The translations under genes and the position numbers were made by a program. Positions 1 through 64,000 of a DNA stretch of 64,000 bases are shown here, one piece after another; the stretch's first letter is position 1; each line of letters opens with the position of its first letter. The notes beneath the pieces were generated by a model. The model searched no databases, was not told the origin of the DNA, and worked only from the letters and a program-made list of their open reading frames with translations. The stretch comes from Amoebophrya sp. A120 (lineage: Eukaryota > Protista > Dinoflagellata), in assembly GCA_905178155.1 (NCBI GenBank), contig CAJINV010000001.1, positions 14,033,265 through 14,097,264 of the forward strand. The letters run 5' to 3'.

Positions 1-3000
1 TGGGTGTTGTCCATGGGTTGCGGTGCCTCCGCACAGAGTTTCGACACGACGTCATATGTGTACCCCGGTTTGCAGTCGTTCATCTTGCAACAGGTCATGC
101 CGTTGTGCGGGCAGATGTCGTCTCCGGCCGACTGCCACTGCGTCGTGTTGCCATTCGCGCAGAAACACTGGTTCGCCTGGCACACGAAGGCTTTTCGCTG
201 CTGACCGGTCGTGCTTGCGACGACCGGGACGTTCTTTTCCACCAACGAGTACCCCCGGTCGCAGAAGCGACAGGAAATCCCGCCGGACGCCTTGCAGCCG
301 ATAGCCGGTTCCCCGTTCGGGCACTCGCAGGTCTTCTCCACACAGGTGTTCGTGTCCGGATCCAGCTCGTGGGTCGGCAGGCACTTCTCGCAGCTGTGCA
401 TGCCGTAGGACTCGCACTTCGCACTGGGCACCGCGGTCCCGGAGCTGCAGATGCAGTCGTTGGGGATACACTGCCCCTTGGAAACGGACTTCCCCGGGCC
501 GCAACTTGCGCACCTCTCCGCCCCTGCGAGAGGGCACTGTGCCCCCGTCGCTGGCGTTCCCCCCGGGTCGCTGCAGACACACACCCGGATCTCGCACACC
601 TGCCGCTGGGTGCTGTAGTCGTAGCCGGTCAAACAGAAGTCTCTTTCCTCGTCTGGCGTGGTCGGGAGCGGGCAGCGGTACTTCTTCCACTGTTCGCACG
701 CGCCGTGCGGGTCGCCGCTCGTCCACGACTGAAACTCCGAGGCGCTGTTCGCGCAGCTGCACTTCTGGGGTTTGCACGTGCCCATGTTTTTCACGCCCTC
801 AACCGGCACGTAGTAGAAGCCGGCGGCGCACCGCTTGATCTGCGCCGTGCCGTCCGCGTTCAGCACGATCGGTTTGTCGCTGTAGCAGTAATTCCGGGTG
901 GCGTTCGTGCAGATCTTCGGCGAGTCCTTCTCCACGATCAGCCGCATCACGCGCATCAACTCCAAGTCGGACACGATGCCCTTGTCCAGGTCGTCGAAGG
1001 GGAAGCGGGTCAGGTTGTACGTTGTCGTCCAGTTCCCCGGATCGGTCCCGTTGCCCGCCGCATTCTCGCAGCCGCACTCCTCCGGCTCACAGCGGCCTGA
1101 TTTCCGACTGAACACGAAGCCGCGCCGGCATTCCTCGCAGATCGTGTACGGCATTTCCGCGCTGCACTCGGACTGCGCAAAGCCCCACTTCTTGCACCTG
1201 ACAACATCCTTCTTGCACGGCATGCACATGTCCTCCTTGGTGGCCTGGTTTTTCGTCATGAAGTTGCCCGTCCTGCACTTCAAAACCACTTCCGTCTTCA
1301 GCACGTCCGGCGGGGTACTGTACCGCATGACCGGGGCCTGGCCGCCCGAGTGCCGGTAGGCGGAGTCGAAGGTCCGGTCTAATAGGCCACGAAAGCTCTC
1401 CACGTTTTCCTCGCGGTTCATGCCAATTCGCGCGAACACGTCCTCGATGAACTCGGTGTTTGCGTACCCTGGCTTGTGCATCGCTTGGATCTCCACCGTG
1501 ACGTCGACCAACCACGCGGCGTGCCCGTCCGGAAGCCCCTCGGCGGACGGGTCCTGCGCGGTCGTGGGGTCACTGCTGACGACCAAGCTGCGGATGCGTA
1601 CCATGTCCATCGTCCACAGGGAAAAAAAGCGCATGAAGGACTTTTTCAGCGTGTCCGCGTAGTGCGAGTCGACACTGCCCGCGTTCTGGGGGATGTTGAT
1701 GGTCGGGATTTTCGGCGTCTCGCCCAAGTCGTACACGGCGTAAGAATGCAAATCCGGCTGCTGGAAGGGCTTGTCGTTTGCGCCGAAATAATCCAGCCTC
1801 GCACCAGAATCCGTGCGTGCGCCGACCATCATGTTTGCGGTGGGGAAATTGCAGTCCGGGTCGGCGCTGGTCAGCATGCTGCTCTTCGCCTGGTCCATGT
1901 CCTTCGCAAAAGCGACCGAGTACGTCTGCATGTCGTTCGGCCCGCTTTCCAAGCTGATCGCCACGTACCGTGCGTCGGTCGCGATAAAGCTCCCAAAGCA
2001 GCCGTCCTGGATCAGTCTCGTCAGGGTTTCAATCGGCCACGGCTCGTCTGGTGGGTCCGCACAAAGCCCGGCGTGAAAGCCAGCGGATTCGGGGTGCGCA
2101 AACCCGAGCGGAGGCGCGGCTCCCTCGCTCGCCAGGCACATGAGCGGTCGGTACAAGCCGTCGGCGATCTGCCGTTGCACAACCCGAGTTTGCTTCAGAT
2201 GCTGGACAAAGCCCGTCGCCGGCATCGACTGCGGAATGCGCATTTGGACCAGTACCGCCCGCTCGGGCGCGCTGCGCAGACTGATCTTCAAAAGCTCCGA
2301 TGGCTTCATCACGGGCGGCGACTGCTGCTCCTGCTCCTCTTGAGTTTGCGCCCCAGGCACTTGTCCTGCTGTTTGCCTACGCTGCACTTCGCCCAGAGCG
2401 ATGTTCATCCCAGCCGCCTCCGAATTTTTCGGCTCATCTGCGAGCGCGCCGAGCGGGCCAGCTCCGGAATCTGTGGCGAAGAACTCCTGCAGAAAGGCCG
2501 GCTGCTGCGCGGCTTTCGAGAAGGTCGCGTTTTTATCAAACGTGGCGTTCTTGCCACAAGTTGACAGATCCGGCCGGTACAAAGCTTCGTACTTCATCAG
2601 AATGAACTTCTGCCGGGCCACCTGCGCAGCGCTGACGCCGCCGAAACGGGCCACGAACGTGGTTTCTACGATGATGTTGTTCATTACCACGATGGGGTCG
2701 GCAATTGCCGGGTCCTTCACGATGGTTGTGTTTACCGTGATGCTCTGCACGCCCGTGTCCTCGCCAAACTCCTTTTCCAGCCAGTGCCGCGCGTTCTTCT
2801 CGGTTACCGGAAGACTGGATTCCGGGTTCAGCACCGACCTGACCACCGCGGTTACGTCGATCGGGGGTGACACGTCCACGCTGGGCTGCTTCGTTCCGGT
2901 CACGTCCTCCACCGGGTGCTCGCACTTCTCGGCGCCGAGCCCGATCGAAAACACGCCGGCGGGGCACCGGAGACACTCCGTCGCCCCCGGACCTTCCGCG

Positions 3001-6000
3001 AAGTATCCCTGGGGGCACATCTCGCAGAAGCCCTTCGTCCCCGCAAACCCGGGCGGACAGAACTCGCAGTCCGTGTTTTCCCTGTTCGGCATGCGACCGT
3101 CCTCGCACTGGCGGCATGTCTTGCCGTCGGAAGACACAGAGCCGTCCGCGCACGGGATGCACTCGATGCTATCCTTGTCCACGATCGTCCCGGGCTCGCA
3201 CGTCGTGCACCGCGTCATTCCCTTGATGTTCGCCCTTGTGTAGGCCTCGCACCGCTGGCAAATGCCCATCAGTCCCGCTGTGCCCTTCTCGCACTTGCGG
3301 CATCGTGACGGGTCTGACGGCTCCACCTCACTGCCGTCGGGGCACTGTACACACGCGCCCCCGATGCCGGCGTAGGAGTAGGGGCACTGCACGCACATGG
3401 ACCGATCGTCTGACTGCCGTCGTCCGTCGGGACAACGGATGCACTCCTGTAGCGCCTCCGTCGGTGCGTAGTACCGGTCCGCACACGGAAAGCACACGCC
3501 ATTGTGTCCGTACTTCCCCGGGGGGCATGGCTCGCACCGCGTTTGCTGCGCCGAGGGCTGGTAACCGTGCTGGCAGCGACGGCACTTGCCGCCACTGCCC
3601 GCCTCCCCGGGCCCACACTTCTCGCACGTGCCGCGGGCCGGATCGGGCGCAAACCCGTCGGGACACTTGCCGCACTTCCCCTTTTTCCCGGCGGAGTTCG
3701 CTTTGCAGGGCTCGCAGTGCGTTTTCGTGACAGCGGGTTCAAAGCCGTCTGCACAGCTGAGGCAAATGCCGTCCCGACCCGCCTCACCCGCACCGCAGGG
3801 CTCGCAAGCAGTCATCACGTCGTTGGGCGCGTAGCCGTCCCCGCATTTTGTGCAAATCCCGTTATTGCCGGCGTAGTTTGACGGGCATTGGATGCAATCC
3901 GTGCCGTCGGGGTTTGGACGCCGTCCGCCTTGGCAGGGGTAGCACTCACCACCTTTCCCAACTAATCCGGGAGGACAGGGCTCGCAGGCCGTGCGATCCG
4001 CATTCAGCTGATGCGCATCAGGACACCTGCAGTTTTTGGACATTCGGACTCAGCTTCGTTTTGACTTGCTTCAGTTCGACGTCAAGAACCTAACCACGAC
4101 AGCTGGTAGTATCTCAAAAGCAATAAGCAAAGAGTTTTGTATCTGGTACTGTCGCGAAATGCCGAAGATGGCGGCACGTCCATACAGCGGCTTGACGAAC
4201 GTGGTATTAGTGTCGCTCGGGACGAAGCCCGGTGGGGCAGTTTCGCAGAAGCCTTCCTTCCCAGCCTTGCCAGGTGGACACTTTCGGCATCCGTTTCGCC
4301 CCGGGTTTACCTCGCTCCCATCAGGACAGCGCTTACAACTCACGGATCCTGCGGGGGCGTGCGTGCCCGGGGGACACATCGCGCAAGTTCCGTTAGAGCC
4401 TGCAAATCCCGCCGGGCATTCAATGCATTCAAACTTGGCTCCATCTGGCACCATACCGGGTGCACACCGCTCGCAGTTGCTGTTTGCTCCCGCGAAACCT
4501 TCGGGACATTCGACGCATTTACCGTTCTCGCCGCGCATACCGTCGTTACACGGCTCGCAAGTTTTTCGCACTGGGTCAGACACCAAGCCGCTCGCGCACT
4601 TCAAGCAGACGTTCATTCCCGAAGTAGCGTCATATCCGAGCGGGCATCTCACACAAAGCCTGTAGTTGTAATGGGTGAAGCTGATAAGACGAGTACGGGT
4701 AGCTCACGAAAGATGGACAGCCATAGAAGCAACACAAACACAACAAGGGCCAAGCAAAGTACGTGTTGCTGTCATTGGGTGCGAAGCCGTCCGGGCACGC
4801 CTTGCACTTGGACAAACCTTCCAATTTCGTGTAGGTGCCGGCCTTGCACAGGTCACACTTGCCGTCGGTACCGGCCGACCCCGGCGGACAAGGGGCGCAC
4901 CGTCGGTTGTTTTGGGGATCCGGCTGCGATCCGTCGTTGCACTTGAAGCAGATGCCGAAGTTCCCGGCGTACCCCTCCGGGCAGGGTTCGCACCCTGTCT
5001 TCGCTGCATTGGGCTGGGTCTTGGGACCGCAAGTCGTGCACTTGCTCTCCCCGACTTGCGGACTGTACTGCCCGATCATGCACACGTCGCAGCGACCCTT
5101 GGTGCCCGATTGGCCGGCCGGACAGGGTACGCACTTGGTGCGCGTCGCGTCGGGCTTGGTTCCGTCAGCGCAGAGTTTGCAGTCGATGCCGTCGGTGTTG
5201 TGGTGCCGGGGCGGGCAGAAGTCGCAGGCGGACCGCCCGGGGTTTGGCGTGTACCCGGGTTTGCACGTCTCCGGAATGCCCAGGGTGGCGACCACTGCGC
5301 CGGACATCTTGCGGCAGAAGGTCTTGTCGTTATTCGGCGTCATGCCATCGGGACACACGAGTACCAACCCGTATTGCGCAATGTTGCCTGCGGGCGGAGG
5401 CACGCAGTCCGTCAACTTTGGGCTGGGGACCAGTCCCATGCCGCACCGCTCGCATGCGCCGCCCGTCCCGGCCATGCCGTTCACGCACGGGACGCACGCC
5501 GTCCGGCCGGCGTTGGGCTCCGTCCCATCCTCGCACGTCTTGCACTGGTCCTGCGCGGCCAGGTCGCTGTAGGTCTTCGGCGGGCAGCGGCGGCAGGTCC
5601 CCTTGGTCCAGCATGTGTCGATCTGCTCCCGCGGGACGCGCTTCGCTGCCATGTAGGCCAGATTCTCGCACCGCATGGTTGGCCGGTGCCACGCGCACTG
5701 CGTCTGTGCGCGCAACACGGGACGCGTAAACACGTCTGTGGGTGACAGCGCAATGTCGGTTGTGCCGTACGCCGGAATCTCTTTGCGGGTGTCGTACGTG
5801 CGAAGACAGGTGAGACGGTCGGTCACGGTGTTGCAGGGCGCGATGTTGTACTTGTAGACGACTTGCGAGTTGGAGGCCTGAGCATGAGCAGGAGTGTTGT
5901 TCTTTTGCAGATTCTAAAATCGAAAGTGTTTGTTCATGACACATGGCGAAGATCAAGACACAAAGAAACACAAATATGACTGCGGCGCCAGAGACTGACA

Positions 6001-9000
6001 TCACATGAGTATCATAACCATTGGGCGTGATCATGAAAAGTAAGTACTCAAATTTGCAGCTTAGAAACACAAACATTGAGTCGCTTCTCATCATACCTTA
6101 GTCTTCCCGAAGGTGATCGAGGTGGCGAGCAAACTGACAGCATCAGCAGCCAGGGAGACGCCGGTCACGTCGAACGATGCCTTATCCTGCTTTGCCGTCG
6201 CCGTCGTTGCAAGCGCTTTCTGCAGTGCTGGTATGTTTGTTTTCAGAGCTTGTTTCACAGCTTTCGTGTTCACGCGATATTTTTGCTTCCTAGGCTGAGC
6301 GGCAGTGTTGAATGTAGCCTGGTTCGCGCTCGCGTCTGTCGTCAAAGTAGCCCGGTTCGCGCTCGCGTCTGTAGTCAAAGTAGCCCGGGTCGCGCTCGCG
6401 TCTGTAGTCAAAGTACCCTTGGTTGCGCTCGCGTCCGTAGTCAAAGTAGCCTTGGTTGCGCTCGCGTCGGTATTTAGAGTCGCCTTCTTTGCTTTCAGTT
6501 CTGATTCCAGCGTGGCCTTGTTCGCTTTCATTTCAGATTCCAGCGTTGCTTGCTTTGCCTTCAGCTGCGCACTGGTTGACTCGCTCTGCGCCGTCACACC
6601 GGTACTCACTTCCGTTTTGTCTGCGGCAACGTCTGCACTGATTTCGGCTTTCTTGGCCGCAACGTCGGCGTTGAGTTCTGCGGTCTTTGACGTCACGCCG
6701 GCGTCGAGGACCCCTGTTTTCGCCGTGATGTCGGTGGCCACAGTAATCGGACTGCGGGGCATCGCGCTCAAAGAATTCAGGGAAATCCCGGGAATCGCCG
6801 CGCCCGCGACCGCCACTGTCACGGCGCCACTCAGCGAGCTCAAGGTCGCCGCGTCCATCCCCGCGTCCGGAAAGGCCACTTCCAGCTCGTCGCTCTGCTC
6901 CGCCGACACCATGATCTGAAACGACGCAATCATGCTTACGTCGGACCTTGTGGTCGCCAGGAGAAACATCGAGGTCGTGTTTTTCGGCGTCAAGTGAAAG
7001 TTCTGCAAATTCGCTACCGTCGTCCCCGGAATCGAATTCGCCAAATACGCAGCGGTACCCGTCTTCATGGCGTTCACCAAAGACGGATTCGTGGCGCAGC
7101 TCTGGGGATCTCCCGTGCAGGAGACCGAGGCGCCGTACTGCAGGGTGGGCAGGGGGTGTTTCAACTTGACCAGGTCGGTGTTCAGCTCCGTTTTCTCTGA
7201 AGTCACGTCGGCGTTGAGTCCGGTCTTTTCCGCCGTCACGTCGGACTTCAGTTCCGTCTGGTCCGCAGTAACGCCAGCGGAGAGCTCTTCCGTGTTCGCC
7301 GTGACGCCGCTGTTCAGTTCCCGTACGTTTGCGGTCAAATCGCTCTTCAGCGTCTGCGTCCCCTCCGTCATTTCGGCGTTCATGACCTCCTTGCGCGCAG
7401 TCATGTCCGCCTGAAACTGCTCCTGGTTGGCAGTGACGTCGCCGTTTAAGGTGCGCACTTTGGCCAGCATTTGAGACTTGTAGGTGGTTTTCGTCGGGAG
7501 TAAATCCGAGGTGACGTTCGTCTTCAAGGCGTAGACCACGCCATTGACCGTGGTCGTCCCCTCCTTCGCGGTGGACTGCAGCGTCGTCGTGTTCGGGGTG
7601 ATGTCCGTGTCCCATTCGGTCACGTCTGCGAGCATGTCGCTGTTCAGCTGTTTCGTCTGGGCCTGCGCGGAGAGCTCGAGCGCCTTGTTGTGGTAGGGGT
7701 ACAGCACCGCGATTACTTGCGTGTCGTTCAACGCGGGCGGCGGGGATGGGCACTGGTCGTCCGGAGGCAGCCCGTAGGGCGCCGAGGTCCCCGGCGGGCA
7801 GCTCTCGCACTTGTCGCCCTCGAGGCTGGGTCTTTGCCCGATCGGACAGAACGCGCAGCTGTTCACGTTGGTGCCGAACAGGCCGGGACCGCAGAAGCCG
7901 CAACTCCCGTACGTCGGGAACGGGTTCCTTCCATTCGGGCACGCGGCGCACTGGTCGCGATTCGGGTTGCTTGCCTCCGGAAACGCGCACTGCTTGCACT
8001 CAAAGGTCCCTTCCGTCGCCGCGGAGAAACCTCTTTCGCACGGGTAGCACTCCGCCTTCTTGGAGAGCTTGAACACGGGGTCGGGTGGACTCGGCACAAA
8101 GCCCGCCGGGCATTTCAGGCACTGTGCCAGACCGACAACGGGGGTGAATTCGCCGTCCGGGCAAGCAAGGCATTTTCCGTCGACGCCATAGTACCCAACT
8201 TTGCACGGGAGGCACCCGCCGTTCTCCGGATCCGGCGCCAGGCCGGCCGGACACAATTGGCAGATCCCCTCGCCGGGCGTGTAGGCTTCGTTGTCTTTGC
8301 AGGCGATACAAAAATCACGATCATCGTTGGGCTGCGTTCCATCCAAACAAATGTCACATTTGAGCTGGCCCGTCTTACCGGCATAGAACCTGCAGTGGGA
8401 TTTATTTTTGTGAAACGAGGAATGTCACAATGACTAGGCGCTTCGAAAAAACTTCGCAGATGAGAAATATCTAAACACAGCCTCTACTCAAGTAATTACA
8501 TACCCTGGCACGGTGCAGGGACTGCACTTTCCAAAACGCCCCGCGGTGCCCTTCTTGCAGGGAACACAGCCGACCCCGTTCGGGTCCTTCTCCTTGCCGT
8601 CTGGACAGATGCCGCACTCCACCCCGTCTGTGCTGGTGGTCCCCTCGGGACAGGGTTCGCACTTGTCCCGGGCCGGGGTGGGCTGGAAGTCCGCGGGGCA
8701 CTTGTCGTCGCACAGCCCGTTCTTGCCCGCGTAGCCCGGTTGACAGGGCCTGCAGCTGGCGAAGGTGGTGGGGTCGGGTTCGAAACCGTCGAAGCACTTC
8801 CGGCCGATACCGCCGATGTAGACCTTGCCCGCGTCCGCGGGGATACAAACGGTCGAGTTTCCGTTGGGCCTGGTCCCGTCCGGGCAGAGGGTGCACATGC
8901 CGCCCGTTCCCGCGCTGCCGGGGGGACACCCCTCGCACAACGTGTTGCCCGGGTTGGACCGCGAGCCGTCGGGGCACTGACTGCAGGTCGTGGCGCCGGG

Positions 9001-12000
9001 CTTCTCCGAGATGGTTGCGCCGGTGCACAATTGGCAGGTCGCGTCGTTCACGGTCTTCGCCAGGCCCACGGGGCAGTCCACACACAAATCCCCCTGAGGA
9101 TTCGGTTCCTGCCCCGCTGGGCAGGCTTTGCACTCCAGACCCTGCGTGCTCACGAGTCCGGCGGAACAGGGCTTGCACACGCCGTCTTCCTGCGCCATTC
9201 CCGGGGGGCAAGCGATGCAGCTGTCTCGGTAGGGTGAAGAAACCAAGCCGGAAAGACATGGCAGACAAGCCTTCGCCCCCGAAGCAGCCGCAAAGCCGAG
9301 CTCGCAACGGATGCAAGAACCACGCCCGGTGGCCGGGTCTGGCGCAGACCCGCCGGGGCAATTGGCGCATTTGTCCTCCGTACCGTTAGGAGCGTACTGA
9401 TAGATGGGACACGTCACGCATTTCGTCTTGTCCGGAGCCACGAAGGTACCCGCGGGACACTGCTCGCAGGCTGTAGCATTTGCGTTTGGCACAGCACCGG
9501 CGGGACACTTGAAGCACTCCCCAGCGGTTCCCATACTGGGGGCGTAGGTGGCCGCGGGGCAAGCAGTGCAACTAGTCGCTGCAGGTTTTGTTTTGCAGTG
9601 CATTCACACAAACACTTCGTTCAGTTTCGTTGCATTCATGATTCATCGTTTAATAAGAGGGAGACGTTCATCATCTTCATCTTGTCCTCCTTATCTCGAT
9701 ACATATCCAGCCCAAAACCTAAAAATCAGCTGTTTTTCATAAGAAAGCAATCAAGGTCAACGTCATACCATCCTGGACGGAAAAGGTCCCGGGTTGACAG
9801 GGCACGCAGATGCTCTTGTCGGGCAACGGCACGAACCCAAGCGGGCATGCCCTGCACGCAACATCTCCGGCGATCGCGACCTTTTCCGGCGGGCAGCCCT
9901 CACACATCGTCTGGTCGGCGTTCGGAACCTGTCCCGCGGGGCAGGTGGTGCAATTCCCCGCACCCCCAGCCGCTATGGTACCCGGTGCGCAGCCCTGACA
10001 CGTGTTTCCTGTCGCCGGCGCGTACTTACTGTCAGGACACTTCTCGCACTCCTCTTTGTTCGCAGCCACCACCTGGCCCATCTTGCACGCGCCGCAACTG
10101 GTTTCTGTCATCTTGTAGGTGCCGACGGCGCAGGGGCGGCACGTGCCCTCACGGGTCAGAATGTACCCCGCGCTGGTGCAGACCTCGCAAACTTCCATAC
10201 CCATCATCGTGCAGCCGTTTGCCTTGCCCTTCGCCGGCGTGCCATTGGGGCACTTGCAGATCGGCACCGGGGTCGTGGTCACGGTTTCGGCCGGAACAAC
10301 GAGTCCCGTGGCGGACACGTTGGACACGTTTGCGGTGGTCGTCGGTTGCCACTCGAACTCCCGCCGGACCCTAGTACTCCGGGCCTTCGCCTTCGTTTGC
10401 AGCGCGCTCATCTTCTGCCAGGGCCACCACCGAGCACTTAGGTTCCTGCTTTTCGGCGGAACAGCTTGGTTTCTACTCCGGTCGCCCTGGTTCGGCTGTT
10501 TCTCGTCAATCAGCCAGGTACTGGATGTCGACCCGGTGAGAAGAAGACTTGGGTCCGTCGCGCCCGGAGTCTGGCCGGGTTTCATCGCGTTCCCCGATTC
10601 CGCCAGCTTCTTTTGCTCCTCGTCGTACGCAATGCGTTCATACTTCATCCACATGTCGAGAATGGTTTCAGGCGCATCATTGAAGCCCAGCTGCCGCTGG
10701 ATCCCCAAGGCGCCGCCGACACCCAAGTACTCAAACGTAATCTGCCGCTTTGGGAAACCGACGACAAATTTTCCGCCGTCCTGCCACTCCCCCCTGCCTT
10801 CCACTCCAAGCACGTACTCTGCCATCACGCGCCTCCACAGATCCAGTTCGCCCGGGACCTCCACTTTGAAGCAAACCCCCCACATCACGCGCTGATTGGT
10901 GGTTTGCTTCTCGTACACGGTGCCCAACTTTTCCAGCACTTCTGTCACGTTCGATCGGTCGCTGGGACCGCTCAACCCGAGGTCCAAGGTCTCGAAACTG
11001 CCCAACATCGCCTCCACTTTTCGCAGCTGTTTCTGCCCGCCACGGAGCACGAGCTCGAAATCGGTGCGCACGATCACCTCCTCCTCTTGGACATCGGTCG
11101 AGAAGCGGTTCTGCGCCAGACTCAAATCCACGTTTTGCGTCGTCTTCTCCGCCTTCATGACCCGCACATCGCGGTGGTCCAAGCCGAGCACGTCGCCGAG
11201 CCGGCGTTGCTTACCCCGCAGGTACGTGGGTGCTTGCAGAACGTACTTCGGCAAGGCGCCGGTCGTGATTTTTGACGAGTAGGACCAGTCGATGGTAGTC
11301 GCTTGGTCCGGAACAACGTACGTCCACACAGACACGTCGTCCGCGTCGCCCGAGACTCTCGCGAGTCCCTGCATCTCCCCGTTCAGCACTTGAAACAGGC
11401 GGATCTTCTCCGAATCCGCTCGGAACATGCGGGAGAGGTACGTCGCGGCCGCTTTCCCGGCGGTCACGCGAATGCGGCAAATGCTGGTCACGTACAGTTT
11501 GCCCTTGCGCATCACCTCCATGGTCCGCTCAACGGTGACGTCGGCAAGGATGCGCCTCCTCGGGTCTTGTGTGAAAATATCGATGGCGCGCTTCTTGGCG
11601 TTCTCGTAACCGACCTGTGCATGATGTGTTTCCTTTTAACTTGACAGTAGAACTTTGCCTTTGGCTTTGCTTACCTCCGAAGGTTGTACTGCTTCAGTGC
11701 GGTACATTCTTGAAAACAAGCAAGAAGTGACGTAAAAAGAACAACACCACCATCCATACCTGGTTGAACACTTGCAGACTGCCCGCGGTTTCGCGTATTT
11801 CTGGAACCGTCAAGACCAACACGATCGCATGCGGTGGCTCGAAGCTACGGTACACCTCGCTTGTGGCGTTCAGGTCGACCTGCACATCGTGCACCTGAAT
11901 CGCTCGCAGATTGGCCTTCACCTGGTCCAGCTCGTTCAGAATCGCGGCCGTGGCAAGTTCTTGGAACTCGGGCGTGGAAAACCGCAGCTCGGTGAACACC

Positions 12001-15000
12001 CGGGCGCCCGGAGGGAAGACCGAGAGCATAAAGGGAGTGCGGACCACATACCGCCGCGCCCCCTCGGTAGTAGACGCGATGGAGCTGTAGTCGGCGGTGG
12101 CGTTTTCGATGTCGCTGAAATTGGTTGCGTTCGATGCGTTCAAGTTGTTGGTCTCTTCCATGGACAGCGGACTCGCTTCGATCGACGGGTAGTGGTCGCC
12201 GTTCCCCAGTGTGAGCTGCAGGGAAAGCCCCTTGGACTGTCCGTCCCCCAGCCCGAGCGCCGTCGCGATGCCCCGCTCCTTCGCCAACACGTAGAGCCGC
12301 TCTTGCTCCAAGGTCCTCGGAGTCACCAAATCGCTGTACGCGCCGCACGTCGGGTAGTCCTCTCGGCAGCGGTGGCAGTCGCGGATCCCCTTTCCGAGGT
12401 TGATCTTCGTCAGCGTCTCGATCGTGTCCACCGTGAAAACCAGCCGCTCCGCGGCACTGGTGGATACCTGCACTGCGTCCTCCAGAAAGAACTCCGCCGG
12501 GTAAAACGCGTTCGGCGCCGGCGGGAGTGCTTCCACTTCCTCGGCCTCGATGGTATTTCTCGCTAGGTGCAGGTACATTTGCCTTAAATCTCGTTTCTTT
12601 TGCTTTTCCATCTCGGAGAGCGTAACCGAGGTCATCCCGCGTTTTTCTTCCGCAAGCGATGCAGCTGCGTTGGAAGCCTCAAATGCCTCCGCATCCTCGT
12701 TGCGCTGGACTTGGTCCACAGCTTCGCTTTGCACCGAGCTGACGATTGGGTGCCCGTCCGCTTCCTCCAAGAAATTGTCGCCGGAGCCCTGTGCACTGTC
12801 CTGCACAAAATTGTTCTCTGCAGCTTCCATAACGCTCCTGTCCTCCATAATGACCCCTTTTGCGACCTTCCCGGCTTTTGTTCTCATTTGCATCAGAGCG
12901 AGTTTGTCAACTTTACGCGGCGCCGGAACAGGTGCGACAAAGTCCTTACTGGACAGTCTGTTACTTTTCTGCTTATTCTCCTGAAGGCGTTGTGAACTAC
13001 GAGTGCGAGCTATTTTGTGAACCCGATCCTCCCCTTCATCCAAATGCACCACGCGATCTGCCTTGGAGTCAAGCTGCAAAAACGCGCCATAGCGCTCGCG
13101 GGCGATCCGCATGGGATCCGCAACAAGCAACTCCGTGATGGTGACATTGGTCAGCTGCGATGCTAGCACCATCAGCTTCTGGGGGAAGGCCTTTCGTTTC
13201 AAGTAAAAGACCAGAATCCCCAACCCCACCCGTCCGCCGGGCGCGTTCCCGGCCACCATTTTCACGAGGCACCGCTGCTTCTTCCCGCACGCTTTCACCC
13301 GGCAACTTTTTTCCTCCACCGTGATGGAATCCGCACTCACTTTCGTCAGCAGCTGCGTCAGCCCCCCCTCCAACCCGGATTCCAGCCTGTTTGCCTGCCG
13401 CAGCGACGTGCGCTTGGAGTTTAGATCCGTGCCGTCCTCGGTGGCGTTCACCGATACCTCGTGCGTGACGTCGAAGTAAAGCGTCAAGTCCTGCGCACTG
13501 GCATCGGAAATCGCCAATTGCCACTGGATCAACGCGGACGCCTGCACCCACGTGTCATCCAAACCGAGTCCGTAGAGCGAATCGGACAACGCGGTAGTGA
13601 AATTGCTGAACACCTTCTGCCGCAGGATCTCCTCAATACTCGCGCTGGTCCCGTCCATACTGTTGGGCGAGATGGTCAAATTGTAGTCTATGATGAACTG
13701 GTCCTGCCACGCGCGATCCATCACTTGCAGTTCGATCCGCCCGAAAGCCACTTCCTTGTTCACCAGCTTTGACATGGTCTCGCGAAACGCCCCGATTTCC
13801 TGCGGAGTCAGTTTCACCTGCTGACTTTTCTCTGCCTCCGTCTCACCCATCAGGTTCTGCACGACACGAACGAGGTCGGACTCCTGTCGACGTTTTAGCG
13901 CTGCCGCGAGCTGTGCTTGACTTGTTGATCCTGAAGATCCGCCGTGCGCGGTCGCTTGCAACAGGCTCGTTGAGGTGTTGGTCCCGTTTGCGTAATTGGC
14001 GGCGTTTCGCTGCAAAACGACTAAACACCGCACGATCGTGGTCGCTGCGGGGGTGCTGAACGCCATCGGCGGGAGGCTCGTTTCGCTCAGGGTGACTCCC
14101 GGAAAACCGCCGTTGGCCAACGCTTCATTTGTGTAGTTCTCAATTGCGTCCGCGCTTTCGTTGTCGGTGTTCGTCAGAAACTGCTGCATGGTCTCCTCCG
14201 TGGTCGGATCGCCCTCCAAAGCGTCCAGAGGTTTGGACCAAGCGCGGTAGCGAAACACCGTGTAGAGCAGATTGTCGGCGGTGAGCCAGTAGTCAGCGAT
14301 GTCAATGTCCATACGCTCGATGTCCATCGCTTTCGCCATCCCGATGCGGCGCGCCAGCCGGTACGCGTAAGGTAGCGGATCGCCGGAGGTGAAGTTGACC
14401 TGTTGTGAATTATTCAGATTCGGATATGGAGCGAAAATCGGACCTGGCACCGTAATCTGTCATCATGCAGTGGAAAAAAATAGCAACCACGATGTGATGC
14501 AAAAAAGGCAATACCAGCTGAGTCTGCAGGAGTCAGATGCCGCACTCCTGTATTGCTTTTTTTGAATCACAGCCGCAGCCGCCTTCCACTGGTATAGCAT
14601 GAACAGCAGATCACGGGACCAGGACACGTTTCTGCCAGTGCGTAGAAGTGTGTGCTATCGTTTCGATTGAAGCATGTAGTTGTGAGATGTTGTAGTTGAA
14701 GAAGTTCTCGAGGTAGATCTTGTAGCAGATTATTGCCTTTTTCCACTTTGCTTCAAGCGGACTCGTTCGATGATGTGGGATATTCATTACTTGTGGTGAA
14801 GTGCACCTGCACGTGCAAGAATCAGCCGAAGCTGCGGAATAAAGGACTTCGTGTCCTCTGGGCACTGTGATCGAAAACCAAAATCCCGCCCCGTATGTAA
14901 AAATGTCGCACTACTTTAAAGAACCGATAGAGCAGCGAAACTTCTAAAGCTCTCGTACCGCTGGGTTTTCTTCCCGGTGAGCCACGCGTAGATAGTGCCA

Positions 15001-18000
15001 CTTCGCGTTGGGAGACTCGCGAGAAATCATCGGCGGCGGCCCGGGAATCTGCACCCCCGGTACCAACGTTGGGTCGTCGATTCGGAAATGGGTCCCCGTA
15101 TTGAAAAAGAGCGCCGTGCCATTCCCCGTTTTCAGCCCACCTTGGGACAGTCCGTTTCCCATGGAATTCGCGAAATTCGTAGCGTTGTTTGCAGTAGCCC
15201 CACTCTCGATCTCTGTTGTGCCACGAAGCAGCTCGCTCTCTGGCAGTGCAGCCGAGTCCGTCGCGATGCTTTCCGTCGAGAGTTTCCCGTTCTTTTGCAC
15301 CAGGTGCGGCCCTTTTTCGTCTTGGCGGACGAAGGACAGAGACGAAGAACTCTCGAAATCCGGGACGACCATCTTTTCGTTCTCAACATCTCCTCCCTCA
15401 TTGTCTTTTGACCCGACCTGGAGGAAGAACGGCGTGGTCGCAGCACTTTGCTTCGCCTGTGTCGCAAAGTAGTCAAAGATCGCCTGTGCGTAGGCGTTGG
15501 TCGACGCGCCGAATGTGAGGCCGACCGCGACGGAGTCCCCGGCGGCGCTGGCCTTGATGTCGTCCACACTGCAGAAGATCACCGGCAGATCCGCATCGTA
15601 CAGCGTGAGCACGATGGAGCGCTTGATGTACTCCTTGAAGATCGGGTCCGTCGCTGCGTTGGGCGGCACCGCCCCGCCGACTTTCAGTTCCGGGATCGTC
15701 ACCTGCACCTTCGCTTGGGTCTTCTGCGCCCCCGTCACCTCAATCATGTACGTGACCCGGCCGTCCGAGCACTGGACACTGAAGGAAGTCAGCCGCGTAC
15801 ACACCTCGCCCTTCTGGCAGGGACTGGGCTTGCAAATGTCCACGATGTAGTCCTCCGGCTCGTGCATGTGGTTCGGGTTGTACTGGTATGCAAGACAAAT
15901 TTCTCCCCGCACACGTACAAAATGCGTCACAAGTTTCGGCCTTGTTCTCATGCAGACTAGCATTCTTGAAAGCAGGGTCGCTCATGCAGAAACCGCATTT
16001 GCACCTGTGCGGGAAATTCCCTGTTGATAACTGGTTTTCCACTTTGGGATAAATCAAATCCGCGCCCGGCGTGTAGCGGAACGTCAGTTTGTCCCCGTTG
16101 GGAATGCCCGCGCCGGCGGTTGCGTTGAGCTGCCTCATCAACTCCTTCCCGAAGTCGCGTTGGAAGGTCTGCTGCTTCAGTTTCAGAGAAAGGCTCGCCG
16201 TCTCCACGCCGGGCAGCACGACCGTGACGAAGGTCTGCGACACCGTGCTCTGCGTGCCACTGGAAACCGGTTCGACGACGCTCTGGCCCATCTGCGCATT
16301 CACTTTCAACCGGTCGACGCCGAGCACGTTTGCCAAAGCGGCTTCCTTCAGCTGCAAATACGCCGGCTCTGTCTGCAAGACGTCGATCGGGGTGCCGAGT
16401 TCCGTCGTGTTCACGTCGAAAGACGCGTAGTTCTCGCCCGAGGGGAACACGTCGAAGTAAATCGCGTTGTCCCTCTGCGTCTTCTGAGCGACCTTGCTGG
16501 GTGTGGCCTTCGACCCGCCGGGCACGAGCTGTTTACTCCTCGTGGCTCCTCGGCGACTGATAACAGATCTCTTTTCTACTTCGTGCAGCTGCAAGAACAT
16601 GCCCATGTGCATGTTTTCGTCCTCCGGCAGTGCCGCATTTGCATCCGCTTCGGTTTGCGATGGCGACGAGTCTGATTGTTGCAATTCCAATTCACCGTTA
16701 TTTCCCCCGGACGATGACTTAGATTTCGATGTTGAAGCCTGCTGTTGCAGAAGACTGACCTGCTGCTGGTCCCCACTTTCTTCCTGTTCATTTTCCCCCT
16801 GCTCCTCTTCACCGCTCTGCTGCTCTCCGGTGAAGGTCGGATCCGTTTCTTCTTCGGCGGAGCTCCGAAACAGAAACGGCGTGGCTCCAGCCTGCGTTGC
16901 GGTTGCCGCGGCCGTCCCATTCGCACCTGGGGCTAGCACTGTGTTGTTGACCGGGAGAAAGTTCGACGCGTAGCTGTAGTTGTATGCCGGTTCTAGGGGA
17001 ACGAGGGTTACGGATTTCAGCGGGTTGGTCGTCGTGCACACGGTGGTGCCGTTCACGACCCAGGGATTGTCGCACGGGTACTCTTTCCAGTGGTCTTCCA
17101 GCACCGTCATCCAGTTGTCAAACATGTCCATGGAGACGCCGGCGCGGTGCCGGCGGAGCAGCACCTGCATGGGCAATTCGCGCATGTCGTAGGTGCCGAA
17201 TTTGCACTCCAACGCCGCCTCGTCCACCCCGTAGATCGGTACCTTTCCGATCAAGGTTTTGCTCAGCGAGCGACAGAGTCTCTCCTGTTCCAACGCGACG
17301 ACCTCATCTTTGAAGACGAGCAGCATCCGGACAAACACATCCCGCAGCGGCTCGTCGTAGATGATGGGCATGTCCAGACGTGACCCGGCCCAAAGGATCT
17401 CGGAGAGAGGCGGGAGTTGCACCTGCGATGCGTTCGCCGCGACAGTGGCGTTGGTTGCGGCTTGTGCGGCTACCTGCTGCATCTGTCCCTGCCCCGTGTT
17501 GGCCAAAACCGCACCGTTCCCGAACGCGTTCGGGTTGACGACGCCATTGGTGATCTTGTACCCCATGCTGTTCCACTGGCCCTGCACCGCCGGCATCACG
17601 GAAGATTGGTACTGCGCAATCTTCGCCGGCAGTGTCGTGTGCGCGTCGCTCGTGACTTTGTCGTGCGGGTTGCTCACCATCGTGGCAATCACGTTCGCTT
17701 TCTCTTCGTCCGTCCCGGGCAACTTGTGCGGCGGCTCCCCGGCGGGCATCACGCCGGTGATAACCTTCTCGTTCGTGATTGTGACCCCGTGTTTCACCGG
17801 GGTTGGCTCCTTCGCCTGCACCTTCTTCGTCTCGGCTTCCGCGTCGTCCTCGATGCGTTTCACGCTGTCCTGCAGCGCTACCCACAACGGGTTGCTGTCC
17901 TCCCCCTTGGCTGGGAGACTGGAGAGCAACTGCGGCCCGAAGCGGTACATGGACTGACGGAGCAGTTCTCGGATCGTCGCCGCGGACTGCAGCACTGACT

Positions 18001-21000
18001 GCCCCTCTTCCGAAGGCAAAACGTGGGTCGTGTAAAACACAGTGACGTTCATTATCCCGTACACCTTCGGCCCGTGGGGGACGGCGTAGAATCCGTTCGC
18101 CTTCCTGATGTCCACGGAGACCGGGTACTTCAGCAGCTCGCTCATCGCGTTCTCGTACGCGGGGATCAGTCTGTGGGACAACCGCAGAGGCTGCGTTTCG
18201 TACTTCTGAAACGGGAGCGCCATGGTGATCGCAAAAGTGAACTTCTGCGTCGGCATCTGCGTGACGACGAGATGCTCCACAATTTTCGTGTCGTTCAGCG
18301 GATTCAGGGCGGCTAAAACCTTCGCATCCACGCGGCACGTGGGCGACTCTTTCGTGCTGCAAGACCGCAACTTGGTACCGTCACCGCTCCCGCCCCGGTA
18401 GAGGCAGCAGGTGCCCTGCTGATCCGGCAGTAAACCGTTGGGGCGGTCGTACGCCCCGCACCCGGGGGTGAGGTCGCACCGCCAGGCACAGTCCTGCTCC
18501 GTGAAGATCTCCCCCTCGTCGACCAGGCAATCCGCAGGCTTCCCGGTTTTCTCCCACGCGGCACCGCCGTTGCACGCCCCCAGGCTGTCCATGTAGGTAC
18601 AGGCGAGCCGGGCGTGCAAGTACCCCACTTGCGTGCCGAACATGGTTGCGAGGTTCTTCAGGGCCTTCTCCACGTGCGGACTTTGCATCAACCGCTGGTG
18701 CAGGCGCGTCGTGGCGGACTCGCTGCTAAATTTGTGTTGCGCCGCCAGCTCCGTGTTCTTCTTCAGCGACAAACTGATGTCCAACCCGATCCGCGCGGTT
18801 CCCTCCTCCGGCGCTTGCGTCGCTTCAAATTCCTTCACGCCCATCTGCAACAAACTCGCGGCGCCAACAGAATGTGGCGATCTCTTCGAGGATTGATGTT
18901 GCGTATCTTCAGTAGCATACTTTTCGTGTTGAATCCAACGCGACACCTTGTGCGACTTGTCCACACTGCTTCTCCTCGACGAGACCCCATTTGTTTTGCT
19001 GGAACTTGCGTAATTCAGTTTCGGATTCGACATCTGATTCGCTTGGTAGTTGTAATCATCCTCCATTTCATCGGCCTCTTTCGCCAGATTGTCCTCTGTC
19101 GTTCCGACGAAGCTCACACTGGCGTGCAGGTTTTCCGCCTGGAAGGCCGTTTGCAGCAAGGATGCCGCTTGTTGTCCCTTCTCGTCGTGCGACTGCCCCC
19201 GTGCGACGCGCATCGGCACCGAGACCTGGTACAGCATCACCTTCGCGACGCACTGGAAGCCCTGGTAGGAGGAGGCATCCGGGTAGCACTGCTCGGTCGC
19301 GACGTCGCACGGGTCCGGGTCGCACACGTCGTCCGCCAAGCGGTTCGTGATCACGTCGTCCACACGGGAATCCAGCTCCAAAACCTCCCCGCGCGCGACC
19401 GTCACCCCGAAGATCAGGCGCTTATCCGGTTTTTTCCGCCGCTCGCGCAACTGGATCGCGGCCACGTTCAGCTTCATCTTCTTCGCGAGGGCTTCGCGGA
19501 TCATGTTATCGCTGGCGTCGAAGATGTCCGGCAGATCGTAGGGATCGGACACGATCAAGTCGTCGAGATTCAGCGACAGCAGGGCCAGCTGCGACCCAGG
19601 GGAGATCACCGCCTGCGCAAAGTAGTCCACGTAGTCAAGGCTCAGATCCACCGGGTGCTGGCACACCACGTACCCGCCCACGAAGCCCTTGCAGCGGCGC
19701 GGGGCCACGCAGGGATCCGGGTCGCACACGTCCTCCTCGGGCGCGACCGGCGCGTCGCTGTTGCACTGCATCTTGTACTCCACGTTGTCGTCCGGGAAGA
19801 GCAACGTCGTGTCGCTGTCCCGCTCCTCGCACGCATTGGTGAACCCGTTCAAGCACACGTCTTTGGGGAAGAGCGGCGGCTGCTCGTAGATCTCAGCAGG
19901 GCTGTACTCGATCTTCTCGTTCCACACCACACCTGGGGGATCAATGATCTTGCCGCGCTCTGTCACCGTGGTTCTGGTCATGTTCAGCACGTCATTCCGG
20001 TACAGCGTTCCCAGGGACCGGATCACCGCGGTCTCCATCTCCCGCCCCTTGCGCAACGTTTGCCAGAACCGGGAGGCGTTGTCCCGGGTGGGGAAATTCC
20101 GGACGTCGTACTTGACAGACACTTTGCCGTACCCGCCGTTCCCCCACGTGAACTTCGAGACGCCTTCCTTGCAGGGCGGGTCGGCGCACACGGTCAAATC
20201 GCCCGAGCATTCGACTTTGACCGACGCTCCGAGCCGCACTCCGAGCGCCTGGTCTTTGTAGACGGCCAGCAGATCCTCCAGCGCTTCCTCGAGTAGCTTC
20301 TGCAAAACCCGCTCGACACAGGGTGCGCCCTGGTTGAACAGCGGGACGAGCAGAAAGGTCGACTTTGCCTGAATCAAGTACCCCTCTACGTTCGCCCTCG
20401 GAAAGCAGTCGTTGCGAGTGCTGCCGCCGATCGGGTAGGCGCGGAGCGGTCCTCCCTGCGCGCCGCAGAAACACATCGACCGGTAGAACCCGTTGGTGGC
20501 CGGGTTCGTGCTGACGGCCTTGTCGCCCAGGTCCCAGGTGCGGTTTACTCCGATACGCAGATCCGTCGTGCTCATCACCGGAGTGCTGGTCGACTGCAGG
20601 GGCGCCGGCTGATCGACCTGGAGTAATGACAGGGCGAGCGAGTGCGTGCGCTCTGCGATGGATTTCCGATGCGCGCGCGGGACAAGGGAGCCTTGATGTG
20701 TCACCACCTGGTGCTCATCTTCCTGTTCTGATTTTGCAGCTCCAAGTGAGGAAGCCGCGGAAAAAGTAGAGCCTGCTGCTCCTGCATCTGACCTGTCATT
20801 CCCAGCGCTCGTTGACCCACCTCCTGAAGTTGTTACTCCCTGGAGCAAAGCGTAGAAATTCCGGTCGTGTAGTTCTGCTGTTCTCAGGTTTTGTTGCACC
20901 ACGTCGTCGTAGTGGATGGGAGTCGGACCTAGCGAAAGCCTCTCCGCGGCTTTTGTCAAACTGGAGGAGGGGTACATACGCAAATTCTGCCCGGAAAGTG

Positions 21001-23473
21001 ACGCTCCGCCGAACCGCCCGCTAATCGTCTGCTCGTCCGCCAAATCGAGTTCGCGCAGTTGCCGGATCGCATCTGCGCGCGCTCCCGTTTGCGTCAACGA
21101 AACGTACGAAGCGGCGGTGCTTTCAATGTCTTTTTTCGTCGGCGGCTTGGGCTTTTTCACGCAACTAACCCCCTGGAACTCCTGCGGGTTTACCTTCTTG
21201 CGGCACTCGCTCATTTTGCCATTGACGCACAAGTTCTTGCACTCCGGATCGGGACTGTTCACCGGAAAATCCCGACCGTTCGGACAGCGACACACCCCAC
21301 CGTACAGGTTCGTCAACTTTTTCACAAAGCCCTTCCCGACCGTGTCCGTTTCTGCGACGCGTGCCGGAAAGTCGTACCGCCGCTTCCGGGTCGGCAGCTC
21401 CTTCGCGCGCTCCGCAAACGGCGCGTACGTTGTCATGTCGTAGCCCGCGATGGTGTGCGAGTTCCACTGGCCCCGTGTGAGAATGTTCACCGTGTTCAGC
21501 ATCAAATACTTGAAATCGATCTGCGTCGTGGCGGTCGGCGGCTGCATCCCGCACTGCACCCGCTGGTAGGGCCGTACGGTCGGCTGGCCGAAATAGCAGG
21601 CCTTCACGTCGAAACTGCCCGAGATGCAGAGGTAGTTGGTGCTGAACTGCGTGCAGTCGGCGATGCTGGGCGATCCGACCTCGTAGTACCCGCCGTCGGC
21701 GCAGGTGCACACCCCGCCGTACATGTTGTCGAGCGCGTTCGCGAAGGGGGACACGACCACCAGGGTCCCCGGACTGGACGACGTCGGCACGATGGCCCGG
21801 CGCGGCGCGGGCACGTTCTTCGGCGCCTCGCAGATTTCCATTCCGTCGAAGGGGCAGGGTTCCCGCGGCGTGCCGGTCAAACACGTGCAGGTGTTTTGCC
21901 GAAACGTGATGTCGTCAGCGTCCAGTGTCAGCAGCAACGGCGCCGTGTCGTTCATCGTCTTGAAAAACGTGGACCCGCGGAGAGTGGACGGGAGGTTCAT
22001 TTGCAGCAGTTCAAACAGCGCTCCCGGTTCCCCGTCCACGCCGTTCCAATTGACCACCAAATTTGAAATCGTGGACGTGGCGGAGGTGTCGCGGGAAGTC
22101 GTCAACACCCGCCAGTCCGTGGAGCCGCTGGCTTTTGCCAGTGCGTCGAGCACCGACGCGTCGTAGGTCGCGTCGGGCGTAAAACCGGTGTCCGTCGAGA
22201 AGACGATGTCCCCCGCGGTGCCCTTCAAAATGTACACGGTTTCCGTCGCGACGGTTTGCTCCGAGAACAGCGAGCACACGTTCTGCGCGAACGCGCCGCC
22301 GATTTTCTTGCAGGTCGCCTCATCGTCCAAAGGGTCGGGGAGCTCCGGTCGGGTGCTGCACAGAGTAAAGGTCAAACCGGATTTCTGACGTAGCGGACAA
22401 GGAGGCGCTTGCTTCTGCTCTTGATGAGACTCAGCCTGCACCAACTGCTCCTCACTTAGCGCAGGCAGTTGCTTCTGCTCTTTTGCAGTGCCAGTGAGCT
22501 GTTCCTGTTCTTCCTTTTGCTGTCGTTCCGTCTCTAGCATTGTCGATGGCATGTTGAGGGAAGTGTCTCCCGGTGACCCTGCTGTTTCCTCGACATGACT
22601 CGCAGCCTCAGCCTCTTCAGCGCGTAGATCGGCATAAGTTTTCTCACGCCCGTAGGTGGTCTCGCCTCGCGCACTGGCTTGCTTCTGATCGGTGACCCAG
22701 CCTGCAACGGACTTGCTTTCTTCCAGCAGTGCCTCTTGCTCCTCTTCGAGATTCTGCAGATTTCCGCCCGCGTAAGTATCTCCCGAAGGCGGTTCATCTT
22801 CTATTCGGTGAGCTTCCGGCAGCGCTACGTCAGGAAGAGTCGTCGCTTCCTGAGATTTACTTCGAGCTTGTGCCTGGACAACGGTCGGCGCTGCCGCAGT
22901 TGCAGTTGAAGGAGAAGCGGCTTCGGCTTCCTTGACTGCCACAGGACTTGATGTAGCAACATCTCCTGCAAGCGGACGCGCCTGTGCTACATCTGTGCTG
23001 GTTGAAGATGGTGGTATGATCTCGGCCGCCACTGTGGTCCCCTGTTGGTCGGATGTTGGAGAACCGCTGTCACTAATTTTGTGTTTTCGGTGCCTTTCCT
23101 TTTCCGCTTCTTGCGCAATCTCGTGCAATTTCGCAGCCGACACCTTTTCCTCGTTCAGCTCCCTCTGCAGCGTGACATCTTTCGCCGCTGCCTGCTTCTC
23201 CGGGTCGTGATCTGGCCTCTGGCTTGCGTCCGCCAGAAAATCGCTCGGATGCAAGTCATTGTCATCCTTTAGCTTCTCAGACGCGTGTCTCAAATAATTC
23301 GCGAGATCTTTTCCTTGCAACCCCACCTTTCGCGACACGCGCGAAAGCAGTTCCGCGAGTCTCGCATTCTTCCGTGCGCTGCGGCCAGGATCCATCGAAA
23401 CTGGCCCGCCAGTCGCAACGCTGAGGAGCCCCAGGGCGGCATACCGCCGACAGTACCCCGGCTTTCGTCTCAT
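1..23473 (-). CDS. Giant multi-exon secreted/surface Cys-rich protein (CxxCPxG furin-like/GCC2-GCC3-type repeats, EGF-like and PAN/Apple-like modules); 3' end lies outside the window
   Basis: Likely ATG at 23473 (MRRKPGYCRRYAALGLLSVATGG, signal-peptide-like). ORFs 15740-23617, 14944-15963, 11694-14450, 9737-11521, 8488-9603, 6091-8346, 4630-5826, 4071-4652 and an unbroken frame from 4025 to 1 join in phase across short AT-richer introns, most with GT-AG options (e.g. 11615-11759, 9579-9768, ~8390-8502, ~5878-6096, ~4660-4762, ~4027-4200). Dozens of C-x2-C-P-x-G units; CAWRCDLTPGCGAYD...CCLY is Apple-like. Junctions near 14460-14960 and 15890-15960 are ambiguous, so a two-gene model is not excluded. 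Confidence 0.75.
6305..6480 (-). repeat. Coding 30-bp tandem repeat (~6 copies, decapeptide ATLTTDASA[T/N][K/R])
   Basis: Repeated gcgctcgcgtctgtagtcaaagtagcc on the + strand; translated in ORF 6091-8346. Confidence 0.85.
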
Positions 23474-24399
23474 TCTCAGAAGAATGGATCTTTGTGACGG
23501 GCGCAGGCACTCAACATCATGCGTCAGAGAAGTCCAGTCTCTGTGGATACGCCGGACTTCTTCTTTTTGCCCACGATTCTCGGGTGGGCTCCAAAAATAC
23601 TGCCTGAATTCTTGCAAAGTGTAAAGATCATCATGGACACATGGTACTTAGTCTGTCGCACACACTCAGCACATGCCATCACACAACGCACCCAACCTTT
23701 ATCCCACGCGCGGACATGGAGGTGCCAGCCTCTTTCTTTCTTCGCCTCTCTCACTCTTCTGTTCCTGAAAGCAACTTGAGATTATGTTGATTATTTTCGC
23801 CCTATTTTGAAGCAGCAGCGTAACAGCCGTAGGTATCCATCTCGCTCTCGATGCTGTTAGCTGCCTTGATTGAAAGGAAAAACTAGCCCTGTTCCTCACT
23901 CCTGATGCACCACTGCACTCCTGCAATCTTTGCAAACACAGGCGCAAGATTCCGGTCGGCGAGCAGCCCTGAGTCGTGTGAGACAGGGTGGAAACATGCA
24001 ATATCGTTGTTGCGGCTGCAGAGAACGACGAATTCGGAAGAGAGACAACATAACCAGAAGCGTGGAAGAAGCAAAAAATCAAAAACAACATCAAACGGTG
24101 GATAGAGAAACGGTTAAATTTGAAGAGCGAGGAGCGACTGCTTTTCGTCTGCGTCATCATCGTGGCATTTGTACATACAGAGTATCCGACGTATTTATTA
24201 CTGCTCCGAATCAAAGTCGGCGAAAAACTAAGAAAAAGTCGAAAAACGACATGGAAAAAGCACCAACCTCTTACTCTTTGCTTGTGTTCATTTTTTTATC
24301 TGTAGAAATCCAAATGCTGGTGAGGAGAAAGAAGTTTTAACATAGTCGATCAGGTGCAGGAGGAGGATATACTGCCACGTATACCTTCTACGTTCAAAT

Positions 24400-25727
24400 T
24401 CAAAACTGCCTGCTGACCTTCATCGCTACATAAGAAACTGAGGAGTCGCAAAAGGACTGCACTTGAGAGGAAGACTGTTCATAGTGCTCAAATTCCACGT
24501 GAAAAGGACTCCGACCTTTTCCGCTGTCTTGTTTCTCCGTAGCCGCGTCGAGGACAAAGAGAAACAAGCTGATTGGGTGTCGCCCGCAAATGGTGTTCTG
24601 CGTTTTTCGTAGGTATCGCACAAACGCGTCCGGCTCTTGGCTGCAAATCAAGTCGATGCCTTCCGAATCCAGCTCGGCGACGTACTGGGAAATTTTGCTC
24701 CAATTTTCCAAGTCCCGCAAACCCAATCTGCCTTGAAAACCGGGGTAATTCTGCGGCGGGCAAGGACAGTAGTCGAAATTCTGGCCCCAGTGACAGAAGT
24801 CCGAAGAAACAACAAAAAAGTTGCTCTTCGAGTTGCTGCTTTTCGGAGTTTCCTCTTCAAGGAAGCATTTCCGTAGCACTTTTCCGAAGTTCGCTTCCTG
24901 CTGCGTGGGAAGGGCGCCGACCATCATGACAGCTATCGGGATGTCTAGCATTCCTGCCTTTTCCAGGCAGTAGCGGATATAGGGGTACTGCATCTCCCCA
25001 GAATGCTCGGCCTCGTCCACGTCTTTTTTCATTACGGTAACGGGGAGACCAGCTGTGTGATAGATAGAAGTGGAATCTACTTACTTACGTATTTTAATCA
25101 CTCAGGAGTACGAGAGCGATACGCCCGAAGATTAGGATGAGCAACACTTTATGAATCTCAGTCTTTCGTAAAACGTCCTCACTACTCGGAGGATGTGAAG
25201 CAAGACCAAGAGCAGCCTTAGATCATCATCTTCGACCACATCAATCATGTACTACCTTCCATCGTCGACTGTTCCACTTTGCGCATGAAGTCGACGTCAC
25301 ACCTTATCGGACCCAGAGTCGTTTGGATTTCTTTCGCCCCCGTAAAGGCAACCGCTGTCAGGTACACATGGTGACTCGGATGCAGAACGACGATGCGCTC
25401 GACCGTGTGGTTCTGCAAAGCGTGCAGCAAGTGCTGGTACGAGTAGGCGGCGGTGGGTCCTGAATAGGAATAGCCCGCGTGCGGTGCGATGATTCCCATA
25501 CACACTGAAGTACTAGAACTACTCGAGGTAGATGCGCCGCCGCGAGCGCTGCTGGAGTTGTGTTCTGAAAAATCTGCCAGGGAAGGTGCAGGCCCTTGTG
25601 AACTACTGGAAGAACTCGCCTCAGTGAGCCAGTAGCCAAGCTGCCCCTGCAGCTGGGTGGGGTCGTTAGTGTACCAACTACCACAGTGGCTGGCGTCGCG
25701 AGTGTAGGAACCTAGTGCAGGAGCCAT
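24400..25727 (-). CDS. MEMO1: MEMO1-family (AmmeMemoRadiSam protein B-like) protein, 2 exons (25256-25727, 24400-25052)
   Basis: Motifs ASHCGSWY, IIAPHAGYSYSG, HPSHH, EHSGEMQ, SSDFCHWG, NTICGRHPI and DSSVSY; GT-AG intron 25053-25255 joins the exons in phase. Confidence 0.93.
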
Positions 25728-26498
25728 TTTGTTTTCTTCTGTGAGCGCTACGATGCATACGCGTAGCGTTCAGCGCGGTGGGGTCTATTTAATGCAGAAC
25801 CACATCGTTGTCACTTCTTACATCTACTTCTACATACCGATAAATTGATGCTGTAAACCGGAGGTTGGGAGTGTAAAGGCACGGTAAATGATATTGATTG
25901 AGTATAGGCTTAGGCTTTCGGTTTTTCTGGAACTAGCACTAACGCACGCCAAAATGAGACGGCCTGCGCGGTATTACGTTATTTCCGCTGTGGTCGCATC
26001 TATTTGCAAGTGAAAATCCGAGAAAAGCGAATCGTAGACGGAGTAGAAAAAAGAACAAGACCAAAACAAAAAGAACGCTCGAGAAGTTGATCTTTGCTTG
26101 AAGAGATGTTGATAAGCGACTTCTGCGAAGTGCAGAAGCCGGGAACATCCGCAGATCCAGAGTTACGCGAACACCCCAGATAGGTTGCGCCATCGCATCA
26201 CCCGAAGAAAAGTCGCACTTGGAGGTGCTGTGCTTCTTGGTGATAATGAAATTCGTTCGGCTGTGTTTCTTATTTTGCCCATCCTGGCAAATTTGGAACC
26301 AACCTTGGTGAGCGGTTCCTCAAACATAAATCCGACATTGAAACTGGCCACGACACGCGGGCCCGAAATCATTAATTGTCGAGAAAAACCGGTTTCGGGT
26401 TTCGGCATCCATATCAAACTCAATAAAAAAAATTCTACACGATTGAGTACGATATTTTTGTACGACGTACGTCGTAGTTGGTGCAAATCCGAATGCCT

Positions 26499-29400
26499 TT
26501 AAGCAGTCTCATTGGGAACAGAAATTCCGTGTGAAGAAAGCAGTGCGGTAACTCGTTCAAAGTCACACTGGAGCAGGTAGACTAGCAATGCACGACGCTG
26601 GCCGAAATCGTAACGCAATCCCGGCTGTAGGACCGAGGACACAAAAGTCGGGTCGTCCTGAAGTACCTCGCGCAAGAAACGGAAAAGCTCCTCGCGAACC
26701 ACGCTCGCTTGCTCTGGCCTCACTTTTTTCACTCGCATCGCAGTCGCGGTAGGGATCCGCAGCAGTCGCTGAAACTCCGCGGATTCCGCTCGACGCCACT
26801 GCGCCTCAGAAAACCTTTCGACATACGCGCGCAGGAGCTTCACTTTTGGATTCGTCGGAGCAGCTGCTGCTCCTGATGGATTTGGCGCAACCTCGTCACC
26901 CATGTCATCTGTCGGTGACAGCATGGCATCGCCGACTTTGTAGAGAAACACGGCGGCCCGCCGACAACGCTCGTGGGCATGCTCGACGCAATTTTGCAGC
27001 CGTCCAACGCTACTGGTAAGCAAGTGCCTCACCTCCCCGGCCAGCTCGGCGGACAATTGCTGTGTGGCGGACTGCCTACCTGCGAAGGCTTTTTCGGACT
27101 CCTGCTCGTGAAAACTTTCGGCTTCCGCCTTCGTCGCGGCGACCTGACCAATCATTCGCTCCACGAGGTCCGCCGCCCGGTAGCTCGCCACGGCTTCGAA
27201 CCCGCACTCTTGCGCAACCAACTTGTGGTGAATCGCGGTAGTCTTGTCGAGAATGCTACTGCTGACAGAGCGGAGGACGATAACAAACTCCTTTGCGGTC
27301 TCCAGCAGTACGTCGGTCAACTGCGTCGCGTGCCGCAAGTGCGTCCCCACAACTACCGACCGCGATACCGCATGCACCAAGGCCGCGAGCTCTGAAAGCT
27401 TCTCTTGGTCAGTGGCTGGAATGGCAGGAGCCGTTTGCTCGCTCTCGTCGGCATTGTTTGCGACGTCTCCATCGTCCGCTTTACTTTTCGCGCCTTCTTC
27501 AGCTTTGGTAGGATCCATAGCCTCTTTGATCGTGGTGTAGGCTTCGTGAAGGCGCTGAAAAGCCTCCTTGGAGCCGCCTTTGTCCGGATGGCACTCCAAG
27601 CAGCGGTTGTGGTACACGGACTTCAACGCCTTCGTGGATTCCGGCACCGCATCGAGGCCGAGGATCCGGAGCGCTTGGTCGAGTTCGAATCCAATCTGCT
27701 CGTCGTCTGGCAGTTCGCTATCGGCAGTTGTGTGCGTTGGGCCAGCTGCGCCTGATCCGCCGCCGGAGCCGTTCCGAGGCGCCGCGTCTTCACCGAATTC
27801 CGACGCGTTTTCGGCAGCCTCGTCTTGCATGACGCCCACCATAGCAGCCATGGTTCTCGCGGCGCGGGAAAGTAGCGCTTCGGCCCAGTCGGAAAGCTCT
27901 GATTGATCTGTGGGTCGGCGCGCCGTCACTCCGGAACTTGTTTCGAACAGGATCTCTTCCGGAAGTGGCGCAATAACATGCGTTGCTCCACCTAAGGCGA
28001 TGCGCAGCAACTCCCAACGAACGCGCAGCTGCTTGCGAAGACAGCTTTCCTTCGGTCCGCGCAGCTGAACCGGCGGCCCAGCAGTGGTTTTCGTTTGTTC
28101 TTCGTCCGACGACGGCCCGCGCGAGGTAGCGCAGAGCTGATCAACAAAAAATTTGTTCAGACTTGCTGTGTAAGAAGCTGACTCTGTTGAGCTGCTGTCC
28201 CCGACAGCAAGACCTGCAGACGCTCGCTGAAGACACTGCTGAAATTCGACGGTCTGCAATAACGCTTGCAGCTCATGTTCGGCCAGATGAATGTTTCCTG
28301 ATCCTGTCGGAGGAGCCACCCCCGTGGGGAACAACGGTTGGCCGACGGCAAGCATCACGGCAGCGGCCGGCCACTTTCCCCCGGCCCATTGCTGCACTGC
28401 CCGACGCTCCGCGACGGACAGACCACAACTGACAAGTTGCGAGCCGTCTGCTTTTGCTAGATGTGAAACAACGCGTTTGCGACTGCTGTCATCTAGTACA
28501 ACTTCTCCCAAGGATTTCTGCAATACCGCGAGCAGACGGTTAGCCGCTTGTTCTAGCATGGTGTCAGTCGAGGACGTTGCTCTCACAGTTGCCGGATCGT
28601 GGTGCCCGTCGAGCAATACTTCGATGTACTGCACGGCCATGCGTAAGTCCGCGATGCAGGTGTCGCCGACGAACACCAATCGCTCCGCTTCGCATTTCCA
28701 CCCGACACTCTCCAACAGTCGGATCAAAAGCTCTTTCGGGTCGGTCTGTCCATGCCTCTCGGCGGATGAGGAGTTAACCCCCGACTTGGTCGTCCCATCC
28801 ACTTGGTGGAACACTGCATCGCAAAGCTTATCCACGTGGATTCTCCGATACTTCGTCACCCCAGGGGCCTGGATCACACGTCGCAACGCCTTCGCCACGG
28901 CGCGTAGTCCCTCTGTCTTCGGAAATGACCGCAGGCAGCGCAGAAACTTGTCTTTCGCTCGCGACGAGGACGCGGAGCTGCTTGACTGTGCCTGCCCTGC
29001 CGAAGCTGTGAAGCCGCGCTGTGTTTGGCGAAAGCTCATGGAGCTGGTTTGCATCTGTTGCGCGGAAGAAGGTTCGGAATCGCCCGAGAATTCTTGTTGT
29101 TGCGAAGGAGAACCAGCAGGAACAGCTGCGCTGGTTTTCGAATCTACGCGTTTGAGTCGCATCTCCTTCACAGCATCGGCCGCTACTTGTCGTCCGCCGA
29201 GCTTCTGGCCTTCAAAGCAGCTCTGAGGCAAGATGTCGAACAAAAGGGCTTCCTCCGCCTGGCTGAGGCAGCTGGCTCCACGAAAAAATAGCCGTCTCTT
29301 GTCTGCTGCAGGGTCCTTCAGCGAGTCTAACGTCGGGTCGTCCTCCGCGACCAACTTCATGGCTTGCTCCAGCGTCACCGGCTCGCGATAGTGCGGCATT

Positions 29401-30299
29401 CGCTTGTCAATTGCGTAAAACGCTGGTTCGGGGAGCTGCTGCTTCCCCGACGCGATGTCGCGTAGTTCCGCTAGGTTTGCACGGTCCTCGTCCGTCAGAC
29501 CATCGTCACCAGATTGAGATGCTGCCGCGGCCGCACTGGCATCTTGCTCGACCGACGAAGCACTGCGACTGGACGAAAGCGCGGCAGTGCGCGGGGACAC
29601 GCGGTGATGCAGTGGCTGGATCTTGGGAAGTGGGGGTCGCATCGGTTGCGATTGTGCTGTGTTGAAAGCTCCTGCAGCTCCAACCCTTTTGGCGCCGGCC
29701 GCGCCGCCAGGTAATGGCGGGATTCCGGGCATTCTACTCGTGACGATGTTTTTGGTTTTGCTCGGGCGACTACTGCTCGTTCCCGAAGCTGTGGACGAAG
29801 GAGCCCTGTCGACATCCGACGACGCAGCGCTGGTGCTGCTCGTCGCTCCACCGCCACCTCCCGATGGAGCAGCGGGCGAGCCGGTAGTGACCCACCCTTT
29901 TGATTCGAAGTCAAAATACGGCGTTGCGTCGTAAGCCTTTTTCTCCGGTGGCGAAGCAGTTCCATCTTCTCTGCCGGCCGAGCTCGTCGTTGGCTTTGCG
30001 TGCACATTCCCAATGAGATCCCGAAACCTTTGCGCGAACGCCCGCTCTTGATCCTTGCCGCCTTGTTGTGATTCTGTATTGACGCCGAAATCTGCAGTTG
30101 CAACAGACGAAACACCATTATGATCAACGCTCGCTCCGCCTCCGTAAATGTCAGGGTATCCCTCGTTCAGAAGAGAACTGATCGCACTTTCATTTTTGGC
30201 CATCAGGCTCTGGCGCTGCTGATCGAGCAGCTTGAGTATGTCCTCGTCATCCTCTTCCTCCCATTTTCCGGAGTAAAGAACTCCTTCTCGATCAACCAT
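26499..30299 (-). CDS. 1266-aa protein with a PUB-like domain and a DnaJ (J) domain
   Basis: Single long ORF. J domain ALRILGL...YHNRCLECHPDKGGSKEAFQRLHEAY (HPD motif). PUB-like segment ALRRVIQAPGVTKYRRI...LLESVGW. Confidence 0.8.
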   Translation of the reverse strand: MVDREGVLYSGKWEEEDDEDILKLLDQQRQSLMAKNESAISSLLNEGYPDIYGGGASVDHNGVSSVATADFGVNTESQQGGKDQERAFAQRFRDLIGNVHAKPTTSSAGREDGTASPPEKKAYDATPYFDFESKGWVTTGSPAAPSGGGGGATSSTSAASSDVDRAPSSTASGTSSSRPSKTKNIVTSRMPGIPPLPGGAAGAKRVGAAGAFNTAQSQPMRPPLPKIQPLHHRVSPRTAALSSSRSASSVEQDASAAAAASQSGDDGLTDEDRANLAELRDIASGKQQLPEPAFYAIDKRMPHYREPVTLEQAMKLVAEDDPTLDSLKDPAADKRRLFFRGASCLSQAEEALLFDILPQSCFEGQKLGGRQVAADAVKEMRLKRVDSKTSAAVPAGSPSQQQEFSGDSEPSSAQQMQTSSMSFRQTQRGFTASAGQAQSSSSASSSRAKDKFLRCLRSFPKTEGLRAVAKALRRVIQAPGVTKYRRIHVDKLCDAVFHQVDGTTKSGVNSSSAERHGQTDPKELLIRLLESVGWKCEAERLVFVGDTCIADLRMAVQYIEVLLDGHHDPATVRATSSTDTMLEQAANRLLAVLQKSLGEVVLDDSSRKRVVSHLAKADGSQLVSCGLSVAERRAVQQWAGGKWPAAAVMLAVGQPLFPTGVAPPTGSGNIHLAEHELQALLQTVEFQQCLQRASAGLAVGDSSSTESASYTASLNKFFVDQLCATSRGPSSDEEQTKTTAGPPVQLRGPKESCLRKQLRVRWELLRIALGGATHVIAPLPEEILFETSSGVTARRPTDQSELSDWAEALLSRAARTMAAMVGVMQDEAAENASEFGEDAAPRNGSGGGSGAAGPTHTTADSELPDDEQIGFELDQALRILGLDAVPESTKALKSVYHNRCLECHPDKGGSKEAFQRLHEAYTTIKEAMDPTKAEEGAKSKADDGDVANNADESEQTAPAIPATDQEKLSELAALVHAVSRSVVVGTHLRHATQLTDVLLETAKEFVIVLRSVSSSILDKTTAIHHKLVAQECGFEAVASYRAADLVERMIGQVAATKAEAESFHEQESEKAFAGRQSATQQLSAELAGEVRHLLTSSVGRLQNCVEHAHERCRRAAVFLYKVGDAMLSPTDDMGDEVAPNPSGAAAAPTNPKVKLLRAYVERFSEAQWRRAESAEFQRLLRIPTATAMRVKKVRPEQASVVREELFRFLREVLQDDPTFVSSVLQPGLRYDFGQRRALLVYLLQCDFERVTALLSSHGISVPNETA

Positions 30300-31120
30300 T
30301 TTTTTTCACAATTGTGAGAATGAGAAAAGTAAGAAAATGCATGCACGAGCACTACATTTTTGGGCACCGGCACTCTATTTCGATTTTGGTCAGCATTTCC
30401 ATGCACGGAGACAGATACCTCATGGCGAAACAATTTTTGCATGTGAAAATGCTGCTGCACGCACCTGCTTGAGGGCCGTGACTTCCAAAGAACGACGTTG
30501 GTGTCAAACTAGCAGGATGTGATCCAAAGAATTTTGTTCGCCCTCACACACAAAGAAACGCCTCGGCCTCACGACTTAAGCAATCTCGTTCGCTAGTAGT
30601 AGCTCGAAACAAAAGCCAGCCTGCTCTCCGTGCTCGTCCTTACTCTATTTGCTTTCCTCTCGAAGCCAAACAAGCAGCTTTATTCAAGGTAGGGCCATAT
30701 TTTGCTCTCGTACCCTCGACCACGCACTCGCGTGCTACCAGAAATAGAGAGCAAAAAACATACAACGTCTGGTTGTAAGGCAACTATGCAAAATTTGCTC
30801 TTTATTGTTTCCAGTTCAGGTGGGAACCCCGACGCCGACCTGCATGTATCGTACGTGCTTCTTGAAGCATCGGAAGTTGAAGTTCTTTGTTGAGTATTCT
30901 CAAAGGGAGAGAAATTGCGGCCGTTTCTTCGAAAAGACAGTGGTATACTATGGGGCTTTTGACGTCTTAGTCTGGGGGGTAGGGGTATTTTTCATTTTCT
31001 GTCGATAGTGGACAGTATCAACGAAGGGTCAAAGCATTCGCAGTGTGGGCCGTATTAACTGCCGGCAGAAATTGACATAGGCTTAACAGATTCGGATTGA
31101 TTCCAGTCAATGTGTTCCTT

Positions 31121-31206
31121 GAAAATAAACAAAATCAGTCGAGCGGTGCAGCTGACGCGAAGCGTTTTCTACAACAGCGCTCGACTTCACTAAAAGCATC
31201 TATTCG
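31121..31206 (-). promoter_or_regulatory. SECIS element (GUGA variant, type II-like) in the 3' UTR of the SelK-like gene
   Basis: Minus strand reads GUGAA-GUCGAGCG...AGAAAA-CGC-UUC-GCG...CGCUCGAC-UGAU: a UGAN/NGAN quartet, a perfect 8-bp stem extending imperfectly, an unpaired A-run followed by a mini-hairpin, and a weak lower stem (GAAUAGAUG/UGUUUAUUU). About 320 nt downstream of the UGA at 31507-31509. Confidence 0.72.
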
Positions 31207-31500
31207 GTTTGTGACTTGACCTTGAGTACCATGCATAGAGATAAATTAATACGAACTCCTCGTTTGGTCTTCTTTTCCGTTTTCTAGCTTCTTGCAGCAG
31301 CTTGCTCCCAACATTGCGATTAAACTTTTACCTTCTGCTCCTTGGGTTCAGCTCCTTCCGAGACCCACCGTAGATGTGGGCGATGAAAAGAAGATGGCGA
31401 TCATGTCGAAATACCAAACAGAGACACATCGTTCGGCAAATCACAAAAAACAATAGCTGTGGCGCCCGTACTATGTCTGACGGACCTGTCACAGCTGAGC

Positions 31501-33546
31501 TTAGCCTCAGCCCCGACGCATGGGTGGTTGAATCCGGTGTATTCTAGGGCCTGGTGGGCCTCCGCCGCCGCCCGGTCCTCCCTTCGGCGTGCCGTTCATG
31601 ACCGCCGATGGTTTCGACGGCGCAAAAACACTCTGCACGAAGAGGAGAAGGAACTTGAAAAAGTACCAAAACCTGTGATGATCGTTTGGATTCACGATGC
31701 TGACGTGTCTAGAATCAAGCTTGTTCATGCACTGTTTGGGGAAACGAAATGCCGGAGCTGGATCAAAAAAAGGCGACCCACGAGTCAGAAGACAAGTGGG
31801 CGGCGTAGTTCCAAATTTGGGGAAACCTCCGCCAAAAACAAAAACTTCGGATATCGCTAATCAAGATTCCCGCCCTGTTTGGGGAAACAAAATGCCAGAG
31901 GTGGATCAAGAAAAGGAGACCCACAAGTCAGAATGCAAGTGGGCGGCGTAGTTCCAAATTTGGGGAAACCTCCGCCAAAAACAAAAACTTCGGATATCGC
32001 TAATCAAGATTCCCGCCCTGTTTGGGGAAACAAAATGCCAGAGGTGGATCAAGAAAAGGAGACCCACAAGTCAGAATGCAAGTGGGCGGCGTAGTTCCAA
32101 ATTTGGGGAAACCTCCGCCAAAAACAAAAACTTCGGATATCGCTAATCAAGATTCCCGCCCTGTTTGGGGAAACAAAATGCCAGAGGTGGATCAAGAAAA
32201 GGAGACCCACAAGTCAGAATGCAAGTGGGCGGCGTAGTTCCAAATTTGGGGAAACCTCCGCCAAAAACAAAAACTTCGGATATCGCTAATCAAGATTCCC
32301 GCCCTGTTTGGGGAAACAAAATGCCAGAGGTGGATCAAGAAAAGGAGACCCACAAGTCAGAATGCAAGTGGGCGGCGTAGTTCCAAATTTGGGGAAACCT
32401 CCGCCAAAAACAAAAACTTCGGATATCGCTAATCAAGATTCCCGCCCTGTTTGGGGAAACAAAATGCCAGAGGTGGATCAAGAAAAGGAGACCCACAAGT
32501 CAGAATGCAAGTGGGCGGCGTAGTTCCAAATTTGGGGAAACCTCCGCCAAAAACAAAAACTTCGGATATCGCTAATCAAGATTCCCGCCCTGTTTGGGGA
32601 AACAAAATGCCAGAGGTGGATCAAGAAAAGGAGACCCACAAGTCAGAATACAAGCGGGCGGCGTAGTTCCAAATTTGGGGAAACCTCCGCCCAAAACAAA
32701 AACTTCGGATATCGGTAATCAAGATTCCCGCCCTGTTTGGGGAAACCAAATGCCAGAGGTGGATCAAGAAAAGGAGACCCAGAAGTCAGAATGCAAGCGG
32801 GCGGCGTAGTTCCAAATTTGGGGAAACCTCCGCCAAAATCAAAAACTTCGGATATCGCTAATCAAGATTCCCGCCCTGTTTGGGGCAACAAAATGCCAGA
32901 GGTGGATCAAGAAAAGGAGATCCACAAGTCAGAATGCAAGTGGGAGGCGTAAATCCAAATTTGACGAGAACTTCGCCAAAAACAAAAACTTCGGAGATTT
33001 CTGCAAAACGCAACATGATAATGGTCGCTACTAGTGCATAGAAGTAGGCTCTATACGGCTCCGTAGCGTGAGAAAGCAAATTAACAAAATGATTTACGCT
33101 GCGGCCGCGTGGTCTAGTGGATTCATCACACCCGAATCGGTTTGTCTGCTGACAGGTGGCGAAGCTTGCGGTCGTGGTCGCCTTATCAACTGCAAAAGTG
33201 TCTGGGTCTGGAAACTTGTAATGCTGCGTTGGGAATAGTGAATGCTCTGTAATGCACAGGCAAGCATGAGAACTATCTGCGCTTCTTTGTGTTGCGTTTT
33301 TCGCATGACAAACTGCGTTTTTGCATGACAGGCAAAAGGGTCTCTTCTTGGACACGCATCACAAACTTTTTGGTCATGCCAGACAAGCATGACAAATTTC
33401 AATTTCTTCAAGACCCAGACATTTTTGCATTTGATACGCCTTGGGATGGATCAGGACCCGCCCTCTTCCTCCACCGGTGGCTGGATCGGTCGCGCAGGCG
33501 GATCACCCTCCTCTGCGACAACTTCGCCATCGACTATTCGTACCAT
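31501..33546 (-). CDS. SELENOK: Selenoprotein K-like (SelK/SelG family) protein, 3 exons (33437-33546, 33098-33178, 31501-31672), ~120 aa, with in-frame UGA at 33451-33453 and 31507-31509
   Basis: Translation MVRIVDGEVVAEEGDPPARPIQPPVEEEGGSUSIPRRPRPQASPPVSRQTDSGVMNPLDHAAAAFWYFFKFLLLFVQSVFAPSKPSAVMNGTPKGGPGGGGGPPGPRIHRIQPPMRRGUG*. SelK hallmarks: MVxIxxGEV start, one Phe-rich hydrophobic segment, G/P-rich basic tail, C-terminal G-U-G-stop (GGC TGA GGC TAA), downstream SECIS. Intron 31673-33097 is GTAAAT...CAG in phase 2. Confidence 0.82.
31732..32997. repeat. 143-bp tandem array, ~9 copies, inside the last intron of the SelK-like gene
   Basis: Unit starting ctgtttggggaaac at 31732, 31875, 32018, 32161, 32304, 32447, 32590, 32733 and 32876. 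Central copies are essentially identical and terminal copies diverged. Confidence 0.97.
33184..33436. mobile_element. 253-bp MITE-like introner in the SelK-like coding region; TSD CGCCT
   Basis: TIR tatcaactgcaaaagtgtctgggtctgga / tcaagacccagacatttttgcatttgata; 5-bp direct repeat at 33179-33183 and 33437-33441. Confidence 0.88.
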
Positions 33547-34159
33547 TTCTGAAGAAAATTCAAATAAATGCGCTAAGCAATCAACAGAGTCACTATTCAC
33601 TCTGCTGCAACTACCACCATTCGGCTTGTTACGAAGAGAACGTCAATACATGTACAACTTTGGTATCCCTCATGGTCATCATCAGAACATGCATCAAACA
33701 AGACGTAAAGTGGAACGGAGATAGAACAGATGTCGCACTTGTTTCGTATAGTCGGGTTTAACTTAGTGCCGGGAATAAAGGGAGAAGCATAGGGGTCATT
33801 GCCACAGAGGTTCGAGTACAGCTTGTAAGAAGGATAGGAGGGTAGAAATGCGAGACGTGGGTCAGTAGTGAACAGGGGCTGGAGTTGCTGGGCGCATGTT
33901 CTGGTATTATGTTTTTGTTTTTTGAGCGATTCGCGGTTCGTCTTTTTTGCTTCGCTCTGCTTTTCTCGATCATGGATTACGTAAAAATGACACTTTACAA
34001 GGTGGCAAAATCAAGTTCTTTGTCGAACACGCCAGTATCTTCTGTCTCGGTAGAGGTGAGTTACAGACTCGGTGGGATCTCTCACGTAGTCAGTCGTGGT
34101 CTGCGCCATCGTGATTATGATTTCAGGATTTCCACCTTAGCCTTACTTGTTTGTTATTG

Positions 34160-35987
34160 TTACCGCTTAGCTATTTTGTTCTTATCGTTGTATTTGTTGT
34201 GATTCATCGGTCGCACCGTGCGCACCCACTGCGTTTCATTTGATTTGGTCACGTCTTCTTGTTCGACACCATTGTTGGTACTTGGAACGCCAATGCCTTC
34301 CGCTTTCCCCGACGTGGCCCACATTCCAAATCCGCTGAGCACACTGCCGGCACCCACGGCTGCGCTGGCGGTGTAGGTGCCGACGTAGGGTCCGAATTCG
34401 TCTACCCCGGCCGAGACGCCAAACACAATCGGCGCGAAAGAGATATCGTTGCTGCGGGTTTCCGACGTGTCGCCGAAGAGCTCAATTTCCGCATACCCTT
34501 CGCCAAACCAGAGGGAGCCCAGAGAGGAACCGACAGCAATCCCGCGGTTGAATATGATTCCACCCGTCCCGCCGCTGGTGTCATCATCTGCTTCTCGTGC
34601 GGACGCGCCACAATATCGGCGTTGGTGTACTACGCGCGAGCTATCAGGATTGGTTCGCTTCATTTCTGCGCTAGTTGGCTTGCGGTTGGTCTTTATTCCG
34701 GATGTTGTAGTCGTGTCACTGTTTTTGGCTGGCGCCTGCCTGTCTTTTCTCGCCGCGGTGGAGGTTGAATTTTCGTTGCACAACCCGATGTATGCACTGC
34801 AAAAGTATCGCACTCGTATAAATGCACTACAAATTTCCTCAGCGTGAGAAATAAAATTTGTATTGCGGATTTATCCTAAGAAGAAGCTTTGTAATGCATG
34901 ATTGCAATTACTACGAGTACGATGCTTTTGCACAGGATACGATGTACGGCCCAGTGTCGATCGACCAGCCCAGAATTGACCGGGGATCAAACGGAGACCA
35001 ATACACACCGAGGAAAAGACCCGCTTCTGCGAGATTTTCGGTCTTACTAGCCAGTGTATGCCCGGCTAATTCATCGAGCTTCTTCTTTTCTTGAAAGCGT
35101 GCCAGAATCTTTTCGCGGCCCGACGTTTTGCTTTCGACCGTTCTTGGGAAGGTCGAGACCAAAAGCTGTTTTCCGGACGAATTATCGGATTGCAGTTTTG
35201 CTTCGTCAACAAAACTATCTCTATCGACTTTTTCAGGTCGGTGCGCTGATGCTGTTCTCGAGGCAACACCATCTTCGGAGGTGTGTGATTCCGCAGCTAG
35301 GACCGTCGGTTGACGCCGACGAGACGAGTGATGCAGATGCGCTTGCGTCAGTGTGGGCTTTGAAGATCGGAATTCGTCATTTTCACTACTTTTAGCTGGG
35401 TTCTTTTGGTCACCCTCACGACGCAACAACTCTTCCACATCCACTGACGAAGTCTTGCTCGCAGTCGAACCTCTTCGAGTCGGTAAAAAAGTCCGCGCTG
35501 CCGGGATCGAAACTTGTTTTCGTTCCCCGTAGCGAGACCGACGCTCGCGCCGCTTTGGTGCCGACAGTGCTGACGCGCATAGCTTGGTTTCCTGCCCAAC
35601 GACCTGATCTTCCACAGGAGGGTTTTTCTCTTCTACTACTCTGCGTCCAGCAATGCGAGAGGCCTGCTCATGACTGCTCCCACGAACAAGCAACCGCTCC
35701 ACGTCGATGCAATCTGAATCTTGCAAAGCATGATGAATTTCTACTACCCCTTCGTCGGCACTGCTACAATTGCTTTCGACCGATGACGCTGAAACCGATG
35801 TGGCCGACGTAAAGGACGAGTTGTAATCCTCGTCGGGGGAGGTATCTCCATCGCTAGTAGCCGTCGTACTCCGGGACGAACCGACGCTGCGACTACCAAC
35901 TTCGTCATCGTCCTCGCTCACACTTTGTCGTGGCGCCACATGACCTTGTTCCGCCTTGCGTTTATTTTGCGGATTGTATCTTTTCAT
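34160..35987 (-). CDS. Hypothetical protein (disordered S/E-rich N-terminus, Gly/aromatic-rich C-terminal part) interrupted by an introner; 3' end uncertain
   Basis: ORFs 34911-35987 and 34160-34813 join in frame as ...SIDTGPYIGLCNENST... when 34791-34939 plus one TSD copy is removed. Confidence 0.6.
34791..34939. mobile_element. 149-bp MITE-like introner; TSD CGATG; same family as 57513-57653
   Basis: Imperfect TIR tatgcactgcaaaagtatcgcactcgta / tacgagtacgatgcttttgcacaggata; direct repeat at 34786-34790 and 34940-34944; alignable along its length with the 57513 copy. Confidence 0.9.
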
Positions 35988-37472
35988 GCTGCCTGCACTT
36001 CTTGTCGAAAACGAAACTTACGATACGGATATTACTGAGACAAGAGACGGGGACAATGAGGCTGGGCAAAAATAAGTCACGGGTGATTGAACTAGAACTT
36101 ACTTGAAATCACGCTGTGCAAGTAAATAAGTACATGAGTGGTCGGAATAAATGGCAAATGTGGGAAGTTCAAGTTGGTTGAGAGGCGTTTGGATAAAAAC
36201 CCGAATATGTAAAAATCGCAAGACGCATCTGGCTTCGTACATTCCGATGGATTTGCCTTCTTAGCCACTGACCGAGCCAAATTTCACGTCAACAAATCCA
36301 AAAACTCGAGCCGTTACCGATTCAAAACATGCGCCCAGGCACACACTGCGACCGACCAAGTGAACCGATTCCTTAGATCAACGAGCCACGAAACTGAAAT
36401 ACCGAATGATCGGGAGTGGACAAGATGATAAGCCTGCTTCTGCTTTATCATTACAGCCGTGATTTCCGACAATACATCGAGGATCCGCTCCTGTCGTGTA
36501 CCGCAGATGAGCTCCAATGCTGTATTCAATGCTTTTCGTTTTCCTCGCTCCTGCTGGGTAAGAGGCCAAAGCTCATCAATACTGCTGCGCGAGCCGCCAG
36601 ACCGGAGCGCGATGCACGACATGCAACTCGCATGCAAAATGAGAGAATGTTGCTTACAACTGTGATGACTTCTTCTAGTTTTTCTGCTTGTTTTCTTGAG
36701 GATGCACGAAGATGGTTCTACCTTGCATAGATACCGTTGGAAGATACAGCCAATCTCTCGTTTCATTCATTTTCTGAATAGAAACTTGCGTGTAACATAT
36801 CTTTAGCACAACACAACTACTGGAAACTCAAGTATCTTTCCGAAATGGAGGTTCCTCTACGTTCATTCTTTTTTCACACCATGGATATGGGCGCGAAGAC
36901 TTCAAAAAAAAGGAACAAATACAAAGGGACGCGATATTTTACATGGATAAAAGCACAAAGGTTCATGTTCGAGTCGACTTTGGACTTGAATTTACTTACT
37001 GTAGCGACAACATATCTGTAGCAACAACACAAAAAAAAGCTCTTCAAGAAGATTTATGAAGAATAGCGAATCATTAGTCCGAAGAGGAATCTTGTATTTT
37101 CTAGATGGATCATTTATCTGAAAAATCCTCGTAATCCTGATGGATAAAGTTCGAAAAAAAGAGCGAGTTCGAGTTCGAGATCGAGTTTGAAAAAAGATAC
37201 GCGTTTGGGACTTATTATTAAGTCCTCCGGCTGACCACGCCCTCCTGATACTCTAGCGCTGAAGAACAACTCGTGGTCAGTACTGCTTTTCATAATTTTA
37301 CCTTTCTGTAGCTGTACGTGGTCTGCCGTTTGAAATACGATAAGTAAAAGTCATGAAAGATGAAAACGAAAACTGAGAATAGATAAGATTGATAGGAGGA
37401 AAAAAGTCTTCGTACTAAGTGAGTCCAGCAGCTAAATGTGAATTATCTACCTGCAGCCAAGTACTTAGTCTC

Positions 37473-40400
37473 TCAGTTGATGTTGAGCCTGGAAATGGAC
37501 AGGGAGTCAGCACCGGCGGAACTCGACTCCTGGGCCGGGATGAGTTCCTCTGGTCCCTTGAAGATGCGCACGAGATCTAGAACGCATTCGCCCAACAAGT
37601 CTTCGAATAAGTCGTCCGCCAGCTGGTGCTTCACTTGCACAATCTCTGTGTCCACGTGCAGCCAGTTCTTCTCCTCCTCCTTGATCTCGGCAAATAGCAG
37701 GCGATCCAGGTCTTCCTCTTGCATCGGAAAATGGTACTCCACAGTCGTATCGTCGCGCGCTGTTGATGATGTTTTCGATTTCGAGAAAAACAAAAATTTC
37801 ACAATCTCGAAAAATGTAGCGTGCTGTCGTCCGACTTTGAAAAGAGAACCCCCCAGAAACGAAGATTGAATCTACGTATGGACGTCATACAAAGTCATCA
37901 GATGAAAGTACCGCCAGTATTTCCCTGGTTCCCCAAGTGTGGCGCGTTGATGCAGAAGCGCAGGCACTCGTCGCACAGCAATTGCGTGAACTGTTGCCAG
38001 GTCGGCGGTTTCTGGTTCTGCATTTTCAGGGAATAGAGGGGCGACACGCCGACGCCGGTTTTCCAGCGTTGCGACTGCTGTCGGTCGAGCAATTGCTCGC
38101 GCACGTACTTCTGGTCGCGCGCCAGCTCGTAGAACGTGTCAACCAACAACTCCAGGCAGTTGAGCTGCGGGAACATCTCTTCCTCCGCGGATAGCGGCTC
38201 GGCTCCGGAAGCCGCAGCGCCGCTGGGCTTCAAAATTTCAATCGCCCCGCCCGTCAAGCTGATGTTTGCACTCAAGCTACAACAGAGTTTGCGAAAGAGT
38301 GCGGGGAATTTCTGCTCCAGCCGCTCCGTCAAGTCGTCCGCGGTGAGAAACTTCGTGAGGTCCGCAGGCATGTACATGCTACTGTCCGGGTAGTTTTCGT
38401 GTAACTCCCGCACTGCGTCAACAAACTCACTGACCAGGTTTTTCACGTCGTGCACCGTCCGTCTGCGAGGCGAATAGCTAGACGGATCCTCCTCTTGCTG
38501 GAAGTGCTGCTGTTGTACCAAAGACGCTTGGTGTTCCTGTTCTGCACTGGACAGGAATGGATGTCCTAAAATTTGCGAAGACGCCGTGGCCTGGGCCTGC
38601 AGGGACAACATGTCCGTACTTATTGGCTGGTGAAGCTGCGGGTGACTCAAAATCGTGCTCGTTCCAGCTGGAGATGACGACGACAAGCACAAGCTTTTCA
38701 AAACGTTCGTACGATCCACGTCCTGCCACACTTGTTCGTAGATGTCCCGCACGACGTCCTCGATGCAGGCTGCGAGCCGGTCGGCCGGCGGGCTTTCTCC
38801 ACCTGTCGCAGCAGGGGGGGTCGACCTCCTACTGGACGAGATTTCCGCACTGTGGTCTTCTGGTAACTGCAACTCGACTCCGACTACTTCCGCAGAGCCC
38901 CGCGCCCGCGCGGACAGAATGTCCTCGGAGGAGGAGCTCGAAGTCGAATCCCCACCCAGCGGCCCCAGCATGTCCCGCAAAGTCCTGCGGTCGCGCGAGG
39001 GCACCGGCTGCAGCACCGTCACCACAGTTGCGGTGGAGGAATCCATGTTGTTCATCAGATGCGAGCTGTCGCTCTCGATCGCCGGGTAGTCATCGAACGG
39101 CTTCCCCAAGCTCCCCTGCGGGCGGTCGACCAGCCCTTGCTCGTTGTCGGAACTGCTCGTCTGCTCCTGCTTCAGCGGACTGGTGACCTCCTCCCACAGG
39201 TCCGCGTTGTTTTCGTGATAGCCAAGGTCCCCGCTCACGTCCAGCTCCTTTATGGAAATTTCGTCTTCGCTCGCCATGCCGGCGATCAGCGCTGCCGTGG
39301 CAGAGGTGCGGGCTTGTTCGACTGGTCGCGCTGCGGGCGGCGATGATCCGGTGGGTGAGGGTTGCTGCGGGGCTGTGGTTTGCTGTTCGGGAATTGCGGG
39401 CTCCTCCAAGACGACGACCCTGGACACAAGAGGTTCGTCGTACGCGTCGTCTACACTTATGTCTTCTTCAATTACGTCAGACTCGACCTCTTCTGCCGCC
39501 GGCGACGCCTCCTTGGAGACACCCTGCAGGTTTATTTTCAAACAATCTCATTGTCATTTTGGATTTTCTTCTTCTTCAAGAAAAGCAACATTTGCAAGGA
39601 AGATCAACGTAGACAAGAGCAGCGAGCAAGTTCTTGCGCAGCCCCGCACCTAGATCTTCTGATGGCATGGCCTTGGCCATGGCGGATTCAGTCCCTCTGC
39701 AATATTTCTGATTCTGTAGTAAGTACCTCAGCCTCTGGCACCGAACTTCGGTCTTTTGCGGAGCTGCTGCTGGCTTTGCTCAATCCGGGCGCAACTGCGT
39801 CCGGCGCTGAGGACTTGTCCTTTTTCGCCTCGGAGTCCGAGAGCGCGGGGGTGCTGTCTGAGGATATGGCACCCAGCGCTTTGTTCAACAGGTCCTCGTC
39901 AACGGCATCCGAGGGAGATTCCTGTCGACTAGATCCCCTGCTCAGGCGGGCCTGATTTTGCAAGAAGTGTGTGAGGATATCACAATAGCTGCTTGGAGTT
40001 CATCATCATCTAGTTTCTTTATCGTTATCGAAGAGCAGCAGTAGTCATGCTCATGTCGATCAAAACATACAAGCGACTAACTCGAATATTTTTATTTGTA
40101 TTTTTTCGTCAATCTTCATCATACCACAGGCAGCTGCCCGGCGGGCGTTGTTGGTGTGTCGGCGGTTTTCTCTGGCGCGTGGTCCACGAAGCGACCTAGT
40201 CGGACCTCGATCTGCGCTTCTGAGTGCGATGACGTGCTGGACGCGGACGAGATTGCGTCGTCCTGCTGTGTCGTCCGTGGCTTGAGCTTCGATCGCTGCG
40301 TCGCGGTCCCCGGCGTCATCACGACGTGCGTGGCGACAGATCCCGCGGGCGAGCTGCTGGTAATCGGGATCTGCAGCTCATTGGGTGGATCATCCGGCGG

Positions 40401-43400
40401 CGTAGAGGCCGGCGCTTGCTGCTCCGTCGGTGTGGCCGCCGCCGCAGCTGCCGAGCTCAACGCTGCCGCGGCGCTCAAGCTGGTCGTGAGTTTGCCCGCG
40501 GTCGTCCCGACGGGGGAGGAAGAAGAAGTTCGCTTCGACGAGTCCGCCTTGATGCGCAAAGACGTCGACGCCTGGAACTTGTTCATTTGCTGCTCCAGGT
40601 CGTTGAACTCTAGCCGCCTCTTCGCGTGAGAGGCTTTTGCTTCCGCCTGCTGCCTCTCCAGGTCCGTCCGCAAGCGGTCCGCCTGGGTGCGAATGCTCTT
40701 CATCTTGCGCTCCACCCACCGCGGGGACCGGAACACGCTGCTCTGCTGGATCTCCTCGATCTTGGCCTTTGCGCGCTTGTCCAACGCTGACTTCTGAATG
40801 TCGTACAACTCGTCCTCGATGCGACGCCGGCTCTCCTCCTCCTCATCGAGCTTCGTGGAGAGAATGGAAATGAACCGACTAAAATTGTCATTTTCCATAC
40901 TGGAATCCAGCAGCGCATTCGCCCCGAGAGCAAAGCGTCCGCCCAACTCGCCCACGTTGGAGCTGCTGTTCGACACCACCGAGCGGCTGCTGCTGGGCGC
41001 GGAAAGTAACAAGTCCCCCCCGGCTCCGAGCGGCTTACTTTGCGAAGGAAGTAAGTGTCCGTCCAGGGACGCGGACAGCTGGTGGTGCTCCGACGCGGGC
41101 ATCGAGGGAATGATCTTCTTGATCATCTTTTTGTGCTTCGAGTGCTTCATCACCAGTCGGAGGCGCTCGCTGCTCAGACTCGAGGCCTCATTCGGCGAGC
41201 ACAGGTTGAGCGGGCTTTCGCCCAGGTGCTCTTCGATGTCAGCGAGGTGCAGAGACTTGAGACCGATCCCGGGCGGTTTTTTCCTGCCCGTCGTAGTCGT
41301 CGTTGTTGTCGACGACGTCGTCCCTTTTACACCAGCAGCTTGAGCGGAGAGCATGGTGTCCAGGCTCTTACCGATCAAGCCTTGTTGGTTCAGCCCTGAA
41401 GACGACGAGGCCATCTCCTGGAGAGAGAACTCGCCGTCGGCGCTCGTGCCGAACCCTAGCGCTCCCGTTCTTGTTCCCGAGCCCGGGCTTGGCTCCAGCC
41501 CCGCCTTCTCCTCGTCCGCGCCGTCCTTGCTGCGGTTCACGGCTGGCGTGGAGGAGGAAGAACTGGTGGACAGGGACTGCTGTTTAGTCGCCGCACTTGC
41601 TACATTTTCTCCTCCTCCTGCCAGCAGCGAGGAACCGACGGTCTGCGCCAGCAGCTGCTCTTTCAGGTTTTCAGTGTCCTGTTTCCACCGCTCCATGGTC
41701 TCCCGGCGTTCCTCGGCCCACGCCTCTTTCTCCTTTTGTAGGGCCTCGCGCTCGGCCGCAAGCTTCGCTTCCTGTTCCTCCTTTTCCTGCTTGATTTGTC
41801 TCTGTTTCCGCTCCAGCTCCTCCTTCTCCTGCTGCAGCGATCGCTGCTGCACCATTTCCTGTGCGATCACGGTTTCCTGGGTCAGTTCCGCGAGCGTTTG
41901 CTGTCTGGTGCGCTCCGCCACGTGGAAAAAGTCCTCCATCATCTGCTCCTGTACCTCCTGGTGCTCCTCTATCATCTCCTGCTGTACGGCCACGGCGGTG
42001 ACCACCTCCGTTTGCCGCTCGTACGCCTGGGCGCGCCGCGTCACCAGGTCGTTGGCCATCTGCTCTTGCGCCTCGATGGTGTCGAGCAGGGCCAAGCTTG
42101 TGACAAACTGGTCCTGCAGCTCGTCCGGAGAGAACCGGGGCACCTCTGACTTCTGCTCGGCCTCCGGCAGCACAGCCAACGTGAAGCCCTCGTCCTCCCG
42201 CTTAGTGGACGTGAGATCCAAAGCTTCGCCAGCACTTCCGGAGGATACTTCTTCGACGGCAGTAGAACTCGCTGCTGGAAGAGTTGCGTCTAACGCACGA
42301 GAGGACCCGTCATCCAACTCGGGTGCCTGAAAATAGAAATAAAAATATGCGCTCAGTAGCAGTACTAGTACGATAAAAACACTAGTTTCATTCTAAGTAT
42401 GCAGGTGCTGCGTTAAGGACAATGTCAATGAAGAATGTAAACTGCTGCTTTATTTGTGCTGGAAGCAGTTAAAGTAGTTGAAGTTGTCGGAGCAAATGGC
42501 AGCACAACCCTTAATACATAGACATACCCTTAGTGCAGCTGCCGCTCCTGCCCCAGAAGTAGTTTCCTCAACCGCATCTGAAACGACTGGAGCGGCGGGC
42601 GGACGAATCACCGTAACGGGTTGGTTAGCGATGCTTTCGAAGAACGAATCCCCCCGAAGCACCTCTTCCGATTCGGACAGCGCGCTGCGCTCGCCGCGCG
42701 CGTTCTCTACTTCCGGGTTCGTGACCCGGATCTCGGAGGCGGCCGGTGCGATGGAGTCCAGGTTGCCCTCTTCTGCGGTCACCGCTTCCTCCAGGCCGTC
42801 CACGGTGTTCGCCGGCTCCGGGGCGTTTAGCGTTGCTCCGAGCTGGCGGGTTAGCACGTCCGCGATAGAGAGATCGTACTCTTTGTGCAGCTGCGCGTAC
42901 TGTGTCAGTTGCTCGGGCGTGGCCTGCTCGTATGCCGGCGGCGTTGTTTGACCAAGCGGTTGCCACGACTCCCCGCCGCGCGACGGCGGCCGCGCTTGTT
43001 GTGCGCGGTGTCCACCACGGGAGGGTGGTCGGGCGCGATCCAAATTGCGGCCTTGCTGGTGCAGCAGTGCAGCCTTCCGTTCGCGCCGCCGACGAACCCG
43101 TTCCAACGCGGACTCGCCGGAGGGAAGGATTCCTGAGAAGTTTTGGCGTTTCGTTTTTGGAAAATCGACATGCAATTCAAATGAATGACCGGAGAACCAG
43201 GTCCTGAGGGGGCATTGCTGATCTTCGTATACGTAAAAAATTCATGAGAGATTCTTGACGCTGATCATGTTGCCAAGCAAAAGCAATTACGCAAATTGGG
43301 TTTTACCATGGTCATCCTGTTCCACCTCCTCCACGGAGCGAGCGAAGTCCATGAGAGGGTCAATGTCGGCAGTGGTCAAGGGAAATTCCTCTTCTGATCG

Positions 43401-46400
43401 TTCGTTGTCACTCCTCGTCCTTCCTAGCGGACTGGACTCGTCCCGCTCGTGCGCTTGTCTTTGCCTTTGTTCCCCGACCGAAAACTGCAACATTTCTGGT
43501 GCTCGTGCTCTTGCAGGCGATCGGTTCGCGGCCCGGATGTTTTCCTGGTCCTCGGCCATCTCCGTTGCTGTCCACCCGAACTGCAACCTCCCTCCGCGAC
43601 TTCCCGCGCGCCCTCCTGCAGGAGCACTGCTCGGCCGGGATAGTTCCTCCTTGACTGGACTGCGCGACCGGCTCCGGCCTTTAGTTTCGCTCAGTGGATC
43701 CGCGTCTGTTTCGCTCAGCACTGGCTTCATCTCGCTCCCGGTCCACATTAAGGGTACGCCTGGCTGAGCACCGTCCGTGTTGTTCTCGTCTGCGTAGAAA
43801 CTCAGGATGTAATTGTGCAGGTCCTTTCGCACACGTCGACCCCGGACATAGGCCTGCAACCTTGTTGCCGCAAAGTCCGGGTCCATGGTGTCAGGAGCTT
43901 CCTGGTGCACAATTTTCGTGAACTTTTTCTTCGTATTAGCAGTTTCAGAAGCTGTTCCTGGGGCACGTGGGCGTTGAGTGCTGTCGGTTTTTCTGGTACT
44001 TGTTGCATCTGAAGATACTTGCTTTGGCGTGTAATCATTCATCGGTGCAGCTGGGGGGGTGGTCGGACGCGCAGCAGCCGTGGCTCCAGGACGTCTCTCG
44101 GGATTCGATGACGCTGCAGCCGCGCTTACGGGGCGAGTAGCGGACGAACTTGCATTTCCTCTACTAGTAGCGGTATCCGTGTCCAAGATCGTCCTCGAAG
44201 GGGCTACAAACGCTGGAGGTTTCTTTGCCGACGGTCCGGAGAGAGACTTTTCCGCCTCTGCTTTCATGGCCCGCTCCAGCGGAGAGGACTTTTTGCTCGG
44301 TTTTTGCGAGTCCAGCTGGTCCGCGGGTTTGCTTCGTGCGAGGCGTCCGGGGGGGTCGAACGACTTTGGCGAGGCCTTGTGGGTGGGACTGTCGCGAATC
44401 GATAATCCTGCAAAAAACATGGCGTGTAGGTCCTCTGCACTGGCGGTCGCCGCTCCGCGTGAAACATACTCTTCCAGGACCTGGTCAAAATTGTCTGTGT
44501 ACCGAGGCAGCCGACTATCTTCCAAATCTGCGACGTACCGCGGAAGCACATCTCCGATCGTTCGCTGCGGCGCTCCTTTCGGTCGCGGTTTGTCGCGGCT
44601 GAGCTGACCTCCGGTCGCGATTCCGCCACCAAAAAGGGCGGAAGACCCCGGGAGCCGCAATATTCTTGAAGGCGGCGCAGAGCGGTTGCGGCGCTTGCTG
44701 CCCGCCTTTGCATCCTTTGGTGCGCTGGTTGCGCGTTGCGCAGCGGTGGAACGCTCGCCAAGCCTGTTTTTCCTCGCGCGATCCTTCTGTACATGCGAAA
44801 ACGTTGTAGCTTGTTCAATGGGCAAGTCACTTTGTCGTAGGAGAGGGTCGCTAAAATCTGGCATCATCTCGCGCGCTTTCGCGCTCGGCTTCGATGAGTC
44901 GCCTAGTCTTAGCTTCGTCGTTCCGAGTGACCGGCCTGCAGCATTCAGTGCTGTCTTCGGAACCGCCACTGCAGCAGAAGTCCAAGCTCCACTGGCACTA
45001 CTTGTAGAAGCCGGTTTTGTCTTGGCTTTCGGTTTTGTGAACTTCGGCTTTGAAGGTCCGCTCGTTTCTGACTTACTGGAAGCGGGCTCGCTCTTGCCGT
45101 CGCCCACTTGCGGTATGTTCACAATTGCACCGGTAGGGACCTTATTCCGTGGCTTGCCACTCGAAGACGATGCAGCCTGGGCCGGCGCCGGTCCGCCATC
45201 TTGCGAGCTTCTGTCTGTTGCAGAGCCACCTGCGAGATCGGCGTTGGGAGAGCCACCGATGATCCGCTCCTCGGGCACAAAATCATACTTTATTTCGGCT
45301 GCTGTGCTTTTATCTACCTCACCGGCCGCACCCGCGGAGGCTCTTTGATCTTTCCTAGATCCAACTTTTGCACCAGCAGCTGCACCGGGCGTCTCAGCCG
45401 GCTTTTGCTCCGCTCTTCTATTGCTAGGCGCAGTGCCTTGGTCGCCCGAGGCTGCGGCTGATGGCTTGGCGCGGTACATTTCGTCCAGTTTTTTCAACTG
45501 CTCCTGCTTTTTTCGCTCCTTTTCTTCTTCAGCGGCTTTTTTCTCCTGCTCCTTCCGGTTCCATTCAGACAAAAACACCTTTGCCTGCTTCTGCGAATAT
45601 TTCGGAACATCTTTTGCTTTTGACTCTGCAGCAGTCGCGCCGGCCCCTGTCGTGGCTGTCGACGACTTTTCTGCTGCAGGCGGCTTCTTGCTTGCGGCTT
45701 CGAGCTCTTCTTCCTTTTTCCGGAGCTCTTCCTGCTTTTTCTTGTACTTCGCAAGGTTGGCTTTGGCTTGTTTCTGCGAATACCAACCCTGATAACCGTG
45801 TGTCGCTTGTTTCTTGGCGCTCGGGGTCGCATCCGGATCTAGATCGGCATTTTGTTCTTCCGTGGCATTGTTCCCCTGCGTGCGCGCACTTGCTCGGGCG
45901 GAAAACTTCGCTTTTGTCATCGCTGTGGACGTGCTGCTCTTGGACGACGGATTTACGCGGCTGTCGGCGGAGACCGTACGCGCATTGCTTTTTTTCGAGC
46001 TCGCCGCGGACGGCGTTGCGTCCTTCTTCTCGGGGCTGCGCCCGCGCCCCGCGCTGCGATCTCGAGCCGTCTCTACACCGCCCTTCGCAACGCCCGCGCT
46101 CGCGGCACTGGGGCTCGTCGTGGCTCTCAAACCACTACTTCCGTACAGCAGATTTTTCCGCTCGTTCAAGATCGCACTGATTTCGCCCTTCAGGCTCGTA
46201 AGCAACGGCTGCGTCTGGTTAAAGCGCTCTCGCACACTATAAGAGGCTCAGCTGCACAAATCAAAGAAATTTTAAAAACCTCGACTAGCTACGAAAACCG
46301 ACTTCAAAAACTATCTACTGCTGTATTTAGCACGATGACTAGCTAGCCAGTTGAAAAGTGGGCTGCCTCCTCGCGGATGCGCGGAGGACTTGGCAAAAGA

Positions 46401-49400
46401 GGAAACGAGCATCGTCAACCCCAACCCCAACCGTCCTTACCGCGAACTGATGGCCCGGGACATGGGCGCGAGCACAATTTCGCGAAGCCCTGCTTGGTCG
46501 TATACCTCCGTAAAGTTTTTCTCTTCTAGAACCAGCAGTCCGCTGCCCTGCCCTAGAAGAAAAGGAGAAAAAGAGTAGCACTCCGCGCAGGTTTTGTAGC
46601 TCCCCGGCCCAATGTCCGCATGGTATGCGGAAGTCCAGGTGTGCGGTTTTTTTCCCAAGAGGAGCCCAACCAAAAAGGATGGCACTTTTAGGCCTGCGCT
46701 AGGGGACCCCCCCTCGGGACCCCCCTAGTGAATCAAGGACCAAATCACCATAGCATGGGGATTGGCTTCATAAAAGGGGCAAAAAAGTGCATGGGAAAGT
46801 GGCAAGATTGCTAATTTTTGTGCACCTGAGGAGTTGGGCGGCTTTTGCTTTTGGAGCTGAATCCCCCTGCTGTGGTGAGATTTAAAAGTTGTCAACTTCT
46901 CGGATTTCGCCTCTCGGATTGTGCACCTGAGAAAATGCCGCATTTTCTGAGCTCAATCCCCATGCTGTCGTGACGTTTAAAGCTGTTCAAAAGTGGCGCG
47001 CTGAGGCTTTGGGGTTGTGCACCTGAGGAAAAGCCCCGCTTTCTGAGGTTAATCCGCATGCTGTCGTGAGCTCAAAGGAATTCATCTTTTTGCGCTTCGT
47101 CCCGACCGCGAAGGACCAAGCACAAACAGCTACGCCACGCATCCGCGAGGAGAAAGCCTGCATGTGAGCTAGCTAGCTTCATAGTTACCTTCATCAAAAA
47201 AAACGCGCTCAAAGTGAGCACTTTCGATAGCTAGTCGAGGTTTTTAAAAATTACTGACTTTGTGCAGCTGAGCGCGTTATACACACGCAACCCGCGGGCC
47301 TCCAGACGCTCCGAGACGCCCTGTACGTCGTTTTTGCTCGGAGACGAGGAGCGTGCCCGTGTCTGGTCGGCATCGGTAGTTTTCGAGGCAGAGGACACAG
47401 ACGTGGAATCGATCGGTATCGCTGAAGTTGCTCCTGCCGCCGGGTCGGCAGAAGTACTAGCGCCAAGCTTCGTAGGAGCCGCGACAAAATTCGGAGTAGC
47501 AGTGGTATTAGCGACCGCTTGAGGTTGAGCTGCGCTGCTATCCGGCAATACATCTCGTTCCTTCACTTTTCCAGCGACGCCGAGTCTCTCGGCGAGCGGT
47601 TTCGTGGCTTTTGCGCGACGAATAATGAGCGGCTCCCGCGGAGACTCTTCCGGTGGTTCCACAAACCGCTGCGAGGGGCCTGCAGTCACCTGAATCCGTT
47701 TCGCCTCAACGCTGCGGATCTGCACAGAAGCATTTGGTTTGCTATTGCTACTGCCTAAGCCTACCTTTGGTGAAGGACCGCTTGCGGCGCTGGAAGATTT
47801 GATATTGCCGTCTGTCGCACTTTCTGGCCCCTCACCCAGCCCGGCATCGTCTGCATCCACGAAGTTAGTTTTCCTTGGACCCGGGGCAGACCGGCCTGCA
47901 CCACCGACGCCAAGATCGCCGCGTCTGAACGGCTGATTCGTGTCGTCATCAAATTCAGCGTCCTTAGACGAAATAACCACTTGCTTCTTGCCCAAACCCA
48001 AGGTCTGTTTTGTGGCTGGCATTTGGCCTGCTGTGTTCGACGGTCCAGCTGAACCCATCGGTGGGTCATCTGTGTAGAAAAGCGGGGTCGCTCTATTTGG
48101 GGCTCCGGCCGTCCCGGGGCGATTCGATGGGGTGGAAGAAGATGAGGAGGACCCGGCAGTCAGGCGAGTGGTTGTGCTTTTGCCACTACCTTTCATCGCA
48201 GTTGTACTCCCAGGTGGTGCCTTCTGCTTCTCCTTGTCCTGCTGAGACAGCAACTGTCTTCGAGACGACGAAGTACTCGTGTCGCGGACCTGTAGCCGAC
48301 GCTCCGGGCTTTTGCGTTCTGGGCTGCGCCGCAGCGGCCGCCAGGACTTACCAGGCTGCGGAGGTTCTCTGCTGCGATCCAGCGAAGTTTCGCGCGCGCT
48401 GCGCGACAGAATCGACTTGGCCTTCGGTGTTCTCGCGGAAACTGTCATGGCGGGCGGACGGCTGTTTTTGCATTCGATGTTATATTCACGCCAATCTCAA
48501 CATATGATAATTCATTGGAAATTCTTCTTCACCCTATTGCTATTCCTATTGCTACTGAAGCACCACACAGAAACCAGCACAGCTATGCTGTATACTCATC
48601 GTCAGCACAGAATCTTCAACAGGATATACTTAAAAAACAGGCGGAAGAAAAAAGTCCACTACTGTCCACGCGCACTATCGCGCTCTTCGACGGCTGGCAT
48701 GGTGTGGAACGCATCGTCATACATCACTTTCTTCTTCGCCGTGAACTCTGGCGGTGCCGTCCGTGGTGGCCGCACCATGGATGAGACAATGGTACGCGGC
48801 ACTGGGGCGGCCGCGGCGGCACTGAAACTGCTTTCGTTCACCACGCTCGGTCCATCCCGGTCCGACAACAAGGACGACAGCTGCTCTGGGCCGCTCAAAT
48901 GCGAAAAGTTGAAGTTGTTGCCACCGCCAGGTGCGATAACTGAAGATGATACTTTGATCTTTTTTGCGACAATGGTCATAGTAAGTTGAACAACGTGAAG
49001 ATTGCATTCAGCAGTCGTAAATTAAGTAAATAGCAATGGACAAGGCTAAGGCAACATTCGGGGGTCAGGTTCCAATACCAAACAATACAACAAACTAGAT
49101 GATTGAGGAAATATGAGCTGAACTGAAAAGGGTTTCTTCTATCCTTTCTACCCCTTTGATGTTGTTGGGACGAGCTGCTCGACGCAAAAGTCGGCTCCAT
49201 CTGGTCGACGAACTTCCGCCCCACGATTTTTGCCGTTGGGGTCACGCTAGAAACCACAATGGTCTTCGCCTCTCCCTGGCCCGGCGCGAGAAACGACCGC
49301 GGTGGCGCTTGCTGGTGCAGCAGTTGTGCCGGCGACGGGGTGGACAGGTCGAGGGTCACCGGCCGCGCCGGCGGCGCGACGAAATTCGGCCGCGGCTTCG

Positions 49401-49611
49401 TCATCGGTGCAGGCTGTTGCTGGGCCGGACCGTCGCCAGTCTGCGATCCGGACGGACCCGCCGCTCCTGACGAGGACGAAGCCGGTCCTGCAGCCATGCT
49501 TGTCGGCGTCGTAATCGGCACCGCGGTAGGAGCAGGTAACCCGTCGGAGAGCGGGCCGCGTGTCACCACGGCGCCGGCCCCATCGATCCGTTTGCACGTT
49601 ACAGACCGCAT
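37473..49611 (-). CDS. Large multi-exon CEP350-like centrosomal/basal-body coiled-coil protein with an IQ motif and a DUF4378-like C-terminus
   Basis: ORFs 48976-49662, 48659-48979, 47231-48448, 43287-46235, 42450-43175, 40119-42317, 39688-39963, 37898-39541 and 37473-37802 mostly join by GT-AG introns. IQ motif AATRLQAYVRGRRVRK; FSRF...EEEESRRRIEDELYDIQKSALDKRAKAKIE resembles the CEP350 conserved coiled coil; C-terminal EEEKNWLHVDTEIVQVKHQLADDLFEDLLGECV. The start and first junction are uncertain. Confidence 0.65.
46238..47281. mobile_element. 1044-bp TIR element acting as an intron in the CEP350-like gene; TSD CACAC
   Basis: ~60-bp imperfect TIR tataagaggctcagctgcacaaa...ttttaaaaacctcgactagcta / tagctagtcgaggtttttaaaa...tttgtgcagctgagcgcgttata; direct repeat at 46233-46237 and 47282-47286. 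Removal gives ...ARGLRVRERFNQ in frame. Confidence 0.92.
46818..47070. repeat. Three degenerate ~96-101-bp direct repeats inside the 1044-bp element
   Basis: ttgtgcacctgag...aatcc...tgctgt.gtga recurs at ~46818, ~46919 and ~47015. Confidence 0.75.
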
Positions 49612-50309
49612 GATCTTCCCTCGACAGTTCGTCGGTGCGTCTGGTGACCACCCGGTAAGCAACGCAAGCTAGAGCTACGCTGCTTAGACTCTAGTACCGG
49701 AACACGACAGATGGCATGGTCAATAAACACAAACTAAGGTCGAGCCTAGCAAAGGCCTCCTCCGTGCAATGGTCAGTAAGATCTACCTACGTGTAGTACA
49801 ATTGAGCACGCACGTCAGAAAGGAAGAAAGCTCGGCACTTTCAGTTGGTGCTGGAGAAAATCAATACTGTTTCTCGAGCGGTGTACACGTTGAAGTGCCT
49901 GAACTTTCTCTGCTCCTCGAAAAAAAAACGACGGACCAACGCCTCGTGCTTCGGATGCAATACACACACAACAGCTCCGCTGCAACTACAACTCGCTCAG
50001 CATCAATAGAGGACAAATGCATTTTCAGCTTGTTGTGGCGGAATTGCACTAGGTGTAGCTGGAACACATCGCGAGTTACCATCCAACGAGGAAACTCTTT
50101 TGGTTGTGCCCTTCTAGCGATATGAACATGAAGAAGGAAAAAAATCCATCTACTTATTTGAATTTCCGGTAGCGGAAGCCACCGTGCGCACATTGATTCT
50201 TGGAAATGGTCAAATTCGAAACACTCCATCAGCCTGCCGGCAAAAGCGATACGGAAAGCACACAAGAAATTGCGCTGCGTGTTCATTTAGACTGCGAAGG
50301 CATCGACAT

Positions 50310-50774
50310 TCAGTCTCCCTGATCCTCGCCAAAAGCGAAGAAAGGCATGACGTCCGGGCCTTTACTTGCAGCTGGAGGGTTCGACTTCGCCGCCGGTTGT
50401 GCAGGGTCGGGTAGTTTTGGAAACACAAGTTGGGCGGAGATGCACTCTCCAGACAGTACCTGATCTTTCCTCGGGTATTTGAGATCTCGCATTTTTGCCA
50501 GCCTACGTGCGGACTCACCGTTCGCAAAAGTCACGCGAAACTGTGGTTTGTCCTTCTTAAGCTTTACGGTCGGGCTTGTGGCTGAGAAGATTGTTGGACT
50601 TGTAGATGCCCCACTTGAAGATGCGGCAGTGATTCGTTCGGGTAGCACTTGCACCACCGGGCCGAACATAGATAGGAAACCACCCAACGCGTTGCTGTCA
50701 ATGTTATCCGGAAGTCCTCCAGAGACCAAAACCGTCCCGGTTACCGGATCGGTGCTCCACGGAGAATCGGCCAT
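50310..50774 (-). CDS. Small protein with a divergent RRM-like domain
   Basis: TVLVSGGLPDNIDSNALGGFLSMFGPVVQV...QFRVTFANGESARRL fits the RNP2/helix/RNP1 pattern. Confidence 0.55.
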   Translation of the reverse strand: MADSPWSTDPVTGTVLVSGGLPDNIDSNALGGFLSMFGPVVQVLPERITAASSSGASTSPTIFSATSPTVKLKKDKPQFRVTFANGESARRLAKMRDLKYPRKDQVLSGECISAQLVFPKLPDPAQPAAKSNPPAASKGPDVMPFFAFGEDQGD

Positions 50775-53091
50775 CGTACGTTTTCAGTTCTTATTTGACT
50801 TGCGCTTTTCTACTAGTAGGGCGTTGTAACTAGTTCTTTCTCGAAAGAAGATTTGCCCCTCATGATTCATCTTTTTCCTGCATTCTGCGGCTGGCCTTCT
50901 CAAAATCTGGTTCTCAGCAGCTCGAAGGCAACACATGCCGAAGACGCAAAACTGCGATGATAGATGACAGTGCTTCTTCTTCTAGAGTGATCCGAAGGCG
51001 AAGCTGCACTCGAGACAAATCACTCGACGTTTAATGTCTGCTCGAAGGGAACTGGGAACAACATATAACTCATTTCACGCTTCGTAGTACTTCTTGAAGA
51101 AGTAGAAATCATCCGCAGATCCAACACCGAGTATCGATTTGTTCTCTATTGGAGGTTCGGTAAGTGCGAAAAAGAAAAACAGAGTAAAACCAGAAGACAT
51201 TAGTGTGCATTTTTTGGTAGTACTGCAGTGCCCCTTCCGTGAAAAATCGGAACTATAAAAATAAAAAACTTCTTAACATCAACGTATGATCTCAATCCTG
51301 GTCGACATCGCATTCACAACTTAAAATTGGCCGAAAAAAAAAATAGTACTTTGTTTTGCGAAATAATCTCTTTGCTTTTTGTTCGAAATAGGGATAAAAT
51401 CATAAGCAATCCGTACCAAAATTTGAACTTTCACTGGAACTGAAGTGTTCTGTGTTCTTTAACCACTTGTGTTCCATTAATTTCAAATTGATTTTAATTA
51501 TCTTTTTTTAGTCCAGCATGCGATGGCGAAATTGTGGTTGTGCTTCATTGTCACCAAGGTGAATTGTGATAAAGCAACAAAAAGAGGCTAGAGAAAGAGT
51601 CTATCTGTCAGTCTCGTGACATGAGTCACAGGACATCTAAGCGTAAGCGGTAGGCGGTACTGGTGAAGTAGGTGGTAGTACTTATTTAGTTTTGCTTTAC
51701 TACAAGTACAAATTTATATTTGTTCGGCGACGCGACTGTAAGTCGGTGCTAGTACTAGAATTTGCACGGCTGCGATGATTTGTCTTTGGGTCAACCAAAG
51801 GCAATATTCGACTCTGGTTTCTCATTGCGATAGAAATCGCAGTGGCTTGTTTGGTAGCTTGTATTCTGCACGCTAGGTTACTTTCTGTTTCTGCGGTTAC
51901 TTCAGTTCTTTTCTGGCGCCTGGTCGTTTGACAGCCTTGACTTTCGTTCCGTGTCGAAGCTTGTCGATGTTTTCTGCAGCTACAAGTACTTCTCTTGTTG
52001 CCGGCTTTTGTCTCCAAACCCGCATCTGATAGGAATACTGTGCCCACCAGGACCAGTTTTCCGGGGCTGTATAACCTGCTCCTGCAATCAAATCAAATCT
52101 CTCTTCTGCGCGTCAGAAATCGAAGTAAATTGATGGAAATGTAAGTAGTCCGTCGTAGCGTAACAGTAACTTCTAATACAACGTAATCCGATTGAGAAAG
52201 TCCTGAAAGGTCTGTCTCAGCTTCTTGCGTAGAAAAAAGCTCCTCTAAGAATTTTTGGAATCATCTAAAACTCTGTAGTATGAAGACAAGTTGTGTTAAT
52301 ACTCTTCGCGTCCTCCAACCACCTAGTCAGTTCTGTGCATCAGTTACGGTCCAAAAACAGCACGGATAACAAGCGCATCACATCTATTACGATAAAAATC
52401 TGCGATATTTTCTGTTGCGCACACAAATACGATGTAGTTCTGCGGGATATGAATCCCATGACAATAGTCTGGATAAATCTTCTGATCTTTCGAATTCAAA
52501 ACTAACACTACTTTTCCTACGTATAAATTGAAATAATTGCTAATGCCATCTGCTTTCGTAAAGGTACTAAAGCTCTCATATGAGTTTGTTCTTTTCCTGA
52601 GTTTACCTCCAGCCTTCCATATTGAATCATATCTACCGGAGGCAATCCTGATCTCGTTTGCGCAATGCAGATAGTTCGGCAATTTTGTTTTGAAGTCGAA
52701 GCGAAAAAAAAAAGCACTAAGAGATAATTTACTTCTTGTTCTTCCAGCAGTGTAAAAGTGAAATTCAATCTGATAAATCTAAATTTGAAGTAACAGGAAA
52801 AAAAGTGCGTCCATTCTCGATGGATCTACCAATCTGGTTGCGCATAAAAAAATCAAAATTTTCATTTCTAAAAACAAAACCGAGTACCTCCTCTTTTTTA
52901 TATTGTTCTCAGTTCGTCTTCTATTTGGCAGGCTTCAGCAAAATGCGTAGGGTACATGTATCAGCGTCTTTATTTTCTGAAGATGAGCTGTGGTTTTCTG
53001 ATGCAGGCGATATGATCTAGTACCGGCTGCACCAGAGCTTCTGATGCTGATATTTGCTGTTGAGGAGCGTCGATGAAAGCCCACAACCTTG

Positions 53092-56000
53092 CTACTGTAA
53101 CAGAACTCCGCTGACGGGGGCGCAGTACTCATCTTCATCGAGCACGTAAGAGGTTGGGAACCAGCCGATAGTGTCCTGGGTGAAGTTTTTGCCGTACATC
53201 CAACCATCTTCGTCGTCTTTCACGATCGCAACACAATCCCCCTGGAACAAGTCGATGTAGCCCTCGCCATAGGAACTCGCATCTGTGGTCGTTTTGGAAT
53301 CGCAATCTGTATCGCACGGCAAAAGGAAAAAAATAACAAAACACAAATACACATACAAACACATGCAAACCCGCCACATAATCACGAATCGTGATGTTAT
53401 CAACAATTTCGCAACAAGCTTCTGCAGCAGTATTCTCTAGTGAGCAAGTACCGAAATCCCCTTTCGCCTTGGAGTGGACCAATTTGATGCCCCTTTTTGC
53501 ATCGCCGCCCTTCAAACTCTGGAGCGGTGGTGCTTTCTTCTTTCCCTTGATATCTGTCAGCAAGGCAGGATTCAAATATCGTGTATGATAGCAACGGGCT
53601 AGTATCTTGATCATGCACTTCATTCTGCACAAACACAATACTTATCGGCTTTGAAATCGAATCTGTCTTCCAGTCATAATGTTGCGAATACTATCAAAAA
53701 CACCAAAAACAGACTATACTCGCCATAACTTTCATTGGCAGGTCAAAGACTTTGCGCAGTTCTGAAACGGAGTGTGCGTAGCGGCAATTTCCTCCGAAGC
53801 GGCAGTTTTCGCAGGAGCCTGGGTGGTATATTTCCGTTCTGATAGCATGCAAGTGATGTCAACGAAGATATTCAGCACATTCCTTTTTCATACCGCTGTA
53901 TTTTCCAGAACCAAGTACCGCAACTACCACATCGCCGTTGAAAAAAAAGTGAACAAATTAAGTGCATATACCGAAGCAGACTTTTGTCTTTGCGAAGCAG
54001 TCGGTAGATCGTAATTCGTCACGACTGTGGGCGTAAGGACAGTTTTTCCTCTTGCAGTCTCCAAGCTTCGGACAAATAGAGGTCTTGCTCTGTGTTGAAA
54101 CAAATGAAAGGAGTATTTTTCGGGGCGTCGAGTGATGAAACAGTACTGGAAAGTGACAATTTCTTGTTCATATGCGTTCCTTCCTCGAAAAAAACAACTG
54201 GACAAATCATATCTATTGCATACCAGATCCGGTTTCTGCTTCAATTCTTCCAGTGAGTGCGCGTGGTGGCAGGATTCTCCCCACGAGCAGGTGCCGTGGA
54301 CATGGTAGTAGCAGAGCTTCGTTTTGTACAACTGTCCATTGGAAGCCGCAGTGACAATCTTCCCCCGTCGTGGTTGCTGCACAATCGGGCCTCGGTACCC
54401 ACTGCTGTAGTTGCTATTCTTGTTGTCGGGGTGCTGGGATGCGCAGTTGTAACTGTCGGCGCTTTCGTAGCCAGCCGCACTTGCTCCGTAGCTCTGGTTC
54501 TGGCTATGATGTTGCTTGTAGTTGTTGTACTGTTGCTGTTGCTGCTGGCTCGCACCGTGGTAGCTGTTGTACTTGTTTTGCTGATACTGTTGGCTTGTGG
54601 CGCCTTGTTGGTAGTGCTGCTGGGCTGCGTTTTGTTGATTGTGCTGCTGGCCGGCACTGCCTTGGTTGTATTGCTCCATCCCATTGTTATTGTTGTACTT
54701 ATTGTGTTGCTGTACGGAAGCTGCACCGTGTTGGTTTTCCCCCATATGGTGCTGCTGTTGCTGGTGCATACCACCATACGCATTGTTACCCTGTTGCTGG
54801 TGCTGCTGCTGGGCACCGTAGTGAGCATTGTTGTTTTGTTGTTGCTGTTGGTGACCCGCCGTGTGCTGTTGATGGTCCATGGTGCCGGTGGCGCCACTGT
54901 GGTTGTTATAGCCACTGTGGTAATTGTTCGCGTGATTGTTATTTCCACCGCTCATCTGGTGCTGTTGGTTGTTGTAGTGGTGTTGTTGCCCTTGCTGGTG
55001 CTGACCACCAGAGTGCAATTGTTGCTGTCCTCCTGCACCAGCAGCGCCTCCCATGTGGTGTTGCATCTGCTGCTGTCCTCCATGGTTGTTGTACGCCCCA
55101 GCCTGATTTTGTTGCTGCTGGTTGTGGTAGTTTTTGTATTCGGACAAGACGGGATCGTGCTGGTTCGCCGTCGCCATTTGGTGCTGGTTCGCAGCGTGCT
55201 GCTGGTGTTGATCCATTTGGTGTTGCTGCTCTCCCGCAGCGTGGTGCTGCTGTTGCTGCTGTTGCTGCTGATGCTGAAAGTAGTTTCCACCCTGTTGGTG
55301 CGGCTGCCCCTGCTGCGCCCCCGGCATGTGGTGCTGTTGCTGGTGGTGAGAATCTTGTTGTTGCCCCGATTGGTGCTGCTGCCCTTGGTGTTGCCCGTTG
55401 GGTCCTTGCTGCCGTCCGCCAAGCTGTTGGTGCTGCTGTTGCTGCGCATGCTGATCGGCGGCCATATTAGGGTGTTGCTGGTTGTACTGGGAATGCATCT
55501 GATTGCCGTGCTGCTGGTGCATTTGGTCCTGGTGGTGCCCGCGGGCCGCAGAGTTGTAGTCAACCGCACTCAATTCGCCCTGGTGCTGGCCCTGGTGCAT
55601 CTGCTGGTGATTGTAAAACCCAACCGGCTGGCCTGTATATGAAATAAAGCGCTCGTGGCTTGTTTGACGTATCCGTATGCCAATAGATACTTTCTTAAAA
55701 AATTGAATCAGCATCAGACCGCCAACGCAAGTCGATCGAATCGTAGCACTCAAGTGAAAAATATATGAAAAACCTAACGTGGTACCTGTTTCAGCCGAGG
55801 ACAAGCCATAAGCCGAATCTGGGGAAGACAGATAGTGACTGCTCTCATAGGCGGTGGACACCTCGCCGGGGCTTTGCACGCGGGGGCCCCATTGCGGCGA
55901 CGCTTGCTGTAGAAATATATTTTGAAGATGAATTGAAATTGTATAGGATGACTGCCTGCAGTGCTAATTTGCACAGAATGCGTATGCGGATCAGCTTGGC

Positions 56001-56478
56001 AACTAGAACGACGTCGTACTGATCAGTTTGACCATTTTCTCCCTACGCTTTCAACAGGAAACAAGACAAAAAAAAGAAGCTCGATAGTACCGCTGTGCCG
56101 CCAGCTCTCATCGACGGGATTAACCCCGGTGGAGAGGCCGGCGGCGGTCCACCCTGCTGCTGTTGCTGCTGCCACTGGTCCGGGTATCCCGGGGCTTGGG
56201 ATGTGTAGCCCGATCCAGTTTGGTGCTGCATTTGTCCGCCGTTACAGCTGCTACCACCTGTATAAGCAAAATTTTATGGTGGATTGTGTATCTTCTTAAG
56301 AGGCCAGTTGTTTCATAAAAGACGATCAAGATATTGTGCATCGCAGAACAAGAAGATTCAACTTGCAAAGGAAGCAACCACGACAAACACTGACTGCAAA
56401 GGTGTAGGTACCAGACGGCGCGAATTGCATCTCGGGCCTGGGGTAGCTCTGCGGAAACGAGCTGTACATGGTAGACAT
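53092..56478 (-). CDS. Multi-exon protein: Q/N/H/G-rich low-complexity N-terminal half, three CCCH zinc fingers and a C-terminal SH3 domain
   Basis: YKTKLCYYHVHGTCSWGESCHHAH; SKTSICPKLGDCKRKNCPYAH; AKTKVCFG/SCENCRFGGNCRYAH across GT-AG introns. SH3 read as AKGDF/DASSYGEGYIDLFQGDCVAIVKDDEDGWMYG...IGWFPTSYV. Putative first exon MSTMYSSFPQSYPRPEMQFAPS. Confidence 0.75.
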
Positions 56479-57501
56479 GTTTCAAAGAAAAAACCTGATA
56501 GAGGAGTGCACAGTGCGTCTGAGGACTCCCCTATGTGATTGGAACGATTACAGTGACAAGGAACGCCGCATCTTTTGTTCTTGCTCTTTGGTCTCGTTCT
56601 CGTTCAATCAGAAGCCAGCAACGCTCTTCTAGCGCAGCCACTACCTCCTCAAGAAATCACGACACTAGAAATGGTCTTTTCTGCTCATAGTCATCCTCAT
56701 GCTCATCGTCCGTGCTGTCGCTTCCTTGCAGTCAATGTTCGTTGTTTTGAATATATCTTTCTTATTGGTGCTCCATCTGGACCTAGATAGAAATTCCTTT
56801 TGTTTTGGTTTCGGTTTGGTCGTGCAGTGTCAATTTTTTACCTGTAGTTTTGTCATTTCTCACATCACTCAGTCCGCTCCAGGTGATTGCCTCTCGTTGC
56901 TCAATTTTTCCACTCAGAAGCAGGGCGCAATTTGGTAAACGCAAGGTGGGGATTCGTTGGCGTGTGACAGCCAACAGCTTGTTGGTGGAAAGCAAGAGCA
57001 ACACACACAGAGACACACGCACGCTCAAGTGACGACTCGACTCATTGAGGCAACAGAGGCCGCTACGCCCACACAGGTGACGCGTCAACCGTGTACACGC
57101 TAGCAGCAACAAGGTGCTAAACAAGATGAATACTTAGGTATGAACATCTACATCAGCCGCGCCTAGGTATCACAGCAAGTATCTATTTCAAAAATTGGGT
57201 GTGAATCTTCTCCCGTCCGTTTTTTATTTCTGCACAATCGCTCTCTGACTCTGCGTGACCTGCATGCTTTTTTTTGACCTTCTACTTTTGACGCCCGCAC
57301 AACCAAAGTTGTACGCTACAAGCATAGTAGAGTGTTATTAGTCCTAGCACTTCTACGCACCAGCACTTCTTCATACTTTTCACGTCGAAGGAGCCTCTTT
57401 GTTTTCGTGGTAGAATACACGGAGAGAAGAACAACTCCGCTACTTTGTTCCAAGTAGTAGTGGATCTAGATGAGCCTGCTGCTCAGCATAGCCTTTGTTA
57501 A

Positions 57502-58665
57502 CTACTGTATTCTATGCATTGCAAAAGTATCGCACTCGTATAAATGCATTACAAATTTCCTCAGCATGAGAAATGAAATTTGTGATGCGAATTTGCCTTA
57601 AGAAAAAAATTTGTAATGCATGATTGAGTACGAAGATGCTTTTGCATTGCATATATTCTCGAACCGAGCCAAACGCAGTGCCAGGTTCCGAGGCAGAGGC
57701 CGATGAGGTTCAGGGTTGTCGAAACGCCATGCAACGCTCCAAACTTTTTCGACAACGCCACCAACTCGGGATCGTTCGCTTTTTCGGGGTCGCTCGGCCG
57801 CAGTTGGCCGATCTCGTGCCCCGTGCCCAACCTTACTTCCACTTTGTGCCGCGCAAACATCACGGCGGTCGTTTTGGGTTCGAACACCAGCAAGTTCAAC
57901 AATACGATCGCAAGAATGCCGATTAAATTTCCGAGTTGCGTAGTTCCTAGCTGGTTAGAAGTACTCGTCCTCGCAGCGGGCATCACGTACGGCATCGCCT
58001 GGTCGAGTAACACGCAGGCCGCGACAATATCACAAGAAAAAAGTGTTACAGTTACACATTTGTTGGAATTTCTGCATCACAAATTTTCTCTGTGTGGCAG
58101 GGAAAACTTGCAATGCGAAGACCATAAACGGAAAACAGGAAGGAAACGAGGCTCCCAAGCATTTCCTGCATGAGAAAGGTTATCTGTGTTGCCGGTCTTG
58201 CAACACAATGTGTAACTGTAACACTTTTTTCTTGCGATAGACAAAGATTGCGGAATACTGGAAGTACCGCGGGAACAGGGCCGCTTGCAGCCTGCCGAAC
58301 ACGTGCCGAGGCAGGTTGTGGAACATGACAAGTCCGGCGACAAACGAAACCCACATGCTGCACCCGAACCAGGTGGCGAAACAGAAGACGTGGATCGGCC
58401 ATCGGTACTGCACGAAAATCGCGGTCGCATTTGCGAAGGTGAAACTGACACCGCTGGTAGACCCGGACACGGTCACTGCAGCGACCAGCGCAGCGAGGAT
58501 GGCAAGCGCCCGATACACTTGGCGTTTGGGCAAGAAAAAACCACCAACGATGGGAATGCTGTCCGAGGCTTTCGTGGTCTGTGTTTTCTTCTGGTCAGCA
58601 CTTTTCGCATCGCTCTTCCGCCCGGGCGTGCTGCTGCCGCGTGGCATGTTCTTCATAACCGCCAT
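57502..58665 (-). CDS. TMEM205: TMEM205/DUF4149 membrane protein interrupted by two introners
   Basis: HVFCFATWFGCSMWVSFVAGLVMFHNLPRHVFGRLQAALFPRYF, NLLVFEPKTT and KKFGALHGVSTTLNL. Removing the elements gives ...SAIFVAACVLLDQ... and ...WLGSRIQ-stop (TAG 57502-57504). Confidence 0.88.
57513..57653. mobile_element. 141-bp MITE-like introner just before the TMEM205 stop codon; TSD TATTC
   Basis: TIR tatgcattgcaaaagtatc / gatgcttttgcattgcata plus inner atgcattacaaattt / aaatttgtaatgcat; direct repeat at 57508-57512 and 57654-57658. Confidence 0.9.
58028..58239. mobile_element. 212-bp MITE-like introner in TMEM205; TSD GACAA
   Basis: Near-perfect ~33-bp TIR tatcacaagaaaaaagtgttacagttacacatt / aatgtgtaactgtaacacttttttcttgcgata; direct repeat at 58023-58027 and 58240-58244. 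Confidence 0.94.
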
Positions 58666-59645
58666 GGTTGAAGATCTAGGTAGGACACTATCACTACTTT
58701 CAGCGTGAAATTAAATTGATAGTTCGACGTGCAACCAAGGTATTTTTACAACTGATGCTTGAGGAGGTAGAGCTCTCTCCTGTGAAGCAAATGGGAGCGC
58801 GCGGGTCGGGCAGAGGGATTATAAATATGGTCGCACTGACTGGCTTAGTCTTAGATGAAAATGCCGGAATAAAAATCAAACTAGCTTGTTCTGCTCGTCT
58901 ATTTTCGTCATTGTAGTCTCGCTTTCTCGACGTAGTTCATGAAACAAGAATCAGACCTTGCTAAGCCTCGAAACCTGAATTACGTGGTACTAATCTGGCT
59001 GGAAAAATAGATCAGGTTACGGCAATTGCAAATCAACATCTGGTACGTCACTCGGTGTCATTGCGAACACGACTAACACAGCACTGCTGCATCTTGCTCA
59101 TACATCAAGCGACATTTATGTTCATCGTCTACCTGCTGCTCTTAAACTTAATCTTCGTCCTAGCGCCGACCGAGTGAAGATAGCCTGAACTTCTATCAAC
59201 GTAAATTTGTTCTCTGTGCACAAGTGCAAGTTCAAGGAAGTTTCTTCACGATGGAAAGAGATAAACAAAAGCTCGCTCCTCGGGCGAGTAGAATGTAGCG
59301 TATACGATTTCTACTTCTTGCGAAACGTAAACATCGAAAGCAGGTATTCGTATTTAGTTCGTTTTGGAATCAGGCAAAAACCCAAAGTTTTGTCCAGAGT
59401 TCTAAAGTTGATAGTTTTAGCAGTACCGGTACTCTAGCAAAGAAGTAAACAAAGCTCGGAAACCGAAACGAAAGAGAAGACTCACTTCTAGGAAGCCGTG
59501 ACACCGCACCCCGAAGTTCACTATTGCAAATTCTAGCTAGGCTAGCAAAACAAAGAACGAACGGAAGATCTGCATCAAGGCAAAAAGTCCGACCTCGCAA
59601 AAAAACATAAAGCTCCAAAAATTAAAGTATTATAATACAAAAGCT

Positions 59646-60030
59646 CTAGTCGTCGTCAAGGTGTGACAGCACGAGCACCTTAATCTTTAATATCAAAGTC
59701 AGCGGTCCTTCTTGTTTTAGTTTTTCTGGGAAACGTTCACAGCGCAAGTGGACTCGACGAACGTGAAAAAAGAAACGGAGAAGAAGTTCTGTGCAATTAA
59801 CGGGTTGACCATATCGTATGACGTTTTCCTGTGCCACCAGAAAGTCTTGTACTATCTCGCGCACATTAAGCTTCTACGCCATTTATACAGTTGTCAGCTC
59901 AAAGAAAACGCACCATCTCATTACGTTTGAGCGCTCTTGTGCAAATGATGTCTGCATATTATTTTGCTCTTTCTGCATGGAAGCTTCAACCGCCGTCTCG
60001 ATAGTGTTTTCTTCAAACTCGTTGAAGCGA
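59646..60030 (-). CDS. Possible small spliced hypothetical gene (fragmentary model)
   Basis: The minus-strand frame FNEFEENTIETAVEASMQKEQNNMQTSFAQERSNVMR and a following segment KLNVREIVQDFLVAQENVIRY look protein-like; boundaries unresolved. Confidence 0.25.
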
Positions 60031-60207
60031 TGAAATATCGCTTCGTTTTTGTTGCTTTTAGCGTATCATTAGATTTAGTTTACTCTAGTCAAGTCAATAA
60101 TGTTAAAGTAGTTCCTTCAGTGGGACGAGTGGTTTTGCTTTTGCGCATGATATTGCTGAGTCCAAGCACCACCGTGCACCACCTGATCGACAGAAGCCTC
60201 CTGCTTT

Positions 60208-62287
60208 TTACAAAAACGCGATGACGCTTCCGGTCGCGTGGGTACCGGGAGCGGCGGCCGCGAGCCGCCGCTTCTCGGCCGCGGTGGCAACGGCAGCCAG
60301 CGTCAGCAGGGGTCCCATGCTGGCGGCCTTGACATCGTCCACTTCCTGCACCTCGTACTGCTCGTCCTCATCCGGCTTTTCAGCGTCCATTTTGTGCTCC
60401 GGTTCGACCGTACCCGTAGCTGTTGAGTGGCGTACAGCATCTACTTTGTTGTCACCATGCACTAGAAAACAATTCTGATTTTCCTCGAGTTTAGTTACAG
60501 CTTTGCTAGACGACGGACATGGTAGTGTAAGGGAGGATCACTTCATTCGTTTTCGCACTCAACACTCCTCATACCTAGCTTAATCTTCTTGGAGATGAAT
60601 CGATGCATGAACACGAACACCGATCTGAATAAATTCCAAATTTCGATTCGATGTATACCCGGCTCGTCCTGCGCGGGCGCGTTCGCAGCACCACTGTCCG
60701 CCTGGTGTTCCTCCACGGGATTCGCCTTTGCGTTTTCCAACTCCGTGGCGGCGAACTTCTGCAAATCCTCTGGGGTGCGATCGCCTTCGAACTCATGCAC
60801 GGTTCCGTTCTTCCCCTCAAACCGGATGGTCGGAAAACCCTGCACGTCCTCGCGCACACAATCTTGGAAGTCCTGATGAGTTTCATCATCGCATTTTGCT
60901 TATGCTGCATCATCTTCTGTCACATTCACTTTAGTTTACATACTTGATCATGCGAACGTGAATCAAGAAAGCTGAAATTCTGAAGCCAAAAGATGCAGCC
61001 AAGGTGGATGCCCGCCAAAAAGTCTTTCAGTACCCCAGCCGGTTGCCACTTGTCATTCAGGCACTCCTTCTCCACCCATTTGATGTCATCCTTCATTTCC
61101 GGGTGGTTCTCGGCCCACTTTCCGCTCGCCTCGTCCCAGATCGGCTTCAACTTGACGCAATGCGGACAGCCAGACGCGAAGTATTCCACGATCTGATCCT
61201 GGGTCGGCGTCGCGTGCTCCACCGGAATGGCGGCACCTGTAATGTCCTTGACTATTTCCTTGTCGAATTTAGCTCTCAGCTACTAGTAGTACTTATGACC
61301 CTGGCTTCACGAGGAAAGCTGCGAGGTCTCTGGTACAAGTGCAATCAAGTCTTAGCGCATGTGCAGGCGCAACAACAAAATTTCGATCTGACAACACACC
61401 TCATACCAGCCGCGGCCGCCTGGTCCGCTTCGGGCATCGGTTCGATTCCGGTGTGCTGCTTCGCAAAGGTCGTGAGTTGGTCGACGGTACGGGGGCCGTC
61501 AAAGTCCGTTGCGGAACCATTGGGGCCGAACAAGCGCAGCGTCGGAAACGCGTGGACCTGCTCCTTGTTGCAGGCGTCATTGTCCGATCCTGATTTGGCA
61601 GTTTATTTTGGGATAATTTGGATATCCCCATCAAATCGTCGTCGTCGATGCAGTATTTTGAGAAGCACAGATGAAACACAACCGATGATGATCACTACTC
61701 TTGTATTTTTGCGTAGCGACGAAAATGAAAGAAAGGCTTCAACCATGAGGCACATGGAACAAAAATTGCTGTAGAGATTGAGATAGCATACCGGCTTTCC
61801 ACGACTCGTCAAGGCACTGCTTCTGCTCGTGTACGAGGTGTACCTTCGGGTTTTGCATCGCGATCTCGTTCCACGCCTCGGTGGCCGCCTTCCACTTTGG
61901 GGCGAGATCCGTACAATGGGGGCAGGCTTGGGCGTAGTACTCCACAAATCGGTACTCACCGTCGCCCAGGTTGTGGTAATCCACAACAGCTGCATCCTTC
62001 GCAGCGGCCGGGGCCCCGACGAACTTCCCTTTTACCTGGGGTAGCACAAGTATTCAACTACTTCAGTTTCACTACTTTCCAATCAAGAACAAAGTGGCGC
62101 TTTGAGAATCAACAAGTTAACGGACGTCGGAAAAGCAGCACTGTATTGCGATGAAAGAAAGTGAAAGCAACGTAATTGTAGAGACGACATTTCTACTTAC
62201 CCATTCATACGCCGCGATCTCTGGAGCGAAGAGTTTATACGTCCCCCAATGAACGGCGTCGTAGAGATTCTGTGCGAGACCAACCAT
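60208..62287 (-). CDS. Multi-exon protein with two thioredoxin domains (PDI-like, CPHC active sites)
   Basis: VEYYAQACPHC...KQCLD...VHAFPTLRLF...FDGPRT and VEYFASGCPHC...KECLN...VQGFPTIRF...FEGDRT; five introns with GT-AG options; start ATG 62287. Confidence 0.85.
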
Positions 62288-63309
62288 TTTTACTGAAGAT
62301 AATTTGGATCTGGAGTGTCGTCGAGGTCGACGTCTGCGCCTTTTTTCCTCCTTCTACTCGAAGCAGCAATGCCTAACTGATTCTAAGACTAAAGTCTTCG
62401 TCATCTGACATCGCACGCGTCCAGGTGGTTTTGTTAATTTCAGTCGGTTTTTGCTCTCGCTCTCGGTAGTTCTTCCTCTTCCAAGATGTTAACACTGCAT
62501 ATGTAAAATTTGGCGCTTTGCTTCTCCACGACTTCCGCTCACATCTCCGATCGGGTTTGGCATTCACAGCTTTGGAGGCCTTCTCTTTTGGCAGAAAAAA
62601 GGCAGAGAACGCGACTCGCTCGACCGAAGTGCGCGCAAATAAATTGGAAGAGAATTAACTCTAGACCGCTCGGAGTGTAATCGTGATTCAAACGGAATTC
62701 AAACTGAATTCAAAAAGTTGGCATTTTCAAAAAAACGCCCCTCCGAGGGGGCGAATCGGGCGAAACAAATGCGGCGCGCGACAGCCATAGAAAACGGCCT
62801 GTAGCCGCTTTCACACGAACGCTGCGCCCTGTGCTTGGTCCAGCGGACCAGGCGCGAAACGGCAACTGGATCCAACCATGCGAAGGAGCTTCCGGGAAAT
62901 GGGGCGAACGCGCTTTGGTTCGACCGGCGGCCGAAGTTTGTTATCATGCCTTAACTTGCGAGACTTGAAACCCGGCTCGGCGCCAGGGGGGTGCTGCCGG
63001 TGTAATAAGAGAAGACCCTGCCCAACCACGGAAAAATGCCGGAAACCGTCGGGGGCCGGCGCATGCGGTTAGGAGCATGGCTGGCCTCGGTGTCGGGGTC
63101 GCGGCTTGGCCCGGCGAGCGCTCAAGCAAGTCAGCCTGTGCATATTGCATGTGACGCTAGTGGACAAAATGCCGCCAGGGGCGAGGCCATCCCCGGCCGC
63201 GATTCCCAATGCGGTCAGCCACCCAAGATCGCCCAGGCTGGTCTCGGTAGGTGAAGTCGACTGGAGGCACAACTCTGGTGGCCCGGACCACAAAATCCCA
63301 TCCCCCACC

Positions 63310-63415
63310 AATTCAAAATCCATCCGAATTCTGTCAGAATCCGTCCGAATCAAGAAGCCAAGTAGGGGACAAAATTCGGACGGAATTCGGACAGAATTCG
63401 GATGAGTTTTGAATT
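63310..63415. repeat. ~42-bp imperfect inverted repeat with a ~23-bp spacer
   Basis: aattcaaaatccatccgaattctgtcagaatccgtccgaat / attcggacggaattcggacagaattcggatgagttttgaatt. Confidence 0.85.
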
Positions 63416-63590
63416 TGCCCCGATGGCCCCGATGGAGTTTGAATTGGGGCCGATCGTCCGGATGGGTTTTGAATTGGGGCCGGTCGTCCGGATGGAGTTT
63501 GAATTGGGGCCGGTCGTCCGGATGGAGTTTGAATTGGGGCCGGTCGATCGGATGGACTTTGAAATTGAGATCCACTCCCCGATGAACTTT
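63400..63590. repeat. 30-bp minisatellite, ~6 copies
   Basis: Unit gatggagtttgaattggggccggtcgtccg. Confidence 0.9.
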
Positions 63591-64000
63591 AGAATTGTTG
63601 CGCCGATCCCAAATTAGCGCCGCAAACAAGCGCAGCCCCCTTCTGCGCCCGTGCGGGCCTGTTGTAGTGTTCCTGCCCGGAGTGCCAAAGCCAATAATAG
63701 CGCCGGCCGCGGGAATGACTAAACCGCCACCAGTGTCAGACAGGCGCTACACAAAAGTGGCGCGAAATAGTAAGCCACGACAGAGCGCCGTCGCCCTTCG
63801 CAGGCGATGCGGGCGTATGCCGGAAAGTGAACCAGAGCGCATCGCTCTGGCCCTCGGTCATCATTCAGCAACACTCCTAGTACGGTGCGGAGCAGCCCTT
63901 CGGGTTGAGCCCGTCCCCCGAGCCAATGAGCCAGCAGGAGCCAACGTCGGACGAGCGAGCCAATGACTCGCTCGTCCGAAGTGCGCGCAAATAAATTGGA

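Follow-up and report, generated by a model that had tools for sequence, protein, structure and literature searches.

Few eukaryotic selenoproteins are as widespread as SelK or as poorly understood, and the partner of its lone C-terminal selenocysteine (Sec) is described as an open question (PMC9344019). The animal protein possesses a single membrane segment and a C-terminus in the cytosol, and it forms a diselenide between molecules; selenium incorporation, a location in the ER and binding to p97/Derlin also belong to the family features, which are taken from the same source. In SELENOS, a redox pair between Cys174 and Sec188 has been proposed (PMC3628699). An extra Sec upstream of a working SECIS element is known from the UxxU form of SELENOW, in amphioxus and Ostreococcus, and from SELENOP (PMC7539508). 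SECIS elements share the core consensus UGAN/KGAW (PMC3753652), and those of genes with a C-terminal Sec can confine Sec insertion to the C-terminal region (PMC3737529). For another Amoebophrya lineage, tRNA-Sec, selT, selM and selO have been reported, as well as the reading of UGA as Trp (PMC6394959). No two-Sec SelK was found in the literature searched, the coverage of which was thin for subscription papers.

The window, i.e., the whole stretch of 64,000 nucleotides that was analysed, comes from an Amoebophrya-like parasite and contains on its minus strand a gene of the SelK family that is spliced. The coding part of this locus is organized as follows:

33437..33546, minus strand: exon 1, coding under precise introner removal; start ATG at 33546; acidic and Pro-rich N-terminal segment
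33451..33453, minus strand: first in-frame TGA, codon 32, read in the sequence; candidate second Sec, putatively recoded
33456..33457, minus strand: alternative GT donor (GG/GTCCTG), the only phase-2 GT in exon 1
33184..33436, no strand assigned: introner of 253 nt with terminal inverted repeats of 30 nt; AGGCG direct repeats at 33437-33441 and 33179-33183
33098..33178, minus strand: middle exon, ending in phase 2 at GTAAAT; conserved MNPLD-x-A and start of the hydrophobic helix
31673..33097, minus strand: intron 2, GT..AG, 1425 nt; joint seen in RNA contigs
31732-32995: tandem array in intron 2, 143 bp x 8.8 with 97% matches, occupying most of the intron
31501..31672, minus strand: last coding exon, with the remainder of the helix (to ~31621), a Gly/Pro-rich tail and the end RRG-U-G-stop
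31507..31509, minus strand: C-terminal TGA, codon 119 of 120, at the canonical Sec site of SelK; end G-UGA-G-UAA

When the introner is removed together with one AGGCG copy, the three exons form a frame of 120 codons with UGA at codons 32 and 119 and without a single Cys. This anatomy had been claimed in the original prediction and is borne out in the sequence: the in-frame TGA at 33451-33453, the exon 33098-33178 with the phase of its GTAAAT donor and the RRG-TGA-G-TAA end are all present, and the GT at 33457 is indeed in phase with the last exon, a joint that gives a product of 86 aa. Exon 1 is coding-like in its GC content (0.63, near the 0.60 of the other exons; introns and untranslated regions have 0.43-0.47), and its start codon has an A at -3 and a G at +4. 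The middle exon contains an internal ATG at 33126, which corresponds to Met55. Two bases 5' of the start ATG, at 33549-33558 (minus strand), lies a pyrimidine tract followed by CAG, likely a cis- or trans-splice acceptor. The 350 nt upstream of this ATG contain ten ATGs. On the plus strand (31600-33900), an ORF in antisense orientation, which reaches 141-147 aa, overlies the spliced SelK message, and it could oust the SelK frame in an annotation based on the longest ORF.

The assignment to SelK starts from the C-terminal part. The last exon alone scores 26.2 bits against the Pfam family PF10961 (SelK_SelG), for which the cut-off is 23.3; two homologous proteins, P0004 and P0003, score 34.4 and 22.5, the latter just below the cut-off. 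All these matches begin at position 18-25 of the model. The protein has one hydrophobic peak in a 19-residue window (Kyte-Doolittle value of 1.66 at residues 62-81, hydrophobic moment of 1.17), with charges of +2/-8 in residues 1-31 and +6/-0 past the helix. The C-terminal tail is basic, rich in Gly and Pro and without CxxU. A resolving Cys before the penultimate Sec, as in SelS, is absent, there being no Cys in the 120-aa frame. The UGA is found near the C-terminus in the order U-G-stop, and a gene model of the strain A25 ends at the same RRG. Sec at codon 119 is a well-supported prediction from the sequence. UGA also serves as an ordinary stop in the window, unlike in the Amoebophrya lineage that reads it as Trp (PMC6394959): a Memo gene is terminated by it where the Pfam model ends. 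This two-exon, Memo-like gene (PF01875) lies at 24400-25769 (minus strand). In five long frames of the window, 6287 codons in all, TGG occurs 39 times and TGA is absent; as they were picked for being stop-free, only their length is informative. In the 64-kb window, no tRNA was found.

The 3' untranslated region contains a hairpin which had been missed in the earlier reading of this DNA:

30921..31500, minus strand: 3' UTR; RNA contigs end at 30987 and 30921
31124..31205, minus strand: SECIS-shaped element with helix I, a GUGAA/UGAU core (31190 and 31137) and a stem paired at 8 of 8 positions

The element is located 317 nt 3' of the terminal UGA and lies within the contigs of three sequencing runs (X1, X4 and X6). 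Its core fits UGAN/KGAW, and its apex shows an AAAA, 17 nt from the core, together with a mini-helix. The pattern derived from it, written after the element had been seen, matches once in 128 kb (the window on both strands) and in three of 2000 shuffles of the SelK UTR. An Rfam search with E up to 10 did not recover the hairpin and gave three unrelated weak matches, none of them a SECIS, and the folding z-score is only -1.5. The hairpins directly 3' of the stop (31500-31410) were rejected as SECIS candidates, having no aligned SECIS core. The Pfam match of the last exon and the SECIS-like hairpin in the 3' UTR thus both support the identity of the hidden SelK-like gene that had been proposed.

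Few relatives of this protein are found. The A25 protein CAD7925584.1 (P0003, transcript GSA25T00015724001) is the sole relative of the last exon among two candidates of 30-98 aa, with 78% identity; of 56 longer protein candidates, none gave a score. A search with P0003 of 1.84 billion representatives returned two matches, itself and P0004, an unnamed ENA protein with 67% identity to it. Both are cut at the position of the C-terminal Sec, and both are annotated from internal Met codons; the trypanosome SelT gene is likewise split at an internal Met (PMC1557815). The middle exon aligns to the A25 ortholog without a gap (12 of 24 residues identical), and Met55 is conserved in all three sequences, being the residue at which P0004 starts. 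The A25 gene model was picked as the longest ORF, and its start Met maps to codon 38, six codons past UGA32, which suggests that an in-frame stop is present just upstream in A25 too. A true start at this Met or a model that is short at its 5' end are other explanations for it.

For the N-terminal peptide, the homolog search gave no candidate, and no Pfam family is matched by this peptide or exon 1. Its first ten residues presumably resemble the SelK start motif M-x-x-I-x-x-G-x-V. IQPP occurs within 12 residues before both UGAs; such a placement was reached in fractions of 0.0022 and 0.0012 of 20000 shuffles, a post hoc calculation. Wider scans yielded little: the sole metagenome match (locus L001) is a chance match in AT-rich DNA, the viral scan for homologs gave none, and four partial matches in the prokaryote scan, of 12-22 residues each, were taken as chance.

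Contigs from eight of 14 sequencing runs (X1, X4, X6, X7, X12, X13, X10 and X5) were compared with the locus. Contigs of X1 and X4, with depths of 274 and 58 in the region 30400-31720, depart from the genome at 31672 and resume at 33098; the 30 contig letters past 31672 map once in the window, to 33098-33127. Therefore, splicing uses the GTAAAT donor and includes the middle exon. X1 and X4 are RNA by guess; nevertheless, the joint excises a GT..AG intron. The junction 33097->31673, which had been put forward for a check in RNA, is thus found in two of four runs, both from one study (P1), while X6 covers 178 nt of the 3' UTR only and X7 has no match. The suggestion of a splice switch towards an 86-aa isoform finds no support, because the contigs of both runs use the middle exon, the MNPLD end of which is conserved in both homologs. 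The skip 33457->31673 was not seen in the X1 and X4 contigs, and contigs lose rare forms.

For the first junction, the contigs are less telling. Between 33030 and 34500, those of X12, X13, X10 and X5 match the repeat family and the gene upstream but nothing else, and exon 1 is covered in none of these four runs. Upstream of the second junction, the contigs extend over 547 and 525 nt, lengths that fit the spliced and the retained introner alike, and the share of words in the runs is equally uninformative on this point. The introner itself is a very high-copy repeat: X10 has 5711 contigs on this stretch, stacked on the introner, with a depth of >100000 at the ends of the element vs. ~7 in the unique flank.

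Amoebophrya introners have been described with ends of TAT, 7 nt and AAA, with a direct repeat of 3-5 nt and with splice sites 1-5 nt from the inverted repeats, a definition that is partly circular; 60-65% of the validated introns are non-GT-AG (PMC7789003). The SelK copy is alike in its TAT-N7-AAA start, its 5-nt direct repeat, its length of ~250 nt and its high copy number. No details on splice positions came from PMC12130899. Precise removal takes out 258 nt, can be read as GC..AG (GC at 33439, AG at 33182), keeps UGA32 and gives cuts at a distance of 0-5 nt from the inverted repeats. Two cuts of the GT/GC..AG type keep the frame near the element. The other one, overlooked in the original prediction, joins the GT at 33457 to the introner AG at 33182, removing 276 nt, and gives an in-frame protein of 114 aa with the middle exon and one Sec; the sole in-frame stop of this longer intron sits in its 18 extra nt. 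Chance alone would place a frame-keeping GT within 24 nt of 35% of coding positions. The sequence 33179-33436 is free of stops in the SelK frame, with two and five in the other two frames; retention of the introner would hence add 86 residues without a frameshift. The introner is likely excised precisely, which would leave UGA32 in the message.

A second introner-split gene served as a control. The DUF4149 gene at 57654-58665 (minus strand), the product of which we take to be TMEM205-like, is split by an introner at 58028-58239. Its precise removal restores a frame of 310 aa, with no AG at the cut; frame-keeping GT..AG alternatives exist here too, and the Pfam spacing does not choose between them. 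Another introner, at 57513-57653, is found at the C-terminus of the same gene. Copies of 114 nt with 89% identity lie at 34791-34904 and 57513-57626, the latter being the end of this introner. A further repetitive element of 1 kb (46238-47281), situated between two long ORFs, is built of nested inverted repeats with arms of 54, 44 and 31 nt and has TATAAG...TTATA ends. The remaining genes of the window include a long run of Cys-rich CxxC repeats over several ORFs (2500-10400, minus strand), which resembles a large surface protein and is broken by a segment of 33-bp tandem repeats, and a low-complexity, Gln/His-rich protein with a weak CCCH zinc finger (53924-55963, minus strand). At 26499-30305 (minus strand), a single exon encodes a 1266-aa protein with a weak DnaJ match; its exact sequence is present in the protein collection (P0005).

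The reading of the locus as a 120-aa SelK with Sec at both UGA32 and UGA119 is somewhat favoured, and it depends on where the first intron is cut. Were the GT at 33457 joined to the introner AG at 33182, the first TGA would be intronic, and the gene would encode an ordinary one-Sec SelK of 114 aa. This protein is in frame without an internal stop before the C-terminal UGA, agrees with the 33097->31673 junction, needs no unusual recoding and relies on canonical GT-AG borders, while GC-AG accounts for at most 1% of introns. However, its donor lies 21 nt from the inverted repeat, outside the published 1-5 nt, and a comparable GT is as common by chance as stated above. It requires either a stop newly formed within 18 nt once the introner had recently inserted or an ancestral intron of 18 nt, and it leaves the longest-ORF start of A25 at codon 38 unexplained. 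In addition, the protein collection holds no 112-aa protein with the last exon, though another protein of the window is present; this is a weak point, because, with a long 5' end, the antisense ORF of 141-147 aa would exceed the SelK frame under either model. The 114-aa form is considered unlikely. The 86-residue form that results from joining 33457 directly to the last exon, be it the main product or a regulated isoform with one Sec, is in frame as well, but it is scarcely credible: it omits a conserved exon which the X1 and X4 contigs carry unbroken through the junction.

A different outcome is obtained if UGA32 terminates translation. Exon 1 would then be an upstream ORF of 31 codons, which could act as a selenium-sensitive throttle, and a one-Sec SelK of 66 residues would start from Met55 by reinitiation or leaky scanning. 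Strong conservation does begin at MNPLD, with its Met in all three sequences, P0004 starts there and has the best Pfam score among the proteins compared, position-restricted SECIS elements are known (PMC3737529), and the start of the A25 model is accommodated too. On the other hand, the 16 residues from the A25 Met to MNPLD align gap-free to the middle exon, the Pfam matches from model position 18-25 leave the N-terminal part of the family unaccounted for, exon 1 is in frame and coding-like with a better start context, and the common IQPP context would be left to chance. On balance, this reading appears a shade more doubtful than the 114-aa form. Finally, codon 32 may have another origin or fate: the TGA may reflect an assembly error or an allele, the RNA may be edited, the codon may be read as a residue other than Sec, or the introner may be retained. 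The introner is open in the SelK frame, and a relative reads UGA as Trp (PMC6394959); nevertheless, the five long frames use TGG throughout (though picked stop-free), and the 152-aa ORF with the last exon expected from retention is absent from the protein candidates searched, so that these options together are very improbable.

Under the two-Sec reading, precise excision of the introner would produce a message with two in-frame UGAs, both likely recoded as Sec by the single SECIS-like hairpin in the 3' UTR. We infer the recoding of either UGA, as well as a location in the ER, from the resemblance to SelK. The helix (approximately residues 61-81) would span the ER membrane with the N-terminus in the lumen and the C-terminus in the cytosol, as in animal SelK. 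Sec119 would then perform the cytosolic job of the family, as a diselenide dimer and partner of the ERAD complex, and Sec32, placed on a disordered arm in an IQPP..G-U context similar to that of Sec119, would provide a second redox handle on the opposite face. If both Sec are made, a cytosolic Sec119 and a luminal Sec32 are the more plausible placement; that the protein really bears two Sec on opposite faces of the membrane is, taken as a whole, a tentative proposal. Given that the helix is strongly amphipathic and no more than moderately hydrophobic, a cytosolic location of both ends is conceivable too. In this alternative, the helix might lie in one leaflet, and Sec32 might resolve Sec119 as an intramolecular diselenide, much as Cys174 is proposed to do for the Sec of SelS (PMC3628699), a role suggested by the lack of Cys in the protein. 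Where UGA32 is not recoded, translation would halt after 31 residues, which would make the output steeply dependent on selenium. An equally speculative extension is a two-Sec SelK throughout the Amoebophrya lineage, active in lumen and cytosol, served by one SECIS and with an N-terminal Sec copied from the C-terminal IQPP..G-U motif.

If true, a natural two-Sec SelK would supply either an intramolecular partner for the C-terminal Sec, with both ends cytosolic, or a second site on the far side of the membrane. It would put to the test whether a single SECIS is able to serve both an early UGA and a terminal one, and it would combine a redox centre on each membrane face with an early UGA that gates synthesis on selenium. 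Should the 33457 donor be used, this would be an ordinary SelK gene that had escaped annotation.

Compared with the known systems, the Amoebophrya protein is closest to SELENOK (SelK/SelG, PF10961): it is short, with one hydrophobic helix, a Gly/Pro tail, a near-terminal UGA, no CxxU and a SECIS-like hairpin. Unlike SELENOK, ~45 extra residues extend from the start to the MNPLD/helix region and contain the second in-frame UGA. The single Sec typical of SelK would be exceeded if this second UGA is recoded; it is in frame under precise introner removal and absent under the 33457 donor. The Sec position also differs slightly, being second from the end in Amoebophrya and third in human SelK. With SELENOS, the protein shares the nature of a membrane protein with a penultimate Sec, for which SELENOS has a proposed internal redox partner. 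In contrast to SELENOS, no Cys is available, the candidate partner is encoded by a UGA across the helix and the Pfam match is to SelK_SelG. The two UGAs differ as well from those of UxxU SELENOW and of SELENOP: they do not form one motif, but are 87 codons apart, with the membrane helix between them.

What the first reader, a model, noticed from the sequence alone, without database searches (positions are those of the whole stretch)
33179..58244. Introner system with one rule: TAT...ATA termini plus exact 5-bp TSD, five insertions all inside reading frames
Seen: elements 33184-33436, 34791-34939, 46238-47281, 57513-57653 and 58028-58239 (3-4 sequence families) all start TAT, end ATA, have TIRs and unrelated 5-bp TSDs (CGCCT, CGATG, CACAC, TATTC, GACAA). 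Removing each restores the frame. Inference: the geometry is frame-safe in two ways, by precise excision (+0) or by cutting one base into each TSD (intron N-TA...TA-N, leaving 4+4 = +3 nt). The second route gives GT-AA, GT-AC, GT-AG, AT-AG and CT-AT, i.e. an invariant NT...AN that keeps the +2 U and -2 A of normal introns. Known: TIR/direct-repeat non-canonical introners have been reported in Amoebophrya; this specific rule is my inference. No transposase is in the window.
Basis: partly seen in the sequence, partly recalled or inferred. Interest (0 to 1): 0.85.

Follow-up and report, generated by a model that had tools for sequence, protein, structure and literature searches.

The report
Transposon introns removed without a scar
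Five small hairpin-ended mobile elements sit inside genes of what is likely the marine parasite Amoebophrya, and at four of them RNA assemblies lack exactly the element plus one copy of its 5-base duplication, which points to a removal step that likely measures from the hairpin instead of reading normal splice signals.

Summary
The five elements are real: TAT...ATA ends, terminal inverted repeats (TIRs) and exact 5-bp target-site duplications (TSDs); 0 of 30 shuffles gave one. In 35 paired elements (window plus 12 loci) 29 TSDs are exact and 5 are near-exact.

RNA contigs skip element+5 nt at E1, E2, E4 and E5 (net +0), and the RNA piece at E3 excludes the 4+4 GT-AG form. Two DNA-like runs show no skip at E1 or E2. 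At E2-E5 no +0 register is GT-AG or GC-AG.

The class is published (Amoebophrya A120 introner elements, Farhat 2021; one family is noted '5-bp TSD, TA/TA termini' in Gozashti 2025). This scan earlier reported the same scar-free removal in two other dinoflagellate genomes (unchecked).

New here: one +0 rule plus aligner sliding reproduces most of the published 'no consensus' splice-site spectrum. The likely mechanism is a Euglena-like ruler anchored on the TIR stem; enzyme and cut register are unknown. A minority +3 route elsewhere is not excluded. E1 is in frame only if a UGA is read through.

The parts
33184..33436 (.). E1, 253-bp TIR element; TSD copies at 33179-33183 and 33437-33441
   Evidence: RNA joint 33178->33437 skips 258 in X1 and X4, 0 in X6 and X8
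34791..34939 (.). E2, 149-bp TIR element (same family as E4); TSD copies at 34786-34790 and 34940-34944
   Evidence: RNA joint 34785->34940 skips 154 in X1, 0 in X6 and X8; X4 does not cover the host exons
46238..47281 (.). E3, 1044-bp TIR element of an unrelated family, no long reading frame; TSD copies at 46233-46237 and 47282-47286
   Evidence: X4 contig piece 47282-48042 with 150 letters left over, bin depths fit those letters lying in 45811-46367, joint row itself not displayed
57513..57653 (.). E4, 141-bp TIR element two codons before the host stop; TSD copies at 57508-57512 and 57654-57658
   Evidence: RNA joint 57507->57654 skips 146 in X1 and X3; fold z = -5.0
58028..58239 (.). E5, 212-bp TIR element inside the DUF4149 domain; TSD copies at 58023-58027 and 58240-58244
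   Evidence: RNA joint 58022->58240 skips 217 in X1 and X3; fold z = -9.9
57502..58665 (-). Host of E4 and E5: DUF4149 (TMEM205-like, name recalled) membrane-protein gene
   Evidence: PF13664 positions 2-47 before E5 and 65-102 after it; frame
31501..33546 (-). Host of E1: SelK-like selenoprotein gene with a terminal UGA-G-stop, a second in-frame UGA at 33453-33451 and a 1.4-kb GT-AG intron (33097-31673)
   Evidence: PF10961 E=1.2e-5 on the last exon; RNA loose end at 33096 matches 31641-31670
34160..36017 (-). Host of E2: about 600-codon frame; no Pfam match for the part upstream of E2
   Evidence: X1 contig covers 34177-34785 and 34940-36115
43287..48496 (-). Host of E3: two long low-complexity frames of a larger gene
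   Evidence: one distant relative P0001, 38% over 29% of the query

Best explanation
These are non-autonomous DNA transposons whose RNA copy is likely cut out by a machinery that measures from the base of the terminal hairpin, leaving the message identical to the pre-insertion gene. Shown: TIRs, TAT...ATA ends, 5-bp TSDs, loss of element+5 nt in RNA contigs, retention in DNA-like runs, and no GT-AG or GC-AG register at E2-E5. Inferred, in order: (1) an integrase-like DDE transposase encoded elsewhere inserts them with a 5-bp stagger; (2) in the pre-mRNA the TIRs pair, in either orientation, and bring the two TSD copies together; (3) one cut falls k nt before the stem and the other 5-k nt after it, so any TSD sequence is restored. 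I commit to a Euglena-like, stem-anchored cut-and-join that is separate from ordinary GT-AG site choice. Whether it is a re-tooled U1-less spliceosome or an endonuclease plus ligase is about even, and k is unknown. Such a ruler would tolerate only 5-bp-TSD, TAT-ended elements in exons, which would explain why unrelated families share one geometry.
For: Joints skipping 258, 154, 146 and 217 nt equal element+5. The same X1 and X3 contigs skip 7 canonical introns, and X3 carries a poly(T) loose end, so they behave as spliced RNA. X6 and X8 show depth 0 for the E1 and E2 joints, and X6 contigs run from the flanks into all six ends of E1-E3. X6 and X7 hold 0.98 and 0.97 of the words of 54000-60000. 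Inside E5 all RNA depth (about 18) carries a paralog's letters, against 196 and 58 for the skipping contig. GT-AG options giving +3 exist at E2 and E3 and are passed over. E2-family copies lie in both orientations to the inferred host strand, 9 and 4. Elements with one TSD mismatch still sit in long open frames. +0 with sliding fits the 13 listed A120 values with residual 1.4 against 3.4 for 4+4. Fixed 3-nt and 5-nt spacers around a paired motif are shown by knock-ins in Euglena (PMC12501133).
Against: All RNA evidence is cDNA-derived contigs, which drop rare forms; the two raw-read runs laid 0 reads. X1-X4 are only guessed to be RNA, and X6 and X8 have no kind on record. 75 joint rows were hidden, including E3's. 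No DNA run was laid over E4 or E5, and the E1 and E2 ends are overlapped by only 24-27 letters, under the tool's 31-letter bar. E1 has a GC-AG register that gives +0, so it does not test the idea. The sliding rule is recalled, not read. With leftmost placement the fit favours 4+4 (weights 0.11 vs 0.44), with only the 64 observed target sites it is mixed (0.23 vs 0.17), and family marginals leave 19-31% for 4+4. In 3 of 27 folds the outer 6-7 nt do not pair, and in many the stem runs on into the flanks. Two elements lack a TSD (L011:450-701, L002:1396-1536). No cut register or enzyme was observed.
Confidence: 0.6

Rival explanations
1. Removal is at RNA level but guided by the repeat itself (a 5-mer match used by U5 loop 1, or a polymerase that jumps across the hairpin), with no fixed register.
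For: The outcome is the same +0 junction. 29 of 35 TSDs are exact. A120 was reported to lack U1 (PMC7789003).
Against: 5 of 35 elements have 1-2 TSD mismatches, and those checked sit in open frames, one inside an EF-hand-like motif. RNA contigs from other loci carry element-flank junctions, so elements do get transcribed (loose ends).
Confidence: 0.17
2. The elements are excised from DNA in the transcribing stage, like ciliate internal eliminated sequences, and are not introns at all.
For: Loss of element plus one TSD is what precise DNA excision gives (established for ciliates; recalled). The life stage of each run is not known to me.
Against: No joined form in X6 or X8 at E1 or E2. No nuclear dimorphism is known in this group (recalled). 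Element-containing RNA contigs exist.
Confidence: 0.08
3. The +0 joints are reverse-transcriptase slips across a hairpin between direct repeats (falsitrons), and the real message keeps the element.
For: The anatomy is that of falsitrons, which reached up to 70% of cDNA reads in human data (PMC8240250). No direct RNA data were available.
Against: Retention truncates the hosts at E2, E3 and E5, and five elements sit in one stretch of a polymerase zeta gene. E5's own interior is absent from the RNA contigs. A slip can only arise from a retained message, so it cannot hide a +3 message.
Confidence: 0.06
4. One reading: the spliceosome cuts one base into each TSD (NT...AN) and adds one codon.
For: 8 of the 9 predominant A120 pairs in Farhat Table S4 are NT-AN. 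Mixture fits leave 7-31% for 4+4 under sliding rules, and more under the other assumptions.
Against: Not seen at any of the 5 window sites. It cannot give the listed GT-CG, GT-TG, GA-AG, GC-AG or GG-AG. It creates a stop at L006:1391-1536 in polymerase zeta. As a minority route at other loci it stays possible (about 0.3).
Confidence: 0.05

Closest known systems
Amoebophrya sp. A120 introner elements (Farhat et al. 2021, PMC7789003; Gozashti et al. 2025, PMC12130899)
   Same: Inverted repeats starting TAT + 7 nt + at least 3 A (E1, E2, E4, E5), direct repeats at the borders, non-canonical ends, RNA-supported removal. Fig. S19's legend shows 5-bp repeats, and family 38 is annotated 'Ginger; 5-bp TSD, TA/TA Termini'.
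   Different: The papers describe repeats of 3-5 nt, no clear splicing signature and TSD calls of 2-6 bp. Here the TSD is 5 bp in 34 of 35 elements and the net change is +0. E3 lacks the A-run.
Euglenid nonconventional introns (Nomura et al. 2025, PMC12501133; review PMC11282704)
   Same: MITE-like, paired ends, direct repeats that make junctions slidable, no GT-AG, coexistence with ordinary introns. Fixed spacers around the paired motif are measured by the machinery.
   Different: The motif is CAG/CTG with 3+5-nt spacers there, TAT/ATA with 5 nt in total here. Different supergroup. Full-length circles are reported there (review passage) and are untested here.
IS3EU/GingerRoot and Ginger2 DNA transposons (Kojima and Bao 2023, PMC10045372)
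   Same: TA..TA termini (IS3EU/GingerRoot); 4-5-bp TSD (Ginger2); integrase-like transposases.
   Different: IS3EU/GingerRoot usually make 6-bp TSDs. No transposase was found here, so the superfamily is unassigned.
Micromonas/Aureococcus introners and Fritillaria non-canonical introns (seen through review PMC11282704 and Farhat's discussion)
   Same: TIR and TSD transposons that become introns.
   Different: Those carry or co-opt fixed splice dinucleotides. Here no register gives a fixed pair at both ends.

Membership tests
Amoebophrya A120-type introner element | Inverted repeats at both intron ends, starting TAT + 7 nt + at least 3 A | tested here: met
   E1, E2, E4 and E5 pass the motif; E3 has TAT and a 54-nt TIR but no A-run
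Amoebophrya A120-type introner element | Direct repeat of 3-5 nt at the exon/intron borders | tested here: met
   5 of 5 exact 5-bp; 34 of 35 at least 3/5
Amoebophrya A120-type introner element | Removed from RNA at non-canonical ends | tested here: met
   Joints at E1, E2, E4 and E5; no GT-AG or GC-AG register at E2-E5, GC-AG possible at E1
Amoebophrya A120-type introner element | Repeated in the genome | tested here: met
   E2/E4 84% identical; 12 further loci; summed X6 depth over E1 and E2 bins above 60,000 against about 27 in flanks, which is not a copy number
Amoebophrya A120-type introner element | Host is an Amoebophrya | tested here: inconclusive
   Inferred from the motif match and co-oriented genes; no genome is held and no close named protein was found
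MITE (non-autonomous TIR DNA transposon) | TIRs, constant TSD, no coding capacity | tested here: met
MITE (non-autonomous TIR DNA transposon) | Cognate autonomous element with a transposase | not testable with these tools
   No genome; pattern scans of viral and prokaryote collections were empty
IS3EU/GingerRoot | TA..TA termini | tested here: met
IS3EU/GingerRoot | TSD usually 6 bp | tested here: not met
   6-bp comparison gives 2-6 mismatches in 26 of 26 elements
U2 spliceosomal intron | GT/GC-AG ends | tested here: not met
   No such +0 register at E2-E5
U2 spliceosomal intron | Lariat and branch point | not testable with these tools
   Needs lariat or circle sequencing
Euglenid-type nonconventional intron | CAG/CTG motif with 3- and 5-nt spacers | tested here: not met
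   Ends are TAT/ATA; it may work like one but is not a member
Euglenid-type nonconventional intron | Fixed distance from paired motif to cut | tested here: inconclusive
   The sum is 5 at all displayed joints; the split is ambiguous over 6-8 registers

The most novel reading that the evidence does not exclude
This lineage has evolved, independently of Euglena, a non-spliceosomal RNA 'transposon eraser' that reads only a TAT/ATA-based stem, measures 5 nt and restores any target site without a scar. One rule would then account for most of the tens of thousands of seemingly signal-less Amoebophrya introns, and possibly for similar cases in other dinoflagellates.
Probability: 0.3. Interest if true: 0.85.

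Novelty: new member of a known kind. Interest (0 to 1): 0.55.

Why it matters
How Amoebophrya removes most of its introns with no splice consensus and no detected U1 was left open in Farhat 2021. Reducing the diversity to one geometry (element plus one 5-bp TSD, net zero) makes it testable: mismatched TSDs give the cut register from existing RNA-seq, and circle or lariat sequencing separates spliceosome from endonuclease-ligase. It would also explain how a genome tolerates many exonic insertions, five of them within about 2 kb of a DNA polymerase gene, and it warns that tabulated 'non-canonical splice sites' can be products of alignment.

Tried and rejected
The whole genome was not held and neither were the records behind the loci, so no genome-wide census or transposase search was possible. 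Raw-read runs X10 and X11 laid 0 reads: no test. X1 and X3 had almost no cover over 45000-49650, which is not evidence about E3. Protein searches for RNA-derived host proteins failed: none for the E2 host, where my length setting of 630-2000 aa probably excluded the ~600-aa protein; one distant hit for the E3 host; none for the SelK-like exon. Element-end patterns gave 0 hits in viral contigs and 0 in prokaryote genomes. I tried to read the cut register from 5 mismatched-TSD elements in the loci: two changes are silent, and no RNA or close protein was at hand for the other three. Rfam found no SECIS at 30800-31600. A five-term paper search on RT template switching returned 0. Chance TAT..ATA pairs, such as 40087-42347, were rejected for lack of a direct repeat.
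Full report
Observation. A scan blind to termini gave 19 candidates with a 5-bp repeat and a 14-nt inverted match; the five are among them, with TIRs extending 19-54 nt. Among 13 TAT..ATA pairs with TIR score >=9, only these five have a 5/5 repeat. In 30 shuffles no pair had both a TIR and a repeat. They form four families. The genes examined lie on the minus strand.

Generality. A pattern from the E2/E4 end found 12 loci, all on contigs with the prefix JACKZZ01. A motif-based, TSD-blind list gave 26 elements (22 in loci, 4 in the window): 22 exact 5-bp repeats, 4 with one mismatch, and no other length from 2 to 9 fitting. A wider list gave 35 paired elements: 29 exact, 4 at 4/5, 1 at 3/5, 1 with none. 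Unpaired ends were left out of that count, among them an element at L002:1396-1536 with no TSD. Because ends were sought by likeness to TAT ends, the constancy of TAT is partly circular; the TSD length is not. One element ends ACA and one ATG. This is a 30-kb sample chosen by one family, not a genome census.

RNA test. Twelve runs were listed and seven were laid. Over 45000-60500, X1 and X3 skip 7 canonical introns and also 146 nt at E4 and 217 nt at E5, each element+5. That joint table was complete (10 rows) and holds no +3 form. Over 33000-49700, X1 and X4 skip 258 nt at E1 and X1 skips 154 nt at E2, again element+5; X6 and X8 show neither joint. For E3 the joint row was among 75 hidden. An X4 contig matches 47282-48042 without a difference and has 150 letters left; bin depths fit those letters lying left of the element (5.42 predicted, 5.42 shown), and depth in the bin inside E3 is 0. 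The 4+4 form would end at 47283, so it is excluded. Other +3 registers are not excluded at E3.

What the junctions allow. Each +0 junction can be drawn in 6-8 registers. None is GT-AG or GC-AG at E2-E5; E1 allows GC-AG. A cut one base before the element keeps a +2 U, and a cut one base after it keeps a -2 A, but no single +0 register keeps both. At least one end must therefore be set by distance or by the repeat, not by sequence. GT-AG options that would give +3 exist at E2 and E3 and are not the displayed form. E4 is removed exactly although retention would only change the C-terminal tail, which suggests a general mechanism.

Is +3 safe? Not always. It makes a stop at 1.2% of coding positions, and at L006:1391-1536, which abuts a stretch matching polymerase zeta at E=3.8e-16. 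With five elements removed at +0, that locus gives a 324-codon frame, against 217 with 4+4.

Published tables. Their gene models came from BLAT and EST2GENOME alignments. I simulated insertions into window coding sequence and let the junction slide to the best per-letter match to GT-AG; this rule is my recollection of BLAT. Under +0, 8 of the 9 listed predominant pairs fall in the top 11, and GT-CG, GA-AG and GC-AG appear. The fit to 13 values has residual 1.4 (scale 0.59, near the 65% non-canonical share) against 3.4 for 4+4, and mixture weights are 0.50 and 0.07. Results against this reading: leftmost placement favours 4+4, and using only the 64 observed target sites gives a mixed fit. Marginal counts of 8,853 introns in 11 larger A120 families from Gozashti's supplement fit 69-81% +0. 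So +0 is probably the main route genome-wide, but a minority +3 route is not excluded.

Mechanism. The TIRs fold into a long stem (z = -5.0 and -9.9), and copies lie in both orientations, so the signal is symmetric. In Euglena, knock-ins show that fixed spacers of 3 and 5 nt around a paired motif are measured. I infer a convergent ruler here with a total of 5 nt. Rivals are repeat-guided removal, DNA excision and RT slippage, weighed above. RT slippage has the same anatomy but needs retained messages, which would truncate three of the five hosts and are not seen inside E5. For mobility, TA..TA ends recall IS3EU/GingerRoot, whose TSD is usually 6 bp; A120 family 38 has integrase-like homology and is filed under Ginger with a 5-bp TSD. 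No transposase was found.

What is known. The class, the TAT start, 5-bp repeats in an example figure and RNA-supported removal are in Farhat 2021. I did not find the statement that removal is net zero under one 5-bp rule, or that the site spectrum follows from sliding, in searches or in the parts read. Figures were not visible, and Fig. 4b or S19-S23 may imply it. The organism is inferred, not shown. Earlier notes of this scan report the same scar-free removal in two other dinoflagellates (unchecked).

Papers, as seen. PMC7789003: abstract, sections 10, 11, 12, 16, 25 and 32, supplement passages (legends S19-S27, Tables S4, S5, S7), no figures. PMC12130899: passages, and 40 of 58 A120 rows of supplement file 8; files 13 and 14 were not searched. 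PMC12005148, PMC10045372, PMC11282704, PMC8240250 and PMC12501133: passages only. Roy 2023, Henriet 2019 and Guminska 2021: only as cited in the review. Ciliate excision, the BLAT rule and the name TMEM205 are recalled.

Verdict. The +3/NT...AN inference is refuted at these sites, and the scar-free rule is supported. Known class with a sharper rule: interest 0.55.

Noticed in passing
window 33546-31501 (-): SelK-like gene with a terminal UGA-G-stop and a second in-frame UGA (33453-33451) after a SelK-like start (MVRIVDGEVV; likeness recalled, no Pfam hit for this exon). It may be a SelK with two selenocysteines, or have a downstream start at about 33125.
   Followed up: partly
window 31190-31134 (-): SECIS-like hairpin (GUGA...UGAU core, 8-bp helix) in the transcribed 3' region of the SelK-like gene; Rfam did not call it.
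   Followed up: partly
window 31750-32980: Tandem array of about 8.5 units of 143 bp, lying inside the 1.4-kb GT-AG intron of the SelK-like gene.
   Followed up: partly
window 63308-63563: Array of 30-bp units with inverted repeats and an AATT motif.
   Followed up: no
L006:93-2026: Five elements within about 1.9 kb of a DNA polymerase zeta catalytic-subunit gene, with exons as short as about 45 nt between them.
   Followed up: partly
L002:1396-1536 and L011:450-701: Family members with no recognisable TSD; how or whether they are removed is unexplained.
   Followed up: no
table 5c (X6): DNA contigs from other loci show element ends only 10-40 nt apart, implying micro-exons or clustered insertion.
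   Followed up: no
window 46238-47281: E3 has nested inner inverted repeats and a 72%-identical internal duplication of about 150 bp.
   Followed up: no
window 6094-11635 (-): Frames with ELAPOR1/ephrin-receptor-like cysteine repeats and an apolipoprotein-like stretch, possibly a large surface protein.
   Followed up: no
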